A stretch of DNA of 57,062 nt from a virus. Shown here piece by piece: positions 1 to 57,062 of this stretch (position 1 is the stretch's first letter; each line of letters starts with the position of its first letter). The stretch is from the IMG/VR virus record IMGVR_UViG_2554235497_000003, positions 1 through 57,062 of that record; one strand, written 5' to 3'. The notes beneath the pieces are model-generated. The model ran no database searches. It saw nothing but the letters and a program-made list of their open reading frames with translations, and was not told the DNA's origin. Both the position numbers and the translations under genes were made by a program.

Positions 1-975
1 ATGAAGAGATACCTGAAACGTAAAGAAGCACACGTCAGCGAGAAAACACTCTACAACTATACAACTGCGCTCACACGGTTCATGGAATATCTCGACAAAC
101 GCGAGATAACCAATATGGCCGAAATCGATAGTGACGAGATCGCTAAGTTCGAGGAATGGCGGCTCGAGAACGTGAAACCCATCACTTGCCGGAACGACAT
201 GAGGACCGTCAAGAACTTCATACAGTTCTGCGAGTCCATCCAAGCCGTTCCCATCGGCCTGCACGAACTCGTCAACATCACCAAAGTCGATTCCGACGAC
301 GAAATATCCGACGAGTACCTCACTCGAGACGAAGCTGTCGCGATTCTCGACTACCTCGAGAAGTACGAGTATGCCAGCCTGCGACACGTCATCGTACTAT
401 TGCTATGGAAATGCGGAATGCGTATTGGGGGCCTTCGAGCGCTTGACCTCGACGACTATGACGACGTTCGGCCCGCAATAGGGCTGCGTCATCGTCCTGA
501 TAGCGGAACGCCCCTCAAACGGAAAAGCAGCAGCGAACGAGACGTTATCATCACTCCCGAAGCCGCAGAGATCGTTGACGACTACATCGAGAACACTCGC
601 CCGAACGTGACTGACGACCACGGACGAGAACCGCTGATTGCCACGACTCACGGTAGAGCAGGACGTACAGCCATCACGAAACACGTCTACATGGCAACCA
701 AGCCGTGCTACTATAACGGAGAGTCGTGCCCATTTGACGAAGATCCCGATACCTGTGAAGCGACTCAGTGGAGACACGCATCAAAGTGCCCCGGTTCCGT
801 CAGCCCACACGCGCTGCGACGAGGATACGTTACTGCTGCGCGGAACGCGGGGCAACCAAAAGAAGTGACGAGTGAGAGGGTCAATATGAGCGGGAAAATC
901 TTAGACAAACACTACGACAAAGGATCTCACGACGACAAAGCAGAGCGGCGGAGAGACTTCCTCAAGGATATTTAG
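1..975 (+). CDS. int: Tyrosine recombinase/integrase (SNJ2-like haloarchaeal type); true start may lie upstream of the window
   Basis: Catalytic R (MRIGGLRAL), K (PLKRK), HxxR (HALRR) and Y (KHYD); C-terminus ERVNMS..LDKHYD resembles haloarchaeal virus integrases. Confidence 0.93.
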   Translation: MKRYLKRKEAHVSEKTLYNYTTALTRFMEYLDKREITNMAEIDSDEIAKFEEWRLENVKPITCRNDMRTVKNFIQFCESIQAVPIGLHELVNITKVDSDDEISDEYLTRDEAVAILDYLEKYEYASLRHVIVLLLWKCGMRIGGLRALDLDDYDDVRPAIGLRHRPDSGTPLKRKSSSERDVIITPEAAEIVDDYIENTRPNVTDDHGREPLIATTHGRAGRTAITKHVYMATKPCYYNGESCPFDEDPDTCEATQWRHASKCPGSVSPHALRRGYVTAARNAGQPKEVTSERVNMSGKILDKHYDKGSHDDKAERRRDFLKDI

Positions 976-1312
976 AGAGCTACCGCTATCAGGTTTTAAC
1001 AATAGTTGGTAGTACGGTTTCTGTATTCAGAGTTCGGTGTGACACTCGCGGTAAGTACAGGGCAAAGATGTAACGCGGCAAGTTGCGATTTATTCACTGG
1101 CTGATGAGAAGCCTATGCAAGATACAGAGGTTCATTGCGTCATGCTGTAGGGGTCTCATCGGAACTCTCTGATGCTTCCCCGGGTATAATAAGCAGAGGA
1201 CGTTGATCGTCTCTTGTTGAGTTATATGTCACAAAGAATTGATGAAATATAATCGAACCTAAGTGAATAGAGTAATAATAAGTTTTATATTCTAAGGTGA
1301 ATATATTGAATC

Positions 1313-1999
1313 ATGGATCAAGCTGATCCGGTTGGAGCGAATAGAAGAAAAGTACTCTCAAGCATTGCTGGTCTTGGAGCCCTCGGGACAATTACAGTAA
1401 CGCCGGTTTCTGCAGACGAAGACTGGGACGAAGGGCACCGAGATGAAGAAGAATACCCGAAGGGACCGGTAACGACTACGTACAGCAGACAAGTTGAGAA
1501 CCAGATTACCTATGACGAATACCGGGACGTTCTAGAGGGCCCCAATAACGGAGATGTTAGACTCAGCGATGGACGGGTAAAAAACGAACGGATCTACATA
1601 GGTGACGACCGTAACGTCACGGTGAATGAGGTCGAAGAAAGGTTCTCGAGTATTCGTACCGATGCCGATTCCGGAACGTGGGAGGTTGACTGTCGTACCC
1701 TCCCTCTCATTGGTACGGAAGTCTGTACCGAAATCACGTTTGACGTGTATACATGGGGCGTTGAGGTCGATCTTATCATTTACGGGTATCCCGTCTGGGG
1801 TGGAGGAATCGAGTTCGCGGATGGCGCCGTTACTCCCAAATTCAACGTTCCGGTGCTCCCGGTCAAAGGAGAAGCCACGATCGGAGCTCGGCAACTCGGC
1901 GGATGCGATGCCGAGCTAGAAGCTGAGATCGAGCTGGAGGTTCTCAATCGACGAAGTGTTGGGCCGTTCGGCGGTACCAGAGACATTGACTACTGCTGA
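1313..1999 (+). CDS. Tat-exported protein of unknown function
   Basis: N-terminal NRRKVL twin-arginine motif, hydrophobic stretch and VSA cleavage site. Confidence 0.7.
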   Translation: MDQADPVGANRRKVLSSIAGLGALGTITVTPVSADEDWDEGHRDEEEYPKGPVTTTYSRQVENQITYDEYRDVLEGPNNGDVRLSDGRVKNERIYIGDDRNVTVNEVEERFSSIRTDADSGTWEVDCRTLPLIGTEVCTEITFDVYTWGVEVDLIIYGYPVWGGGIEFADGAVTPKFNVPVLPVKGEATIGARQLGGCDAELEAEIELEVLNRRSVGPFGGTRDIDYC

Positions 2000-2080
2000 A
2001 GGAGAGAAGGTATCCTTTCGCGTAGCGCTTCATCGAAAGACCGTAGAAACAAAGACCCTCAGAAGAACGACTCTGTCGTA

Positions 2081-2302
2081 TCACGTCGTGTAATCGGGGA
2101 GATCGTCCCGATCTATGTCAAGAGCGGTACGAACTTCAGCCATGTACTTCAGCCGGTTCGGCGTTTCAGGGTAGCTGTGGCTGTCTTCAACCCGAAACAG
2201 TGAAGCACGATGTGCATCCAGCGAGTGAACCCGCCCTAGTGCTTTGGCAAGTTTAAATAGGTCACGGCACTGTTCAATGAACTCAAGGATATCGATTTCC
2301 AA
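2081..2302 (-). pseudogene. IS5-family (ISH-type) transposase N-terminal remnant
   Basis: MEIDILEFIEQCRDL...HSYPETPNRLKYMAEVRTALDIDRDDLPDYTT resembles haloarchaeal IS5 transposase N-termini, with an apparent internal deletion and a premature stop. Confidence 0.8.
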
Positions 2303-2510
2303 ACCGAGTTCGATTCCTCGACTTCACGCTTCTAAAACCGAGATGTCAGCAAATTAGACCGCTATTTACCACAGCAATTCGAACCTGTACTGAAGATCAC
2401 GTCGGGTAATTGAGACACTGGCATGGACTGTTAGGCTCACCACCGCCAAATATTGTCGGGGATTTCACTATTGACGGTAAATTTATGTTCCTGGGAGCTG
2501 TATTTCATCT

Positions 2511-2867
2511 ATGGCGTCAGCCCCATCCCCACCTGATAGTACAGAAAAAACGGCTTTGGCGACCGTCGTCCATCTGATTGGGATATTTACTGGATTTGTT
2601 GGAGCGGGGTTAGTATACCTTATATCCGATAACGAGTTCACGAAAAGTAATGCGAAAAACGCTCTCAATTGGCAGATATTCTTCACCGTCTCTTTCATTG
2701 CGTTGCTACTGGTGGCTATGCTGGATACCTTTTTTAGCGTCCTGATCGCGGTTATTGGTATTACGTTGTTGTTCTTTATTCTTAACCCCGCTTTCTGTAT
2801 TTGGGCGACATACAGAGCAAACCAAGGCGAGGACTGGAAATATCCGATAGCGCCACAGTTCATTTAA
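2511..2867 (+). CDS. DUF4870-like small membrane protein
   Basis: Three hydrophobic segments with NAKNALNWQ and GEDWKYP motifs. Confidence 0.8.
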   Translation: MASAPSPPDSTEKTALATVVHLIGIFTGFVGAGLVYLISDNEFTKSNAKNALNWQIFFTVSFIALLLVAMLDTFFSVLIAVIGITLLFFILNPAFCIWATYRANQGEDWKYPIAPQFI

Positions 2868-3303
2868 CATCTGATTTTATTGTCCTCTGGCTCTATCGAA
2901 ATCCTCTTGCAGCCGTGCGGTTTGCTGAGATGCCAGTTTCGCATCGGACCTGTAGAATCCGATAGACAGAGTAGCTTTAGGCAATGTCAACTCTGAAGTG
3001 TCTCAACAGATACACATGGCGATAACATCGAGCAATTGTAGTTTAAAAACAGTCAGTCGATGAGTGGTGCGAACTACAGTCGATTCTCTGCGGAGCCCTC
3101 CCGTAAGATATGCGCCCTCTATCTTGCACCGTGCTCCAAAAACCATCTGAAACTGATAGAAAGCCCAGCGGTCATTACGCATCTGTAGTTGCCGAACTCT
3201 CTGTTTCGGCTTCTGGTATGTGGCTGAATAAAGAAACTGTGCTACTATCTACTGTTAAATCAATAGAAGGGAGAAACGTGGCCCGGAGGCCGCCGTAGAA
3301 GAG

Positions 3304-3930
3304 TTACCGCTCCGGGGCCGCTTCCGTCACCGGACCCCACATCCCGGCCACGTCCACCACGTCGAGGCCGGAGTTCTGCTCGAGATTGCGAAGGACGTAA
3401 CCTACGCCACGCTCTCGATCCATACCGATCCCTCGGACGTGTTTATACGCCACAAGGGGATTCATCGAACTGTACTCGTAGTGAGCGTACAGGTCGAACG
3501 TTCCATCCCCGTTATCGAACACGAATACGTGCGTCTGCCAGAAGGCAAGCGGGTCAGGGATCAGCGAGTTGTCCGACTCCCTGTACGCCCACGTCGTCAC
3601 TTCGAAGTCCTCGTCCTCGAGATTGCCACGGTACTTCAGACCCGCCATCGGGTTTCGATCGTACCCCATGTCGTGTAGCCACCTCTCAATGGACGGAAGG
3701 TCCGCCTCAACCGTTGCCACGAACTCTGACTCATACGCTCGGTTCAGAGTGAAGAAACCGATCTTTCGAGCGTAAGAGTCGAGAGCTGGGAGCAGGCTTG
3801 GACGAAGTTCGTTCCAGAACGTATCTTCCGGGCCAAGGAACTGTCCATCGAGAACGTGGTAGAAGACATACACCGCAATGAGAACAACTACACTTGCGAG
3901 TAGCTGCTCGAGATAAACTTGCTCAATCAT
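3304..3930 (-). CDS. Membrane-anchored viral protein at the end of the late operon
   Basis: N-terminal TM helix, acidic soluble domain, co-oriented with tail genes. Confidence 0.6.
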   Translation of the reverse strand: MIEQVYLEQLLASVVVLIAVYVFYHVLDGQFLGPEDTFWNELRPSLLPALDSYARKIGFFTLNRAYESEFVATVEADLPSIERWLHDMGYDRNPMAGLKYRGNLEDEDFEVTTWAYRESDNSLIPDPLAFWQTHVFVFDNGDGTFDLYAHYEYSSMNPLVAYKHVRGIGMDRERGVGYVLRNLEQNSGLDVVDVAGMWGPVTEAAPER

Positions 3931-3938
3931 AGATAAGA

Positions 3939-4157
3939 TTACTTTCCGAGTATACCGCTGAGATCGACCGAGATGTCCACGTCAACGCTGTCGGAAGCGG
4001 CCCACAGGAACGTTGAGACAACTGCGAGAACCGTTAGCTCGAGAAATGGGCCACCAACCACAGCTACTTTCACCGCCTCACTGATGAACAGTAGCGGGAA
4101 GAACGGACACGAGACTAACTCTCCGTAGATCTGTTTTAGAGTTCGACCATCGGCCAT
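3939..4157 (-). CDS. Small two-TM protein (holin-like candidate)
   Basis: 72 aa, two hydrophobic segments, located after the tail fibre genes. Confidence 0.4.
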   Translation of the reverse strand: MADGRTLKQIYGELVSCPFFPLLFISEAVKVAVVGGPFLELTVLAVVSTFLWAASDSVDVDISVDLSGILGK

Positions 4158-4161
4158 TGGC

Positions 4162-4464
4162 CTACTCCTCGTCGCTTACGTCGTCCTCTGCGCCTTCCGC
4201 CACACCATCAGGTGTGTCTATCTGGATCTGCTCGAACAGTTCAGTTGGCTCGTATCCTGACGGATCGAGGTCCTTGTTCGCCGGGCTGTACTCGAGGTAC
4301 TCAGCTACGTGTTCGTTACCATTCTCGCGAACGTCAAACGATTTCTCAGCATCCACTTCATCGGAAACGGGGTGTGTTCCGGGTCCAACGTCTGCTTTGC
4401 CAACGACTCTGCCATCCACGTTTAGGATGACGAACTTGCCAGTCTCAGAGGTATATTCTGCCAT
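4162..4464 (-). CDS. Acidic protein after the tail fibre (possible fibre assembly factor)
   Basis: Position and operon structure only. Confidence 0.45.
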   Translation of the reverse strand: MAEYTSETGKFVILNVDGRVVGKADVGPGTHPVSDEVDAEKSFDVRENGNEHVAEYLEYSPANKDLDPSGYEPTELFEQIQIDTPDGVAEGAEDDVSDEE

Positions 4465-4501
4465 ATTACGGTGAAGAGATCAGTCTCTCGTCGATACTCG
4501 A

Positions 4502-5512
4502 TTAATTGTACGAGATGTCTGCGCCGATCGCGAGTGCGTACTCTGTCCACTCAACCAGCTCTGTCGTCTCGGGACACACAACTGCATAGTACCAGTTCGG
4601 GGGGACAAAGAACGGTGTGCCCAATCGGAAACTTTCGTTCTGCGAATGCAGATCCCAAAGCATGATATCGTTCTGCTCAACGGTCGGTGAGATTTGAATC
4701 TGGTATATCGCACGCCCACCGACCGATGCATAGACGCAGATAGGATGTTCCGTGGTGTTCTGATACCATGTATTGAGACTCCGGTTTATGTCTCCATCAG
4801 ACATAATCCACGGACCACCACCACCGACTTCGTTTGAGAGATCGACGTATTCCTTCGTGACAGCGTGCTTGTCGTGCGTCACCGGCCCGTCAACGAAGAC
4901 CTGCGGGGTGATAATTCGGTCCTCGTTCAGCAGGATTCCCTCGTGCTGAATGTCGCCAGTCACGATACCGCCACCAGTCGGTAGCGCTCCTGTCTGACTT
5001 GCTGTGACGTTGTGTGGATTACTGGTGTTCGGGATGTGATCGTTGACGGCTTGAGCAATGCCGTTGTGAGCATCAACAAGAGCAGCGAAGTCAGCGGTGC
5101 TCGGCGCACCAACCTGATCGTTCGTCACGTTGTGCGGGTTCGTGGTGTCCGCTTCGTGGTCGTCGATCTGGTCACGGATCGGTACTAAGTCTGCTTCCGT
5201 CTCCGCAACATCGGATCGGAACGCGACTTCGCGCCATCCGTTGTATTCCTCGTCGTAGATCGCGAGCCTACTGTTGTCGGAACGCCAGCACAGTTCACCA
5301 TTCTCCGGGCTGCCAGGATAGTTCGTCCCTTTCCCTGACTCGAGGCGCTTGTTCGTTAATGACACCAAGTGGTCGATGTCTTTCTGTGCGTTGTGGTTGA
5401 AGAAATTGTCCCACGCATCGACCGGCTGTTCGCCTTCGACGTAGTTGTAGCCATCCGGGTACTCTGACCCGGTATCGCCCCACGTCTTGAGATTAGAAGT
5501 GTAGTCTGCCAT
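4502..5512 (-). CDS. Tail fibre / receptor-binding protein
   Basis: Follows baseplate genes; repeated H..(D/N)T.NPHNVT..Q fibre-type motif. Confidence 0.75.
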   Translation of the reverse strand: MADYTSNLKTWGDTGSEYPDGYNYVEGEQPVDAWDNFFNHNAQKDIDHLVSLTNKRLESGKGTNYPGSPENGELCWRSDNSRLAIYDEEYNGWREVAFRSDVAETEADLVPIRDQIDDHEADTTNPHNVTNDQVGAPSTADFAALVDAHNGIAQAVNDHIPNTSNPHNVTASQTGALPTGGGIVTGDIQHEGILLNEDRIITPQVFVDGPVTHDKHAVTKEYVDLSNEVGGGGPWIMSDGDINRSLNTWYQNTTEHPICVYASVGGRAIYQIQISPTVEQNDIMLWDLHSQNESFRLGTPFFVPPNWYYAVVCPETTELVEWTEYALAIGADISYN

Positions 5513-5514
5513 AG

Positions 5515-6186
5515 TTACTCGAGATAGCCAGCGTAGGTCCCACCGTCGCCTGTTGGTTCACCGTTTTCGTCGAGTCCGCCGTATCCGAACTCGGGATTGT
5601 TCTCACCAAGGTCGTAATCCTGCGGCGTTCTGTACGTGAATGTCCCTTGGATGCTCGTTTCTGTTTGATACCCTGCAGCAACGTTTTCGTTGACGATCTG
5701 TGCCAGCTCAGACGCGCTCAGGCCGAGTTTCTCAATCTCACTCCCCGGAGCGAAGACGAGAACTGTCCCTGGGTTATCTACCATCTCGCGGTAGCCGATC
5801 CGCTCAACGTCAACATCGAGAATGCGAGCCAGTGCATAGAGAAGGTCGCCAACCGTTCCCTCCCCGGACATGAGCGCGAACCGTGCAAACACCCGAGCGC
5901 GGTATCGCTCCACTGGCTCATCCGTGTGTGGCGGAAGCCCCACCATCTTCGCCAACTCGAACAGTTGATCGATCGTCCGAGCATCGCGAACACGTATTGC
6001 ATCAGAGACCGTCTGAACGTCCTCGTCCAATTCATCGATCGCGTGCCCAATCACATCGAGCAGCGCGTAATTGGGGCTGTTGGGATCGTTAGGGATGTAC
6101 GAGGGTAGCTCGTGGACTAATTGATCGCCGTTGGTACTCGCCTTCCGCTCACTCATGGGAGATCGTAATCGAATCGTCGATCGCAC
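5515..6186 (-). CDS. Baseplate wedge protein (P2 gpI-like); likely start near 6156 (MSERK)
   Basis: Directly after baseplate J; ETDERYR-like segment (TDEPVERYRARV). Confidence 0.7.
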   Translation of the reverse strand: MRSTIRLRSPMSERKASTNGDQLVHELPSYIPNDPNSPNYALLDVIGHAIDELDEDVQTVSDAIRVRDARTIDQLFELAKMVGLPPHTDEPVERYRARVFARFALMSGEGTVGDLLYALARILDVDVERIGYREMVDNPGTVLVFAPGSEIEKLGLSASELAQIVNENVAAGYQTETSIQGTFTYRTPQDYDLGENNPEFGYGGLDENGEPTGDGGTYAGYLE

Positions 6187-7375
6187 TGGTTAGCGCCTGT
6201 TCGTTGAACTCCACCGAGAGATTCGCAGTCTCAGTTGGTGGATCAACTCGTCCAATTTTTAGATCAGTAACGTCGTAGACTCCGCGAACGCTACGGATCG
6301 CGAACTCGACCTCACCATAGAGCACGTCCCCGCCAACATCGACCTTCCCCTGAATCTCGTTTTCACTCGAGAGGACACCGCCAATATACGACGTAATAGA
6401 GTCCCTCACGGCAACGTCGCCCTCGTACTCGTCCGTTGTCTGGAGGGTTGCATCAACGTAGATTGGGACCACGTTCGGCCTCGAGAACTTGACCTCGTGT
6501 GTCTGCCCGTTCGGTAGCCGACCCTCAACCTCAACCAGCTCACCGTTGACGCCACCCCACGCCGTGTCACCTGCGGCCTTCTTCTCGATGATCATGTCAC
6601 CGATTGACTGGTCTTCGCCGCCGTCAACGACTAACTCAAATGAGTGGGCCGGAAGGCCACCCGAACTAGTCTGATCGATGTTCGTGTCGTTGATGAAGAT
6701 ACCAACACTGCGAACGTCATCGACACTCTGGACCGCAGTAATCAACGCAGGTGCTGTAGACGCAGAACCTTCCGCCAGGTCTTCCTTTGCACGCTCGCGC
6801 AGCTCATTGTCTGTCTCTTCGTTGCGACCACCGGACGTGCCCTCCTCGTTCGTCACCGCGTCGATCCCCGTCGGTGGACTCGGCATCACGGTGATCGTGT
6901 TCGAGCCAACGTTTCCGTTGATACCGCCCTCGAGCGCACGAATCGGGACCGTGATCTCTGTCTCTCCCTGCTCGATGATCGCAGTTTCCCGTGTTAGGAA
7001 CCGAACCGGATCGATACCCTCAGTCTGTACGATCATGCCCGATGGGATTGCGTAATCGATCGATGCGGGACTGTTTCGATAGAACGTCACCTCTCCCTCT
7101 GCACGTTCAGCCTCGCGACGAGGGACTCCGATCAACGCCGTCAGTAAGTCCAATGCTCGCCCTTCAGCGTAGTCGATTTGTGCAGAACTCAGGACGAGAC
7201 CGATATGCTGCTGCGCTTCCGCAAGCCGATTCGCGACCGGCTGATAGAAGAGACGGAAGACAGCCAGTTGTTCATCGTTCAGATCCTCACCAAAGTACTC
7301 TTTTGCGTCCTCGAGCAGTGCCTCAATGATGTCGTCACTGCTGTCCGGCTGAAAATGTCCATCCTCGATTTTCAT
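6149..7375 (-). CDS. Baseplate J-like protein
   Basis: ALDLL..LIGVPR, A..GG..GNV..NTIT, GGRNEETDNELRER motifs. Confidence 0.92.
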   Translation of the reverse strand: MKIEDGHFQPDSSDDIIEALLEDAKEYFGEDLNDEQLAVFRLFYQPVANRLAEAQQHIGLVLSSAQIDYAEGRALDLLTALIGVPRREAERAEGEVTFYRNSPASIDYAIPSGMIVQTEGIDPVRFLTRETAIIEQGETEITVPIRALEGGINGNVGSNTITVMPSPPTGIDAVTNEEGTSGGRNEETDNELRERAKEDLAEGSASTAPALITAVQSVDDVRSVGIFINDTNIDQTSSGGLPAHSFELVVDGGEDQSIGDMIIEKKAAGDTAWGGVNGELVEVEGRLPNGQTHEVKFSRPNVVPIYVDATLQTTDEYEGDVAVRDSITSYIGGVLSSENEIQGKVDVGGDVLYGEVEFAIRSVRGVYDVTDLKIGRVDPPTETANLSVEFNEQALTSAIDDSITISHE

Positions 7376-7696
7376 CTACGATAAAGTCAGATTAAATGTT
7401 TCGCCAGCGAGGTAGATGATAGAGACGTCAATCGAATCAACGGCGTCCTCACTGGGGGATACAACGATCGATGAGATCGAATCAATCCGGCCATGCACTC
7501 GAGCGACACGCTGAACCTGAAGCTCGATACTTCGAATTACATCCGGGCTATTGAACGAGCCAACCTCCTCCGATAGATACGCGGTAAGCCAGAGACGAAG
7601 TGACTGCTCGAATTGCTCACGTCCATCGACGATCTCGAGGTCGTTCCTCGGCCCGATGACGATCTCGAGGTTTTCGTCTAACTCCAGATCCTTCAT
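7376..7696 (-). CDS. Baseplate wedge subunit (gp25/gpW-like)
   Basis: 106 aa, MKDLELD..L...ND, between spike and J. Confidence 0.7.
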   Translation of the reverse strand: MKDLELDENLEIVIGPRNDLEIVDGREQFEQSLRLWLTAYLSEEVGSFNSPDVIRSIELQVQRVARVHGRIDSISSIVVSPSEDAVDSIDVSIIYLAGETFNLTLS

Positions 7697-8166
7697 TCGG
7701 CCCTCGTCTTGTCCGTGTACTCGGGAATTACATCTGTGACGTTCCCATCGCCATCTCTCTGTACTTCCAACCCCGTGATGAGCGGAACGCCCGCTTCACC
7801 GAGATCGATCTCCTGACCGTCAACGTGGACCGTTCCGCTCGCCCGAACGTGAACGTCAAAGCTCTCACCCGAGCGCTGTACGCGGATCTCGGTGTCGTCG
7901 TCGAACTTGAACGCAAAGTCGCCTTCCGCCAACGAATCCGGTATCTCGAACGGGGGCGCACTGTGCGGGAAACGGGCAACGAACTCTCGATCCGTCTCCG
8001 CTACCTCTACAACGTCGCCTTCGTGCGGAACGATCCACATACCAGAAGCGGGCGTTAGGAACCGCATCTGCCTGCCTTCACTTCGTGGCGTTAGCGCGAC
8101 GTTCACGAATATGTCTGCAGACTGTTCATCAACAGTGACCGATGTGACTCTACCTAACTGAACCAT
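7693..8166 (-). CDS. Baseplate spike (gpV/gp45-like)
   Basis: OB-fold-like N-terminus with VPHEGDVVEV, followed by beta-rich repeats. Confidence 0.75.
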   Translation of the reverse strand: MVQLGRVTSVTVDEQSADIFVNVALTPRSEGRQMRFLTPASGMWIVPHEGDVVEVAETDREFVARFPHSAPPFEIPDSLAEGDFAFKFDDDTEIRVQRSGESFDVHVRASGTVHVDGQEIDLGEAGVPLITGLEVQRDGDGNVTDVIPEYTDKTRAE

Positions 8167-8172
8167 AGTATC

Positions 8173-9603
8173 TCACCAGAACCAACTGAACCACCCATCG
8201 TCGTCATCATCGTCGTTGCTGCCACCGAAGATCCACCAGCCGTCGTCTTCTTCTTGAGCTTGCCAGTAGTCGTCTACCGAGTCGTACACATCGAGGCTCT
8301 GTCGATCCACCATGTACGACTTCGAGTCGATGTCGTCAGGTACACCGCCCACCGAGACGGTGATCTGCCAGCCGACTCGCGTGTTGATCTGATGCTGTAT
8401 CTCGTTCACGACGAAGTGGCCACCATCGACTTCACGGCGACAGTGTTCACCGATCCGCTGTGAGACGAGGATCGAGTCACCGATATTCAACGTCACCAGC
8501 CCTTTGTCGTTGTCGGAAGCCAGCCCATTGAAGACGATATTTCCGTTCTTATAGCGGGCGTACTCGCCAACCAGAGTCGCCCGCACGTAACGCTCGAGTG
8601 CTTCCTGTGAGCGGATACGTAGTGGCTCCTCGAACGCGAGAACTTCATCGCCATCGTTGATCCACGCTTCCGCCTCGGGATACAGGTTTGCCGTGTTGCG
8701 TCCCCGATCGTCAGGATACAGGTGTGAGGAACCCTTCGCCATGACGCGGTTGATGTGACTGTGGCCCTGCGTGACGTTGTACTCCTTGATCCGGTACTCG
8801 TCACGATCGGGATTACCGTAGATTGGTAGGATTTCTTTGTCCGTCAGCTCGGGAAGGCCGATCCATAACCTGCCATCTTCCTTTACCCACGCGGTGAGAC
8901 CGAACTCGTTGCACACCTCCATGAGCGCCTCGAGAAGTGGTGTGTTATCAAACGAGAACCCTCCCTCGTAGTTCGGAGTGTCGATACCAGGCATCACGTC
9001 CAAGAACTGATCTGCGGCCCACACTGTCGCTGTCTCGAACGCTCGGGCAGCTTTAGCACGATACCGATCGTCACCTGCTGTCCGTTCATGGATCGTCGTT
9101 CCGTCCATGTCGAAGTTGAAGATGTCCGAGATCACCTGCCGGTTATTCCGCGAGACCTGCGACTCGAGGCCTTCCTCAACGAACCGGATTCCTGTAATCG
9201 CTCGGTGGGGGTCATGAAGCTCGCGCCAAATCGTGCGAATAGCGATGTTCGGCGTCACTGAATCCCATGTCTTCGTGATCGTACTCTTGTTGAACAGCTT
9301 CAGTGGGTCGTGAAAGGAGATCCATGCCTGCTCGTCACCCTGTACGATGCTGATCTCTTGGGGATCGAAGAGATACCGACCCTGTACCACGTCACCGATT
9401 GCGATGTGAACTGGCTCGTACTCTAAGCCCTCTTCATCATGGCGGTCAGAGAGGAGGTACGCCGCTTCCGTCGAGACCTTTGCTCGAGCATGGATGAAGC
9501 GGTCACGCTGTACCCGAATCGTTAGCTCATACGCCCGAAGTACGACGCCAGATCGAAGAAAGCGAAGCTCAACGCCGTTCTGAAAGTTACAGGCTTGGGT
9601 CAT
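8173..9603 (-). CDS. Baseplate hub (late control D-like)
   Basis: Size, position and L..LC.EFG...WV.EDG.L motif. Confidence 0.7.
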   Translation of the reverse strand: MTQACNFQNGVELRFLRSGVVLRAYELTIRVQRDRFIHARAKVSTEAAYLLSDRHDEEGLEYEPVHIAIGDVVQGRYLFDPQEISIVQGDEQAWISFHDPLKLFNKSTITKTWDSVTPNIAIRTIWRELHDPHRAITGIRFVEEGLESQVSRNNRQVISDIFNFDMDGTTIHERTAGDDRYRAKAARAFETATVWAADQFLDVMPGIDTPNYEGGFSFDNTPLLEALMEVCNEFGLTAWVKEDGRLWIGLPELTDKEILPIYGNPDRDEYRIKEYNVTQGHSHINRVMAKGSSHLYPDDRGRNTANLYPEAEAWINDGDEVLAFEEPLRIRSQEALERYVRATLVGEYARYKNGNIVFNGLASDNDKGLVTLNIGDSILVSQRIGEHCRREVDGGHFVVNEIQHQINTRVGWQITVSVGGVPDDIDSKSYMVDRQSLDVYDSVDDYWQAQEEDDGWWIFGGSNDDDDDDGWFSWFW

Positions 9604-10089
9604 CTATATCAGATACGAGCCGCGACCCCGTTGGCGGCTACTTCGGCCATCATTCACGATACCACTCCCAGCAAACCGCATATGCTCAGCTTCGTCTTCG
9701 CCAGTGCTGACCAGATCAAGCGTGTACTGCCAGAGGAAGTCGTTATTCCGCGAATCCCATCCGATCGGCCCTTCGTAGTCACCTTGCATGACACGAACGT
9801 TTCCAGACCAACCGGGGGTAATCAGCGTCGCCTCCTGATTATGATCGAGAAGGCGCTCGAACGAGCCGAGTTCCGAGTGAAGCAGATTGCCGCTGATATG
9901 GACCTCCCGGTTCCGCCCATGTATCTCGAACACGTCCTCGAGTCCGCAAAAGTTCGCGTGACGGACGAGATTGCGCTCCTTTCCGACCTGGATTCGGTTC
10001 GGGACGTATGTCGGAGTGAAGTTCGCACCGTTACCACGAACGCGGAACGGGAGACCCTTCTGCCCAGGAATATCGATACGGCTACTCAT
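9604..10089 (-). CDS. Tail tube initiator-like protein
   Basis: Directly after the tape measure gene. Confidence 0.55.
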   Translation of the reverse strand: MSSRIDIPGQKGLPFRVRGNGANFTPTYVPNRIQVGKERNLVRHANFCGLEDVFEIHGRNREVHISGNLLHSELGSFERLLDHNQEATLITPGWSGNVRVMQGDYEGPIGWDSRNNDFLWQYTLDLVSTGEDEAEHMRFAGSGIVNDGRSSRQRGRGSYLI

Positions 10090-11924
10090 TACGGCATCTC
10101 CGTGCTTTCGTCAATATCCCGCTCCTGACGATACAGGCCGGGGAAGTCGTCTTTCAGTCTGTTCTGTGTCTCACGATCGTAGCTTCCGTTAATGATGATC
10201 GTATTTCCACCCGCAGCGGAAGGGCTAGCGCCGAAGCTACCACCATATCCACCACTGAAGCCGCCGCTTCCGTGTCCACCAGTGTCCGGGGCAGCAGCGT
10301 CGATTGCTCGAGCAGCGGCGATACCAGCACCGACAGCGAGTGTCGCAAGTCCGAGCGTGGCAACACCGAGGAGCAGCGCCTTCGCTTTCGAGGCGGCAAT
10401 AGCCGCAGCTGCATAGGCGTACAACGCACCCGCAGCTTGCAGTAACGGGCCAACGAGTGCGACAAACGCCGCACCAAGTCCCATCGCTTTCACGAGTGCC
10501 ATCATCTTGACGACCTTCGTGAGGAGGATCAGGAACGCAGTGCCCGCGATGATCGTTGCGGTGATTCCGGCGACCCACTTGTTCGTGAAGATGTTCGCAA
10601 TTCTCGTCAACACGTCAGCGACCGGCTGCAGAACCGAGAAGAGGAACGCCCACAGCATAAAGATCCGATAGATCAGGATCAGCAGGGACTTGCCAACACT
10701 GAGGACCGCGATAATCGCCTCCTGGTTCTCATACAACTCGAGGACGAGCCACTCGAAGAAGTTCAGCAGATTCGTTCCCATCAACTGTCCGAACCGGGAC
10801 GTGACCTGCGATATTTCGGGCTGTAGCTGCACCGCCTTCTGAATCAGCGCGTCAACGAAGTTGATGAGGCCGTGTCCGTGACTACGGAGTGCCGGAACGA
10901 AGACAGTGAGTTGCTGTAGAGTTCCGGTCAACCGACCGAGTGCATGGGGTGCTCGTCGGAAGAACTGATCCATGATCGGCGCGAACGTCTTCGTGACCGG
11001 CTTGAACACCTTGAAGAGTTCACGACCGAACAGACGCAGCCGGACCTGTGCTAAATGCAGCGAATCGGCTGCGTTCTCACCAAAGCCGATCAACCCGAGC
11101 AGGCCAACGCTCAGCCCAGCAGCGGCGGTCGCCCCCATCGTGGCTGCGAGACCTGCAACTGCCGTGTACATGACCGCCATGAACGGCATCATGAACGCGA
11201 AGAGGTCCTGTGACAGCTGTCCTTTCGGGATTAGCCACTTGTACGCGCCACGCAGTGTTCGACGGGCAAATGTCGGCTCACGATCCTGGTCGCGGCCACC
11301 ACCTCCTGAACCACGTCGTCCTCCACCACCCCCTCCGCCACTTCCGCCACCAGATTGCTCCCTGCGGAACGCGAGGAAGTTATCAAAGATCGTTGGCGGG
11401 ATAAGGTTCTCAGCGATACGCTCACGCTGTCGCTGGCGCATAGCCGCACCCTTCGGTGAGAGGTCATCAGGAAGCCTGTACTCTCGAGGTGGCTTTGGTG
11501 CGACACCCTCAAACTCTCTTGCTCGCTGTGTTGAACGCGATATGCGGCCAAGGAACGAACTCGAGGCTGCCGATCCATGCAACCCACCAGTGGCCGCTTT
11601 CATCGCTGCCAGCTTTGCGGCTGCCCGATCGACCTGATTATCGTGAACGCGAAGCCTGACGTGCTCGGTGGAACTGAGCGACTCTATTTTCGCCTTTGTC
11701 CGGTCGATCTTCCCGTCACCATGAACCGCCGTGAGGATCTCGATAATCTCGTCGAGTGACTCGAGCTTCAACTTGAGCCGGTCAACGTCACCAGTCCCTG
11801 TGATCTCGAGACGTGGCGTGAGAACCTTTCTGCTGATCTTATCGAGCTGCTCATCGAGACGGGTCAGCGTATCGCTGAAGTTGTCGATGAGGTTGACGGT
11901 GACTCTAACGCTATTGCTACTCAT
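10089..11924 (-). CDS. Tape measure protein
   Basis: VNLIDNFS..L start, long Ala/Gly/hydrophobic helical composition, position after chaperones. Confidence 0.88.
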   Translation of the reverse strand: MSSNSVRVTVNLIDNFSDTLTRLDEQLDKISRKVLTPRLEITGTGDVDRLKLKLESLDEIIEILTAVHGDGKIDRTKAKIESLSSTEHVRLRVHDNQVDRAAAKLAAMKAATGGLHGSAASSSFLGRISRSTQRAREFEGVAPKPPREYRLPDDLSPKGAAMRQRQRERIAENLIPPTIFDNFLAFRREQSGGGSGGGGGGGRRGSGGGGRDQDREPTFARRTLRGAYKWLIPKGQLSQDLFAFMMPFMAVMYTAVAGLAATMGATAAAGLSVGLLGLIGFGENAADSLHLAQVRLRLFGRELFKVFKPVTKTFAPIMDQFFRRAPHALGRLTGTLQQLTVFVPALRSHGHGLINFVDALIQKAVQLQPEISQVTSRFGQLMGTNLLNFFEWLVLELYENQEAIIAVLSVGKSLLILIYRIFMLWAFLFSVLQPVADVLTRIANIFTNKWVAGITATIIAGTAFLILLTKVVKMMALVKAMGLGAAFVALVGPLLQAAGALYAYAAAAIAASKAKALLLGVATLGLATLAVGAGIAAARAIDAAAPDTGGHGSGGFSGGYGGSFGASPSAAGGNTIIINGSYDRETQNRLKDDFPGLYRQERDIDESTEMP

Positions 11925-12178
11925 CAGAACCTACGTTGACGTACGTCGTTGACTCGCCGCCACCGCCGTTCGGTTGCGCCATACTGTTCATCACAGGGCC
12001 AGGGCCACCGGACCCTGCCCCGTTCATCGCCTGTTCGTGTTCCTCCTGCTCTTTGACAATCGACAACTCGAGGACGTATCGCTGAAGTGGGGTCAGTTCG
12101 GCCTGCGTCTTCGCGAGCGGAACGCCCGCCTTCGTAGAGATCAGGTATCTACCGATCCCTGAACCCGTTTCCACGAAA
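11917..12178 (-). CDS. Frameshift extension of the tail assembly chaperone (lambda T-like)
   Basis: Open +1 frame overlapping the end of 12149-12631 with no strong own start; entered via TTT_CGT. Confidence 0.7.
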
Positions 12179-12631
12179 GCGCTCAGCGTCGCGAATGTCA
12201 CCCGAGAGATCAAGAACTTCGCCGCCTAATTCGACAGAATAGCCACCGACCATGTTCTCGACCATGAAGTCAACCTCGTCCTGCGTGTAGCCCATCGCTT
12301 CGCCATCGATTCCGAGCTTCGCGGCCTTCTGCATGAGAACAACGAAGTCCTCGTCGAACTGCGAAATATCGATGGGAGCACCATCGCCATCCTCGGCTTC
12401 CGCATCCTCTTTCGCTTCGCGGATCTGCTCGACGGCCTCTTCCTCGTCAATGTCGAGAAGTTCCTGCATCATCGCCGTGATCGGAAGGAACTCAGCGTCA
12501 ACGAGGGGGCGCAGAACAACGTCAACCGTCTCACCGAGAATCTCGAAATCGAGAGTCTCACGGTAGTCTTTTCCGCGAACAACCATATCCATCAGCGTCG
12601 ATCGGCTCTTCTCCGTAGTGTCGTCAGTCAT
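12149..12631 (-). CDS. Tail assembly chaperone (lambda G-like)
   Basis: Between tail tube and tape measure genes. Confidence 0.78.
   Translation of the reverse strand: MTDDTTEKSRSTLMDMVVRGKDYRETLDFEILGETVDVVLRPLVDAEFLPITAMMQELLDIDEEEAVEQIREAKEDAEAEDGDGAPIDISQFDEDFVVLMQKAAKLGIDGEAMGYTQDEVDFMVENMVGGYSVELGGEVLDLSGDIRDAERFRGNGFRDR
12173..12178 (-). other. Programmed +1 ribosomal frameshift site UUU_CGU
   Basis: Minus strand reads CGC TTT CGT GGA; a +1 slip gives TTC GTG GAA in the downstream ORF frame. Confidence 0.72.
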
Positions 12632-12688
12632 AGTGAAGTAGAGAGTGTAAAGGGGAGGAACGGGAGTCTGCGTCTGCTCGATTGGGAT

Positions 12689-13096
12689 CTATGCGGCGTC
12701 AGTCGGGTTCGTATCCTCGTCTTTCGACATCGCGACGAACTCAAAGCTCGTCTCGGTGGTTTCACCGGACGTGACCTCGTAGCCCTGGCTCGTCACCAAG
12801 ACGGTATCATACGAGGTAGCGTCACCATTGAGATGTGTAATGACAATCGCAGGGAGAACCTTCGGAACGCCGTTCCCATCGAAGAACTTGTCCTCGAGAT
12901 CCTTCTTGTTGCCCTTGACCGTCATATTCCCCGAGTACTCTATCTGCGTAATCGCGAACCCGGACGGGATGATGTTACCCGCACCGTAGATCGTCTCAAT
13001 CTCAATGTCCTTCGTGACACTGAGCTGTTCAACTGGTACTTGTTCCTCACCGACGTTGACGCGAATGTCCGCCGCTGATTCCTTTCGATTGACCAT
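12689..13096 (-). CDS. Tail tube protein
   Basis: 135 aa, beta-rich, directly downstream of sheath. Confidence 0.8.
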   Translation of the reverse strand: MVNRKESAADIRVNVGEEQVPVEQLSVTKDIEIETIYGAGNIIPSGFAITQIEYSGNMTVKGNKKDLEDKFFDGNGVPKVLPAIVITHLNGDATSYDTVLVTSQGYEVTSGETTETSFEFVAMSKDEDTNPTDAA

Positions 13097-13158
13097 AGAA
13101 GATTAAAGAAGAAACTGCAAACTGCTCGTAGATTGCTCAGAAGTGCCGGAATCGGGCC

Positions 13159-14433
13159 TTATTCGACCTGTCCAGCAGTGACCGTCGCCCGGATATTTCG
13201 AAGCGGCTTGATCGTCTCAACGCCGACGTTAACACGCGCTTCCATCGCGCTGATCGGCTCAACTTCGACGGTGTAACCAGTGATTGCGTTCAGCGAGAGG
13301 AGGTCCTTCAACTCGGACTTGATGTTGCCGCGTAGTGCGTTCCGTGCCGATTGCGTGTGCAACTCGCCAATGAACACGTCCGCGTTCTCGTTCGTGATGA
13401 CGGCCACATAGTCCGTTACGAGACGAGCGATTCCCTGCTGCATCTCGAACTCCTCGTTGTTCTCTACCGACACGGTAGTCATGTCGTCCATGACGAGCGC
13501 ACCAGCTCGCTCACTCTTGATGGGGTTAACACGCTGTTCGGACAGCGCTTCCATCTCTTCACGACTGAGTGAGTGATAGAGCGTTTCCTGACCCGAGAGG
13601 CGCTTTTTCATCGGGCTGGCACTCATCCCAAGGCCCGCCCGAAGACCGATGTAAGAGCCGATCATGCTCCGACCGTCGCCGTTCCGCATCGGATACTGGA
13701 CTTGTATCCGAGACGAGTCGAACGGGTTCTCATAGCTGAACACGTCGTCGAGATACGGTGAAGCGCCAGCAATTGCGATAGCGAAGTCACCCTTCGACTC
13801 CATGTCCTTCACGACTCCGTGCAAGTAGTCCGAAGTGTCCGCGTTCTCGGAGAGAATGCCGATGAAATCGAGAATATCACCCTCTTCATCGACCAATGCA
13901 TCGATCGCACTCTCGTAATCGAGCGCGACGTAATTCACCGTTCCCTCGATATTGCTCCCAGCATCGAGGTGATACGTGCCATCGACTGCGTTGACCAGTA
14001 CCTCGTTTTCGGAAGGCGAGAGGTCTTCGGGAGCCTCGAGAACGACCGTCGTAGAGAGCGTGATTCCGCCCACGTTGAAGCTAATATCGTCGGCGTTCTC
14101 TGAGATTGGTGCAGAACTAAGTTCTCCAGTCGAACCCATCACGTCGTCTTCGACTTCGACCTCAGCAGGTGCAACCGCATAGACGGGAAACGCACCCTCG
14201 CTAAGCGCATCCGTCACGTTCGTCGCAAGGGGACTTCCGTTACCGAAAAGCGTCGCAGCAGTCGGTGCGTTCGTAATTCGGTGTACTTCGTTGGGTTGAG
14301 CGGTCCCTTCAGTGAAGTCGGCCTGTCCGATTAGACCTGCTTCGCCAGGAGACCCGACGTTCACGCCAACAGAACGGGAACTCTGAACGGTAAGCTGTAC
14401 TCCAGGTAGTCGAGTGTTTCCAATAGTGACCAT
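13159..14433 (-). CDS. Tail sheath protein
   Basis: RLPGVQL start; C-terminal FIGELH..SARNALR...V.VG.ETIKPLRNI sheath signature. Confidence 0.92.
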   Translation of the reverse strand: MVTIGNTRLPGVQLTVQSSRSVGVNVGSPGEAGLIGQADFTEGTAQPNEVHRITNAPTAATLFGNGSPLATNVTDALSEGAFPVYAVAPAEVEVEDDVMGSTGELSSAPISENADDISFNVGGITLSTTVVLEAPEDLSPSENEVLVNAVDGTYHLDAGSNIEGTVNYVALDYESAIDALVDEEGDILDFIGILSENADTSDYLHGVVKDMESKGDFAIAIAGASPYLDDVFSYENPFDSSRIQVQYPMRNGDGRSMIGSYIGLRAGLGMSASPMKKRLSGQETLYHSLSREEMEALSEQRVNPIKSERAGALVMDDMTTVSVENNEEFEMQQGIARLVTDYVAVITNENADVFIGELHTQSARNALRGNIKSELKDLLSLNAITGYTVEVEPISAMEARVNVGVETIKPLRNIRATVTAGQVE

Positions 14434-14468
14434 AGTAGAGAGAAAACTGAGAGAGGCGGCGCTTCCGC

Positions 14469-15020
14469 CTACGTAGACGTTACGTTGCGCTCGATAATCT
14501 CGAGGGTGTCAACGTCGTCGTTGGTGTATTCCTTCACGTAGCGGAATTTCACCGTCTGATCCGTCTCGAACCAGTTGGGTTCTTCAGTTGGAACGGATTG
14601 TGAGAGACCATCCCCGACCTGCCACTCGAACGTGTCCTCGTGGAATTTCGAAGGATGCATCTCGAACGGGAGAAACGTCTCGTGGACCATGTTCACAAGC
14701 TCGTCCCGCCCTTCCTCGCCCCAGTGAGGTTCATCGGCCATGCGGATCGGCTCGTCATCGTAGGTCTTCACCCACAGATCGAGACGCATCTCGAAGTACG
14801 CATTCAACACTTCCGAGACCGCGATACCGTTCTCATCACGCTTCACGCCAGCATACGGGATGTTCCCCTCGAGACGCTCGAGGCGACGAGTGGACCACGA
14901 AATGATGACACATGGTAGCTCCATGAACTCGCCACCGCCCTCAGTACGTACTGTAACGTCGTCGGGCAGCGACTCCTTGAGAACCGCGACCGTCCGTTGT
15001 ACGGCCTCTTTCTCGTTCAC
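14469..15020 (-). CDS. Tail completion/terminator protein
   Basis: Position before sheath; LPCVII motif. Confidence 0.62.
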   Translation of the reverse strand: MNEKEAVQRTVAVLKESLPDDVTVRTEGGGEFMELPCVIISWSTRRLERLEGNIPYAGVKRDENGIAVSEVLNAYFEMRLDLWVKTYDDEPIRMADEPHWGEEGRDELVNMVHETFLPFEMHPSKFHEDTFEWQVGDGLSQSVPTEEPNWFETDQTVKFRYVKEYTNDDVDTLEIIERNVTST

Positions 15021-15223
15021 TTCACACCTCGTCCAAATTCCGATCGGAGACTCTTCTCGATGTGTTTCGAGACAGTAGAATCCGCACTGTTCCGCATATA
15101 GTAGTGTGCCGCGTCCATGTAGCCGATACCGTCAAGGCCCTCGCGTTTGATCTTTTCTTGGAGGCGGAAGGCCCGATCGAGCAGAACAGGATCTACGTTT
15201 TCCAAGTCAACGTTAGTCGTCAT
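15017..15223 (-). CDS. Hypothetical protein
   Basis: Translationally coupled 68-aa ORF downstream of the metallopeptidase fusion. Confidence 0.55.
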   Translation of the reverse strand: MTTNVDLENVDPVLLDRAFRLQEKIKREGLDGIGYMDAAHYYMRNSADSTVSKHIEKSLRSEFGRGVK

Positions 15224-15503
15224 CGAGTACTAGATTCGTTTCCGCAATGTAGGGGTTGAACCCCCACCGCGATTTCATCATCTTCAGCCGTCGCTCTGGC
15301 GGAGCCGGCTCGTCGTAGTGAGCGTTCATCTTCACCCCCTCAACCTCGTCCTCTTCGTCGATCGGAACGCGCATCGCGACCTCCTCGTACATCGAGACAG
15401 ATTCCTCAACCTGATCGTAGTAGAGGCCGTCATACTCCAATTCCCACGACTCACCGTGAACCACCCCGTCAACGCCGCGCCGATCAGTGAACTCGAGTCT
15501 CAT
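15213..15503 (-). CDS. Hypothetical acidic protein
   Basis: Start overlaps the stop of 15503-17440. Confidence 0.6.
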   Translation of the reverse strand: MRLEFTDRRGVDGVVHGESWELEYDGLYYDQVEESVSMYEEVAMRVPIDEEDEVEGVKMNAHYDEPAPPERRLKMMKSRWGFNPYIAETNLVLDDD

Positions 15504-17440
15504 TAGTAGGGGATACCAAGGCGGTCCAATTCAGCCTTTGCTACGTCTGACGGTTCAAAGAGGTTCAGCCACGTCTCCATGAGGTACGGGTGAACCGTCG
15601 CGATCTGCTCGATGTTATTCGCGATGTACTTCCGGTCGTTCACTTCCGACACCTGCGTTCGCATAACCTGCGTCATGACCGCTGCTGTCTCGTGAACGTT
15701 CGTCGTCCCATAGCCGTCGTACAGCGCGGTGTGCCAACCAAGATCCTCGCTACCGGTTCCGCGCTCGAGACTGCGAGCATAGATGTGCGTGTAGAACGCC
15801 CGATTCAGCGCTTCGGCGTATGCCCGACGTGGACTCTCGCTCATGTCCGTGTTGAGGTACTGCTGTCCGTTCAGCGGTCCCTCGAACCCGGACGATACCG
15901 AGTTGTTGTACCAGAGATCGATCGTACCGTCGAAAAGGTTGCCGTCACCGTCCACTGAAATATATTCCTCGAACGGGACGCCCACCTCTCGGACTTGATA
16001 CTGGTACTCGTCAGGTCCGACTTGGATCGGGGAGTTACTGACAACTTCGTACTGTGCCGGAAGCGGCTGATCGGTCCACATGATCTCAAGCGCGTCGCCT
16101 TCGTTGATCTGTGGATTGCTCGGGTTCAGCAGCTCCGTGGGATCGGGACTGCTCACCGAGTTGTTAGTCCCCGTGGGATCGAGCGTGTCCACGTAGCCGG
16201 GGACCTCGTTGACGATATGCTCCCACTCGACCGGCGTGTTCGTGTCCTCGTGAGAGTAGAGCGCGAATAGTTCGGGATTTCGGTGAAGCTGGTAGTCAGC
16301 AGTGTAGCCGTTCTCGTCAACGTCCCAATCCAGCAGGTTCCCGCGCTCGTAGTCAGCAAGCTGTGAGTGATGCTTGTCGTCGTTGTAGTCGAACCCGTTC
16401 GCGTTCAGCCACAAGTGCTGAAACTCGTGGTTGTACGTGTCGAGGTGTCGGTTCCGCTCGGCATCGATCCCGTCTCGCTCCACGAACGGCTGCATCGCGA
16501 GGTAGTTCTTCCCGTCAATACGGGCGTCACCTGCCTGACCGACATGACCGCGCTCTGTACGGTTCTCGGGAACCTGTGCGATTTGCTCGAGGCGCTCAAC
16601 CGAGCGGAGCATGGAGCGCTGATCCTTCCCGGTCGTCACATAGTCGGTCAGCTCGTTGTTGATCGCTTCCCGATCCACGGCGGGGAGATCGGTGTATTCC
16701 AAACCCCGCCAGTGATCCACGTTCGTTGTCTTGACCGTGGTATCGAGCGACTCGAGGATGAGTGCAAGCTGATCGCCGGGAGCCAGATCATCCCACGGCT
16801 GTATAGCACCGAAGCGTAGGTCGCTTCCGCCATCGAATGGGATACGCTGTAACCGCCCGTCGATCTCCACGACCAAGTGGTCGGAGTACTTCGCTCGAAC
16901 AACGCCGTCGAGGTACTCGTTCGCTCGTACATCGTACAGCTTGATCTGCTGTCCATAGAAGAACGAATCGAAGTCGGAAGCGGGGTCGTCCTGATTGACT
17001 GTCAGCCAGCTCTCGGGAACGTTCGCACTCCGCTGGTTGCCCGTTCCGCCACCACCACCTGGTCGAAGAACGGGTTTGTTTCCGAACCCACCGCTTGCCC
17101 CGAACTTCGTTGCTAACCAGAGGATCAATGGAGCGAGCGGGGGGCCACGAGCGCCGTAGACTGCACCGTGTTCAACAGGTGCAGCGTGGTCCGATGTATT
17201 CGCTAAAACGGCGATACGACCGCGTGGGTCGCTTTTCGTGTTCGACTCAAAACTACCGATCAGATCCCATTTCCAGATCGCATCGCGCTGTATGATCCGT
17301 GCCTCAGCAACGTCCTGCCCCTTCTCGACGAGTTCCCACGAACCATCGCGCATCCCGCCCTCGATCGAGGACTTGATGCGCCGCGAGAGGTTGCCGTCGT
17401 CTACTGAAACGTTTAGCTTGAGTCGCCTTCTGGCCATCAA
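15503..17440 (-). CDS. HK97-gp10-like neck protein fused to a zincin-like metallopeptidase domain
   Basis: N-terminal ~115 aa with DHAAPVEHG; Gly-rich linker; HEFQH (HExxH) and distal YGTTNVHETAAV. Confidence 0.7.
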   Translation of the reverse strand: MMARRRLKLNVSVDDGNLSRRIKSSIEGGMRDGSWELVEKGQDVAEARIIQRDAIWKWDLIGSFESNTKSDPRGRIAVLANTSDHAAPVEHGAVYGARGPPLAPLILWLATKFGASGGFGNKPVLRPGGGGGTGNQRSANVPESWLTVNQDDPASDFDSFFYGQQIKLYDVRANEYLDGVVRAKYSDHLVVEIDGRLQRIPFDGGSDLRFGAIQPWDDLAPGDQLALILESLDTTVKTTNVDHWRGLEYTDLPAVDREAINNELTDYVTTGKDQRSMLRSVERLEQIAQVPENRTERGHVGQAGDARIDGKNYLAMQPFVERDGIDAERNRHLDTYNHEFQHLWLNANGFDYNDDKHHSQLADYERGNLLDWDVDENGYTADYQLHRNPELFALYSHEDTNTPVEWEHIVNEVPGYVDTLDPTGTNNSVSSPDPTELLNPSNPQINEGDALEIMWTDQPLPAQYEVVSNSPIQVGPDEYQYQVREVGVPFEEYISVDGDGNLFDGTIDLWYNNSVSSGFEGPLNGQQYLNTDMSESPRRAYAEALNRAFYTHIYARSLERGTGSEDLGWHTALYDGYGTTNVHETAAVMTQVMRTQVSEVNDRKYIANNIEQIATVHPYLMETWLNLFEPSDVAKAELDRLGIPY

Positions 17441-17460
17441 CCACCCCGCAAAAAGACCGC

Positions 17461-17874
17461 CTACTGCTCGATGAAGCGCTGTAACTGCCCCTCAATGTGG
17501 GTCCGATAGGGAACGATCGTCTCGAGTTCCCACAACTGCTTGTCGGCGTTCGGATTCTCGGGATACATCGGAAGGCCCCACTCGATAATGTCCTTCTCTT
17601 CGACGATTGCATCTCTGCGGAAGAAGATGTGAGGCTCCCAGTAGACGCGCTCACCATATCGTTCCTCGTACCGATCGGGACGTGCGCCACCAGGACTCTG
17701 ACCAGGGAAGTACATCACAGCCAGCTCGTCGCCTACGTGGAACATCGTCTCCTCTTCCTTTCCGTAGGGATCTTCGAACCCGAGATCACGTTCTCGGTAT
17801 ACCGAAACGGATTCCCCAGAACGTTCGAAGATCAGATTGACTACCTTCAACCGTGCGTCAATGATCTTCGACAT
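17461..17874 (-). CDS. Head closure / head-tail adaptor
   Basis: Size and position in the neck module. Confidence 0.6.
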   Translation of the reverse strand: MSKIIDARLKVVNLIFERSGESVSVYRERDLGFEDPYGKEEETMFHVGDELAVMYFPGQSPGGARPDRYEERYGERVYWEPHIFFRRDAIVEEKDIIEWGLPMYPENPNADKQLWELETIVPYRTHIEGQLQRFIEQ

Positions 17875-18014
17875 TGGATGCGCCTCGTAATACGGTTTCT
17901 TTATTCAGACCTGGCCGTGAATGAGTCTGGTTTAGAATAGTGTCTCTCAACCATGTACGCTGAACCAGTGAGTCCAGATAAGGATTTATTGTCATCTAAT
18001 GAGATGTTCAACCC

Positions 18015-18263
18015 ATGGTCTCACCAGATACCATTTTGATGTACGAAGAGGACCAGAGAAAACCATTGGATAGCAGCCGCGAACGCACCTTTCATCAGGG
18101 TTGGGAAGATGCGTTAGATGATGGTCCGTATACTGAGGGTACATTCAACAAGTTAAGCTGGCAAAACCTTGGGAACCGTTTTGGTTGTCTCTTCGGAGAC
18201 GTTCCTGAGGAAATGCGTGATGAACTTATGTTCTGGGCCGAGCGACAACGTCGCCTCGATTAA
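18015..18263 (+). CDS. Counter-oriented accessory gene (moron)
   Basis: 82 aa with AT-rich flanks, inserted between neck genes. Confidence 0.65.
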   Translation: MVSPDTILMYEEDQRKPLDSSRERTFHQGWEDALDDGPYTEGTFNKLSWQNLGNRFGCLFGDVPEEMRDELMFWAERQRRLD

Positions 18264-18334
18264 TTAGACGTAGCTACCAAACCCGCTCATGATATTTTCG
18301 CCCATGGGTATTGGTGAATATCTTGTCCTACTGT

Positions 18335-18748
18335 CTACCGTTGGTAGTTCTCACCGTAGGTTCGGTCAAGCCGCCGGACGTTCGAAATCCCCATACCGCT
18401 GTTAGCAGCCCGAAGGTTCCCGATGTGTGAATCAAGCTTCTCGTACCAGACACGGGTAATGTCGCGCACGGGGAGCTGATGGATCTTGATCGAGCCAATG
18501 TTGAAGTCCAAGCCCTCGAGTTCGCCAACGTGGATCTTACAGAACAGACAGACGGTCCAGAACAGTGCGCGTTGGGTGCTCGGGTGTTCTAAACTATAGA
18601 AGTCCGGTATCTCGAGGCCCGATTCCGCCCTCACTTCGTGCTTGCCGATCTGGACAAGCTCGAGCATCTCCTCATCCGAGATAATCCGGTCGCTGTACGC
18701 GGTCATCGAACGGACCTCGATGATAAGTTCTGTATCGCTGTGTGCCAT
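18335..18748 (-). CDS. Head-tail connector (adaptor)
   Basis: First gene after MCP, helical, 137 aa. Confidence 0.62.
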   Translation of the reverse strand: MAHSDTELIIEVRSMTAYSDRIISDEEMLELVQIGKHEVRAESGLEIPDFYSLEHPSTQRALFWTVCLFCKIHVGELEGLDFNIGSIKIHQLPVRDITRVWYEKLDSHIGNLRAANSGMGISNVRRLDRTYGENYQR

Positions 18749-18804
18749 AGTGTATCAACTGAAACGTAATCCACGCTATCGCTGACCGGCTCGAGTATCT
18801 CCGA

Positions 18805-19743
18805 TCAGGCGAGGTCGGTCATGTTGAAGCGGACGCCAGCAAGTGGATCAGCGATGACCGCACCGTAGCGAACCGATCCGTAGCTGCCGAGGAGCTGTCC
18901 GGGGTCCCCAACGGGTCCGCCGTACTCGCCTTGCGTGAGCTGTACGGGGCGGGCCTCGTGGAAGTAGATCGGACGCTCTTCACCCGCAATGACGTGAACC
19001 TCGTCGTCGGTGAGCCACGCCGTTTGCATGATGTAGGTCCCATCGATCTGCATCGTGGTGTCCGGCAGCGCAGTCGAGACAAGGTTCTCAGCCTCGGGAA
19101 TGAGATACTGTGCGTCGTAGGCTAACTCGTCAACGAAGGCGGAAGCGGCATCCGAAGACATGAGCGCGATAGTGGGACGTTTGCCGTGGTGACGAAGTTC
19201 CTTGTTAGCCTCGCGAATGTGTTCGGTGGCAGTGTGTCCCTGTTCGTCGTCGAAGAGGTGGCCAGTGTCCCCGAAGACATGGTTGTGCGAACGGTCGAAC
19301 TCGTACCCACCGTAGTCTTCAGGATCAAACCAGAGGTTCGTGCCATCAGCCCATCCGTTTCGAACGATGTCGAACAGGACCTCGTGCTCCTTGCTGAGAG
19401 CGCCCTTAACGAGCGTCTCGAACTGGCGACGAACAATGTCCGCCGTGTTATCCTCGATGAACTCCTGGGAGAAACCGAGCGAACGCCCGTACTTCTTGAC
19501 CGAGAAGGCCATCTCGGTGCTGTCGAGTCGCCCGGTGCGAGCGTGTTCACCCTCAGCGAGTTCTTCCCACGTCATGTCCCCGGTGTGGACACGGAAGGTT
19601 CGCTCAGTGACCGTCTGTGCCAGCAGTTCGCGGAAAGGCCGTTCCGCCTCGTTGAAAAGCTCGATCTCAGCAACGGCGTCCAAGAGAAGCTCGCTCAGTG
19701 GAACGTCGTCCTTGGTCGTGATTTCGCGATAGATAGATGCCAT
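18805..19743 (-). CDS. Major capsid protein (HK97 fold)
   Basis: 312 aa; VKKYGRSLGFSQEFIEDN segment; position after protease/scaffold. Confidence 0.9.
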   Translation of the reverse strand: MASIYREITTKDDVPLSELLLDAVAEIELFNEAERPFRELLAQTVTERTFRVHTGDMTWEELAEGEHARTGRLDSTEMAFSVKKYGRSLGFSQEFIEDNTADIVRRQFETLVKGALSKEHEVLFDIVRNGWADGTNLWFDPEDYGGYEFDRSHNHVFGDTGHLFDDEQGHTATEHIREANKELRHHGKRPTIALMSSDAASAFVDELAYDAQYLIPEAENLVSTALPDTTMQIDGTYIMQTAWLTDDEVHVIAGEERPIYFHEARPVQLTQGEYGGPVGDPGQLLGSYGSVRYGAVIADPLAGVRFNMTDLA

Positions 19744-19793
19744 TTAGAAGATTCTAAGAAGTGTGATAGATCGCCAGATGGTCGTCAATCAGA

Positions 19794-20261
19794 TCAGGCC
19801 GTAACGTCGGAAGCCCGGACACTCAATGAGATCCGGTCAGGGGTGAGCGCGGTTCCGACGATCTGAACAAGGTCGCCAGCGCCAGAGGGACGCTCTTGAG
19901 TGTATCCACCACCCGGTGCAAGATAGACTGGCTGACCAGGAACGAACTCCCAATCACCATCACCGTTCTCAACCTCGACGCCGTAAGCAATCGTGGACAC
20001 CCGGTCGCGGTCAACGAGCGCACGGTTGGCCTCGATTACGAGCTTTACCTCGTCCTCCTGGTATTCACTAAGAGATGTCGCAGGAGTAAGCGCAGCACCG
20101 AGTGCCATCACCGTCGAGTCGGCGGAAGCGTCGGCCTGTACCATCTTACCATCGGCGTCGAGGCCGACGAGATCACCTTCAGCGATAATCTCGCCAGCGA
20201 TAGCACCGTGGCGGTTGATAGGCTGTTCAGCACCAGCAGTCGCAATTCCAATGTCAACCAT
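19794..20261 (-). CDS. Capsid decoration/cement protein
   Basis: AGEIIAEGDLVGL..DG..V.A.A, G.P.YLA..GG.TQ motifs; upstream of MCP. Confidence 0.72.
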   Translation of the reverse strand: MVDIGIATAGAEQPINRHGAIAGEIIAEGDLVGLDADGKMVQADASADSTVMALGAALTPATSLSEYQEDEVKLVIEANRALVDRDRVSTIAYGVEVENGDGDWEFVPGQPVYLAPGGGYTQERPSGAGDLVQIVGTALTPDRISLSVRASDVTA

Positions 20262-20288
20262 GATAGAGTAGAGTCAGCAGATTCGCGT

Positions 20289-20789
20289 TCAGAGTGAGAT
20301 ACCGCCAATGCTCTTCATACGGCTCTTCGCGGCTTCCTTTCGGTCCTCGAGTTTGTCAGCCGAGAACTTGGGCGACTTCTGTGGTTTGTCAGCGAACACA
20401 GACTCGTCACCCTCCTTGCACTCACCGTCTTCTTCACATTCTTGCGGCGTCGTGCAGTTCTCACACGTCTCCGAGAAATCAGCAGCGGCCTCGTCAGCAC
20501 GGCCTGCCATCTCGACGAGTTCACCCATCGAGAACCGCTCAGCAAGAAGCTCCTCGTCGATATTCGTGACCTCCGACGCCTTCGTCGAGAAATAGCTCGC
20601 AGCGACCTCGAGATCACCCTCGAGTTCCTCGAGCTTCGCGGAGTACTCGGCAGCATTTCCAGCCTGTTCCTCGAGATCCTCGAGTTCTTCGACGTTGCTC
20701 TCGTGTGCTTCCATGACCTGCGAGAACGTCTCTCGAAGGTCTGCTTCGCTCATCTCCTCGATCGGAGTCTCAAGTTCGATCTTCTTCAT
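20289..20789 (-). CDS. Scaffolding protein
   Basis: Very acidic coiled-coil between protease and capsid genes. Confidence 0.65.
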   Translation of the reverse strand: MKKIELETPIEEMSEADLRETFSQVMEAHESNVEELEDLEEQAGNAAEYSAKLEELEGDLEVAASYFSTKASEVTNIDEELLAERFSMGELVEMAGRADEAAADFSETCENCTTPQECEEDGECKEGDESVFADKPQKSPKFSADKLEDRKEAAKSRMKSIGGISL

Positions 20790-20796
20790 AGATAGA

Positions 20797-21453
20797 TTAG
20801 ATGTCAGTAAATTGTGCCCGGCTCACACCCTCGATCTTGAGGTGTGATACCGGCTCAGTGGTGGCTTCCGCATCATCTTCGCTGAACACACCAGCTTCTC
20901 GGGCCGCTTTCGCGAAGCGTGGTGAGAGGCCACCATCGCTGCCATAGCCTGCAGGGAACGGTGTCAATGAGAACTCGGCAATGGTTGCGTCAACGAACTC
21001 GGGTTCACCCGAATCGTTACGCTCCACCCTGAAATCGTTCCCAAACCCGACAGAGCCGTCATTGATAGCCGGTGGATCATGCGTGAAATCCGAGATCACG
21101 TCAGACCGGACGCTGTTGCCCGTGTTCGGAACGTGAGCCAGAATACGGAGAAAGTCATCTGCGAACCGGACATCCTTGACATGGCCGACGTTTGCGAGTT
21201 GGCCCTGCGAATGGTCTAACTGCAAGGGAGCAGGTCCTGAAAAGTTGCCTGCGACTCGAGTCAGAAACTCGTCGGTGATACGAAAGCCTTTGCGTAGACC
21301 TGGCTCCATCGCCGCGAAAATCACGTCAATAGAACCGTCCTCGTACTTCTTGACACCGTACTGGTTGAACCCTTCCGGGCGCGTGAGAGTGTCCGGGTAC
21401 GAGAACGAGACGCTAAACGCCAACTCCTCGTCGATCGATAGTTGATTGCTCAT
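20797..21453 (-). CDS. Prohead (maturation) protease
   Basis: LQLDH (His), GSVGF (Ser), EFSLTPFPA motifs. Confidence 0.85.
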   Translation of the reverse strand: MSNQLSIDEELAFSVSFSYPDTLTRPEGFNQYGVKKYEDGSIDVIFAAMEPGLRKGFRITDEFLTRVAGNFSGPAPLQLDHSQGQLANVGHVKDVRFADDFLRILAHVPNTGNSVRSDVISDFTHDPPAINDGSVGFGNDFRVERNDSGEPEFVDATIAEFSLTPFPAGYGSDGGLSPRFAKAAREAGVFSEDDAEATTEPVSHLKIEGVSRAQFTDI

Positions 21454-21465
21454 TTCATCAGGTAG

Positions 21466-21723
21466 TTAGATCTTCAGAAGGCCACCGAGTCGGTCGAAGA
21501 ACGCTACAACCGCTGCACCGACTGTGAACAACCCACCCGAGAGGATAACCGTGTGCCGGTCTACCCTGCTCTCGAGTTTGTTGATTCGCTCATCGCGCTT
21601 TTCTGACTCTGCTACGTACTGCTCGCGCAGATCCTCGAGACTTTCTTCGATATGTCTCGTGCGCTCCTCGGTTCGGGCCGTATTCTGAAGGATCTCGTAG
21701 ATCACATCGTCATCGGCTTCCAT
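21466..21723 (-). CDS. Coiled-coil protein with C-terminal TM helix
   Basis: Heptad-rich N-terminus and hydrophobic C-terminus. Confidence 0.6.
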   Translation of the reverse strand: MEADDDVIYEILQNTARTEERTRHIEESLEDLREQYVAESEKRDERINKLESRVDRHTVILSGGLFTVGAAVVAFFDRLGGLLKI

Positions 21724-21729
21724 TGCTCA

Positions 21730-23142
21730 TCACTCGTTAGCTACGTCACGCTGGTTGCGTCCACCACTCGAGTCCCTCTCGGGGTTCTGTCGCGACTTCA
21801 CCTCGCCACCAGCGGATTCTGCCCCGCTACCCGTGTCAGTTGGTCGGCCACCAGCCGGGTTCTGAATCGCGTCACCGGCTCCTCGAAGCTCCTGCAAGAG
21901 GCCGACGATCTCAGCCAATTCGCTTTCATCGGGTAGCTCTGTCTCGGGGTCGATACCAACGCGCTGTGCGAAGGCCTCGCGAGTGAGGAACCCTTCATTG
22001 AAGAGCTTGATCGCGGCATCGATCTCGAGGCGACCTTCATCCGACGAGTGCTCGCCAAACTCAAAGTCGGGCGGAAGCTCCGTGTAATCTTCCGGGTTCG
22101 GGTGTCCGAGAATCGAGACGAAGATTTGGTAGCGAATCGCGTTTTTGATGATCGAACGGTAGCGCTGAATCCGCCGATCGAACTTCGGCATGACCGCAAT
22201 GGACGTGTTCCGATTCACGTCCACGTCCATGTTCAGCAAGAACGCAGGAACTCCAAGCCCGGCAGCAATCCGCTTCTGAAGGTGTGCAAACGTACTGTCG
22301 AGATTCAACATCCCTGCCGACGATGACGTACTCGAGGTCCCGACGACTTCGTGTTCAACGTCGCTTCCGACCGCAATCATTGACTCCGGCTCGATCGCCT
22401 CAACAGTATCCAACCAGGCCTCGATCTGCTCGTCGTTCCACGGGCGCTCTTCGGTTCCGCACTTCCAAATCACGGGCGGATACGCCTTCGTGGAGATGAA
22501 CCGTGCCAGGTCGATCTCCATGTCGCGAAGGAAGTTTGCCTGCTCTTCGATCCGCTCAATGAGTGAGTGGCCGAAGTCCTCGCCTGGGTGCTTGTGAAAC
22601 GTGAGAACGGCAATATCGTAAGGGTTGAACTGTATGTCGTCACCACCGTCCTCGCGTTCCATCAAGTACTCCTCGACAACTCCAAACTCGTCGGTCTGGA
22701 TCTTCATCCGCTCCGTCGGGAGCAGTTTCGGCTTGAAAACGTCATCCTCGACAACGATCTCGAGGAAGGCCGTTCCGTCCACGAGAGCGTGCCAGACCCA
22801 TTCGTAGAGAACCGTCTCGAACTCGGACGTCTCGATGAGTTGCTTGAACTGAGCGATGTCCTCGTCGGTCTGTTCCTGGTCCGTGAACGGGATATTCGCC
22901 GGGTGGATAGAGAAGCCTGATCCAACGAGATAGTCAACGAGCGTATCGATGGACTCCCCGACGTGAGGGTCCATATCCGCGATAACGCGATACCGTTCAA
23001 TGTTCTGCTCCGGCGGTTCGCTGACTTCAGGTCGGCCACTCGTACCTGAAGGCCGCTTGATTACCGCACGCGGCTGCTCGAGCATGAAGCCGATCCGCCC
23101 GTCAGCGGCCCGCTTCATCATGGCCGCCTTTACATCACTCAT
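21730..23142 (-). CDS. Portal protein
   Basis: Follows terL; DGTAFLEI, IAAGLGVPAFLL motifs. Confidence 0.9.
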   Translation of the reverse strand: MSDVKAAMMKRAADGRIGFMLEQPRAVIKRPSGTSGRPEVSEPPEQNIERYRVIADMDPHVGESIDTLVDYLVGSGFSIHPANIPFTDQEQTDEDIAQFKQLIETSEFETVLYEWVWHALVDGTAFLEIVVEDDVFKPKLLPTERMKIQTDEFGVVEEYLMEREDGGDDIQFNPYDIAVLTFHKHPGEDFGHSLIERIEEQANFLRDMEIDLARFISTKAYPPVIWKCGTEERPWNDEQIEAWLDTVEAIEPESMIAVGSDVEHEVVGTSSTSSSAGMLNLDSTFAHLQKRIAAGLGVPAFLLNMDVDVNRNTSIAVMPKFDRRIQRYRSIIKNAIRYQIFVSILGHPNPEDYTELPPDFEFGEHSSDEGRLEIDAAIKLFNEGFLTREAFAQRVGIDPETELPDESELAEIVGLLQELRGAGDAIQNPAGGRPTDTGSGAESAGGEVKSRQNPERDSSGGRNQRDVANE

Positions 23143-23156
23143 TTAGAAGCTAGAGA

Positions 23157-24860
23157 TTAGGTTGGAGAACGTCGTCGTGCGTATCTCGGCGTGTATGTTC
23201 TTCGTCCGTTCCGCCCAACAGACCGTGCCCCAAACGAAACGGTTGCTGCTCTCGTTGGTGGCTCAACGGGTTCTGGTTCCTGTTCGACTCCGGCAGGAAG
23301 CGCTTCTGAAGGTCCCACTTCTTCGGGTTCACGTACCGCCATGCGACGTGACGGCTGGACACTCAATCCTGGCGGAAAGGCCCCAAGGACGGTTGCCATC
23401 GCAATGTCATCCTTCCCGCTCGAGGAGGTGTCTTTCCCCGAATACTTCGGCTTCGCGCCATCGTAGGGTTGCTCCTTGACGATCGACGCGAGCTGATCGT
23501 ACATCTCGTCGTCTTTCGCCAGCGTCACGCGGTCATTTCGCAGGGCAGCGTTCATGTCGCCCATCATCTCGTTGACCGCATCCTTATCGGAGAAATTGAA
23601 CCCGATCACACCACGACCGAGCTTATCCTCGATGATTCGTTGGAACGTCTCACCGGGACCAGTCTTGTCGAGGATCACGTAGTCAACTTCCATCTGTGCG
23701 TGGATCTGTGCGAAACGGTGAGCGACGTGAACAGCGTTGCCCCGGTCGGGGTTCTGTATGCCCGCTTCCGCCAACACATCGTTGTTCACTACCTCGAAGT
23801 AGCGCATATCGCGCTTCTCACCGAGATGATCGAAGACAGTGACAACGGTATCGTCGTGGTCGATGCCGATATCCACGCCCATCGTTCTCATGACACCGGG
23901 CTGTTTCCGTAAGTACTGGCCGTACTGGTAGTCAGGACGTTGTGAGCGCTCCTGTGCCCGAACGATCGACTGCTCGTTGAAGAACCGATAGCTGTCATCG
24001 ATCGGCCTACACAGGTACTCCTGTGCGAACCCTTGCGGGTCTTTGACCCGATCCTCTTCGACCTTCTCAATGTTCAGATCAGGCCGAACCGGAACCACGT
24101 CCTGCTCGAGCAGGCTTACCTCTACGTCGATCTCGTCGGCGTTCGCGAAACTTGGTTGCTGAATCGAGATCGTCCCGATCTTGTTGCCGTCCTCGTCGTA
24201 GCCCGTTTCCGTTCCACGGGCATGGTTCCGCATGAAGAGATCGTTCTTCGACAGTGGCGTCGAAACCTCGACCATCAGGCCCTGAGAACCAAGCGAAACG
24301 AACGGTGAGAACGCTCGAGAGGTCGCCTCCTGGTCCTCAAGGAACGCCATCTCATCGATGAAAACCGTCTTCGCGGAATCGTCACCACGAGCACCTTCCG
24401 GGTTGCCCGTGTATGCCTTGTAGCGCGTTCCATTCCACAGAACGATTTCCGACTGTGTAGGCGTCTTCGCGAACGGAATTTCGATCTTGGCGTTCTCGAA
24501 GAGGGTCTTCAGGTCACGAATACGTGCCTGTGCCTGCTCTTCCTTGCTCGAGACGATTGGGAAAAACGAGTTCCCGTTCATCATGCCGTCGAGCGCCTCA
24601 CAGACGATGATAATGAACGAGACGCCGATCCGCCGCCCTTTGTAGATGTTCAGCGTCGATGCATCGCCGTAAAAGTAGGCGTGCATGATCTTCGGCTGGT
24701 AAGGCCGAAAGAGCTTGAGATCCCGAATCTCGCCGGTATCGAGGTCTTTGACACGAAAGAGATCCTCGGCAATCCGATCGGGCCTTCCGCGCCACCGATC
24801 GATGATCTCGGACTCATCAACACCAGCTTGTTCTGCGAACTGGGCGACGAGTTCATTCAT
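23157..24860 (-). CDS. terL: Terminase large subunit
   Basis: Walker A KGRRIGVS, Walker B VFIDEMAF, nuclease GVDIGIDHDDT and KDDIAMA. Confidence 0.95.
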   Translation of the reverse strand: MNELVAQFAEQAGVDESEIIDRWRGRPDRIAEDLFRVKDLDTGEIRDLKLFRPYQPKIMHAYFYGDASTLNIYKGRRIGVSFIIIVCEALDGMMNGNSFFPIVSSKEEQAQARIRDLKTLFENAKIEIPFAKTPTQSEIVLWNGTRYKAYTGNPEGARGDDSAKTVFIDEMAFLEDQEATSRAFSPFVSLGSQGLMVEVSTPLSKNDLFMRNHARGTETGYDEDGNKIGTISIQQPSFANADEIDVEVSLLEQDVVPVRPDLNIEKVEEDRVKDPQGFAQEYLCRPIDDSYRFFNEQSIVRAQERSQRPDYQYGQYLRKQPGVMRTMGVDIGIDHDDTVVTVFDHLGEKRDMRYFEVVNNDVLAEAGIQNPDRGNAVHVAHRFAQIHAQMEVDYVILDKTGPGETFQRIIEDKLGRGVIGFNFSDKDAVNEMMGDMNAALRNDRVTLAKDDEMYDQLASIVKEQPYDGAKPKYSGKDTSSSGKDDIAMATVLGAFPPGLSVQPSRRMAVREPEEVGPSEALPAGVEQEPEPVEPPTRAATVSFGARSVGRNGRRTYTPRYARRRSPT

Positions 24861-25053
24861 TGTCGTTCAACGAAATGATGTCCTTACTATCTGCGCGAAT
24901 CCAGCACGTGTCTCGATCGTATCCGTTACCGTCCCATCGAATAATCAGACCAGACCTCTTGCCACCTCGAGTGAGATTGTACTTAGAAACGTTCTCGGGC
25001 TTGTTGACTCCCTCACCAGGACCAGCTCGAGAATAGCTCGTAGAATCACTCAT
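24853..25053 (-). CDS. Hypothetical protein
   Basis: Coupled ORF in the late operon. Confidence 0.5.
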   Translation of the reverse strand: MSDSTSYSRAGPGEGVNKPENVSKYNLTRGGKRSGLIIRWDGNGYDRDTCWIRADSKDIISLNDNE

Positions 25054-25450
25054 CGTCGCTTCGCATCACATCGTCAATCACGTAGACCGTGAGATAGCCC
25101 ATGTTCGGGAACGTTTCAATTCCGCCATCAGGATACGTTACCTGCCATTCTGAGCGGAACACGCCCGCCCTGTCGGTATCTCCTGGCTGCCACTCGTAGA
25201 TGACAACACCAACCTCGTCAGGGTCTGTGCCCGCAGAATCTCTGATGAGAAGGTTGCCGTCTCGATCTCGCATTCGGAACTCGATAAAGGCGTCCTCGAG
25301 CGGAATAGCGACACCAGAACGATCCCTCAACGTAGCCCTGATCGCAGGTGCGGTGTCCCCCTGTCTAATGATGAACGTCTCCATTCTCAACTGTCTCACT
25401 CGGTCGTCTCCGCTAGAGTTCGATTCCCGACTATCGTGTGCTATCTCCAC
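25046..25450 (-). CDS. BppU N-terminal-like beta-sandwich protein
   Basis: IRQGDT.P.I.ATL.D, V.YEW..GDT..AG.F..EW.VTY.DG..ETFP pattern. Confidence 0.65.
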   Translation of the reverse strand: MEIAHDSRESNSSGDDRVRQLRMETFIIRQGDTAPAIRATLRDRSGVAIPLEDAFIEFRMRDRDGNLLIRDSAGTDPDEVGVVIYEWQPGDTDRAGVFRSEWQVTYPDGGIETFPNMGYLTVYVIDDVMRSDDE

Positions 25451-25607
25451 AAATGCTGCAAACCAGTATCCAGAATCGCGTTATATCTATTGGAGATAGC
25501 TAGTATACCGACGTATGTTGAACAAACGTTAATATACACTAACGGCTTCCATCACTTGGGGCCGAAAGCGCGTTTTGCCCAACTCGCCTGCCGACGGCCC
25601 CAATCAC

Positions 25608-26318
25608 TTACTCTTCGAACGCTTCAGGATCGTAGCTATCTCGCTCGCTGACGAGGTTGCCCATCACACCGACAATATCGTCCATCAGTTCGCTCGCAGA
25701 TTCGACCTGCTCACCCTTCATCTTCTGCTTGCGGGTAATGCCGAGCGAGTCCTTGATCTTCTGAATGAGACGGACTTGTGAGGCCATCGCCTCATTCAGC
25801 GAATTAGGTAGCTCCTCAGTCTCGACGAGAGTCCCATCGGGAAGGTAGACGCCCTTCTCGCGAATCTCGCCGTGACGCAAGATGTAGTCCTTGCCTCGAG
25901 CTTCCCTGACGATCTCGATCGCAAGCGTGTGGAAGTCATGGGCGGCAGATGGATCGCTCTCGAGGTCGATGTCGTAAGCTTTCGGCCACGAAAGGACCCA
26001 ATCGTAGAGTTCCTCTTCGCGCTCGCTCATCGTCTCGCGCAAGTGCTCGTCAGTAGCGTACATTCCGTGTTTCAGATTCGCCAGCTTGTCCAGATTCTCG
26101 AGCCTCGGTACGTTCTTTCCACCGTGATGCTTACAACGCCCGTTCCGCTCAACGTTCTGTGAAACACAGTAGCGTTGAGGCCCGTTGTAGTCCTCAGGCT
26201 GCTTCGGAATCTTGGCCAGGCAGAACTTGTCTTCGAAGGAGATGTATGGATGATCGTACTCAACCTGCATCTCACGAAGCTCCGCTTCCGTTTTGCCGGT
26301 CACTTCGTTCGATGCCAT
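25608..26318 (-). CDS. terS: Terminase small subunit
   Basis: GRCKHHGG and N.KHG.YA motifs; first gene of the late operon. Confidence 0.75.
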   Translation of the reverse strand: MASNEVTGKTEAELREMQVEYDHPYISFEDKFCLAKIPKQPEDYNGPQRYCVSQNVERNGRCKHHGGKNVPRLENLDKLANLKHGMYATDEHLRETMSEREEELYDWVLSWPKAYDIDLESDPSAAHDFHTLAIEIVREARGKDYILRHGEIREKGVYLPDGTLVETEELPNSLNEAMASQVRLIQKIKDSLGITRKQKMKGEQVESASELMDDIVGVMGNLVSERDSYDPEAFEE

Positions 26319-26432
26319 CTATAAGAGCCACCAGTAATTTTATTGCAGAACTTGCCTATTGTTATGACTATGAGAAGGCCAAAGTCAATTCTAAAATACT
26401 TCTTCGGTTCTGCCAGAGGAAACTGGCGAAAC

Positions 26433-26603
26433 ATGATACGAGCAGGGAATAACAACGACTTGTGGGGAACCGTCGGTGGTGCTATCGTTGGAGGTATTCT
26501 CGGGAGTTTCGCACTTCCAGTGGTGGGAACTCTGCTCGGCCTGTTTATTGGAGGTTTACTTGGTTCGTCGTTTAATTACGCACGTAGTGGTGCGCGAAAG
26601 TAG
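26433..26603 (+). CDS. Glycine-zipper membrane peptide
   Basis: GxxxG repeats (GAIVGGILG...GLFIGGLLG). Confidence 0.6.
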   Translation: MIRAGNNNDLWGTVGGAIVGGILGSFALPVVGTLLGLFIGGLLGSSFNYARSGARK

Positions 26604-26650
26604 TTGGATGAATTACACAAATCCAGATTATTGAGTACGAATCACTCAGT

Positions 26651-26875
26651 ATGTTTTTCTTGAGCGGAAGCCTCGCCCATTCTTCTGAAGCCTGCCCATC
26701 ACAATCTGTGGCTGAAAAGGTAGAAAAGTGGCAGCCACAAGATAGAGAGAAACTCGAGGAAGCTGTGAAAAGTGGGGGAACCTTCCGCCACCAGATTGTG
26801 GCGGCAGTTCATCGGTTTTTCCCTAATTCGATTTCCTCACTAAGAGTAATAGACGAGGGTATATATAGGGGGTAG
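26651..26875 (+). CDS. Hypothetical protein
   Basis: 74-aa ORF in the AT-richer accessory block. Confidence 0.4.
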   Translation: MFFLSGSLAHSSEACPSQSVAEKVEKWQPQDREKLEEAVKSGGTFRHQIVAAVHRFFPNSISSLRVIDEGIYRG

Positions 26876-27010
26876 AGGTTATGCCAGAAACTGAATCAGT
26901 GGATTCGGGAACTACGTGTGCGTATCGGCCACTGGAGGTGTAGAATTATACGATATGAAGAGCTTCTTACTGCCAATTGCTAAGTGTGTTGGATATCTAA
27001 CTGACACCAG

Positions 27011-28078
27011 ATGGTTCCGGTTCGAGAGACTATTGAGGACATACTCAGATCACATGGTTTTGTAGCTACGCTTATTGGTGGGATCATCACCATATCCGTA
27101 TTCACATCTGCCTATTTTCTACCAGTTCCATTTGCTAGTACGGTCCCCATTGTCGGAGCGGGGTTCACTCTCTTAACCGGAACTGCCAGTATTTATTTAA
27201 ATCATAAAATAAAGCGACGAGAACGCGATAATGAGAGATTCGGTGAGGCGGCGAAAGCGGTCGAACAGGAACGTGTGCGCGAAGAACGGGACAGAGCAAA
27301 GGCGGATCTCCGTGAGTACCAGCGGATAACGCGCATCCTCGAAGACCGCGAGGTAGATTTAGCGACGCTCATTGACAATCAGACTGAGTCAAGTCAGATT
27401 GCACTCCTTGTATTCCGCGATCAACAAGCTCCAGAAGGCCACGATTTCTACCAAACCGAGAGCGAAGATGACCAGAACAAGTTCATCCGGTACCGTACAA
27501 TGGATGAGTACGATGGGAAGACAATTTCCTCATTCACATGGATGTTGCCGCCGAGTGTCGTTGTCGAAGAAAATCTTGAAAATGCGAATCGTGACGAGTT
27601 GGAGGAGTGGTTCCGTGAGAACGTTTACGACTACTACGGCGATGAGGAGTTTCAAGCGAACGTTCTCTTGATGGGGTTGATGGACGTGAGTTCCATCTTC
27701 TCCATCACGAAAGAGGAAACGAAGCTTGGAAAGTTTGCTGAGAATCTAATTGAATATGACGATGAGTTCTCGGAGGAAGACTTCTACGAAGCCTTGGCCG
27801 AGGAGCGCGTGAACATGCTAGAGGAGGTAAAATCTGGCCGACTTGTATTCTTCCTGCCTGATAGTCTAGACAAAGACACTGTAGATAGAATTCGAGACCA
27901 AAGCGAAGTTGTCAAATCAGAGTTGACTGAGGGCAGACTACGAGAGATAGCCGACGAGGATAGTATCAAACCGCTAAGTAAAGGATTCAAGAAAATTGGT
28001 ATTCCACAACCGAAGAAACTGGCTGGTGAAGTAGTGAAGGAAGCACAGATGTGGGAAGAGAAAATTAACGAAGCCTGA
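27011..28078 (+). CDS. Two-TM, coiled-coil accessory protein
   Basis: Two N-terminal TM helices, charged coiled coil, large acidic domain. Confidence 0.75.
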   Translation: MVPVRETIEDILRSHGFVATLIGGIITISVFTSAYFLPVPFASTVPIVGAGFTLLTGTASIYLNHKIKRRERDNERFGEAAKAVEQERVREERDRAKADLREYQRITRILEDREVDLATLIDNQTESSQIALLVFRDQQAPEGHDFYQTESEDDQNKFIRYRTMDEYDGKTISSFTWMLPPSVVVEENLENANRDELEEWFRENVYDYYGDEEFQANVLLMGLMDVSSIFSITKEETKLGKFAENLIEYDDEFSEEDFYEALAEERVNMLEEVKSGRLVFFLPDSLDKDTVDRIRDQSEVVKSELTEGRLREIADEDSIKPLSKGFKKIGIPQPKKLAGEVVKEAQMWEEKINEA

Positions 28079-28228
28079 GTTATGTCCATAACCACAGTTG
28101 ATAGATTTACGGTCTGTACTCGTCGTGAATTTCACGCCTAATTCTCAGTAGGATGCCTATCTATGGTACACAATTGCTTATTATACTCTCTGATTTCTGA
28201 AAAATTTCTGAGCAACTCACCTCCCCCT

Positions 28229-28360
28229 CGCACCCGCACTTGCGAGCCTGACGGTGTGCCAACCCACCCGTGCATAATGCGCCCGCTCGAGTGCCCGCCC
28301 GCTTCCGCACACCCGCCCGTGGCAACGCGCCCACGTCGCGCTCGAGCGCACCCGCGCCTG
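28229..28360 (+). repeat. C-rich degenerate (R)CCCG repeat cluster, candidate packaging/terminus region
   Basis: CCCG-containing units at 28230, 28264, 28279, 28291 (x2), 28308 (x2) and 28348, after an AT-rich tract. Confidence 0.5.
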
Positions 28361-28741
28361 CGTAGCGCTGCCGATCGCGAACTCGAGGCAACCACTCAGT
28401 GATGCACGCAGTGGTAGCACCGAAACAGTTATTGCTGAGATAACTGCGGGTAATCGTCCAAAGGCCCACAAATCCGATTCCCACTAATCGGCGGAAAACG
28501 GCGGAGAAAGCAGGTCTAGCCGCCCGTTTTCGAGCAGCGCGTCAGAGGCAGCAAATCGGCTATTTGTGGCCAGTGGTATCTGACCAGCGGTAATTCGAGT
28601 GTCTCGACACAGTGAGAACCACATTATTGGCGGAACGGCCTTATTTTCGGTCAATCGTGCTACTGATCACAGGCCGTTGGCAATTCGCTGCCCTCAAGCC
28701 TCGAGACCCTCGAAAACCAGCGATACGTGGCTAATCGGTAG

Positions 28742-28750
28742 CTTTATTAT
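28742..28750 (+). promoter_or_regulatory. TATA-like element upstream of the structured non-coding region
   Basis: CTTTATTAT about 25 nt before the first long hairpin (28774). Confidence 0.5.
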
Positions 28751-28771
28751 CTCCTCGGTTATCCGCTCTGG

Positions 28772-29720
28772 TAGCGATCTCGGGTCGGCTCGAACCGGCT
28801 CGGGTCGCCGTGGCCGTTTGTCGCCACGCAAGCCATGACCGAACGCGGGAATTGGGCGACCGCTCGAGAAAGCGTGTGTGTCCCTGGAGGGGCCACGCGC
28901 CGAAGTCGCGCCAACACGCCATAATCGCGGCTCCTACGGAGCCGTGGGTCAGAGACGCCTCTCACGAGGCCTGCGAAGTGTCGAAGCGTTCGCGAGCTGC
29001 AGCTCTACCGAGCTGCGTGTAAGCCCCCCGGCCTTGCAGGACCCTCCGGGTCCTGAAGTCAAGTCGTCGAGCGCCACCCAACCACCTTCGGTGGTACTAG
29101 CAGACGACGTGAGCCGCGATCCCATAGGGATCGGGACTCGAAGACGCGAGCTACCGGGACCTTCGAAGAAGGTGAACCCTCACGACAGGATCGTGGGACC
29201 AATATCCGTAGCGGTGGAGGCCTTCGGCCTACACGGTGCAGCTCAAGACCGCTCCACCCCTCCGGGGTGCGACGTCGCTCAAGCGAATCTGAGCAACCAC
29301 GGGCAACAGCGAAGCTGTTCAGCGATTCCGTTCCCCCTTCGGGGAGAGCGCCGCAAGATCAGGAACGAGTCCTGTGGACTCGGTAACGAACGAGATACGA
29401 GCGAAGCGGCCCCTTCGGGGGCTTCCGACAAGGTGCAGCGTGCCGGATATGCCACACTCCCCTTGGGGAGTGCCCGGCGAAGGCCATCGAAGCCGGACAC
29501 CGGAAGGTGTCACCTGACCGGATGCGGAAGCCACCACCTTCGGTGGCACAGTAAATCGAATCAACGCAACCCTCCGGGTTGCAGACCTTCGGGTCACAGA
29601 CCGGCGTGGCAGCGACTCGCCTTACGGCGACCGTTCGCTACCCGGTCGGCCCCCTACCAGTTCCTCTGGTAGGTGACGAGCGAAGCGGTTCCCCTTCGGG
29701 GAAAACTACGGTGAGAACAA
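28772..29720 (+). ncRNA. Candidate large structured ncRNA or long structured leader (or ssDNA hairpin array)
   Basis: At least 22 hairpins counted by eye (one at 29740 extends into the next ORF); G-U-containing helices favour the + strand; no credible acidic ORF. Confidence 0.6.
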
Positions 29721-30677
29721 ATGGCAATTGAATCCATCCCCACCTTCGGTGGTAACGACGACGAGAACACCAGCGAGAACACCAACGTTGTTGGTGAAAC
29801 TGTGCAGACCCTCGAGCTGACCGAAGGTCAGATCGAGACGTACACCGAATACGAGGCCTTCGTGGACATGGGCCGCTACGTGGCGAAGCTGCGAGAACAC
29901 GATGACGGCGACGATCTCGAGGCACTCTTCGAGTGGATCGTCGAGAAGAAAGACTCACTCCGTGAGGAGTGCAAGGAACTGCCCGGAAACTTGCCCATGT
30001 TCCGATCGGCCTTCCCGGTCGAAGACAGGATGGGTGACAACTACTACGTTCTTCCTACGGAAGAGGCTGCGAAAGTCGGCATTGACTACCAGGACGAGGA
30101 CCACCTGCTCTTTCCCATCTCCGATGGGAAGAAGTGGCGACCAGCAGTCAGCCTTGGACGGCCAACATACGTTGACGACGACTGGCAGCCAGAACACGGC
30201 GATGAGCAGACCGTCGAAGACGGAAGCACCGAGGGCAACGATACCAGCGGAGCTGTGTCGAGCTTCGACATTAGCAACCTGACGGTTGCCGACATTCGAG
30301 CGACAGTGAGCAACGTCGAAGACGACGAAACCCTCGAAGCGATGCTTGAGGCTGAGAAATCGGGCAAAGCCCGAAAGACGGCGATTGAAGCCCTCGAGAT
30401 GCGAATCCGTGCCCTCAGCAGCGCTGAGGATGAGAGCGAAGATGAGTCCGACGAACCGGAACGGTTCGAAGGCACGGAAACGACCGAAGGGGTCAGCGAA
30501 GCTGTGGCACAGCTCAATGGCAGCGACGACGCGACGGAAGCGGGCAGCGAAAACGACGAAACCAGCGAAGCTGAAAGCGAAGACGCGAACGACGAAGTGG
30601 CAGCCGCAAAGGTCGAGGCACTGAACGCAGCCACTGAAGCGATCACGGAACTCACTGAAGCGATCAAAAACCTGTAG
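29721..30677 (+). CDS. Acidic protein with Rho-N/HeH-like helical domain
   Basis: FDISNLTVADIRATVSNVEDDETLEAMLEAEKSGKARKTAIEALEMRI motif within an acidic low-complexity tail. Confidence 0.72.
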   Translation: MAIESIPTFGGNDDENTSENTNVVGETVQTLELTEGQIETYTEYEAFVDMGRYVAKLREHDDGDDLEALFEWIVEKKDSLREECKELPGNLPMFRSAFPVEDRMGDNYYVLPTEEAAKVGIDYQDEDHLLFPISDGKKWRPAVSLGRPTYVDDDWQPEHGDEQTVEDGSTEGNDTSGAVSSFDISNLTVADIRATVSNVEDDETLEAMLEAEKSGKARKTAIEALEMRIRALSSAEDESEDESDEPERFEGTETTEGVSEAVAQLNGSDDATEAGSENDETSEAESEDANDEVAAAKVEALNAATEAITELTEAIKNL

Positions 30678-30684
30678 GCTGTAG

Positions 30685-30709
30685 GAATCTCTTAGAAGGA
30701 AAAGCTTAT
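30685..30709 (+). promoter_or_regulatory. Viral promoter motif GAATCTC-N6-GGAAA..CTTAT
   Basis: BRE/TATA-like; same layout at 42077 and 47966. Confidence 0.6.
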
Positions 30710-30745
30710 CGAGTTTGACCCCGACGCTAACGGGGCAGTCGAAGA

Positions 30746-30781
30746 CTGGCTCAGTCTGAAAATGTCATGAAACGCAGCCAG
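30746..30781 (+). ncRNA. Conserved stem-loop motif, copy A
   Basis: CTGGCT[CAGTCTGAAAATGTCATGAAACGC]AGCCAG. Confidence 0.62.
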
Positions 30782-30798
30782 CACCGCATATCAAACAT

Positions 30799-30954
30799 AT
30801 GGCATACCAATTTACCGACCAGGAAACGGGACAGACAAAGATCGGCGGTCGCCCCAGCTACCACGAAAGAGCGATGGGTGAAGCCATCGACGCGAGACTT
30901 CACGGTGAGATCGAAGAGTGGGACCCCGAGGAAACAGGTGGTGAGCTTCCATGA
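30799..30954 (+). CDS. Small hypothetical protein (51 aa)
   Basis: Read manually: MAYQFTDQETG...EETGGELP; stop overlaps the next start. Confidence 0.55.
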   Translation: MAYQFTDQETGQTKIGGRPSYHERAMGEAIDARLHGEIEEWDPEETGGELP

Positions 30955-31250
30955 AGCCACAGTACCTCGAAGAACTGTTCGACGACACCGACTGCATCAC
31001 GATTCCTGGCGGCTACCAGGTTCCCACACTTCGGAAGAATCCGCTTTCAGCAGCGTTCGACGTTCCCCCTCGAGAAACCGTGATTAGCGATCTACTCGCT
31101 ACCTATCCTGACTACGAATACGAGCAAATCGCCTTCATGGTGGCCGCGATCTACGGAAACTTCGACCGTGATGAAGTTGAGTTCGTAGACCGGATGGAGA
31201 ACGAATCGATTCTCGTAGCACCAAGTGACCTTGGAGTCATCACGAATTAG
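30951..31250 (+). CDS. Hypothetical early protein
   Basis: Acidic, coupled ORF. Confidence 0.65.
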   Translation: MKPQYLEELFDDTDCITIPGGYQVPTLRKNPLSAAFDVPPRETVISDLLATYPDYEYEQIAFMVAAIYGNFDRDEVEFVDRMENESILVAPSDLGVITN

Positions 31251-31300
31251 AACGACTGTAAGAATCCCTTCCAAAGAAAGCACGACGACTAATTAGATCC

Positions 31301-31687
31301 ATGTACCTCGAAATCACAGCGCCAGCCGTTTGCATCGAATACGAAAACAACGCTCGAGTCACCGTTCACGGTGAAGTGAGCAAAGAAGTGGACGTGGAAA
31401 TGCCGAACCCGAACCTCGATTACTACCTCATCTCCGATGAGTGGTTGATCGATCACAGCCGAGTGACGATAGACGGTCGTACATGGGAACTTGATCTCAG
31501 CGAAGCCGAGATCACGCTCGAGTTGACGATCGACGAAGTTCGCGAATCAGCAAAGCTGCGAGCTGCCGAGGATTACGTGACGGAAGAGGTGATCCTCGAA
31601 GAGTGGGCCGGGTTCCGCCACGCACCGAAGGCCGTTCAGAACGCATGGAACGAAACGGTCTACGGTGAACCCACTCCTTCGGTGTGA
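31301..31687 (+). CDS. Hypothetical early protein
   Basis: Acidic ORF. Confidence 0.68.
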   Translation: MYLEITAPAVCIEYENNARVTVHGEVSKEVDVEMPNPNLDYYLISDEWLIDHSRVTIDGRTWELDLSEAEITLELTIDEVRESAKLRAAEDYVTEEVILEEWAGFRHAPKAVQNAWNETVYGEPTPSV

Positions 31688-31717
31688 AGCGATCATTCCC
31701 CATCTCGATGCACTATT

Positions 31718-31794
31718 TCCCTAACGCTTGGTAGCGACGGAAGCCACGAGGGTTCGATTCCCTCTTACGGGATTTCGGGCTTCAATTGCCCGAA
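31718..31794 (+). ncRNA. tRNA-like element T1 plus 3' hairpin
   Basis: TCCCTAA/TTACGGGA acceptor (1 bulge), CGCT-TGGT-AGCG D-like arm, GAGGG-TTCGATT-CCCTC T-arm, then TTCGGGC-TTCAATT-GCCCGAA. Confidence 0.7.
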
Positions 31795-31847
31795 CCAGCG
31801 GTTAGAGGTTTTCACCCGCTTCGCTTTCAGCGAATGCGGTGGTAACT

Positions 31848-32156
31848 ATGAGTGCCGTACAACAGTACAACGAAGAGCATCAGCTCCCCCGTGACGTAAC
31901 GAAGTACCGCCACACAGACCACTCGTACAATCGTTTCAGGGACACTCGCCGGATGGTTCACGATGGGATCATCCGCGAAGCGATCGAAAAGGGCGAACTC
32001 AAGCCGGATGATAAGCGCGACGGCTACATGAAGTTCAAACTCGAGTGGTCCACCTTCCAGTACGAAATCGTGGTTCCGACGGAACCCGAGAGTGATGGGA
32101 TCTACCCGATCGTCACGATCTACCACAACTTCACGGGACTGAGCCGTAATAACTGA
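31848..32156 (+). CDS. DUF4258/RelE-like small protein
   Basis: HTDHSYNRFRD...IREAIEKG...YPIVTIYH pattern. Confidence 0.5.
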   Translation: MSAVQQYNEEHQLPRDVTKYRHTDHSYNRFRDTRRMVHDGIIREAIEKGELKPDDKRDGYMKFKLEWSTFQYEIVVPTEPESDGIYPIVTIYHNFTGLSRNN

Positions 32157-32191
32157 CCGGTAAGAAAGGTTTCCTAAGAAAGCATAGAGCA

Positions 32192-32323
32192 ATGACACAG
32201 ACTTGTCGAAAGCACGGTATGGAGATGATTCGAGTGTATAATCCGGGGACTGGAAGATACCGAGTCGTCTGTCCTCGATGTGAACTGGAACGCGAAGCGT
32301 CCCTGTTCTGTATTACGATATAG
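32192..32323 (+). CDS. Small Cys-rich protein (43 aa)
   Basis: Read manually: CRKH...CPRC. Confidence 0.45.
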   Translation: MTQTCRKHGMEMIRVYNPGTGRYRVVCPRCELEREASLFCITI

Positions 32324-32411
32324 GAATCTCTAACTAAGAATCGCTTCCGACAGAGCTATTACGCCACGACCAGACTCTAACAGGGAGTTGGTCGGTTGGC
32401 TTCATCCAACC

Positions 32412-33017
32412 ATGAAACACACGACAGCAGTACCAACTAACTTCAAACTGACCGAACGACAGGTAGCAGAACGGATCGGCAAGCAGTACCTCGAGTACGA
32501 TGCCGAACTCACCGACGAGATTCGTGAAGCGGTGGATGTCATCGTCGCGATAAACGATGTCCTGTGGTCGAAGCTCAACGTCGAGCTTCAGGGCAACATC
32601 ACGATTACACCCATCGATCCGTATGAGAGCTACGAGGAGATGTGCCAGGACATAGAGGAGAACAACCACTTAGCTGTATTCAGTGGCGGAACGCACCCCA
32701 CTTACTACGGCAGCAACATGGCGATCTGCCGTGAAGAGAATATCCGAGGAAGAGCGATTCACGACTACTTTGGCCACTATCTGAACGGGGTAGACTTCTC
32801 GTTCAGAGGAGAGTTCATGAAGTGGCACTTCCAGAAGCGCTACTATCCAGAACACAGCCACCGGCTACTCTTCAGCGAGGTCGTAGGCCAGACCGGAGCA
32901 GCGTATTATCTCGAGGGCGGCTTCGACGACCCTGCTTTCGAGCAGAAACCGATCATGGCTCCCCAGGAGTGGATCGATCTGTGCTACGACCACCTTGATG
33001 TGGAGGTGAGCCGATGA
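32412..33017 (+). CDS. Putative metal-binding enzyme (HDxxGH, zincin-like)
   Basis: RAIHDYFGH...F.FRGE...EVVGQT. Confidence 0.5.
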   Translation: MKHTTAVPTNFKLTERQVAERIGKQYLEYDAELTDEIREAVDVIVAINDVLWSKLNVELQGNITITPIDPYESYEEMCQDIEENNHLAVFSGGTHPTYYGSNMAICREENIRGRAIHDYFGHYLNGVDFSFRGEFMKWHFQKRYYPEHSHRLLFSEVVGQTGAAYYLEGGFDDPAFEQKPIMAPQEWIDLCYDHLDVEVSR

Positions 33018-33361
33018 GCCAATCTTCTGACGACAGAACAGTCGTCTATGAGCCGATTTTAACCCGTTCCACGAAGGTCCGGTTCTACATCCCGACCGAA
33101 AAGGACGGAGCCGATGAAGTCATAGACGAGGTGATCCGACGACTGTCTCACCTATTCGGTGGAGCGACACAGCTCCCAGCTCGGGGCGCTTACGTAATGA
33201 ACGACGGCGAACTGTGCCTCGAGAGCGTGACTCTCGTCGAGTCCTTCGCAGTCGAGATGGACACAGCGGAGTTGACTCGACTGGCGCTTCAGATCAAAGA
33301 ATCGCTCGACGAAGAGGCTGTAGCGTTCGAAACTGAAGAGATTGAGTCTGCTTTCATCTAA
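33014..33361 (+). CDS. DUF3574/PII-fold-like protein
   Basis: LSHLFGGAT..PARGAYV..DGEL..E...LVESF...L.EEAV pattern. Confidence 0.55.
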   Translation: MSQSSDDRTVVYEPILTRSTKVRFYIPTEKDGADEVIDEVIRRLSHLFGGATQLPARGAYVMNDGELCLESVTLVESFAVEMDTAELTRLALQIKESLDEEAVAFETEEIESAFI

Positions 33362-33627
33362 CGCGATTATCGGCGAATCGCCACATCAACCTTATCTGAA
33401 CCGCAGAGCGGGCAATGTTGATACGCGTCACTCTGCCCGATCTGAGTCGCTTCAACATCAATTTTCCCACTACAGCCACGGCAAGTGATTCGTGCTTTGT
33501 TTTGTGCTCCGATCATATTCACTACTACGAGAAAGATCGCCTTGAATTTATTGTACTAGTTGACCTGATTACATTCGGTGAGAAAACACCTCTAAACCAC
33601 CAATAAAGAGTCTCTTCTAAGAAGCGT

Positions 33628-33695
33628 ATGGCGACTTGGTAGCTTGTCGAGGTTCAATTCCTCGATCGCCGTTTGGCTGGCATCCACAACTGCCA
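33628..33695 (+). ncRNA. tRNA-like element T2 plus 3' hairpin
   Basis: ATGGCGA/TCGCCGT acceptor, CT-TGGT-AG, TCGAGG-TTCAATT-CCTCGA, then TGGCA..TGCCA. Confidence 0.72.
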
Positions 33696-33706
33696 CGAAC
33701 TGCATC

Positions 33707-33880
33707 ATGAAGTCCTACATTCTCTCCTTTCAGAATGGGATCGAGCGCGAAACCAGCATCACGTACTTCATCGAGAAGGCGCTCGAGGACCCGGAAGCGA
33801 TGGTGATCGATCCTGAAACTGGCATGGAGGTATCGGAGCCTCCAGTCACCGATGAGAGCGCCGAAGAGGTGATCGCCTAA
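33707..33880 (+). CDS. Hypothetical protein
   Basis: ATG 33707 just after T2; acidic. Confidence 0.55.
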   Translation: MKSYILSFQNGIERETSITYFIEKALEDPEAMVIDPETGMEVSEPPVTDESAEEVIA

Positions 33881-34041
33881 TGGCTTCGGCGCAGCAGCGG
33901 GGTCACAACCCGTCTCGTCCCAGTGAGGTCACGGTTCGCGACAGGCGGTCAAAGTACAGTGCTGTGACCCCGGAGAAGCTCAAGAAGCTCTACCCAACCG
34001 AAGACTGGTATCGTCGCTATCGGAAAGCCGTCTATCACTAA
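33880..34041 (+). CDS. Small basic protein (53 aa)
   Basis: Read manually; start overlaps the upstream stop. Confidence 0.45.
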   Translation: MASAQQRGHNPSRPSEVTVRDRRSKYSAVTPEKLKKLYPTEDWYRRYRKAVYH

Positions 34042-34059
34042 TAGACGTCTATTTCTGTC

Positions 34060-34130
34060 GTCTCGAAGCGTTACAACAGTGATTCGCGCCACTGTCGAGG
34101 CCTTCGGGCACTGAGAACACACCAGCCCGA
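34060..34130 (+). ncRNA. tRNA-like element T6 (variant class) plus 3' hairpin
   Basis: GTCTCG/CGAGGC stem, AAGCGTTACA, ACAGTG-ATTCGCGC-CACTGT, then TCGGGC...GCCCGA. Confidence 0.62.
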
Positions 34131-34156
34131 CCGAGCGGTAACACGGAGATTCTACC

Positions 34157-35344
34157 ATGAGCACCAACAGTGATTACAGCATCCAGTTCAGCGGTCTCAC
34201 CAATGCGGATACCATCGACATGGAATCGAGGCTCATGTCGAAATACGGTCTCGATGAGCAACCTGAATATTCCCTCTCGAGTGCGATACAGGAACTCGAT
34301 CCCGTCGAAGTTGCCCCACTCTACGTGGGCAACCCATACGATGCGGAAGGCGAGCCGATCCCGATCAGCTTCTCAAACGCGACGATCAATCCAGATACAG
34401 CTATCGAGTTAGCTCGACGGTCTATGTCAGGTGAAGAGCTGACCGAAGAGGATGGCGACCTGATGAGCTACGCCACACACTCGGATGGATACGCAGCGGT
34501 TCCTCACTTCGATTTCTTCTTCCCGCTCGCGAAAGCGCTACTCGACGCCGACATTCGAGACGTAGCCGGAGAGTTCCGTATCTACGATAACGGCGCTCAG
34601 GTGCATGGTGAAGTCATGTTCCAAGACGCCGAATCGCAGTTGAATCTCGAGGGAGATCGTGAACCCCTATTCGTTGGCCTCTCAGTCGGCAACTCCTACG
34701 ATGGCAGTTGCTCGATGTACGCGATGGGGTACGCAATGGATACGTACTGCAAGAACAGTATGCGGAACCTCACCGCTCGTAAGAGTCGCAAGCACATCGG
34801 GGAACCCGATGAAGTCGCAGAGTGGTGGGAAGAGATACTGCTCCAGATGACCGCTATCCGTGACGTTCTCGGTGAGATTATCGAGGAAGCGCTCGAGATC
34901 GAGATCGACTTCCTGAACCAGCCTTACGACGTGGAAGAGTTCTACGAGTATCTCGGGCTTCCGGGCTACCTCGCTCGAGCAGCAGCGACGACGGCACGGA
35001 ACCGCTCGCCACGAGAAGGCGGTACTCGAACGGTACTCAACCTATGGACGTTATACTCCGGTATCACATCGGCACTCACTCACGACTTCAACGGAACGTC
35101 AGAAGTCGGCTCGATTGAGACCTACAGCCAACTCGCGAAAGAACTGCTGTTCAACCCGCAGAAAGCGATCGGTGACGTGAAAGCGGCATATGAGCGTGAA
35201 CAGCGCCGTGACGATGCCGTCGATGAACGAACGATCGAGCAGAATCTCGCCATGATCGAGAACTACGAGATCACGCTCGAGGATCGCAAAGACGAGTTCG
35301 AACAGTTCGAAGAGTACATGGACAGTCTCCTGACCGCTAACTGA
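34157..35344 (+). CDS. DUF932-like phage/plasmid protein
   Basis: GL.VGNSYDGS.S......D.YC.N.M and RKHIG motifs. Confidence 0.68.
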   Translation: MSTNSDYSIQFSGLTNADTIDMESRLMSKYGLDEQPEYSLSSAIQELDPVEVAPLYVGNPYDAEGEPIPISFSNATINPDTAIELARRSMSGEELTEEDGDLMSYATHSDGYAAVPHFDFFFPLAKALLDADIRDVAGEFRIYDNGAQVHGEVMFQDAESQLNLEGDREPLFVGLSVGNSYDGSCSMYAMGYAMDTYCKNSMRNLTARKSRKHIGEPDEVAEWWEEILLQMTAIRDVLGEIIEEALEIEIDFLNQPYDVEEFYEYLGLPGYLARAAATTARNRSPREGGTRTVLNLWTLYSGITSALTHDFNGTSEVGSIETYSQLAKELLFNPQKAIGDVKAAYEREQRRDDAVDERTIEQNLAMIENYEITLEDRKDEFEQFEEYMDSLLTAN

Positions 35345-35359
35345 TTGCTATGACACCTC

Positions 35360-35524
35360 ATGCGTACTGTCAAGTACACAATTACAGTGGAAACGACCGA
35401 CGGCGAAAACATCTATCTCCCACCATATCGGTTTGAACCCGACGCTAAGCTCGCTGCCAGCCAACTAATCGAGATTCCAGAGGTTGAGCGCGCAGTTGTT
35501 CGTGAGATCGTGATCGAGCAATAA
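35360..35524 (+). CDS. Small hypothetical protein (54 aa)
   Basis: Read manually. Confidence 0.45.
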   Translation: MRTVKYTITVETTDGENIYLPPYRFEPDAKLAASQLIEIPEVERAVVREIVIEQ

Positions 35525-35547
35525 CGAGAGCGTCTGAAACACGCACG

Positions 35548-35606
35548 TACCTCGTAGCGTTACCGTAGAGGGTCGCGACTCTACCGAGGTATCGGGGTGG
35601 CTCCCC
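35548..35606 (+). ncRNA. tRNA-like element T5 (variant class) plus 3' hairpin
   Basis: TACCTCG/CGAGGTA stem, TAGCGTTACC, GTAGAG-GGTCGCGA-CTCTAC, then GGGG-TGGCT-CCCC. Confidence 0.58.
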
Positions 35607-35623
35607 TCAACAGCCATGTTATC

Positions 35624-35923
35624 ATGAAATCACAGACACAGCAACAGCACCAGGACGAGTTGGCGGAAGCGGCGATCGATCTGCTCGAGCGTGCCGGAGC
35701 AAGCGAAACGTTCATCGAGTTCGTTCGGCGCTTCCCCGAGACCAACGCCTCGAGACAGGTACAAAGCTGGCTCGAGAGCGGCCTACTGGCCGACGATAAC
35801 GCCGAAGCGGGGAAGCCCCACAGTGGCGGCTTCTTCTTCGACGAGCTGTGGGCCGGGAACGTCGAGGTGGCCTACGGCAGCGCCGATCTCGCGAACAAGC
35901 GGCGACTCGATGAGGTGCTGTAA
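35624..35923 (+). CDS. Hypothetical protein
   Basis: Acidic ORF after T5. Confidence 0.65.
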   Translation: MKSQTQQQHQDELAEAAIDLLERAGASETFIEFVRRFPETNASRQVQSWLESGLLADDNAEAGKPHSGGFFFDELWAGNVEVAYGSADLANKRRLDEVL

Positions 35924-36156
35924 TGCGACTATCGGTGAAGGTGCTGGTTGGGACGATTGGGCTGATGGTCGCGGCGTGGATCTTCATGGCCCTGTACGGA
36001 GCAATCTTCGGACCTGTTCCGTACTACCATCCCCTTTCGGGAGTGGTCTTCATCTACATCATCGGCATCCCGGTCGTCATCATCACGCTCAGCTACCTGC
36101 TGCTGACGAAGGCGATTGAACACGGTATCCGACACGGAATGAGCGACAAAAACTGA
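35923..36156 (+). CDS. Small two-TM protein
   Basis: Hydrophobic; coupled start. Confidence 0.6.
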   Translation: MRLSVKVLVGTIGLMVAAWIFMALYGAIFGPVPYYHPLSGVVFIYIIGIPVVIITLSYLLLTKAIEHGIRHGMSDKN

Positions 36157-36164
36157 GTGATATT

Positions 36165-36377
36165 ATGCCAGAAGTAGAAAACCAACTCGAGCAACAGCAG
36201 AAGCTCGCGATGCTCGTCGAACTGTACTTTGAATCGCACAACTGCCAAGTCGTCGGCCTCGACGATCGGTCAAGAGAGTGTATCGCGGAATGGTTTGCGG
36301 AAGCCGACGACCTGTTCGGTGACAAATCGGCGCTCGTCTTCGAACTCCTGAACACGTTCTCGGAGGCGAAGCGATGA
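36165..36377 (+). CDS. Hypothetical protein
   Basis: Acidic coupled ORF. Confidence 0.6.
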   Translation: MPEVENQLEQQQKLAMLVELYFESHNCQVVGLDDRSRECIAEWFAEADDLFGDKSALVFELLNTFSEAKR

Positions 36378-36493
36378 GTGTCGTTGGCTTCCGCCAGGAA
36401 AATGAGTGTCCCAAGTGTGGCTCACAGGCACTCGCTTTTCAGAGCGGCTGTGCCACCTGCATAGTGTGTGGCTGGAGCAAATGCAGCGTATGA
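36374..36493 (+). CDS. Stand-alone zinc ribbon resembling the class II RNR (NrdJ) C-terminal domain
   Basis: Read manually: ECPKCGSQALAFQSGCATCIVCGWSKCS. Confidence 0.62.
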   Translation: MSVVGFRQENECPKCGSQALAFQSGCATCIVCGWSKCSV

Positions 36494-36496
36494 GCT

Positions 36497-36661
36497 ATGA
36501 GTACCAACCAAGCGACGCTAAGCGGCTACAAGGAACCGCCGGACAACGCTTGTGTGTACTTCAAACGGTGTGAAAATACCGTTCGACACAACGGCTCGAT
36601 CTGTCCTGACTGCCTCGACCGGGTTCGATCGAACGGGCACGGACGAGGCACTGATTGCTGA
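36497..36661 (+). CDS. Small zinc-finger protein (54 aa)
   Basis: Read manually: CVYFKRC...ICPDC. Confidence 0.5.
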   Translation: MSTNQATLSGYKEPPDNACVYFKRCENTVRHNGSICPDCLDRVRSNGHGRGTDC

Positions 36662-36668
36662 TCCTCGT

Positions 36669-37064
36669 ATGACCAAACACGATACGGTAGAAATCGGTGT
36701 TGAACAGCTCGCAGATCACGCAGTGGCGATACTGTGGGAGATGCCGGAACGCGATCACAACGGCGAACGCCACTGGAAGACGTGGTGGGATTCCGAGTAC
36801 GACGATGAGTTACTCGAGGACCCACTGAAAATTGTCCAGGGCGTCGAGAGCGCCGACGTTGACGGCTACCTGGTTACGTTCACCGGCAGCTACAGCACCG
36901 AAGTTACAGTCGGGATGATCCCGGCAGGACCGAACCACGGCTACGGACCGATCAATCCGCCGGAGCCTGTTCTCGAAGAAGTCGAGGTGTACTTTGAGTT
37001 GACGCTCGATCTGAGCGACCTCGGAACCGCTTACATCGAAATGGAACCCGACACCACGCTATGA
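36669..37064 (+). CDS. Hypothetical protein
   Basis: Acidic; likely start MTKHD. Confidence 0.65.
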   Translation: MTKHDTVEIGVEQLADHAVAILWEMPERDHNGERHWKTWWDSEYDDELLEDPLKIVQGVESADVDGYLVTFTGSYSTEVTVGMIPAGPNHGYGPINPPEPVLEEVEVYFELTLDLSDLGTAYIEMEPDTTL

Positions 37065-37465
37065 AACAGAGCTACTACATCACTAAGGACGGCGACCTGA
37101 ACCGGCGAATCAGCACTGGCGACATGAGAGAGCTGCTCGTTACTCGTGGAACCGACCCCGAGGATCTCAAGGACCCATACCTGCGGTGGCTCACTGAGGA
37201 ACTATACACGCAAAAAGGCGTAATCCTCGTCTCGGTGTACGACGAAGAGATACAGCATCTTGGTGTTGCATTCCGTAGCGAACGACACGCTGAGGGCTAC
37301 ACGCTCGAGTTCATGGCCGAGCAGGGCTTCAAAACGACGCAGGCTGGTTCACAGTCCTACGCTTACGAGAATGGCGAGTACTACAACAACGCTTACGCCG
37401 AGTTCCGACCGGATGATAAATCACTGATAAGGTGTCATGATCATATGTCAATTTCCGTCTCATAA
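37061..37465 (+). CDS. Hypothetical protein
   Basis: Coupled ORF. Confidence 0.65.
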   Translation: MKQSYYITKDGDLNRRISTGDMRELLVTRGTDPEDLKDPYLRWLTEELYTQKGVILVSVYDEEIQHLGVAFRSERHAEGYTLEFMAEQGFKTTQAGSQSYAYENGEYYNNAYAEFRPDDKSLIRCHDHMSISVS

Positions 37466-38061
37466 TGTATTTGAGAAATCGAATCTTCAGAAACATAAGT
37501 GAAATCCCCTAACTCTGTTTCATTTATCACATTTCCATCAACATCTCTAGTCTTACGTACAGGATATTGTAAGAGTAAATCTTTACCATCTGGCTCAAGA
37601 TCAATAACATTGATTTCGCCCCAAATTTCATCACCAGAATGTGTGATTACTGTCACTTGAGTGGGTTCTATTCGATTCTCGTCAGCAAGTTCCCAAACAG
37701 GAGGATCACGAACGTCATCATCCCCATGAATGAGTTTATAGAAAATCTTTCCAGAAACTAATCCAAGTCCCCCTGCAACAGCAACCGAAAAAATATAGAT
37801 TACAGCCAACACTGGTAATTCTGTCTGTTCAAGAGTTGGTTGCCAAATATGTCCTTCAAGAAGATAAACAGCGAATACAATTAATGAAATCACAATTGTG
37901 AAGGAAATGCCGCTACCGATAACCGTATAGACGCTCTTATCAAACGAGCTATGTTCTCTCCTAATCACAGCTATCTTCTTACAAATTTTGTATGATAAAA
38001 ACCCAGGGGTTAGTAGCAGTATTGCGGCGATGAGGCCGAACGATTCAACGGGGACGACCAT
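37441..38061 (-). CDS. DUF6338-like membrane protein, AT-rich cargo
   Basis: LL.PGFL.Y start, three TM helices, PPVWE and a soluble beta C-terminus. Confidence 0.68.
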   Translation of the reverse strand: MVVPVESFGLIAAILLLTPGFLSYKICKKIAVIRREHSSFDKSVYTVIGSGISFTIVISLIVFAVYLLEGHIWQPTLEQTELPVLAVIYIFSVAVAGGLGLVSGKIFYKLIHGDDDVRDPPVWELADENRIEPTQVTVITHSGDEIWGEINVIDLEPDGKDLLLQYPVRKTRDVDGNVINETELGDFTYVSEDSISQIHYETEIDI

Positions 38062-38505
38062 CTTCAGTCGTCGCTATTAGACTTCTTCTCCGCCTCGCCT
38101 TGTAGCTCGCTACATGACACTTCTCGTGGATCGAAAGATGAAGTTTTCGAGACTCTCGAGTTCTGACTAATATGCTCTAGCCATTTTTCATCTTTTTTAA
38201 AGCTTTCATCACTCATCAGAACTACTTCCTCCATCGTCGCGTCGCGGATCACGATCCGATGTCTCTGAAACCCTAGATTTTCGTCTCTCTTCTCGTTTTC
38301 CTTTACGACGGTTATTCTCACTGGTGTTTTTGTCGTCGGTCATACTCTCAGGTGTCCTGCGGGGTCGTAGGACGCGCCCGTGTACGCTCCGACCCTTATC
38401 TTCGTATGCCGCGCATCAGACTTAATGATTATGAGAGGGAACTGAAAGTGAAATCTTTGAAGCTATTCACGAACTATCTTTCATAGTGTGATTGCGCCAG
38501 TGAGG

Positions 38506-38949
38506 TCATATATAAATTGATGTGTATGAATTATACCAGCGATCGAGAGTTCCAATAGTCTCTTCCTCACCGAGTTGTCGATTACCTGCCCAGACGAAGT
38601 CGGCATTGTGATACGACGACCAGTTCTCGATCGTCCCCATGACGCTGTTGGGATGGACCTTCCGATCGTAGTTCCAGTTCAGCACCGTCTGCACGTCAGC
38701 CTCGATAACGACGACGAAGCCGAGCAGCTCGTCAGCACGAACGATCTCGTTCTTGAAGCGGTCTCGATCCCACGTAATCGACTTGAGTAGATCGGACAGC
38801 GACTTCCGTTCAACGGCAAACACGTCCTCGTATCCTTCGACCGTGTAGTCGCCAGTATCCAGCTTCTTCGTGACCACATCGTAGCCATCGAAGCTGTACG
38901 GCTTCTTCTCTCGAGAGTCTCTGACGATCGTGTACTCACTGACTGTCAT
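38506..38949 (-). CDS. ERCC4/XPF-family nuclease
   Basis: IVRDSREK, LDTGDY, AVERKSLSDL motifs. Confidence 0.9.
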   Translation of the reverse strand: MTVSEYTIVRDSREKKPYSFDGYDVVTKKLDTGDYTVEGYEDVFAVERKSLSDLLKSITWDRDRFKNEIVRADELLGFVVVIEADVQTVLNWNYDRKVHPNSVMGTIENWSSYHNADFVWAGNRQLGEEETIGTLDRWYNSYTSIYI

Positions 38950-39425
38950 TCAAGTGCTCGGATGACGCGATTGTAGCAGGCGGCGACAACGTTTTTGCGC
39001 TCACCAAGTCCCTCGACGAAATCGACGAAGAGGGAATCGTTGTTCTCGAGTTTCCGGTACGGGTGATACATCCGACCGTCATCTCGGCAGACGTAAGCAC
39101 AGACACAGACAGCGATCAGTGCTGCACTGTGCCCGAGAGCGTTCAGATTGAGCGAGTCGAAGAGTCCTCGACCTCGACGCTTCTGGTAGTTCGTTAGCTC
39201 GAGTTGGCTCGAGATGGCATCATACAGTGCGAGGTTATCGAGGCGTCGAAGTTCCGTTTTATCGGCCCAGTAGCCGTTCCAGACGCCGGAGTTGTATCCG
39301 TGGAATCGTTTGAACTTCGCTCGGTGTTCAAACGGAGCTTCCTCAGCGTGGAAGTGAGTCGCATTTTGGGTATCGGGTGAGATGATCGGTTCTTCTGCCG
39401 CTTCGTCATACTCATCGAATTGCAT
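38946..39425 (-). CDS. Cyclin-fold (TFB C-terminal-like) protein
   Basis: AISSQLELTNYQKRRG..LF..LNL..LG...ALIAVCV helical pattern. Confidence 0.5.
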   Translation of the reverse strand: MQFDEYDEAAEEPIISPDTQNATHFHAEEAPFEHRAKFKRFHGYNSGVWNGYWADKTELRRLDNLALYDAISSQLELTNYQKRRGRGLFDSLNLNALGHSAALIAVCVCAYVCRDDGRMYHPYRKLENNDSLFVDFVEGLGERKNVVAACYNRVIRALE

Positions 39426-39485
39426 AGTAGATCAGAGCCGCAACAAGACAGAGAGAGCGTGCGAGCGTGCCAGAAAGACACCAAC

Positions 39486-39730
39486 AAGTGTAACCAATAA
39501 GTGTAACTAAGAAGTGTAACCTATAGAGAACTATAGGCTGTAACCTATTGGCTGTAACTTACTACACCAATCAGTGTACCTATCTGGAGTAGCTAAGTAG
39601 AGTTCTTAGTTACAGCTATCTAGTGGGCGGAACGCCACCAGACTAGGGAATATACCTACTATGGTGAGCTTCCGCCCAACAGCAACTGACTAATCACTCT
39701 CTGTAACTCCTCAGTTACAGTGTGTGTCAC
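39486..39730. repeat. Iteron/operator-like TGTAAC array
   Basis: AAGTGTAAC at 39486, 39499, 39512; GGCTGTAAC at 39536, 39550; inverted copy at 39609; CTGTAACT/AGTTACAG palindrome at 39711-39730. Confidence 0.75.
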
Positions 39731-39815
39731 TACTCAGTGGAAGTCCTCAGTTTCCACTGTTTAGTGTTTGTTCGTTCGGCTCGCTGTTCTCCCCTGTAGC
39801 TTCGCTACACAACAG

Positions 39816-39832
39816 CTTAAGCCTTTCCTATA
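39816..39832 (-). promoter_or_regulatory. Viral promoter motif TATAGGAAAGGCTTAAG
   Basis: Matches the + strand copies at 42086 and 47987. Confidence 0.5.
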
Positions 39833-39882
39833 AACCCTTTCTTAGTGTAGCGTATTGACTAAACAGCGAGTCGGACATTAAT

Positions 39883-40431
39883 ATGGAACAAGTTAGCACA
39901 CCAGATTCGAAACACGAAAGATGGCAAGAGAAGTATAGACAGCTAGTGACAGAGTACGAAGCGATGGGTCTCTACGTTGCCGGAGTGATCGATGGCGGAA
40001 GCGCCATCACAGTCGTTGTCGGCAAGGATTCGAAGGCCCGTCTTGGATACCACATCACGCCGACGATCTCCCTACGGCGGCGGAACCCAGCCATCCTACA
40101 GGTGATCGATGAGTGGGCAACAGAGCACGGTATTCGCGGTAGCATCATCGAGAAGAACGACTCGCTCGAGTGGAAGCTACAAAGTCGTGATGACGTTCGC
40201 GAGTTCTTAGAGTTGCTCGAGCCGTACCTAATCGTCCACGATAACACGGCGCAACTCATCCTGAACGAAGTTCTGCCACGTCTCGATGAGGGAACCCATC
40301 GAACGAAAGACGGCTTCCTCGAGACGATCGAGTACGCCGATATGGTTCGAGAGGCAACCAGTGGTAGCACGCCGAAGTACAACGCAGAGTACTTCGAAGA
40401 GCTGTGGTCTGAAGAGCTTAGTAGTGGGTAG
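39883..40431 (+). CDS. Single-motif LAGLIDADG-family protein, probably nuclease-dead
   Basis: YVAGVIDGGS, FLELLEPYL. Confidence 0.78.
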   Translation: MEQVSTPDSKHERWQEKYRQLVTEYEAMGLYVAGVIDGGSAITVVVGKDSKARLGYHITPTISLRRRNPAILQVIDEWATEHGIRGSIIEKNDSLEWKLQSRDDVREFLELLEPYLIVHDNTAQLILNEVLPRLDEGTHRTKDGFLETIEYADMVREATSGSTPKYNAEYFEELWSEELSSG

Positions 40432-40593
40432 GAGTGCGATTTCTTTGATCAGAATTATATCTGAAAGCGAATCATAGCGACACGGATATGTGAATCTACA
40501 GCTCAATCTCCAAGTGGATGAAGCTAGCGAGAAGGATTTCCACATCCGAAATGAGTTACAAGCCGATTTTGGAACGGATGTGGATTTAGACGA

Positions 40594-40854
40594 CTAGCTG
40601 TCTTCGCTAAGCCGCTCCATGGTATCTCCCTTATTGCCCAAACGAATTTGATTAGGCCCAACTGTAACAACCACACCAGCATATTTGAACTGAACCACAA
40701 CATCAGAGTCTGCGCTTACCAGTGAATCCAAGGCATCAGGTTCGATAAACTCATAAATTGGTTCCATCTCTTCATGTTGGACCCCTTTGTAGTCAGCAAC
40801 AGCTTGGACAACAGCGGTAGCTGTGGGTTCGTCGCTGTCAGTTTGGTATTCCAT
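40594..40854 (-). CDS. HalOD1 output-domain protein
   Basis: AVVQAVA..GV...EMEPIYEFIEPDALDSL...F.YAG..VTV. Confidence 0.85.
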   Translation of the reverse strand: MEYQTDSDEPTATAVVQAVADYKGVQHEEMEPIYEFIEPDALDSLVSADSDVVVQFKYAGVVVTVGPNQIRLGNKGDTMERLSEDS

Positions 40855-41020
40855 TGTGGTACATGGGCGAAATGGAGGAATCCCCCATATCCCCCGAGTG
40901 GAGGTAATGACCTGACCCATATAACGTTGCCGGATAAATCAATAAGCCAACTATTTATGTACATAAACAACATAATGTCTAAAAAAGTGCTTCTGACAAT
41001 CTTGCGTTGCCCTTGGCACG

Positions 41021-41203
41021 ATGACGAAGAAGACTGTGAAGGTGCGTGGGCGGAAAGGTACTGCGACGATGGATATCTCTATTCCAGCATCTGTAACTCG
41101 AGAGCATGATATCGAGCGTGGGGACGTGTTCGCTATTGAGACTGAGGAGGATGATAAGGGAAGGATTGTACTGAAATATACTAGAGTCTACAATGGAGAC
41201 TAA
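41021..41203 (+). CDS. AbrB/MazE/SpoVT-like DNA-binding protein
   Basis: ISIPASVTREHDIERGD motif. Confidence 0.82.
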   Translation: MTKKTVKVRGRKGTATMDISIPASVTREHDIERGDVFAIETEEDDKGRIVLKYTRVYNGD

Positions 41204-41353
41204 CTCACTCTTCTCAGTTAATTTGTACGAGACTGTTATAGGAAAATTCACATATTCATCCACCGATTGATCACCGAACGGTAAGTACATCTTCTATACT
41301 GAACGCGAGTTTCACAACCTATTCTGAATGAAGAAGCCGTATTGCCACTACTG

Positions 41354-42022
41354 TTAGCGATACTTCGAGATCAGTGACCGAAGATCATCGGCACACTGCT
41401 CCCGTCCACGGCCTTCGTAGTGCGCTGCAAGCTCTACGAGATCAGGGATAGGCACTGCGTTGTCTGGTGCTTCCGCCTCACCAGAGAGCGCGTCAGCAGC
41501 TTCTGAGGAGGGCTTCTGTAAGATGGCTTCGTCCGTCCATCGTTTTGGATCGAGATCGAGGTCGTGCTCATCAGAGATGTCCTCGATCGTTTCTTCGTCA
41601 ACGTCTGGACCAGCGGGAATACGGACCCCGCTCGTCTCGACTTTCGCGTTCTTCGGGTGCGTATCGTCGTCGATTCTCCCGAGGTGCGTAGCAAGGCCGT
41701 GAGTGCCTTTGAAACGCTCACCACACCACTTGCAGAGCAGTAGCTCGTTGTTGAAGTCGATGCTACTCGGGTAGTTGACCGTCGTCTCTTCCTGGCCGAC
41801 GACCTCGAGATTCTCCTTATCTCGTTCCCATGTGTCGGGAAGGTCCTTGTGACCGCCGTGGGCCTCATCGCCTGACCGGTAGACATGGAGATAGAGACCA
41901 CGCGATCGTTTTTCGTCTTCACAGTACGGGCACTTGACGAGGTCCTCTTCGCCCGTATGTTGCTTGTAGCGCGGTTGAGAGTCTTCGCTCACAATACCTC
42001 TGTGTAACCGCTGAGCACTCAT
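41354..42022 (-). CDS. Double C2H2 zinc-finger protein (candidate regulator)
   Basis: CPYC..RGLYLHV...H and CKWC..HGLATH...H. Confidence 0.7.
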   Translation of the reverse strand: MSAQRLHRGIVSEDSQPRYKQHTGEEDLVKCPYCEDEKRSRGLYLHVYRSGDEAHGGHKDLPDTWERDKENLEVVGQEETTVNYPSSIDFNNELLLCKWCGERFKGTHGLATHLGRIDDDTHPKNAKVETSGVRIPAGPDVDEETIEDISDEHDLDLDPKRWTDEAILQKPSSEAADALSGEAEAPDNAVPIPDLVELAAHYEGRGREQCADDLRSLISKYR

Positions 42023-42076
42023 AAGTCTATCCTACAAGGAGAGACCTATGACACAGCGTATCCTATAATGCCATAA

Positions 42077-42101
42077 GAATCTCTTTATAGGAAATCTTTA
42101 T
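42077..42101 (+). promoter_or_regulatory. Viral promoter motif upstream of the tRNA-like array
   Basis: GAATCTC-TTTATA-GGAAATCTTTAT. Confidence 0.65.
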
Positions 42102-42136
42102 GAGGTCTACCGCGAATACTACAGGGGTGAAGGAAC

Positions 42137-42209
42137 GGGAGTCACGCAACTGGTGTTGCCCGTTCGGGTTCGATTCCCGACGTGGCCCTTCCGGGTTCGG
42201 AAAGCCCGG
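42137..42209 (+). ncRNA. tRNA-like element T3 plus 3' hairpin
   Basis: GTCACG/CGTGGC acceptor, CAAC-TGGT-GTTG, TCGGG-TTCGATT-CCCGA, then CCGGGT..GCCCGG. Confidence 0.75.
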
Positions 42210-42272
42210 CGGTTGTCCCACCGCATACTGGCCATCAACTCTTTAACACTAGTCTCAAATTTTCTACTAGAC

Positions 42273-42330
42273 GCCGTGAATGGCTCACGGGGGGTTCGAA
42301 TCCCTCACACGGTTTCCGGGCATTGCCCGG
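42273..42330 (+). ncRNA. tRNA-like element T4 plus 3' hairpin
   Basis: GCCGTG/CACGGT acceptor, A-TGGC-T, GGGGG-TTCGAAT-CCCTC, then CCGGGC-ATT-GCCCGG. Confidence 0.68.
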
Positions 42331-42407
42331 AGTGCCATCGTCGGCACTAACCACCACCGTAGTTACCGCTCGTTTGGGTTGACTTCCACCAGTCATCCCA
42401 TTTCCCT

Positions 42408-42495
42408 GTCTCGATTGGTTTGTAGCCAACAGCTCGGTGCAAGTCCGACTCGAGGCCTTCGGGTGATCGTCAAGAACTGAGAGAGTCTTCACCCC
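42408..42495 (+). ncRNA. tRNA-like element T7 plus 3' hairpin
   Basis: GTCTCGA/TCGAGGC acceptor, TTGGT-TTGTA-GCCAA, TCGG-TGCAAGT-CCGA, then GGGTGA...TCACCC. Confidence 0.62.
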
Positions 42496-42539
42496 ACCTG
42501 TATCGTCCATAAGAAAGACATAGTAAGAAAGTACTAGAC

Positions 42540-43550
42540 ATGAACTCGAAATACAGCAGCTACCAGACCGGAACCGGCAACACCAACAGCACCACCAGCA
42601 GCGGTGACGATGGATACGAACGCGATACGCAGCTCAAGTGGAAGCCGAACGCGACCTTCCGTGGCGTCCTCGACGCAGTTCACGCGGGGGACAACCAGTG
42701 GGGTCAGTCGATCGGTGTCAAATTCACGGACGGCAAGCTTGTCGATGGCGTTCTGATGGAGCGGTTGGACCGCGATACGAACGAGCCGGATGGAACGATC
42801 AAGCTCTTCGCGTGGGAGAATATGCCCGTGATCCTCGACGAGAGTCTATCGGCTGACGACGCTCCCGACGTATTCACCGAGGAGATCGTTGGAAAGACGT
42901 ACCGTTACCAGCTCGTTGGCGCTCGAGTGGAGGGCGACGAAGGGGCAGGTATCGAATCCGATCCCGCCGAGCCGATCGACTTCGGGGACTTCATCGTGTG
43001 GGAAGACGGCGGCAAGAAGCCGTCCTCGACTGCGAAGGTCCTCGCTCAGATGCTCACGACGCCAGGACGAGACGTAATCGTGGACAAGAACGACATCAAC
43101 AACTGGCTCGATGTGCAGAACGTGGAGTTACGCGAGGACCTGATCGGTCGTGAGGTGGACGTGTTCAAGGTCGTCAAACAGGGTGACAAGCACAAGTTCC
43201 ACAGCCCCGTCGTGATCGATGTGAAAACCGGAAAGCAGGTCATGATCGGAAACGGTGGCGGCAGCTCGTCGGCGGCGGAAGGCGGCCAACAGTCGGCGTC
43301 TCGCAGTCCTGCACCTGAAGAGTCTCCCGCTTCCGCCACTCCTGAGTCGGATACAAGCGGTGCTCCCTCTTCGGAGATCCCCGAACCCGTGTCCGACTTT
43401 GTGGAGTTCTGTCGCGATTTCGGGCTAACTGATGAGAGCCAGATTCTCGAGAACCTAAACGACATGGCTGAAGAGGCAGACAACTCCCTGACCCCTGAAA
43501 TGGTCGAAGAAGTCGGCACTGACGCGATCGTCGAGGCGATCGTCAACTAA
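42540..43550 (+). CDS. Replication-module protein (possible ssDNA-binding/annealing)
   Basis: Beta-rich N-terminal domain, flexible linker and acidic tail; first gene of the replication block. Confidence 0.5.
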   Translation: MNSKYSSYQTGTGNTNSTTSSGDDGYERDTQLKWKPNATFRGVLDAVHAGDNQWGQSIGVKFTDGKLVDGVLMERLDRDTNEPDGTIKLFAWENMPVILDESLSADDAPDVFTEEIVGKTYRYQLVGARVEGDEGAGIESDPAEPIDFGDFIVWEDGGKKPSSTAKVLAQMLTTPGRDVIVDKNDINNWLDVQNVELREDLIGREVDVFKVVKQGDKHKFHSPVVIDVKTGKQVMIGNGGGSSSAAEGGQQSASRSPAPEESPASATPESDTSGAPSSEIPEPVSDFVEFCRDFGLTDESQILENLNDMAEEADNSLTPEMVEEVGTDAIVEAIVN

Positions 43551-43567
43551 GCAGGTCCACCACCATC

Positions 43568-43786
43568 ATGAAACTCAAAGAGCACACCGTTAGCTACAGT
43601 CGTCGCGTGCAACTCGAGCGCTTCGAGCCGATCGAGGTCAGCGAGAGCGTGACCGTTGATCTCGAGGAAGGCGACGATCTGGAAGAGGTTTCGTCAGAAC
43701 TCGACGATCTCGTTCGAGAGAACGTTGAGCGCCGCGTTCTGAAGCGCGTCCTCTCGAAGAAGATGGAAGACGACGACGAAGAGTAG
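43568..43786 (+). CDS. Small acidic protein
   Basis: ORF in operon. Confidence 0.65.
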   Translation: MKLKEHTVSYSRRVQLERFEPIEVSESVTVDLEEGDDLEEVSSELDDLVRENVERRVLKRVLSKKMEDDDEE

Positions 43787-43813
43787 ACGACCGTTTTCCG
43801 TAGTCCTGGGGCG

Positions 43814-43847
43814 GCTGCCAGTTTGAAAGATGCATGAAACGAGTAGC
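43814..43847 (+). ncRNA. Conserved stem-loop motif, copy B
   Basis: GCTGC[CAGTTTGAAAGATGCATGAAACGA]GTAGC. Confidence 0.62.
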
Positions 43848-43883
43848 ATCGGCTCCGTGACGACGGAAATCCACCATCACAGA

Positions 43884-45383
43884 ATGTCCGAACTACACAC
43901 CCACGAAGAAACGCCTGAACTGTACGATGTACTCCGTGCAGCGCAAGATGCTGGTCTGGTAGGCGAAGAAGAGACTGCGCTCACGGTGTTCACTGCCATG
44001 ATCCGTGGCGGCCTGGTTATCATGCTTGGTCCGTCACGGGTTGGGAAAACGTTCACAGTACAGTGCATGAGCAAGCCGATCCCTGAGAACGACATTTACG
44101 AGATGAGTACGACTCTCTCACCGACCGCTCTCTACTACGCTGCTGATGAGATCAACAAATGCCGGGTTCACGTCTATCAGGACCTGGCGAGCTTACCAGA
44201 GCACGTCGAAGCGGTCCTGAAAGCGACTGCGGAGGGTCTTCCGGCCAGCAGGGAGATTACCGACGTTACCTCCGGTGAGACGATCCGTATGACGATCGAC
44301 CCACCAGACTGTATCATCGTCGGGATCGCAAGTGACAACGAAAGCGTTGACATCAACGACTTCCCCGAGCTGCGAAACCGGGGACTGATCGTGAGCAACG
44401 ACGCTTCGCAGGAACAGACCGAGCGTATCCTTGACCGGCAGGCCGACGAGATGAGCGGCCTGTACGAACGGCAACTCACCGATGAACAACTCGAGTGGAT
44501 TCAGGAGTATATCGGCTCGATCCCTGTGAGCCGCTACGCTCGAGAGGATTCACTGGGGTCCATCGAGAATATCCCCGGTGGCCGACCGCTACGCGAACAG
44601 GACCCGGTTCCGACGCATTTCACTGAGGCACGGGACGACTACAAGCGGCTGAACAAGTTCATCGAGAGCGTCTGTCTGTTCCACTACCAGGATCGTATGG
44701 AGATCATCCACGATGGCGCGCCGACGCTGCTCGTGACGCCGATCGACGTCTGGTACGGAATGAAGGTATTCGGTGAACAGATGATTATGTCGGCGCTGAA
44801 CCTGCGCGAGATCGATCTCGTGATCCTCGAGTTACTTCGCGAGGAGGCGACCGCGATGACCGTCTCGAAGATCCAGGCCGAGGTTCGCCAACGTGGACAG
44901 GGATACAATATCACCGATCGGGACGTTCACTCATCGCTCAAGTCGATGAAGACGAAGGCCTACGTCGATGTGAACCAGGCGGATAACCCGCAAACGTGGT
45001 ACGCGACAGGATTCGCCTCTGTCGTCGATCACCCTGCGGGGATCGATTACACGAAGCTCGTCGATCGCACCGAAGAGATCGCCCACGAGGTCCTCGAGCC
45101 TGAAATCGCAGAAGAGTATATCGAGCGCTACTGTCGCGGTGAAGGCTTGATCGCAACTGATCCGATCACGGGTGAGCAGGTCAACATCACCGAGGATACG
45201 AGCTTCCAAGAAGCGCTCGATGAGGCCGAAGAAGAAATCGAAGATGTCCTCAACACGCCACTGTGGGGCACAGATGAGAGCGCTGACGAGTCGGAAGGCA
45301 ACGAGGACGAAGAAGTAGAAATTCCTGTCGGTGACTTCGGAACCGTCGAGGGAAGCGAAGCGGGGCAGGGGACGTTGATGTGA
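43884..45383 (+). CDS. P-loop ATPase (AAA+/helicase-like) with probable C-terminal winged helix
   Basis: Walker A GPSRVGKT, VYQD Walker B-like, PELRNR Arg finger; upstream of primase. Confidence 0.75.
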   Translation: MSELHTHEETPELYDVLRAAQDAGLVGEEETALTVFTAMIRGGLVIMLGPSRVGKTFTVQCMSKPIPENDIYEMSTTLSPTALYYAADEINKCRVHVYQDLASLPEHVEAVLKATAEGLPASREITDVTSGETIRMTIDPPDCIIVGIASDNESVDINDFPELRNRGLIVSNDASQEQTERILDRQADEMSGLYERQLTDEQLEWIQEYIGSIPVSRYAREDSLGSIENIPGGRPLREQDPVPTHFTEARDDYKRLNKFIESVCLFHYQDRMEIIHDGAPTLLVTPIDVWYGMKVFGEQMIMSALNLREIDLVILELLREEATAMTVSKIQAEVRQRGQGYNITDRDVHSSLKSMKTKAYVDVNQADNPQTWYATGFASVVDHPAGIDYTKLVDRTEEIAHEVLEPEIAEEYIERYCRGEGLIATDPITGEQVNITEDTSFQEALDEAEEEIEDVLNTPLWGTDESADESEGNEDEEVEIPVGDFGTVEGSEAGQGTLM

Positions 45384-45490
45384 AGTGGTGCGAATACTGC
45401 CAGCGGCAAGTACTCGTGAAACGGAAGAAGACGGCGAAGTTCCGCGACGACGAGTTCCGTTGTGGCAACTGTCACAGATTGATAGAATGA
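45380..45490 (+). CDS. Small zinc-finger protein (36 aa)
   Basis: Read manually, GTG start: WCEYC...RCGNC. Confidence 0.45.
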   Translation: MKWCEYCQRQVLVKRKKTAKFRDDEFRCGNCHRLIE

Positions 45491-46681
45491 ATGACCGCAG
45501 AGATCGCATCGGCAATCGCCGTATGGTGTCCGAGTTATCCACGTCGAGTGACGGCCCACCAGCACTGGGCAACCTCGCCGCTCGAGGTTGGCAAGCGGAT
45601 CAAGGCGGTTGATGGAACCGACGTTGCACCGTTCGTGAGTGTCTACAGCTTCCCGAACGGTCACACGCAGGAGGGCGGCGTTCCGGCCATTGATACGCTG
45701 TTCATCGACTTCGATATTCCAAGCGGTGGCGAATATCGGAGTACGAACCCCGATCCGCAAGCGTGGTATCGGGACATGAGCGCGTTATTGACTCGAGTCC
45801 GTGAGGTGTGCCGGCTCCTCGTTCGCGAGGGGTTGGATCACCATTATCGGGCAGCGCTTTCGGGTCACAAGGGCGTTCACCTCTACCTGGACTTCCCGAC
45901 GATCGATCCTGATGAGGGGACGCCAGGGCAGTTCAAGAACGGGATGAGGCAGTACGCTGACGAGTTGATCTCTTATCTCGAATCGCAGACGTACCTTGAT
46001 CTCGAGGCTTGGGTTGACGTTGACAGCAGTGACTTGGCCCGGTTGTGCCGCCTTCCGAACACGAGACATAGTGGGGCGTCGGTGGCCTTCGATGAAGATC
46101 GGTACTGTGTACCTGTATCGATCAGAGAGCTTGCCAATATCACGCCCAACGAGTATGCGAAGCTCACTCGCTCACCTCGTCCTGTGCCGAAAGAGTGCCG
46201 TCGAAACCCGAGTCATCGGGCGCATGACGTACTCACACAGTACATCCGCGACGCTACCGGCGGCCACTATCGAGGAGCCAGCCGGTTCGACCCGAAAGCG
46301 CTCGAGCGCTACGAGGACGAGCAGAACGAGGATCTCACACTCGAGGATGTACCGTTCCTGATGAGCAGGAAGCCGTGTATTGGTGCGTTTCGCGAGCGCG
46401 CAGATATGTTTGCACACGGCGCTGCGAGTCACGCAATGGAGTTGAACGTAATCGCACACCTCGTTGAAGAGCGCGTTCCGATCGACGTGATCGTGGAGTT
46501 CTTCAGCGATGCACCGGAGTTCAACGAGGAGTTCACTCGTCACCAGATCGAGAAGGTAATCGCTCACCAGCTCAATCCGTATCGCTGCGATACGATTTGG
46601 GCACAAGCGGAGATGTTCTGCCTCGGCCCTGACGAGTGTGACCTCTATAGTCGGTACACAGGGACAGAAGCCACCCATTGA
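45491..46681 (+). CDS. Archaeo-eukaryotic primase (PriS) fused to a PriL-C-like domain
   Basis: FIDFD, SGHKGVHLY, RLCRLPNT; C-terminal KPCI...H...YRCDTI...C....C. Confidence 0.85.
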   Translation: MTAEIASAIAVWCPSYPRRVTAHQHWATSPLEVGKRIKAVDGTDVAPFVSVYSFPNGHTQEGGVPAIDTLFIDFDIPSGGEYRSTNPDPQAWYRDMSALLTRVREVCRLLVREGLDHHYRAALSGHKGVHLYLDFPTIDPDEGTPGQFKNGMRQYADELISYLESQTYLDLEAWVDVDSSDLARLCRLPNTRHSGASVAFDEDRYCVPVSIRELANITPNEYAKLTRSPRPVPKECRRNPSHRAHDVLTQYIRDATGGHYRGASRFDPKALERYEDEQNEDLTLEDVPFLMSRKPCIGAFRERADMFAHGAASHAMELNVIAHLVEERVPIDVIVEFFSDAPEFNEEFTRHQIEKVIAHQLNPYRCDTIWAQAEMFCLGPDECDLYSRYTGTEATH

Positions 46682-46729
46682 GGTGGCGCGATCTATCCCT
46701 CCTACTGCTACACCTACACCTAACCCTAC

Positions 46730-47965
46730 ATGAGCTACAACTTCACGCCTGCACAGAGAACCGTCTACGAACAGCTCCCCGCAACTGTCGCAGAAGTAGC
46801 GAAAGCACTGGAAATCACGGAGTCCACAGTACGCGATCACCTGAGCGCGATCGATGAAGAGGTTCCCCTCGTCAACCGTGACGGCGTTCGGTATCCAGCT
46901 ACCGAGCTTCGAACGCTCGAGTCTCATCCATCGAACTACAACGAGCGATCGAACCGCAACACCAAATCGAGCCAGACGAAGGCTGCAAATCAGCACCTCG
47001 CGGATCTCAACGATCGACTCGCCCACCTGCTCGATACGAGTGCTCCCGCCGTTGCTGACGGTGGCCTTGCTTACGATCCGTCGAACGAGGACGTGGTGAT
47101 CCACCGCTCGGATGATCACATCGGCGCGGAGGTCTACGACGAGTTCGGGAACCTCGTGTTCAACAAGGACATTGCCGCCGAGCGGATTCGTAGTGTGACC
47201 GATTCCGTGATGGATCTGATCGACCGCGAGGAGAAGGCCGATCGACAGTTCGATACCGCCCATCTGTTACTTGGCGGTGACACCGTGACCGGCGAGAACA
47301 TCTTCTCCCACCAGCCTCACGAGATTGACCTCACGATTGACGAGCAGATCGATCTCGCCTGTGAGCTATACATGGAGCAGATTCATCACCTGGCCACCCG
47401 GTTCGACACCGTTCAGGTAGTCTGTCAGGCTGGTAATCACGGCGAGCTGCGAGCGAACGGGATGAGCCAGGAGGCGAACGCCGACCGGATTGTCTACATG
47501 ATGCTCGATCGGATGGTGCGGATGAGCGACCTCGAGAACGTCACGTTCATCCGATCTGGTGCGACGGCGTTCATCAACTTCGAGATGCGAAACGGCCTCC
47601 ACCGAGGCCACTTACGCCACGGTCAGAACTGTCTCTCTCACATCGGAACCTCGAGCGGGCAGAACAAGTGGCGCGGCTGGCAGATCAAGCACCAGTTCGA
47701 TGTCGCCTATCGAGGGCACTACCACGAGTTCAAACTCGAGCACGTCATGAACCGCCCAGTTCTCATGTCGGGTTCGATCTGCCCGCCGTCAGACTACGAA
47801 GAGTCCCTCTCGGTGTGGAGCGAACCAGCAGCAACCGTCCACGGAGTCACTGACGAGTATCCGTTGGCCTGGTTGTACCCAGTGCAGTTCCGTGACATGG
47901 AGAACGGCTCCGAGGGTCCGACGGCTTCTGATGCGTCTCCCGGCGTTCTTCCTACGTCTGCCTAA
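46730..47965 (+). CDS. HTH + calcineurin-like metallophosphoesterase
   Basis: N-terminal HTH; SDDHIG, GGD, GNHG, HGQ, GHYHE. Confidence 0.85.
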   Translation: MSYNFTPAQRTVYEQLPATVAEVAKALEITESTVRDHLSAIDEEVPLVNRDGVRYPATELRTLESHPSNYNERSNRNTKSSQTKAANQHLADLNDRLAHLLDTSAPAVADGGLAYDPSNEDVVIHRSDDHIGAEVYDEFGNLVFNKDIAAERIRSVTDSVMDLIDREEKADRQFDTAHLLLGGDTVTGENIFSHQPHEIDLTIDEQIDLACELYMEQIHHLATRFDTVQVVCQAGNHGELRANGMSQEANADRIVYMMLDRMVRMSDLENVTFIRSGATAFINFEMRNGLHRGHLRHGQNCLSHIGTSSGQNKWRGWQIKHQFDVAYRGHYHEFKLEHVMNRPVLMSGSICPPSDYEESLSVWSEPAATVHGVTDEYPLAWLYPVQFRDMENGSEGPTASDASPGVLPTSA

Positions 47966-48001
47966 GAATCTCGAGTAAGGAAACACTATAGGAAAGCTTA
48001 C
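47966..48001 (+). promoter_or_regulatory. Viral promoter motif
   Basis: GAATCTC-GAGTAA-GGAAACAC-TATAGGAAAGCTTAC. Confidence 0.55.
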
Positions 48002-48076
48002 TATGTATTACAGCATTCACGCTATCGATGAGACCGGAAAAACAGACATTCTGTGCCTTCAGAATGAGGTGTCACA

Positions 48077-48265
48077 ATGAAGGCCGAGAACGTGATGGTG
48101 AGACACGATGACGGTCTCTACCTCGCGTATTATATCGGTGATGACGCCCCGTTACTGGAAGGCATGGCGGCCACCCACGAAGGAGCAATTGGAGCACTCC
48201 TTCACGAGTGGAAGCGTTACTGGACGGTCATCGACGCTTCCGCAGAGTGTGCTGTGGTGGTCTAA
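48077..48265 (+). CDS. Hypothetical protein
   Basis: GAGGTG SD-like site upstream. Confidence 0.55.
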   Translation: MKAENVMVRHDDGLYLAYYIGDDAPLLEGMAATHEGAIGALLHEWKRYWTVIDASAECAVVV

Positions 48266-48561
48266 TGGGTGCGGATCGCCACCCGACGTCTGTTCCATCG
48301 AACTTCGACGAGATTGAAGATCGGCTACCGGAACCGGACTCATCGACTGCGGAGAAGAAACGAGACAAGCGAGCCGGTGAGCGTGGGTTGTACCACCTAT
48401 GGCTCGCAGAAGAGTGTCAGGCTGCACTCGAGCCGTCGTTCATCTATATCGACGCGCTTTCCGCCACCGAAGCGACGATTCGCGGTCATGTGATCGCCAT
48501 CGCATTTGGTGCAACGTGTGCCTGTCAGGTAGACGTTCGACCTGTTGAGGTCTACGTCTAA
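48265..48561 (+). CDS. Hypothetical protein
   Basis: Coupled start. Confidence 0.5.
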   Translation: MGADRHPTSVPSNFDEIEDRLPEPDSSTAEKKRDKRAGERGLYHLWLAEECQAALEPSFIYIDALSATEATIRGHVIAIAFGATCACQVDVRPVEVYV

Positions 48562-48606
48562 GAATAGCCGTCCGAACATCTGGCATACAACCTAACTATC
48601 ACTACT

Positions 48607-49011
48607 ATGCACGTTGACCGACGAAACACCCGAGCAGATCACTTCCGAGTAAGCGATGTTGACCTACGCAGTGACGGTAGCCCGATCATGGTGTCACTCC
48701 CTGGTGGCACTGTCGTCTCGAAGACAGTCGAATATACAACGACAATGTGTCCAGAGTGCGAAGACGAGGGTGGTAAGCATACGATCCCTGCCTGGACGGA
48801 TGAGATCGGTGATGAAGTGTGTCCCGTCTGTGGGATGATCTGCAATGGGAACCGTAAGCAGATGTGGCCCGAGGATTTCAATTTCGAGTCTCGAGGCGGT
48901 TTCGAGAGTTCTGGTTTTCCGGCGTTAAACGATTCAGCGCCGCGATTCGGGCCAGATACGCCGATGGACAGTGCGGATCTCTACCCTGGCGGTGAAAGCA
49001 ACGAGGCCTAA
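48607..49011 (+). CDS. TFIIB-type zinc-ribbon protein
   Basis: CPEC...D..GDEVCPVCGMI. Confidence 0.6.
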   Translation: MHVDRRNTRADHFRVSDVDLRSDGSPIMVSLPGGTVVSKTVEYTTTMCPECEDEGGKHTIPAWTDEIGDEVCPVCGMICNGNRKQMWPEDFNFESRGGFESSGFPALNDSAPRFGPDTPMDSADLYPGGESNEA

Positions 49012-49019
49012 GACTCACC

Positions 49020-49355
49020 ATGTTTGAAAGGCTTGGCTCCATGCTGAACCGTGTCGATGGCGAGGAGTTCGTTTCCCCCGCACAGGTGGCTGAAGACGTA
49101 AACACGGTACACGAGTCACTCGATCGACTGAAAGAGTGGTCGCTCGAGACGATTGAGTGGCTGGCTTCCGAACACGAACGGCTGGTCGAAGACGGTGAGA
49201 CGGAATACGCTACCGAGATCGAGGATCTGATGCTCTACGTCCAGACGGTATTCCTTCGGCTCGAGTACGGCGACCAGGCGGTTCGAGCAGGGGCTGAAGA
49301 AAAGGTCGAAGAGGCCGGTGAAACAGTCGAGGATATCGTCGATGGAGGTGAGTGA
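49020..49355 (+). CDS. Hypothetical acidic protein
   Basis: ORF in operon. Confidence 0.65.
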   Translation: MFERLGSMLNRVDGEEFVSPAQVAEDVNTVHESLDRLKEWSLETIEWLASEHERLVEDGETEYATEIEDLMLYVQTVFLRLEYGDQAVRAGAEEKVEEAGETVEDIVDGGE

Positions 49356-49645
49356 TGATGTGGTACTCACGGGAGACCCACTGCTACGATGATTGTGGGT
49401 TTGCTGTTGATGGCCGCGTTGTTGCGGTCCTCTCGCATTCGCCGCATCAGAGCCGCGTTACGGTTCTGGTTGAACGGGCAGAACCCACAGTGTTCAGTGG
49501 ACATGGTGAAGCGGTATCCGAAGGAGTGAGCTACGAATGTGGTGCGGAGCTATCGAGTGGCGGAACCTGCACCCGTGACGTTGACGGTCCAGATGAGCTG
49601 TGCTGGCAACACGACGAGGAAGACGAAGACGAGGCCGACACATGA
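49352..49645 (+). CDS. Protein with C-terminal C3H zinc finger
   Basis: CGAELSSGGTCTRDV..PDELCWQH. Confidence 0.65.
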   Translation: MMMWYSRETHCYDDCGFAVDGRVVAVLSHSPHQSRVTVLVERAEPTVFSGHGEAVSEGVSYECGAELSSGGTCTRDVDGPDELCWQHDEEDEDEADT

Positions 49646-49968
49646 CGTTCCCCTCGATCCCGTGGGGCGAGGTTGACACCCTGAACGTTGACTTCGATCA
49701 CACGATCACGGAGCGATCTACTGACGAGTACTTGCCCCCTCGAGAGCAGTCACCGAACCCGGAAGTAGTTGACAAGCTACTCGAGGCGTACTATAGCGGA
49801 AAGACGATCATCGTCTGGACGGCCCGTCCGTGGTCCGATGCCGCCGAACTGGTTGGAATGCTCACGATGTGGGGCGTTCCGTTTCACGGCATCATGATGG
49901 CGAAGGGTGGGTCGGATATGTACTGCGACGATAAGGCAGTGCGCCCTGACGAGTTCGTCGAGCTGTAA
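49642..49968 (+). CDS. HAD-superfamily phosphatase
   Basis: VDFDHTI, WTARP, MAK...YCDDK. Confidence 0.82.
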   Translation: MTFPSIPWGEVDTLNVDFDHTITERSTDEYLPPREQSPNPEVVDKLLEAYYSGKTIIVWTARPWSDAAELVGMLTMWGVPFHGIMMAKGGSDMYCDDKAVRPDEFVEL

Positions 49969-49977
49969 CCAGCGGTT

Positions 49978-50012
49978 GCCCCCAGTTTGAAATATGTCAT
50001 GAAACGCGGGGC
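49978..50012 (+). ncRNA. Conserved stem-loop motif, copy C
   Basis: GCCCC[CAGTTTGAAATATGTCATGAAACGC]GGGGC. Confidence 0.65.
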
Positions 50013-50024
50013 CTTCCGACACCT

Positions 50025-50240
50025 ATGCCTGTCACAGAAGTTCACGAACCAGAGCCGACGCCAGATACGACGTGGGCGGTTTGGATTCACCCTGAAGTGG
50101 ATGATAAGCCGTCGAAGTACACTGGCGTCGTTGACGTACTGAAACTCCCGAACGGGACGATCAAAATCGCACACCACGACGGAGTTGTCTCCGAACGTAG
50201 CGGAGAGGTGATCCGAATGCGGCAAGAGCACCTCGAGTGA
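50025..50240 (+). CDS. Hypothetical protein
   Basis: ORF in operon. Confidence 0.6.
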   Translation: MPVTEVHEPEPTPDTTWAVWIHPEVDDKPSKYTGVVDVLKLPNGTIKIAHHDGVVSERSGEVIRMRQEHLE

Positions 50241-50259
50241 CAAGACCGAAATCACAATC

Positions 50260-50661
50260 ATGGAACCCAAAACAGTTACCGAAATCCTCGAAGAGAGCGC
50301 TGAGACCTACGAACTCAAGAACGAAGACTACGGGAAAAGCTGGCAGAACATCGGACACATCCTCTATACGCTCGCGAATGAGCAACCAGTCGTCCTCGAT
50401 TCACCCGAAGACTGGATTGCCGCAGGGCTGTTCACACGTCGTCTGGATAAGTTCGCTCGCAGCTTCAACGGGGAGTTCCTCACGACCTCGATGAACTTTG
50501 AAGCGGCAACTGACGCTGACGAGGACGAGACGGTCTATGCTGCGATGCAGGCCGAGAATAAGTACGATCGTGAGCGGAAGGCGAGAGAACCAGAGGTCGT
50601 GAACTACCACCGAGAGAAGCCTACAGAGTACAATTCGTCTGTTGGGGTCAATGATGAGTGA
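50260..50661 (+). CDS. DUF1599/nucleotide-modification-associated (MazG-like fold) protein
   Basis: KNEDYGKSW...RRLDKFAR. Confidence 0.7.
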   Translation: MEPKTVTEILEESAETYELKNEDYGKSWQNIGHILYTLANEQPVVLDSPEDWIAAGLFTRRLDKFARSFNGEFLTTSMNFEAATDADEDETVYAAMQAENKYDRERKAREPEVVNYHREKPTEYNSSVGVNDE

Positions 50662-50800
50662 CCTCGACGAGCTGATCCACCGCGTAGATCAACAGATTGC
50701 GGCGAACCGAACGGTACTCCAAGCAGTTCACAAGCAGAAGGTCGAGCGTGATTACCGGAATCTGACCTTCGAAAAACAGACCGGAGAGTCCCTGATATGA
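50654..50800 (+). CDS. Small hypothetical protein (48 aa)
   Basis: Read manually; overlaps neighbours. Confidence 0.45.
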   Translation: MSDLDELIHRVDQQIAANRTVLQAVHKQKVERDYRNLTFEKQTGESLI

Positions 50801-50967
50801 CGTTCACTAACCGAGAGACACTCGTAGAGATCCTGTCACACGCTCGAGCGCAGCCTCGGTGCGTGATCGAGTTCACGACGAACGAAGACGGTGAGACAAC
50901 GGTGGCCGACATCACGAGCCACGTCACGAAACTCGAGGAGATGGGTGGGGATGCCCGAGCAGAGTGA
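50797..50967 (+). CDS. Small hypothetical protein (56 aa)
   Basis: Read manually; ATGA coupling. Confidence 0.45.
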   Translation: MTFTNRETLVEILSHARAQPRCVIEFTTNEDGETTVADITSHVTKLEEMGGDARAE

Positions 50968-51799
50968 CGTTCTCGCGGAGCTGCGAGACGAAACCGAGGA
51001 CGGTGAGCTTCCGTACATCAGCAAGAGCCGCATTACGACGTACAAGACGTGTCCTCGCAAGTTCTACCTGACGTACATCAAGGGGCTTCGAACCCCGGAC
51101 ACGTACTACACAAAACGGGGTCGGCAGGTCCACGAAGCATATGAGCGCTACTACGAGAACGTGCTCGAGCACTACGAGGCGACGGGCGAGATTCCCGAGG
51201 ATCTCACGGAAATGCTGCCGTCGGACGTTTCGTTGTGGGCGGATTGGATCGAGCTGTACATCTCGAACTTCATCTTGTTCGAGCAGGATCGGCTGGCGGA
51301 AGCGGCTACTCCAGAGGAGTACCTACCAGTTGCAGTGGAAGCGGAGGGGTGGGACTGGGAACAATCCCCACCGTGGATGGGATACGCTGACGTGATCGTG
51401 AACGCTTCGAGCGTTCCGCAAGTAGATCGTGATAGCGGCGTCGTGATCGTGGATTTCAAGACAGGGAAAACTCCCGACCCGAAGTACCGCGATGACGGAA
51501 TCTTCCTCGAAGGGGAGTACTACGCCGTCTTGTTCGAAGAGCAGTTGGACGTAGCAGCCGTTGCGGGATACTTCCCGATGAACGACGATTTCGTGGTCAG
51601 CCCGCTCGATTCCGAACGGCGCGAACGCATCTACCAGTACGTCGAGGAAATGACCGCCAGTGACGACCTCGAGAACTTCCCTATCAAGGAGCAGCCACTC
51701 TGTAAGTGGAAGCCGGACGATGACTGCCAGTGCGATTTCTACAGCATCTGCCCGTCAACGTGGGGACAGCCCGGTGGACCGGGACCAACATACAGCTAA
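50951..51799 (+). CDS. Cas4/RecB-like PD-(D/E)XK exonuclease with Fe-S cysteines
   Basis: SKSRITTYKTCP, GYADV, VDFKTG, PLCKW..CQCDFYSIC. Confidence 0.85.
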   Translation: MPEQSDVLAELRDETEDGELPYISKSRITTYKTCPRKFYLTYIKGLRTPDTYYTKRGRQVHEAYERYYENVLEHYEATGEIPEDLTEMLPSDVSLWADWIELYISNFILFEQDRLAEAATPEEYLPVAVEAEGWDWEQSPPWMGYADVIVNASSVPQVDRDSGVVIVDFKTGKTPDPKYRDDGIFLEGEYYAVLFEEQLDVAAVAGYFPMNDDFVVSPLDSERRERIYQYVEEMTASDDLENFPIKEQPLCKWKPDDDCQCDFYSICPSTWGQPGGPGPTYS

Positions 51800-51802
51800 C
51801 CA

Positions 51803-52258
51803 ATGTCGGCCACATTATTCGATTACGAAAACGTCGAACCGCTCCGAGTACGCGAGATACATCCGATACAGGCGGCAGGACGCCTAATCGGATGGGCCGG
51901 GCCGAGTAATCGCGACCAGAACGTCGTCGTTTCACACCGTCACCGACACTCCTACGATGGTGGGAAGCAGGACTACTTCCGGCTCTGTGGTGGATACACC
52001 TACGACGATATTGCTCTCGAGGTCATGAAGGCTCTCGGCGCAGACCGGATCGCCGTACTGGAAGTCGATAACGATCGCGTCCTCGAGTTCGACCTCACGC
52101 AGTTCTTCAATACGACACTCACGTCGGAGACAGTCGAGAGCTTACACGCTCGAGACAACGGTGAGGTGAACAACTGCGTCCCGGTGTCGGAAGCGCTGCA
52201 CACTTGGGACCTGGAAGAGTGTCACATCGAACGGGCGACGAACAAACCACTGCGGTAG
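51803..52258 (+). CDS. Hypothetical protein
   Basis: ORF in operon. Confidence 0.65.
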   Translation: MSATLFDYENVEPLRVREIHPIQAAGRLIGWAGPSNRDQNVVVSHRHRHSYDGGKQDYFRLCGGYTYDDIALEVMKALGADRIAVLEVDNDRVLEFDLTQFFNTTLTSETVESLHARDNGEVNNCVPVSEALHTWDLEECHIERATNKPLR

Positions 52259-52267
52259 TTCTCAACG

Positions 52268-53179
52268 ATGAGCCAAGCCCAACTGATTAGCGACAGCCTT
52301 GACCCGATCCCGAAACAGCGCCTCGAGCCTGTTGACGTTATCACGACCGTCAACGGTGGGACCGATACGGCCTATGCAGCCGCACGATCCGGTGTTCTGA
52401 TCGGATATGAGTCAAGCGAGACGCGACCACCGGACGAGATCCCGATCGATTTCGTAGACTGGCCGTTTCGCAAGATAGACGAGGGTTCCGCCATCGACGA
52501 GGTGTTCGAACAACACCTTGCGGTGGTGAAGCGAGAACGACCCAAGTACGCAGTTGCCCCCGATATAGACGAGCACGTTGGCTACATCGAGGCGATCCAA
52601 TACGCGCTGAAACTACAGCGCTACTGTGATACAGTGATCGTGGTTCCGAAATCGGTTCATCCTCAAGATGTGCCACGACAGTTCCGGGTTGGAATGCCCT
52701 GCCAGGATCGTTTCGGTGGGACTCCGCATCCGTGGACCGAGTACGCGAACTGCAAAGAGGTGCATCTCCTCGGTGGCAACCCGGCGAAGCAAACACAGAT
52801 CGGGAAGTACTACGTCCCCGTGTGCTCTCTCGATACCGCCGTTCCGATCTCGAGGGCGCGTTGGGGCAAGGTATGGACGGGAAAGAAGTTCATACGGAAG
52901 CGGAAGGGCTTCTACGGAAGCATCGAAGAGAGCTTCGCGACTCTCTGGAGAGAGTGGAATCCCGATCGCTACTCTTCGTCTCGTGAGATGCGCTGGAAGT
53001 ATCCAAAGCCGCTGAGCGGCAACCCGATCTACGACAACGATCCGTTCGAGGTCGAGGACTATCTCATGGATGACGAAGAAATCCCGTTCCCTGGAAGAGC
53101 GTGGTGCTACGAGAACGATATCGAAGAGTGGCGAGAGAAGAATACCGGTCGAGGTATCGATGTGAAGCCCACGTCGTGA
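52268..53179 (+). CDS. tRNA-guanine-transglycosylase-like TIM-barrel protein (DUF6610/DpdA-like)
   Basis: YAVAPD, VIVVPK, VHLLGG, SLDT motifs. Confidence 0.62.
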   Translation: MSQAQLISDSLDPIPKQRLEPVDVITTVNGGTDTAYAAARSGVLIGYESSETRPPDEIPIDFVDWPFRKIDEGSAIDEVFEQHLAVVKRERPKYAVAPDIDEHVGYIEAIQYALKLQRYCDTVIVVPKSVHPQDVPRQFRVGMPCQDRFGGTPHPWTEYANCKEVHLLGGNPAKQTQIGKYYVPVCSLDTAVPISRARWGKVWTGKKFIRKRKGFYGSIEESFATLWREWNPDRYSSSREMRWKYPKPLSGNPIYDNDPFEVEDYLMDDEEIPFPGRAWCYENDIEEWREKNTGRGIDVKPTS

Positions 53180-53284
53180 AATTATTGACGGGAAAAGTTA
53201 TTATCTATCGAGATTTACAGAGCTTGATTACCGAGTTGGGCACGCTCGCCACTGACGGTGTTAGCGACATCTCGGCAGGTAACT

Positions 53285-53803
53285 ATGGAATCCAATGTCT
53301 ATACTCCTCGAATCAAGCGATCGGAAGTTGATCTGATCCCCCTACTTCCTGGCCTTGCCCGGATACTGAAACATGGCCTGGACGTTCCCGAGTTGAAGAT
53401 ACGGCACGCTCGTCTCGATGAAGACGGCAACTGGTCGATTGATGACGATATAGAGGCGTTCCTGTGGTATCCCGGTGGTCCAACCCAAACGTGTTTTTGG
53501 GAAATTACTCGGTTCAAGCAAGCTCTGGATGGATCAGAGCAGAAAACAACCGATTACTACCAGACAGAGTACTACAACGTTCCCCGCATCTTCCTCGATT
53601 ACGCCGATCAGTGGATACACGAGGAGCAGCGGATGTGGTTCGTTGTTGATGTGAACAACTGGCAGCTCGAGGAGTGGCTACACGAAAATGGCGTCCTCGA
53701 GCTATCGGACGAGATTATAGCGTCAGCTAAGACACGAAATGAAACTATACGTAACGAACATAACGACGGCATGGAACGAGGACAGGGCACAACAGACGAT
53801 TAA
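53285..53803 (+). CDS. Hypothetical protein
   Basis: Acidic ORF with own AT-rich promoter-like region (about 53190-53205). Confidence 0.6.
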   Translation: MESNVYTPRIKRSEVDLIPLLPGLARILKHGLDVPELKIRHARLDEDGNWSIDDDIEAFLWYPGGPTQTCFWEITRFKQALDGSEQKTTDYYQTEYYNVPRIFLDYADQWIHEEQRMWFVVDVNNWQLEEWLHENGVLELSDEIIASAKTRNETIRNEHNDGMERGQGTTDD

Positions 53804-56195
53804 GCTACACGGACGAACACACGAGAACGACCTCGAGACGGTCGAACTGTACGGGTTCTTCCCTCATTTTTACGCTCCGGCTGATGAAGTAGCTGAGCGG
53901 CGCGACTCACTGTTCACCAACGAGAGCGTGAAGGGGATCGAAGAAGACGGCTACGAGAGCATTTTCGGAGATCCACTGGGCCGTATCGAAGTCACGTCAC
54001 AGAAGGCCGTAGCGGAGGTGAAAGAGCTATTCAGCGAGACGTTCGAGGCCGACGTTCATGTAACGACACACGCGCGCGTGCAGTGGTCGCTGTTTCAGGG
54101 AGTCGAAGCTCCAGCGACCGAGTGCCACTACAGCGAGATCGAACCGTGTGAATTCGTGGCGGAACCACGCATCGTCACGTTCGACATTGAGACGGACGAC
54201 CGGGGCGAGTTCCCCGAGCCGGGTGAGAAACCGATCCTCTCGATCGTGGCACACGACAGCTACTCGGACGAGTACCACGGGTTCATCGACCTCGATGGCC
54301 GTTCCGTCACCGACGCCTTTCCCGATGGAAAACCCGAGGGCCTGACCGCACTGCACTACTACGAGAACGAAGAGGGGATGCTGAACGGCTTCACGGAGTG
54401 GATGAACGCCGTCGATCCCGACGTTCTCACGGCGTGGAACATCGACTTCGACGCGCCGTATGTACTGGCTCGGATGGGAGAGATCGGGCTGAACCCGAAC
54501 CGTCTGAGCCGTGAGTACTATGCCACGGTCACGCGGGGTGGCAAGGCGATCATCTCGGGTATGACGGTCTACGATATGCTCGAGGCGTACAAGTCCACGA
54601 AGCGCGGCGAGCTGCGATCGTACAAGCTCGACGACGTAGCTGAAGCCGAGTTGGGCGAGAAGAAACTCGATCACACGGGCGAGTCGATCTACGAGATGTG
54701 GCGCGACGACGCTGACAAGCTGATGCGCTACAACGCGATCGACGTTCGCCTAACTGTTGAGGTTGCGGAAGCCTCGGGCGTCCTCGATTTCAAGCAAACG
54801 CTCCGCCACGAGGTGGGCGCGGATCTCGAGGATACGAACTCGAACAGCGGTGTGATCGAGATGATGACGCGCCGCAAGCTCCACGAGCGCGGCGTGATCG
54901 GGCCGGATGCAAAGTACGTGCCCAAGGACGAGAAGTATGAGGGAGCGTTCGTCTTCGAGCCGTACACAGGTGTTGCGAAGAACGTCGTGGGAATGGATCT
55001 GGCTAGCTTGTACCCGATGACGATGGCGATGTTGAACGCTTCGCCAGAGACGGTCCTCGATCTTGGCAACCACGACGTGCCGTATTCGGTGGCCCCGAAC
55101 GGTGCGAGGTTCCGCCTCGATCGGGATGGCATCTTCAAGGAGCTTGTCGATGACGCGATTGCGCTGAAAGCCGACTACAAGAAAGAGCGGAACAAGTACG
55201 AGGCAGGTACGCCTGAGTACGAAGAATACAGTGAAAAATACGACGTAAGTAAGACAATCTGCAACTCGATCTACGGCGTTACGGGGTGGGAACGGTTCTT
55301 CCTCTACGACGAGAGAGTGGCTGAAGCGGTTACAACGACCGGACAAAAGGTAATCAAGGCCACGCAGCGCTACATCAACGAAGAAACTGACGGGGAAGTG
55401 ATATACGGAGACACCGATTCAAACTACCTCCGGTTCCCCAGTCATTGGACGAAAGAGCGGTGTCTCGAGGAAGCACAGGAGATTGCGGAAGCACTGAACA
55501 ACGTCGTGTATCCCGATCTCGCTGAGGATCACGGTATTCCTGCTGCGGATAACCTGTGGGAGATCGAGGTCGAGGCCTACATGGAGCGGTACTTCCAAGC
55601 GGGCAAAAAGAAGCGCTATGCCTACCTCTGCACCTGGAAAGACGGCCAGGACTGCAAGCCGAAGGTGAGCATCACCGGATTTACTCGGAGCGACATTTCG
55701 ATGCTCACAACGGAGCTGCAAGACGAAATCCTCGAGATGATCCTTGAGGGCGCGACCGAGATCGAACTCGGACAGCGCGTCTACGAGGCCGCCAAAGAGA
55801 TCAAACCGACAGGAAGCGACCTCGAGTATCTTGGTATCCCTGGTGGGTTATCGAAGCCGATCGAGGAATACGCTTGGACGAACGGCACGCCGAAGGACCC
55901 GCATCCACGAGGGGCGTGGTTCTCGAACGAGCTGTACGGAACGAACTTCAGCGGTGGCAGCAAGCCGAAGCGGATCTACGTGCAGCCGTACCATGAAGAC
56001 GGGTTCAACCACGAGATCGACGTGTTGTGCTTCGATGATCCCTCGAGCCTTCCGCCCACGGTCAAGTTGGACACGACACGAATGACGGACACGCTCATCG
56101 TCAGTCCACTCGGGACGATCCTCGACGCGGTTGATGTGGACGTTGACGCAGCGATCAAGAACCAGCTTCAGACAGGGCTGTCGGCGTTCGTATGA
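53739..56195 (+). CDS. polB: Family B DNA polymerase (RNA-primed type), no intein
   Basis: Exo FDIETD, WNIDFD, YNAID; Pol DLASLYP, KTICNSIYG, YGDTDS. Confidence 0.97.
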   Translation: MKLYVTNITTAWNEDRAQQTIKLHGRTHENDLETVELYGFFPHFYAPADEVAERRDSLFTNESVKGIEEDGYESIFGDPLGRIEVTSQKAVAEVKELFSETFEADVHVTTHARVQWSLFQGVEAPATECHYSEIEPCEFVAEPRIVTFDIETDDRGEFPEPGEKPILSIVAHDSYSDEYHGFIDLDGRSVTDAFPDGKPEGLTALHYYENEEGMLNGFTEWMNAVDPDVLTAWNIDFDAPYVLARMGEIGLNPNRLSREYYATVTRGGKAIISGMTVYDMLEAYKSTKRGELRSYKLDDVAEAELGEKKLDHTGESIYEMWRDDADKLMRYNAIDVRLTVEVAEASGVLDFKQTLRHEVGADLEDTNSNSGVIEMMTRRKLHERGVIGPDAKYVPKDEKYEGAFVFEPYTGVAKNVVGMDLASLYPMTMAMLNASPETVLDLGNHDVPYSVAPNGARFRLDRDGIFKELVDDAIALKADYKKERNKYEAGTPEYEEYSEKYDVSKTICNSIYGVTGWERFFLYDERVAEAVTTTGQKVIKATQRYINEETDGEVIYGDTDSNYLRFPSHWTKERCLEEAQEIAEALNNVVYPDLAEDHGIPAADNLWEIEVEAYMERYFQAGKKKRYAYLCTWKDGQDCKPKVSITGFTRSDISMLTTELQDEILEMILEGATEIELGQRVYEAAKEIKPTGSDLEYLGIPGGLSKPIEEYAWTNGTPKDPHPRGAWFSNELYGTNFSGGSKPKRIYVQPYHEDGFNHEIDVLCFDDPSSLPPTVKLDTTRMTDTLIVSPLGTILDAVDVDVDAAIKNQLQTGLSAFV

Positions 56196-56404
56196 CACTC
56201 GAGTGCGAGCGCTGCGGTGAGATAGAGAACGTTGCGCGATTCCGCCACTTCGACACGGATATGGACGAGTTCCTCTGTTGGGAGTGTCGCTGGCCAATCA
56301 TCGAGCGGCGTCTCCATCCTGAACGCATCGAAGAGAGGGGAGCGACGATCAAACGAGGTCAACCAGAAGTGGTCGGGCAATCGAGCCTTGCAGACTTCGT
56401 ATAG
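56192..56404 (+). CDS. Small zinc-finger protein
   Basis: CERC...CWEC; coupled to polB. Confidence 0.6.
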   Translation: MTLECERCGEIENVARFRHFDTDMDEFLCWECRWPIIERRLHPERIEERGATIKRGQPEVVGQSSLADFV

Positions 56405-56459
56405 CAGTATTCAGTATTAGCATGGATTCTACCGGGAACGTAATGCGTCAAATCTAGTT

Positions 56460-57062
56460 CTACTGTGTGAGGAACTCGTCGGGATTCTTAGTGATGATTA
56501 TCGGATGTCCGGTTTCTTCACAGAACCCCTCGTATTCGAGGAATCCCATAGCAGAGGTGAACGAATCGGGCTGTGCCGATAGTGTGTGGGTTCCATCACA
56601 CATATTACAGTCTGTCGTAATTTCTTCAGGTATCTCTGCCCCATCAAGATTTTCGGGATCAGGAGAGTCTCCTGTGACTTTCCCAATATCATCCGATAGC
56701 CACTCGGAATGTGATTGTTTCACTTTGTCCCAGTCTGATCCTTCAGCAACAATATCCCATTCGCTCGTGGAGTGGTCACAGTGCAGTCCGTATGTATGAC
56801 CGTCGATCTGCACTACGAATGAGATTGCCTCCTGTGTGCCCGGAAGAGGCATATTCAACATTTTCTCTACCCTGTCGATCCGAGAGTCGTTTTTCAACTC
56901 GTTAAACTCATCTTTTTCCAAAATTCGGTTAGGGATTTCGTCGGGTTGGGGTTCAGGGAGAAATGCGTCGTCAATCAGACCTTGACCTGGACAGTCATGA
57001 AGTCGAAGTTTGGACAGCGTTCGGAAGGATTCACCGCAAGCATCGCAGGTTCGATCTGCCAT
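56460..57062 (-). CDS. Hypothetical protein with N-terminal zinc finger; cargo or host flank
   Basis: CDACGESF..L..HDC; second CNMC...C pair. Confidence 0.65.
   Translation of the reverse strand: MADRTCDACGESFRTLSKLRLHDCPGQGLIDDAFLPEPQPDEIPNRILEKDEFNELKNDSRIDRVEKMLNMPLPGTQEAISFVVQIDGHTYGLHCDHSTSEWDIVAEGSDWDKVKQSHSEWLSDDIGKVTGDSPDPENLDGAEIPEEITTDCNMCDGTHTLSAQPDSFTSAMGFLEYEGFCEETGHPIIITKNPDEFLTQ

Follow-up and report, generated by a model that had tools for sequence, protein, structure and literature searches.

A candidate large structured RNA at the early end of a haloarchaeal provirus

A region of approximately 950 nt (positions 28772-29720, + strand) in a provirus of a haloarchaeon lacks a conserved reading frame and conserves base pairing rather than primary sequence across related viruses. 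In the absence of transcript data for any member, the region most likely represents an elaborately folded RNA made at the start of the early genes, and it has no match in Rfam. Positional counterparts also occur in the cultured haloviruses HF1 (on Haloferax volcanii), HF2 and HRTV-25.

Genomic context and promoter

The stretch of DNA analysed (57,062 nt; hereafter the window) is situated in a 3.46-Mb haloarchaeal genome of the same genus as Natronorubrum bangense, and is a provirus whose large terminase shares 52-55% identity with those of Hafunaviridae. No att repeat was found between the ends of the window, while a tRNA-Thr(CGT) gene near positions 138330-138404 of host contig C26, about 5 kb beyond the window end, represents a candidate integration site, the attP of the HF1 group being a partial tRNA-Thr. 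The region lies between the divergent terminase small subunit gene (25608-26318, - strand; PHROG 9231; e-value: 5e-87), which is the first gene of the late arm, and an orphan gene coding for a 318 amino acid protein (29721-30677, + strand) which heads the early arm. The terminase small subunit gene also lies upstream of the RNA in the loci designated L022, L069, L071, L072, L077, L208, L215 and L216. An AT-richer orphan gene coding for a 355 amino acid protein (27011-28078) is inserted between the terminase gene and the repeat block, and as several homologues carry an HNH gene in this slot, it looks like a swappable cargo site. It is followed by a conserved non-coding block (28176-28265; 61-76% identity to six homologous loci) which, by its position, is a candidate end of the terminal direct repeat, HF2 having its 306-bp repeat at the equivalent place. 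The wider interval 28176-28540 may likewise represent a terminal repeat or a packaging and nick site.

An archaeal promoter, comprising a BRE-like element and a TATA box (28733-28751, + strand; TATA box at 28743), precedes the region. It is found once in the window and is conserved in all thirteen family members as well as in HF2-type viruses. On the basis of a -26 spacing (PMC8707807), the transcription start site is inferred near 28769-28774. In HF2 the equivalent position is the left genome end, just inside the terminal repeat, and the first 5 kb are transcribed immediately after infection (PMC7230728).

The product of the downstream gene belongs to a family of unknown function (PHROG 29632) and has no Pfam match. 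Its N-terminal domain is predicted to be well folded (pLDDT about 90 over residues 31-145), but a fold search gave only generic helical matches (best Z: 7.6). Distant homologues of this domain in host genomes (L078-L080) lack the RNA.

Folding, covariation and coding potential

The region had been described in an earlier note, made from the sequence alone, as an ORF-free and hairpin-saturated candidate giant non-coding RNA. Twenty-one of the 22 hairpins listed in that note refold locally, while the remaining one, at 29584, took another fold in the short window used but forms in the whole-region fold. The C(UUCG)G (29414) and C(GGAA)G (29502) tetraloops and both internal repeats it listed are present, although most loops in the region are C(NNN)G triloops rather than tetraloops. 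The whole region folds far better than dinucleotide shuffles (z: -7.9 on the + strand and -5.5 on the - strand; 20 shuffles), as compared to z-scores of +0.8 to -3.7 for nine other 954-nt tiles. The description as ORF-free is, however, not literally correct, as a 264-codon GTG frame runs through positions 28878-29672 on the + strand. This frame has no PHROG or Pfam hit, is broken by 10-28 frameshifting indels in each homologue and shows equal substitution at all three codon positions, and as such is spurious. Furthermore, the hairpin noted at 29740 lies inside the downstream gene, and hairpin saturation does not stop at the start of that gene. The latter holds 16 perfect hairpins against 4.0 expected, largely of the C(NNN)G triloop type (29721-30510), and in nine of twelve members no synonymous shuffle out of 200 reached the observed count. 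Two of the outcomes which the note held would refute its interpretation, folding no better than shuffled sequence and conservation of a frame rather than of base pairs, were thus evaluated, and neither was observed.

Twelve homologous regions (796-1202 nt) were collected through the downstream gene and the terminase small subunit from two other genomes and several metagenomes (L002, L069-L073, L207, L208, L215, L216 and the diverged L077 and L211), all located upstream of the same orphan gene where the contig reaches it. The nine that were folded whole have z-scores between -3.1 and -7.9 on the + strand. No new copy was found with the model R1 in 150 sampled haloarchaeal genomes, and there is no second copy in the host, while the diverged L077 was detected by this model with an e-value of 2e-17.

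On a structure-blind MAFFT alignment of the core (29316-29561; 10 sequences), RNAalifold gives 52 pairs in nine helices, of which 38 change on both sides, with 93.9% of cells paired. None of 500 column shuffles reached any of these measures, and sliding the partners drops pairing to 36-52%. These controls ignore relatedness among only about ten independent sequences, and the structure was derived from the same sequences, so that the values are not p-values. The closing helix (29324-27/29554-57), with a range of 230 nt, nevertheless varies at all four pairs, and an exhaustive helix scan also recovers long-range helices in the 5′ domain. The conserved core (29324-29557) further comprises a hairpin at 29329-50, a long helix (29351-63/29513-26), a conserved GAGUCCU motif (29367-73), a T-loop-like loop near 29394-402, hairpins at 29409, 29455, 29496 and 29530, and the second copy of a conserved GGUGCAG motif (29432-38).

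The 5′ end of the RNA consists of the helices P1 and P2 (28774-28828). P1 is the 14-bp helix with three G-U pairs (28774-28808) which, as the note had proposed, favours the + strand (z: -2.6, against -0.6 on the - strand). It carries a kink-turn pattern in nine of the thirteen members, which is reduced to a 1-nt bulge in the clade of the window. The succeeding 5′ domain (28841-28991) is closed by a long-range helix (28841-46/28986-91) and contains a helix at 28925-31/28941-48, these showing three and four two-sided changes in the blind helix scan, and a possible double T-loop (28951-55 and 28972-76) flanking the hairpin 28957-70, which fits only some members. The middle domain (29175-29241) includes a covarying helix (29179-83/29193-97), a hairpin (29218-30) and the first copy of the single-stranded GGUGCAG motif (29235-41). 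In L208 both GGUGCAG sites change G to A together, matching a change in helix 28925-31, which hints at a switch or an intermolecular contact, although the window breaks that pairing at one position. Whole hairpins are inserted or deleted while the single-stranded motifs stay fixed, which is the pattern of a tertiary-folded RNA. G-U cells outnumber A-C cells 34 to 8 at + strand pairs, and the + consensus fold is more stable than that of the - strand in both domains, pointing to RNA on the + strand.

The 3′ junction and counterparts in isolates

No member has an oligo-T terminator, and the RNA is therefore probably the 5′ part of the first early transcript, which was not apparent from the single sequence. 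Seven homologues carry a tRNA-like t-element just before the gene, consisting of a 6-8 bp acceptor stem, a hairpin and a 5-bp T-arm with a TTCRA loop, the T-arm being 100% paired with three of its five pairs covarying. Such t-elements are cut by RNase P and tRNase Z in Haloferax (PMC4326828). T-loop motifs in tRNA-like contexts also occur at 31752, 33652, 42168 and 42294 in the early arm of the window, consistent with dispersed t-elements. The isolate HRTV-25 has a type II hammerhead ribozyme (6523-6596, - strand; 42.3 bits against an Rfam gathering score of 37) at the same junction, between a folded 1.16-kb region (z: -3.0) and a weak homologue of the same gene. This ribozyme is not annotated in the record and lies directly before gp107, the start of which is probably annotated too far upstream, while the small ORFs gp108-112 lie in the folded region and may be spurious. 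The presence of two different cutting devices at one junction argues that the RNA and mRNA are meant to be separated. The window, L002 and L069, however, have neither a T-arm nor a hammerhead core. They have a long irregular hairpin (29592-29652; z: -4.2), in which the bulges are wrongly oriented for a canonical bulge-helix-bulge, and, alone in the family, a Shine-Dalgarno-like GGUGA (29710-29714). In this clade the RNA may stay attached or be cut by an unrecognised route.

A CDS-free stretch of 1.4 kb (HF2 nt 549-1969) is located behind a similar promoter in HF1/HF2-type isolates and is conserved in 41 Haloferacalesvirus records. It folds at a z-score of -7.8, with 83 two-sided changes among six sequences and G-U cells outnumbering A-C cells 213 to 13. 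It is not annotated as RNA in the record, and no description was seen in those parts of PMC7230728 and PMC8707807 that were consulted. Its core does not align with that of the window's family by nhmmer or model R1 and its next gene is unrelated, and as such it is treated here as a positional counterpart rather than a proven homologue. A more weakly folded, hairpin-rich region (2682-3820, - strand; z: -2.8) follows a TATA box in HRTV-7 upstream of gp104, the latter showing a doubtful match to the family, and this may represent a third form. A related virus (L210) has a different, AT-richer folded region (4471-5700, - strand; z: -4.7) ahead of a distant homologue of the same gene.

Possible roles and comparison with known systems

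We consider it highly likely that the region is a transcribed, conserved and structured RNA, and somewhat more likely than not that it works in its own right as a folded particle which is normally cut free. Under this reading, host RNA polymerase would make the RNA as the 5′ part of the first early transcript soon after DNA entry, and in most family members it would be cut free at its 3′ end by host RNase P and tRNase Z at a t-element, or by the hammerhead in HRTV-25, whereas in the clade of the window it may stay attached, with the gene translated from an internal Shine-Dalgarno site. Release is thus not shown for this very virus, and the triloop hairpins running on into the coding gene are not explained by this reading. 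The weakest step, which remains doubtful, is that the RNA accumulates as a compact, perhaps oligomeric scaffold, whose kink-turn and T-loop surfaces bind host RNA-processing or antiviral factors and tRNA-shaped RNAs, acting as a decoy or platform during takeover. This rests only on these motifs and on analogy with GOLLD and ROOL.

Alternatively, though less likely, the RNA could be a giant cis-acting leader which folds on the nascent transcript and modifies host polymerase or shields the transcript, in the manner of put/EAR-like processive antitermination or nuclease protection, with the 3′ cut merely freeing the mRNA for translation. Its constant location directly behind the first early promoter and ahead of an early gene, the lack of a terminator, the continuation of hairpins into the gene and the lack of a cutting module in the window's clade are in keeping with such a role, as is the production by HF2 of transcripts of up to 35 kb without its own polymerase (PMC8707807). 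However, at 0.8-1.4 kb the RNA appears to be several times larger than known antiterminator RNAs, the interchangeable 3′ cutting modules fit a product that is released, and HF2-type viruses keep such an RNA in front of an unrelated gene. A catalytic RNA, whether through RNase P-like trimming of the virus's own t-elements or as a splicing relic, or an RNP with the adjacent 318 amino acid protein, is unlikely. The possible double T-loop, which fits only some members, would be arranged as in RNase P J11/12-P12-J12/13, T-loop motifs occur elsewhere in the provirus, and linkage to one orphan gene is tight in all close homologues. Nevertheless, no RNase P, group I or group II hit was obtained with Rfam, no conserved P4-type partner strand was observed in the alignments, the helix resembling group I P7 has no invariant G-C pair (G-C in seven and A-U in two of ten), and the region runs from promoter to start codon with no exons. 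Moreover, the protein has no clear fold match and is lacking in HF2-type viruses.

A purely DNA-level element, in which C(GNA)G and C(TNC)G triloop hairpins extrude as single-stranded or cruciform mini-hairpins at the first-entering genome end, serving as an entry pause, origin or end protection, is the least likely. The TNC (52) and GNA (20) triloops make up a third of the 215 perfect hairpins in the family and are GNA on one strand or the other, which probably corresponds to the grammar of stable DNA mini-hairpins, while the excess continues into the downstream gene and the region lies next to the candidate terminal repeat. This cannot, however, explain the G-U tolerance on one strand, the long-range multibranch helices, the kink-turn, T-loops, t-elements or the hammerhead, and the HF2-type regions do not show the triloop bias. 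It is possible, but doubtful, that it forms a second layer, while the hairpins in the gene may otherwise be an extension of transcript compaction. More speculatively, Hafunaviridae and their proviral relatives may make from their first promoter a 0.8-1.4 kb RNA machine with no bacterial counterpart, released by host tRNA-processing enzymes or a hammerhead and using T-loop platforms to capture tRNA-shaped RNAs or the enzymes that handle them, either as an RNA-only particle or as a ribozyme. This would be the first giant functional non-coding RNA class from archaeal viruses; no description of one was found in the literature searched, which did not cover most subscription papers.

The t-elements of seven homologues share with those of Haloferax (PMC4326828) and, by analogy, with MALAT1/mascRNA 3′ processing, an acceptor stem plus T-arm mimic at a transcript junction, which is an expected substrate of RNase P and tRNase Z. 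Here, however, the element terminates a 0.9-kb viral RNA, and it is absent from the window's own clade. The HHphage hammerhead of HF1/HF2 (PMC3088659) is likewise a self-cleaving ribozyme just upstream of a halovirus early gene, but precedes the helicase gene, while that of HRTV-25 is at the RNA-gene junction. The HF1/HF2-type left end shares with the window its genome position, a similar promoter, similar first and last bases and strong covariation. The GOLLD and ROOL RNAs (bioRxiv 10.1101/2024.12.08.627333), with which the earlier note drew a parallel, are similarly very large, multibranched and covarying viral or proviral RNAs with a conserved core, variable peripheral hairpins and a link to tRNA-like elements. 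The parallel is one of analogy only, as the Rfam models gave no hit in the window (e-value ≤ 1), in the region or five homologues (e-value ≤ 10), or in six more loci (e-value ≤ 0.5). The candidate RNA thus resembles GOLLD and ROOL in size and architecture but is a member of neither, and constitutes an independent case in another domain of life, situated in an archaeal virus behind a TATA promoter, fixed at the head of the early arm and probably co-transcribed with a gene rather than located near tRNA islands.

Follow-up and report, generated by a model that had tools for sequence, protein, structure and literature searches.

Phage proteins read RNA hairpins on early transcripts at the boxB element of the lambda nut sites, which serves antitermination, and at the translational operators of T4 gp43 and RegA. 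We know of no RNA-element antitermination in archaea, and to our knowledge almost nothing has been described of gene regulation in archaeal viruses besides a few promoters. Kink-turns and K-loops have tandem sheared G·A and A·G pairs, a 3-nt bulge on the 5′ side of the G, and a non-canonical helix that extends these pairs. The intergenic repeats of the halovirus HF2 comprise a class I of 58 bp and a class II of 29 bp (Russ, Pfeiffer and Dyall-Smith 2021, PMC8707807). The activator site of GvpE, which belongs to gas-vesicle promoters of haloarchaea, consists of two YGAAAYGA boxes that are 4 nt apart and lie directly upstream of the BRE/TATA (PMC2241852).

We investigated a hairpin that occurs three times in a haloarchaeal provirus; the window is the whole stretch of 57,062 nucleotides that was analyzed. 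The hairpin is a real and apparently undescribed regulatory element. It resembles the HF2 intergenic repeats in its virus specificity, its few copies per genome, its exclusively intergenic location, its orientation with the downstream gene and the retention of its positions among relatives. Both belong to the same virus family (Hafunaviridae-like) and the same genome arm, and the HF2 genome carries one hairpin copy besides its intergenic repeats. However, neither the class I motifs (alpha, beta with CTTTAAGT, and gamma with CGTCTNNTAGAG) nor the class II motif CCCTTTAC is found in the hairpin, and CTTTAAGT is absent from the window between 26001 and its end. In the HF2 repeats, a clear TATA box is present and start sites have been mapped, whereas the hairpin has a BRE-like TGAAA without a TTWT box. 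The inverted repeat in the HF2 repeats is conserved in sequence, whereas the arms of the hairpin vary and covary. With the lambda boxB and T4 operators, the hairpin shares a short GC stem, a conserved A-rich loop, one or a few occurrences per operon, and a location near the starts of early or replication blocks. Its loop has 24 nt, compared with 5–8 nt in those phage hairpins. Unlike the lambda nut site, it has no boxA, and no N-like protein was recognized; simple ribosome occlusion would require a less variable distance to the start codon.

Three copies in the provirus

The three copies claimed by an earlier note on this DNA were all found on the + strand at their positions. Copy c1 (30746–30781, 49.8 bits) has the arms CTGGCT (30746–30751) and AGCCAG (30776–30781), which enclose CAGTCTGAAAATGTCATGAAACGC with TGAAA boxes at 30757–30761 and 30768–30772. 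Copy c2 (43814–43847, 48.6 bits) has the arms GCTGC (43814–43818) and GTAGC (43843–43847), with one G·U pair in the stem; the arms enclose CAGTTTGAAAGATGCATGAAACGA, and the TGAAA boxes are at 43824–43828 and 43835–43839. Copy c3 (49978–50012, 54.8 bits) has the arms GCCCC (49978–49982) and GGGGC (50008–50012) around CAGTTTGAAATATGTCATGAAACGC, with TGAAA boxes at 49988–49992 and 50000–50004. The motif CAGTYTGAAA occurs exactly three times in the window (0.17 expected from shuffles), and CATGAAACG also occurs exactly three times (0.52 expected), each time together with CAGTYTGAAA. A search of the 3.46-Mb host genome gave no hairpin copy beyond c1, c2 and c3.

All three copies are intergenic and lie between co-directional early and replication genes. 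Their first nucleotide is 10–70 nt past the stop codon of the preceding gene, and they end 17 nt (c1), 36 nt (c2) and 12 nt (c3) before the likely start codons at 30799, 43884 and 50025, respectively; these distances bear out the proposed placement shortly upstream of gene starts. The gene after c1 (30799..30954, + strand) encodes an acidic protein of 51 aa, with homologues downstream of the copy in the relative G008 and also in G130. The gene after c2 (43884..45383, + strand) encodes a protein of 499 aa with a Walker A motif (GPSRVGKT) and a weak Fur-like winged helix (phrog_12057). This P-loop/winged-helix gene is kept in all five proviruses and in Hafunaviridae; its product, probably a replication protein, is a candidate for binding the hairpin. 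No RNA-binding domain was detected in the early arm by Pfam, PHROGs or NCBIfam. The gene after c3 (50025..50240, + strand; 71 aa) opens a block that ends with a family-B DNA polymerase (53739–56195).

The operon holding c2 and c3 likely has its promoter at 42082..42102 on the + strand, as judged by synteny. This site is orthologous to HF2 IR3, and its two TCTTTAT(A/G) motifs, the single TCTTTATR site pair in the window, resemble the TATA part of the HF2 class I repeats.

Related viruses and pairing of the stems

The hairpin also occurs in five other haloarchaeal species, within syntenic proviruses, as well as in contigs of viral and metagenomic origin; HF1/HF2-type viruses carry a divergent form of it, one per genome. 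These further copies number about 24, and many of them have covarying stems, the absence of which from related viruses had been named as counter-evidence. The shared core consists of two TGAAA boxes 11–13 nt apart, and all copies lie on the coding strand, each in the gap between two co-directional genes, after the stop codon of one and before the start codon of the other. The core is retained between viruses with proteins that are merely 30–50% identical and is common to viruses whose hosts represent at least two haloarchaeal families (f1 and f2 in GTDB). Conservation of the hairpin reaches from uncultured proviruses of Natrialbaceae as far as the laboratory viruses HF1, HF2, HRTV and HJTV, and it precedes the probable replication initiator gene throughout.

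At the c1 site, the orthologue in G008 (L112:13038–13073) has the stem TGCCTC/GAGGCA, which is unrelated to CTGGCT/AGCCAG, and the entire hairpin is absent from G130 as a clean indel. The c2 site, just upstream of the P-loop/winged-helix gene, is the ancestral site. Orthologous sites with a double-TGAAA hairpin are present in G008, G094, G367, L136–L138 and HF2/HJTV-1; their stems differ between lineages and comprise five or more unrelated sequences. At these sites, 4 to 46 nt separate the hairpin from the next ATG, a range that suits an RNA element without fixed geometry. The c3 orthologue in G008 has the stem CGCCCC/GGGGCG and an inner helix with a G-C to G·U change, and that in G130 is a divergent two-box form with the stem CTCCC/GGGAG.

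The five outer stem pairs are in register in all three provirus copies, and all five covary. Across 15 aligned copies, 92% of the stem cells are paired, compared with 53% in shuffles (none of 500 reached 92%), and six of six stem pairs show double changes, although these counts are biased towards structure because the alignment (A4) was fitted to the model. The same stems, when slid as a control, gave 42–62% pairing. Three checks that are independent of the alignment agree, namely single-copy folds, a comparison with chance cores, and an internal G·U count. Every copy adopts the closing-stem fold by itself, and a stem of 5 bp or more with no more than one G·U was found in 14 of 14 haloarchaeal copies but in 6 of 71 chance core matches in unrelated genomes. 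The stems hold eight G·U cells and one C·A cell on the coding strand. A C·A mismatch is the form that an opposite-strand G·U would take; therefore, the G·U excess marks coding-strand-specific pairing. An internal G·U is required on the + strand in three copies, and an A·C is required in none. The base pairing of the stems is under selection, and a stem of 5–6 bp with a 24-nt loop would be implausible as a cruciform in duplex DNA. The covarying stems and the recurrence in related viruses support the earlier view of a structural motif rather than a plain double-stranded DNA site.

The folding energies are unexceptional (z-scores of −0.2 to −1.0 for c1–c3). In the inner fold, a GUUU/AAAC register competes with a K-loop-like register that holds tandem G·A pairs. 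Rfam, including its hammerhead, tRNA-like and box C/D families, gave no match at the gathering score in the whole window, and no match near any copy at E ≤ 5 in 27000–57062. The earlier suggestion of a ribozyme is unlikely because the conserved part is the 24-nt loop and Rfam has no match. A bulge-helix-bulge site has two 3-nt bulges on opposite strands with a 4-bp helix between them. We rejected a splice or processing site of this type, as the 4-bp GUUU/AAAC helix has a symmetric 2×2 internal loop and no stable second helix.

Promoter, duplex, K-loop and CRISPR alternatives

The main rival to an RNA hairpin is an internal promoter, which we consider rather unlikely. It would be the lineage counterpart of the HF2 intergenic repeats, with box 1 as the BRE, the AT-rich bases after it as a weak TATA and a start about 37 nt downstream of box 1, giving leaderless or short-leader messages; the arms would be secondary, for example a hairpin ending the upstream message. 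The HF2 repeats are proven promoters and are virus-specific, orientation-specific and few per genome (PMC8707807), an inverted repeat likewise flanks the BRE/TATA in class I, and TGAAA resembles the haloarchaeal BRE CGAAA (PMC4983044). In seven copies, the ATG lies 37 (c3), 38, 39, 41, 42, 42 and 43 nt from box 1, and type-1 copies show no spacing shorter than 37 nt; a start site at the ATG or slightly before it would agree with these values. Copy c3 also has TT at −11/−10 from its ATG. However, box 1 and the ATG are 29 to 72 nt apart at the ancestral site, no TTWT-type TATA follows the box, and the invariant G and C bases do not resemble those of a TBP site. The sole recognizable HF2-like promoter in the window (42082–42102) differs in look from the hairpin, and a promoter leaves unexplained both the G·U bias and stems that are paired but free in sequence. 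In HF2, an 18-kb transcript mapped by RT-PCR spans the hairpin site, yet no start site has been reported at the hairpin (PMC8707807). A protein-binding site in duplex DNA seems improbable to us. Two direct TGAAA half-sites about one helical turn apart would be bound by a winged helix in a GvpE-like manner, as an autoregulatory operator or origin-type iteron of the adjacent P-loop/winged-helix protein. The boxes are indeed direct repeats with a period of 11–13 bp, and the ancestral copy adjoins the gene whose product combines a Walker A motif with a winged helix. Box 2 reads YGAAAYGA in c2, G008 c1′ and G008_b, comparable with the GvpE site TGAAACGG-n4-TGAACCAA (PMC2241852); both elements are haloarchaeal, with a pair of YGAAA-type boxes spaced at a period of about 12 nt. 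But a duplex site needs no complementary flanking arms, the arm sequence is not conserved, all copies have a single orientation relative to transcription, and single dispersed sites are unlike an origin. The Mincapviruses HRTV-7 and HSTV-2 have the P-loop/winged-helix protein, but the boxes are absent at the ancestral site. Arms are absent from the GvpE site, which is duplex DNA that directly abuts the BRE/TATA, whereas the boxes of the hairpin are followed by a GC-rich 3′ arm, with the start codon 12–46 nt beyond. A GvpE-type activator site was rejected: box 1 fits just YGAAA, box 2 fits in some copies, and the GC-rich arm replaces the BRE/TATA.

A special case of the RNA reading is that the loop forms a K-loop of the box C′/D′ kind bound by the host L7Ae; the YUGA in box 1 would be joined to the AUGA in box 2 by tandem sheared G·A pairs. 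The YUGA of box 1 resembles a D′ box (CUGA), the RUGA of box 2 resembles the start of a C′ box (RUGAUGA), and the boxes are in D′-then-C′ order, with 5–7 nt from box 1 to the three loop bases preceding the G of box 2. This YUGA...RUGA layout with potential tandem G·A pairs is shared with known L7Ae sites, namely the box C′/D′ K-loop and the k-turn in the l7ae leader. The placement would permit G23·A36 and A24·G35, and in the GAAAGCG variant the helix extends well via A-U, A-Y, G·U and C-G pairs. In the GAAACGC variant, which includes all of c1–c3, this register works only with a bulged U; pairing is better in the plain GUUU/AAAC register, which RNAfold picks for c2 and c3. The continuation is poor in the divergent forms (HF2, G094 and G130), where the possible pairs are limited to G·A, A·G and one A-U. 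The hairpin also differs from L7Ae sites in having UGAAAC/G in place of the rest of the C′ box (UGAUGA), a competing Watson-Crick register and no canonical helix, and the invariance of the box bases leaves the K-loop model without a covariation test. We regard its prospects as slim. The proposal of an RNA anti-CRISPR in the form of a solitary CRISPR repeat unit fared worst and is extremely improbable. The core begins with GTTT and finishes with GAAAC, and the − strand shares GTTTCA(T)GAC (a 9-nt match) with the start of the repeat GTTTCAGACGAACCCTTGTGGGGTTGAAGC of the host arrays (contigs C52 and C53). For the − strand, 8, 67 and 38 of 500 shuffles scored as high against this repeat (c1, c2 and c3, respectively). 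For the + strand, however, the numbers are 469, 272 and 261, so that its likeness is no better than that of shuffles. The length (about 24 nt vs 30 nt) and the structure also differ from the repeat, host spacers have no match to the provirus longer than 15–19 nt, and the spread of one core over at least two host families speaks against this proposal.

A possible role on early transcripts

We tentatively favor, at somewhat less than an even chance, a cis-acting RNA hairpin on long early or replication polycistronic transcripts that is read by a sequence-specific factor; the pairing at the RNA level, the binding of the factor and the effect of this binding are what we infer. A stem of 5–8 bp with free sequence would close a loop of about 24 nt with fixed sequence, which would display two UGAAA boxes 11–13 nt apart. 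In the common form, a short U-run 3′ of the 5′ arm could pair with the second box. The factor recognizing the loop may be encoded by the virus, such as the P-loop/winged-helix protein from the gene downstream of the ancestral copy, or may be a host RNA-binding protein. Its binding would set the fate of the message at that point, with the transcript cut or shielded or the polymerase modified, and may thereby control the expression of the following gene block. The regulator binding, antitermination and processing site listed earlier as alternatives overlap with this RNA-hairpin reading.

In HF2, the mapped IR3 promoter is followed 1.55 kb downstream by the homologous element, at about nt 22244–22320. 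The window shows synteny with this order of IR3 promoter and hairpin, and transcription would, by analogy with HF2, run through c1–c3 in the provirus. A bolder proposal, to which we give a small chance, is a system of processive antitermination or transcript processing in an archaeal virus, for which the hairpin would be the first RNA recognition site. Each long early operon would carry one copy close to its start, where a viral or host factor, possibly L7Ae on a K-loop, would be loaded by the nascent RNA. This factor would allow the polymerase to make transcripts of the 18-kb class, as seen in HF2, or would cut them into separately controlled messages.

A transcript map and a bgaH reporter exist for HF2 and Halorubrum coriense; therefore, a promoter function and an RNA-structure function can be directly distinguished. 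If the hairpin acts as RNA, it would be among the first cis-regulatory RNA families defined for haloarchaeal viruses and would provide a handle towards finding the factor that binds it.

A repeated hairpin in the early arm of a haloarchaeal provirus

The window (G000:C26:76098-133159, within a 3.46-Mb haloarchaeal genome) is a provirus with a GC content of 54.6%, compared with ~62% for the host genome. The head-tail module lies on the - strand at about 3.3-26.3 kb, and the early/replication arm occupies 27-57 kb, mostly on the + strand, with a family-B DNA polymerase at its end. The replication-arm gene order is that of HJTV-1 and HF2, gene for gene, and over the primase region the DNA shares 64-66% identity with Haloferacalesvirus genomes (HRTV, HJTV, HF2).

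Three stem-loop copies are present at 30746-30781 (c1), 43814-43847 (c2), and 49978-50012 (c3), exactly as an earlier note on this DNA described. Its claim that the closing stems covary is also borne out: the five outer pairs keep one register across c1-c3, and every pair covaries, one pair of c2 being G.U. Each core half has exactly three occurrences in the window (expected 0.17 and 0.52), and no additional copy was found in the 3.46-Mb host genome. A covariance model built from c1-c3 finds only these copies in the window, with scores of 49-55 bits; the next match has 15 bits. The Rfam comparison proposed in the earlier note gave no match at curated thresholds in the window and none at E ≤ 5 in the early arm. 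A hairpin at 28391-28415 (CCACT - CAGTGATGCACGC - AGTGG), which scores 15 bits (E 0.12), has a loop like the c2 core minus both TGAAA boxes; it could be a decayed relative of the element or a chance structure. Double TGAAA boxes occur at 13 sites in the host genome versus about 5 expected; a host regulon was rejected because no site outside the provirus was seen to be hairpin-like, with flanking stems unscored. Avoidance of CATG was dropped as a sign of constraint because this palindrome is not depleted in the window.

From 5' to 3', the element consists of a stem, 1-10 loop bases usually ending in (C/T/G)AGTY, a TGAAA (box 1), a 6-8 nt spacer that is usually (T)ATG(T)CA, a second TGAAA (box 2), 1-5 bases, and the closing stem. 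Two sub-forms, GAAACGC and GAAAGCGG, are one inserted G apart. In the common form, GUUU ahead of box 1 is able to pair with AAAC of box 2, and the G-C pair of this helix is changed to G.U in one orthologue. In an alternative register, the two UGA triplets would form tandem G.A pairs, as in a box C'/D' K-loop. The fit of this register is good for the GAAAGCGG form, weaker for the window form, and poor for that of HF2, and we consider the register improbable; covariation cannot choose between the two registers because the box bases never vary. The geometry read from the sequence is unsuited to a bulge-helix-bulge, a hammerhead, or a standard k-turn whose canonical helix would be the outer stem. 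Start codons within the loop were also rejected: the loop ATGs keep no common frame among orthologues, and the product of the ORF beginning at 30767 is basic and implausible.

Distribution and pairing of the closing stem

Other haloarchaeal genomes were searched with the covariance model and the core pattern; the reversed-pattern control gave one match in 401 genomes. The carriers were Halovalidus salilacus (G008), G094, Halonotius roseus (G367), Natronorubrum bangense (G130), and two metagenome contigs; Natronolimnohabitans sp. A-GB9 has a copy identical to that of N. bangense. In haloarchaeal genomes, the copies are always multiple, on one strand, and within 10-20 kb. The surrounding 60 kb proved to be a provirus syntenic with the window in all four relative genomes, with protein identities of 25-60% (G094, G367) or 45-90% (G008, G130). 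Divergent copies were sought by scanning for two TGAAA boxes enclosed by a stem, which brought the numbers per provirus to three in the window (G000), three in G008, five in G094, four in G367, and two in G130, with none on the opposite strand in these five proviruses. When an alignment of the downstream protein was used as the query, IMG/VR yielded a further three viral contigs; all have a copy before that gene, and one has a second copy. Model R2 found no more carriers in 150 genomes spread over the order. Four strict-core IMG/VR matches (L004-L007) had no stems and no halovirus context and were attributed to chance, and low-GC metagenome matches (L102-L110) are unrelated to the element. A looser core gave about 65 bacterial chance matches in genome contigs, which were reused as a control set.

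A 72-aa gene and a 499-aa gene flank the site orthologous to c2. In HJTV-1, HF2, the HF1 group, and HRTV-8/-24/HSTV-3, it reads CGAGC - ATAGGC CATGAAATAGGTTCCTGAAAT TTC - GCTCG, and it is the sole double-TGAAA site in the whole genomes of HJTV-1, HF2, and HRTV-8. The middle arm of this HF2-type site is also able to pair with an upstream GCTCG, giving two competing hairpins. A copy on contig L137 (AATAGTTTGAAATATACATGAAATA) is intermediate between the window and HF2 forms; therefore, the two belong to one family. In the Mincapviruses HRTV-7 and HSTV-2, the flanking genes are present and the boxes are missing from this site. The 499-aa product of 43884-45383 (phrog_12057), whose HF2 counterpart is HrrHF2_280, combines a Walker A motif (GPSRVGKT) close to the N-terminus with a weak Fur-like winged helix spanning residues 323-382; PF27228 is found in its language-model neighbours. 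It probably acts as an initiator or loader of replication and is common to Hafunaviridae.

In a 15-copy alignment, 92% of the stem cells are paired, compared with 53% in shuffles (0/500 as high) and 42-62% with slid partners, and double changes occur at all six stem pairs. Because this alignment had been fitted to the model, the pairing was also checked independently. The closing stem forms when each copy is folded alone, and a register-free search found a stem of 5 bp or more, containing no more than one G.U, in 14/14 haloarchaeal copies but in only 6/71 chance core matches from unrelated genomes. The stem sequences at orthologous sites are unrelated. CTGGCT/AGCCAG of c1 is replaced by TGCCTC/GAGGCA in G008, both before the same 51-aa gene, and the c2 site has GCTGC/GYAGC, CCGCCGC/GCGGCGG, CCGCCC/GGGCGG, CCTTCTCG/TGAGAAGG, or CGAGC/GCTCG, depending on the lineage.

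Strand, transcript, and position

Of the non-Watson-Crick stem cells, eight are G.U when read on the + strand and one is C.A; an internal G.U is needed for the stem in three copies, and an A.C in none. Every copy is carried by the coding strand, and we infer that duplex DNA would not extrude so short a stem (5-6 bp) with a loop of 24 nt. These features suggest that the element acts in the sense transcript. In HF2, the homologous site, at about nt 22244-22320, is 1.55 kb from the mapped IR3 promoter on its downstream side and is covered by the 18-kb F52 transcript seen by RT-PCR; the same study did not report a transcription start at this place (PMC8707807). At the IR3-orthologous place in the window, 42082-42102, a pair of TCTTTAT(A/G) motifs is similar to the TATA portion of the HF2 class I intergenic repeats, and this is likely the promoter of the replication operon, judging from synteny. 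It is followed at 42170-42300, where HF2 has tRNAs, by tRNA-like units with T-arm-like GGTTCGATTCC and GGTTCGAATCC, and then by the same genes as in HF2; a 336-aa gene also lies downstream of the motifs. By this analogy, a single long transcript very probably spans both c2 and c3.

The stop codon of the preceding gene is separated from the 5' arm by a few to about 70 nt. Of the 17 provirus copies, 12 have the next ATG 37-51 nt from box 1 and four have it at 57-72 nt; the remaining one lacks an ATG in the next 100 nt. This interval is 29 nt in HF2, and at the ancestral (c2) site alone it ranges over 29-72 nt. In G130, the c1 hairpin is missing as a clean indel and its strong copy is displaced from the c2 position by one gene in the upstream direction; contig L136 has copies at both of these latter places. 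The element therefore appears to be a discrete module that can be gained, lost, or moved by one gene.

Two neighbouring features were observed. A T-run, TTTTCC (usually TCTTTTCC), lies directly 5' of the c2 hairpin (window 43790-43813) and is kept at the orthologous sites of G008, G094, L137, and L138, only at the c2 site. One possibility is a weak terminator signal of archaeal type; otherwise the run may belong to the alternative pairing with the 5' arm (GTAGYC with GGCTGC). A fixed CA-rich leader stands immediately before the ATG of nearly every early-arm gene in G094 (L114-L116; (AACC)AACCAGACCCAA(A)ATG, about 20 genes) and G367 (L117-L119; (GCT)ACCCAACC...ATG, about 15 genes) and is absent from the window; it looks like a lineage-specific gene-start tag. 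The CA-rich box (AACCAGACC / ACCCAACC) precedes most early genes of these two proviruses with or without the hairpin and is therefore a separate feature.

Possible functions

The earlier note raised the possibility of a solitary CRISPR repeat unit acting as an RNA anti-CRISPR. The host has Type I-B-like arrays of 24 and 89 repeats on contigs C52 and C53, with the repeat GTTTCAGACGAACCCTTGTGGGGTTGAAGC and a GTTACAG variant. The proposal failed its defining test, as the likeness to the host repeat is not significant, and we regard it as extremely improbable. Host spacers from both arrays gave no match beyond 15-19 nt, not significant, to the provirus and four relatives.

An internal promoter is conceivable though doubtful. 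HF2 offers a good precedent, its repeats IR1c, IR2, IR3, and IR4 being proven promoters; the box is BRE-like, and 37 nt is the lower limit to the ATG. However, the element contains no TATA box, the variable ATG spacing at the ancestral site is a poor fit, and the covarying arms and the G.U bias are left unexplained. The arms are equally unaccounted for if the element is a duplex operator or iteron for the P-loop/winged-helix protein, whose gene adjoins the ancestral copy; the boxes are direct repeats and resemble the GvpE site (PMC2241852), and we nevertheless judge this reading unlikely. Since the promoter and duplex readings do not explain the arms and the anti-CRISPR reading fails, we tentatively favour an RNA hairpin recognised by a sequence-specific factor. 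Such a factor might process or shield the transcript, cause antitermination, or control translation. A search for a candidate binder (Pfam, PHROGs, NCBIfam) found no RNA-binding domain. A promoter core within an RNA hairpin may combine two of these models.

The element is not among the described HF2 intergenic repeats (PMC8707807, PMC7230728). In IR1c, IR2, IR3, and IR4 (AF222060.2), an inverted repeat, CTAAGACT ... AGTCTTAG, surrounds the BRE/TATA; because its sequence is conserved, a palindromic site for a protein seems likelier than a structural element. No description of the element was found in the literature searched. We regard it as a new form within an established class, that of intergenic regulatory repeats or cis-acting hairpins of viruses.

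Follow-up and report, generated by a model that had tools for sequence, protein, structure and literature searches.

Tandem mini-tRNAs in the leader of a haloarchaeal provirus replication module as candidate RNA-processing signals

The leader of the replication-side gene module in a haloarchaeal tailed-virus provirus carries three mini-tRNAs in tandem. These units are viral t-elements, that is, tRNA "top halves" made of an acceptor stem, a short linker with the GG of the tRNA elbow, and a T arm. They form part of a family conserved in structure, for which a covariance model and the covariation of its stems are decisive, and the array descends from a cluster of tRNA genes that related haloviruses still carry at this place. 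We put at roughly two in three the probability that the units are cut by host RNase P and tRNase Z, so that the RNAs downstream gain hairpin-capped 5' ends. Co-transcription of the array, its cleavage and a stabilizing role for the hairpins are what we infer from the structure of the family, its match to a host t-element, the presence of the host enzymes, synteny with the virus HF2, the placement of the elements, the origin of the third unit, the hairpins, and the wider occurrence of such elements.

The window (the whole stretch of 57,062 nucleotides that was analyzed) is segment G000:C26:76098-133159 of a 3.46-Mb haloarchaeal assembly, and the provirus lies inside it. Genes for the large terminase and the tail sheath are on its minus strand; its plus strand encodes a family-B DNA polymerase (PolB), exonucleases and a weakly primase-like protein. 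The array sits in a 517-nt gap (42023-42539) between a divergent C2H2-like gene and the gene at 42540-43550. The divergence from a zinc-finger gene, which a sequence-only reading of this DNA had claimed, holds, in that the ORF at 41354-42022 contains two C2H2-like motifs (PHROG match 1e-87, zf-C2H2 match weak). The protein of 42540-43550 has homologs at 26-36% identity in 53 haloarchaeal tailed-virus records, among them the Hafunaviridae HF1, HF2, HRTV-25 and HRTV-27; an IMG/VR search with this protein gave no match, nor did a phage-collection DNA search with 41300-44000 as query. The features of the region are as follows.

41354-42022, minus strand: divergent gene with two C2H2-like zinc-finger motifs (phrog_14797), from the ORF list and its translation
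42083-42103, plus strand: two AT-rich promoter-like boxes (TATA/BRE-like), read directly and conserved in relatives
42140-42188, plus strand: U1, mini-tRNA (t-element), from the scanner and a fold with acceptor and T arm
42189-42272, plus strand: spacer 1, 84 nt, with hairpins at 42191-42209 and 42210-42223 and then an A/T-rich tail
42273-42314, plus strand: U2, mini-tRNA (t-element), from the covariance model and orthologs
42315-42407, plus strand: spacer 2, 93 nt, with hairpins at 42315-42331 and 42332-42347 and a single-stranded motif at 42357-42379
42408-42457, plus strand: U3, mini-tRNA descended, by alignment, from a viral tRNA-Asn(GTT), with 7/7 acceptor pairs in the scanner
42458-42539, plus strand: 82-nt stretch from U3 to the start codon, read directly
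42540-43550, plus strand: first gene of the replication-side module (phrog_12260; homolog of HF2 HrrHF2_270)

The sequence-only reading had described a promoter followed by three tRNA-like units, each with hairpins and a unique spacer, and as an observation this is confirmed as a whole, every point being found in place. The three acceptor-like stems begin at 42141, 42273 and 42408, at intervals of 132 and 135 nt; hairpins set in 0-3 nt past the discriminator base of every unit; and both spacers are without ATG, the sole ATG of the leader (42280) being inside U2. The units lie downstream of a putative promoter, whose two-box motif is found at the same place in the relatives G041, G120, G123 and L027-L031, and the boxes are probably bidirectional.

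U1 has an acceptor stem of 6 bp plus an A.C mismatch, a 17-nt linker that contains TGG and a small hairpin, a T arm of 5 bp whose 7-nt T loop is canonical, and a discriminator at its end; its ortholog in G041 is 89% identical across 99 nt. In U2 the acceptor stem is 6 bp, the linker 10 nt and the T arm canonical. The acceptor stem of U3 is 7 bp long, its 18-nt linker contains a 4-bp hairpin, and its T arm, of 4 bp, ends in a variant T loop. With linkers of just 10-18 nt, all three units are without functional D and anticodon arms, and because no anticodon arm is present (only the 4-bp remnant hairpin in U3) they cannot decode. CCA is not encoded after any of the discriminators. A canonical tRNA gene was considered and rejected, as neither ARAGORN nor Rfam found a complete cloverleaf with an anticodon arm: ARAGORN called 0 tRNA genes in the window, Rfam gave nothing at gathering score there, and the Rfam tRNA model had no match in 41900-42700 even at E values up to 10. 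ORFs within the leader (e.g. 42235-42510 on the minus strand and 42280-42480 on the plus strand) were likewise rejected as genes, since relatives give only fragmentary, mixed-frame matches to them.

Folding energy alone is unconvincing here: single-unit folding z-scores are an unremarkable −0.6 to −1.9, and the minimum free energy fold of the 421-nt leader is without the tRNA-like folds. The case is therefore a comparative one. A simple descriptor scan, which gave 123 non-tRNA matches on both strands of the 3.46-Mb genome, is too unspecific at that scale and served only to locate elements.

For the comparison we built a covariance model, R2, seeded from three viral copies and iterated once; it was seeded in this way because MAFFT misaligned the 5' acceptor strands of copies with differing linker lengths. 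An earlier model, R1, was too sequence-specific. R2 was run on both strands of the window and 22 related loci (149 kb), where it gave 28 matches at E<0.05 under a shortened calibration that makes its E values rough, and 28 of the 28 were on the gene-sense strand. Copies in the window lie between ORFs and those in relatives lie upstream of the homologous gene; elsewhere in the window, the next-best matches have E above 2. U1 scores 53.8 bits and is itself a training-set member, while U2, which is outside the training set, scores 22.8 bits (E 0.003-0.004, rough for the same reason). U3 was not picked up by R2, and its status comes from the scanner and from orthology. On the host genome, R2 returned the two strongest provirus copies among the 150 of 4427 candidates that were scored.

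Pairing is kept while sequence changes. On the match alignment, which was fitted to the model structure and so favors pairing, 97% of stem cells are paired against 40-55% in slid-partner controls, and both sides have changed in 10 of the 11 pairs. The acceptor helix, over 26 distinct family members, has 94% pairing with covariation in all 6 of its pairs; pairing in the T helix of the family alignment is 100%. The orthologs of U2 (G041, G120, G123 and L027-L031) differ in both acceptor and T stems with pairing kept, and read directly they present six different acceptor-stem sequences, every one of which pairs. Every full-length member (25/25) has TGG two bases past the acceptor 5' strand, the position expected, to judge from tRNA structure, for the G18-G19 elbow contact with the T loop. 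The pattern of stems, TGG and T arm means that the conserved part is the tRNA top half. This is the part of a tRNA that RNase P, tRNase Z and the CCA-adding enzyme recognize.

The origin of the array is visible in relatives. At the syntenic place HF2 has the promoter repeat IR3, a tRNA-Asn(GTT), a tRNA-Tyr-like gene and then, 82 nt later, the homolog HrrHF2_270. HF2 and the provirus thus share the order of bidirectional promoter, tRNA-shaped elements and a homologous gene about 82 nt on, but where HF2 has one high-scoring tRNA and one atypical one, the provirus has no decodable tRNA, minimal forms only, and one unit more. IR3 is bidirectional and drives an 18-kb transcript (F52) that includes PolB (PMC8707807). 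Since the IR3 layout matches the divergent layout here, the array would by homology with F52 (PMC8707807) stand at the head of the replication transcript, in agreement with the sequence-only reading, which had made it the leader of a replication operon.

Metagenome relatives with 56-70% protein identity show both full-tRNA and mini states. ARAGORN finds full tRNA-Asn genes in L028, L030 and L031; L027 and L029 have mini forms, that of L029 with the same acceptor stem as U3. Aligned to the full tRNA-Asn of L028, L030, L031 and HF2, U3 shares their acceptor stem and has an internal gap of 23-26 nt, by which it has lost the D arm and half of the anticodon arm; on this alignment, U3 is an internally deleted descendant of a viral tRNA-Asn. 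In L028 the middle unit of the array is a full tRNA-Trp(CCA) gene (1205-1280), so the cluster has held different tRNA identities. That three copies were present where one cut would suffice had been argued to mark the released RNAs as the products; this argument is weakened by the array being the remains of a viral tRNA gene cluster.

Whatever form the last element takes (full tRNA-Asn, tRNA-Tyr-like gene or mini form), its end lies 72-95 nt ahead of the start codon at 12 of 13 scanner-scored loci, the exception being L017 at 143 nt. The corresponding distance is about 63-77 nt in the four metagenome relatives whose last element was scored, the start codon of L028 having been corrected by eye. 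Copy number was compared across relatives, as the sequence-only reading had proposed, and the multi-unit arrangement recurs with 1-4 units; the fixed period of ~133 nt that it had seen does not, as spacing in relatives runs from 92 to 165 nt. In G120, G123 and L027 a plain stem-loop replaces U1, with the hairpins of spacer 1 retained. G120 and G123 have different cargo genes inserted between the U2 module and U3, which suggests that this point of the leader is a hot spot for cargo insertion. The two proviruses are near-identical; the insert in G120 (L012, ~860-1300) is a plus-strand ORF resembling secreted proteins or lipoproteins, and that in G123 (L013) is a small minus-strand ORF. With a minus-strand gene in that position, the whole array of G123 cannot be a single transcript, which counts against the cleavage reading.

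Elements of this shape also occur in the host itself. Upstream of both host 5S rRNA genes lies an element whose end is 1-2 nt from the 5S start, and the virus-trained R2 model detects the two copies (28.8 bits, E 2e-6) when the 5S leaders are searched directly.

L039 50-91 (host contig C58): host t-element upstream of a 5S rRNA gene, from R2
L040 42-83 (host contig C28): host t-element upstream of a 5S rRNA gene, from R2

The linker of the host element resembles that of the viral U2 orthologs. The units have the characters of t-elements: an acceptor-like stem of 6-7 bp, a T arm stacked on the acceptor 3' strand, a non-canonical cloverleaf, and similarity to the cellular 5S-leader element. In Haloferax volcanii, the t-element of the 5S leader is the tRNase Z substrate that yields the 5S 5' end (Hoelzle et al. 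2008, as cited in PMC4326828), and t-elements placed on either side of a crRNA are cut in vivo by RNase P and tRNase Z in Haloferax (PMC4326828, PMC4946936). Both enzymes are represented in the host, by an RNase P RNA (107 bits) and a tRNase Z (331 bits) that score above their cut-offs. The match to the host element together with these enzymes gives the viral units the shape of a known substrate in the host lineage. Against cleavage counts a result that Hoelzle et al. reportedly published in Biochimie in 2012, namely that other predicted tRNA-like elements of Haloferax are left uncut by tRNase Z in vitro. The provirus contig also carries a second tRNase Z-like (metallo-beta-lactamase) ORF, of 293 aa, ~29 kb ahead of the window (G000:C26:46770-47489), with a partial score of 112 bits that is below the cut-off.

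Under the cleavage reading, transcription would start from the promoter-like boxes near 42083-42103, and each element would then be cut on its 5' side by host RNase P and, just past its discriminator base, by host tRNase Z. The predicted products are three mini-tRNAs (~42-50 nt), the two spacers as structured RNAs (84 and 93 nt), and a downstream message whose 5' end would be at ~42458, with a hairpin (42461-42494) first and 82 nt before the start codon. What the virus would probably gain is RNA with fixed 5' ends shielded by hairpins, and a long transcript whose segments can each have a fate of their own. Counting against cleavage, another AT-rich, promoter-like box lies at 42507-42517, 30 nt ahead of the start codon, and could provide a leaderless mRNA independent of the array.

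Mini-tRNAs are also found outside the leader. In isolated viruses R2 gives 5 matches in HRTV-27, 2 in HRTV-25 and 1 in HF2, all on the sense strand of early genes. Compared with the GenBank annotation, 5 of the 6 in HRTV-27 and HF2 fall entirely within gaps that carry no annotation, with the next start codon 30-67 nt on:

HRTV-27 (MZ334522.1) 46378-46417, sense strand: mini-tRNA match in an unannotated gap
HRTV-27 (MZ334522.1) 48509-48550, sense strand: mini-tRNA match in an unannotated gap
HRTV-27 (MZ334522.1) 52896-52936, sense strand: mini-tRNA match in an unannotated gap
HRTV-27 (MZ334522.1) 53651-53691, sense strand: mini-tRNA match in an unannotated gap
HF2 (AF222060.2) 2905-2946, sense strand: mini-tRNA match in an unannotated gap

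HRTV-25 (L002, MZ334521.1) has a tRNA-Tyr-like gene called by ARAGORN (1823-1892) and a mini-tRNA (2068-2118), both antisense to small annotated CDSs, gp69 and gp68, which may be mis-annotations over RNA elements. The window itself holds further mini-tRNA-like elements on the plus strand at 31719-31772, 33628-33673 and 34057-34101, in intergenic gaps ~34-77 nt before the next start codon. The second of these is an R2 training-set member (33629-33672, 44.8 bits), and the one near 34057 has its acceptor 3' strand and the bases after it in common with U3.

The spacers bear on what the array produces. In its interpretation the sequence-only reading had likened the array to a repeat-spacer array processed by host enzymes. 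Its tRNA-like modules, promoter-like motif and host-enzyme processing carry over into our reading; the repeat-spacer analogy, the period, the guide spacers and their targets do not. U3 comes from a viral tRNA-Asn, and U1 and U2 are of different lineages, so they are not copies of one repeat. The spacers are unique within the array, as had been said, but they are conserved in related proviruses and structured, and so are not variable in the manner of guides. Complementarity of the spacers to the host genome is at chance level (exact matches up to 13 nt, one-mismatch matches up to 17 nt, all with E ~3), and that to the provirus, at most 12 nt, is not above chance. A CRISPR-like array is accordingly rejected: the units share only the core of the T arm, spacing is 92-165 nt, the spacers are conserved and no targets were found in these searches.

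Both hairpins of spacer 1 are conserved with compensatory changes in G041, G120 and L027. For spacer 2, an alignment and consensus fold with 8 relatives show that the two hairpins and a single-stranded motif of ~20 nt are retained, and this conserved fold speaks for some function. The motif (42357-42379) is unique within the window, and its IMG/VR match is one provirus, a duplicate of G123. Another conserved motif, with TACTACGC, follows the hairpin of a third module in L014, L027, L028-L031, L002 and L020; the window is without that module. From their conservation we judge that the spacers have some function, whether as RNA products, as leader structures acting in cis or as DNA of the control region. 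That the leader is a production line, from which host RNase P and tRNase Z excise structured small RNAs and the 84- and 93-nt spacers act in trans, seems to us rather doubtful; it would be an archaeal counterpart of the herpesviral tRNA-miRNA units and a natural version of the Haloferax crRNA cassette flanked by t-elements.

An objection to our reading is that the array might chiefly be a factory for small structured RNAs, with the spacers or the mini-tRNAs acting in trans like the tRNA-miRNA units of MHV68. This is compatible with cleavage and differs in which product is useful, and we consider it clearly less likely than our reading, but a possibility to be taken seriously. The hairpins and motif of spacer 2 are kept, with some compensatory changes, where the neighboring protein is just 56-75% identical; the hairpins of spacer 1 covary too, and they persist in G120, G123 and L027, where U1 has given way to a plain stem-loop; and several units are retained where a single cut would be enough. 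Conserved spacers are, however, equally explicable as cis-acting leader elements or as DNA sites for bidirectional control, their content and number differ among relatives, no Rfam family matches them, and their complementarity to host and provirus is no better than chance. The units could also be viral tRNA genes in decay that no longer have a function, given the full tRNA-Asn and tRNA-Trp genes at the same places in close relatives, the variant T loop and 4-bp T stem of U3, and the variable copy number. We regard this as unlikely, because the stems remain paired despite many double changes while the linkers diverge, every full-length copy retains the GG motif and the T loop, and the D and anticodon arms have been removed cleanly rather than by random loss; nor would decay account for mini forms at many other intergenic sites, always on the sense strand, or for the conserved distance to the start codon.

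Two further readings also concern the tRNA shape. The mini-tRNAs could act otherwise through the shape of the acceptor and T arm, either as decoys or sponges for host factors (the CCA-adding enzyme, modification enzymes or tRNA-targeting defense nucleases) or as 5' structures that affect translation. It is exactly the top-half determinants that are conserved, and roles of viral tRNAs beyond decoding have been proposed (PMC13532342). A location just before genes and a hairpin right after the discriminator nevertheless fit a cleavage signal better, and the similarly shaped element of the host is a processing signal (PMC4326828); we think a role of this kind quite improbable. Partial tRNA sequences serve as attP in HF1-group viruses (PMC8707807, PMC7230728), so the units might be attP sites for integration into host tRNA genes, but this is hardly tenable. 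In short-word BLAST, identity to host tRNA genes is confined to 11-15 nt of the T arm; the array is internal, between the promoter and the replication genes, adjoining neither a provirus end nor an integrase; and there are three differing units here and many more elsewhere. We therefore rejected a tRNA-fragment attP site, which identity of at most 15 nt in the T arm only and the internal position contradict.

In HF1-group viruses conserved "tRNA-like sequences" have been described, either unexplained or as attP (PMC7230728, PMC8707807). Cut signals of tRNA-like shape are known from mitochondria and from host 5S rRNA, and no paper among those searchable describes an archaeal virus with t-elements as processing signals. 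What is new here is that mini-tRNAs stand in tandem in a leader, that this array descends from a cluster of tRNA genes, and that the RNAs of its spacers are conserved. Little has been established about the processing of the very long transcripts of archaeal tailed viruses. If the elements are cut, as we favor, this would be a viral form of the "tRNA punctuation" of mitochondria that borrows host RNase P and tRNase Z. It would account for many unannotated gaps of 70-130 nt in Hafunaviridae genomes, correct some small ORFs annotated over tRNA-like elements, and offer a reason why viral tRNA genes at operon heads persist after loss of the anticodon arm. Haloarchaeal genetics, which already makes crRNAs from constructs flanked by t-elements, would also gain compact processing cassettes of natural origin.

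Among known systems, tRNA-like modules recruit RNase P and/or tRNase Z, with release of the neighboring RNAs, in MALAT1/mascRNA and in the TMERs of murine gammaherpesvirus 68, the latter being tRNA-like modules followed by hairpins. These systems are eukaryotic, whereas the array is archaeal-viral, and archaea are not known to have a miRNA pathway. U1 is weakly similar to mascRNA, but membership in mascRNA-menRNA (Rfam RF01684) was rejected at 17.4 bits against a gathering threshold of 42.5. The haloarchaeal 5S t-element has, like the units, a 6-bp acceptor, a short TGG linker, a canonical T loop and no anticodon arm, and it too lies directly upstream of the 5' end of another RNA. It is cellular, with one copy per rRNA operon, while the units are viral, three in tandem with more elsewhere; they also differ from it in deriving from viral tRNA genes, in the conserved hairpins that follow them, and in having protein-coding genes downstream. 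In plant mitochondria, tRNAs and t-elements within long transcripts direct RNase P and RNase Z to form the 5' and 3' ends of mRNAs, and these t-elements were located by the same search for a T-arm motif (PMC1920247, PMC3790967). There the setting is a eukaryotic organelle and cleavage has been mapped experimentally, whereas for the viral array we infer it. Simple acceptor-like stem-loops can substitute for t-elements in plant mitochondria, and seemingly they do likewise at the U1 position in G120, G123 and L027.
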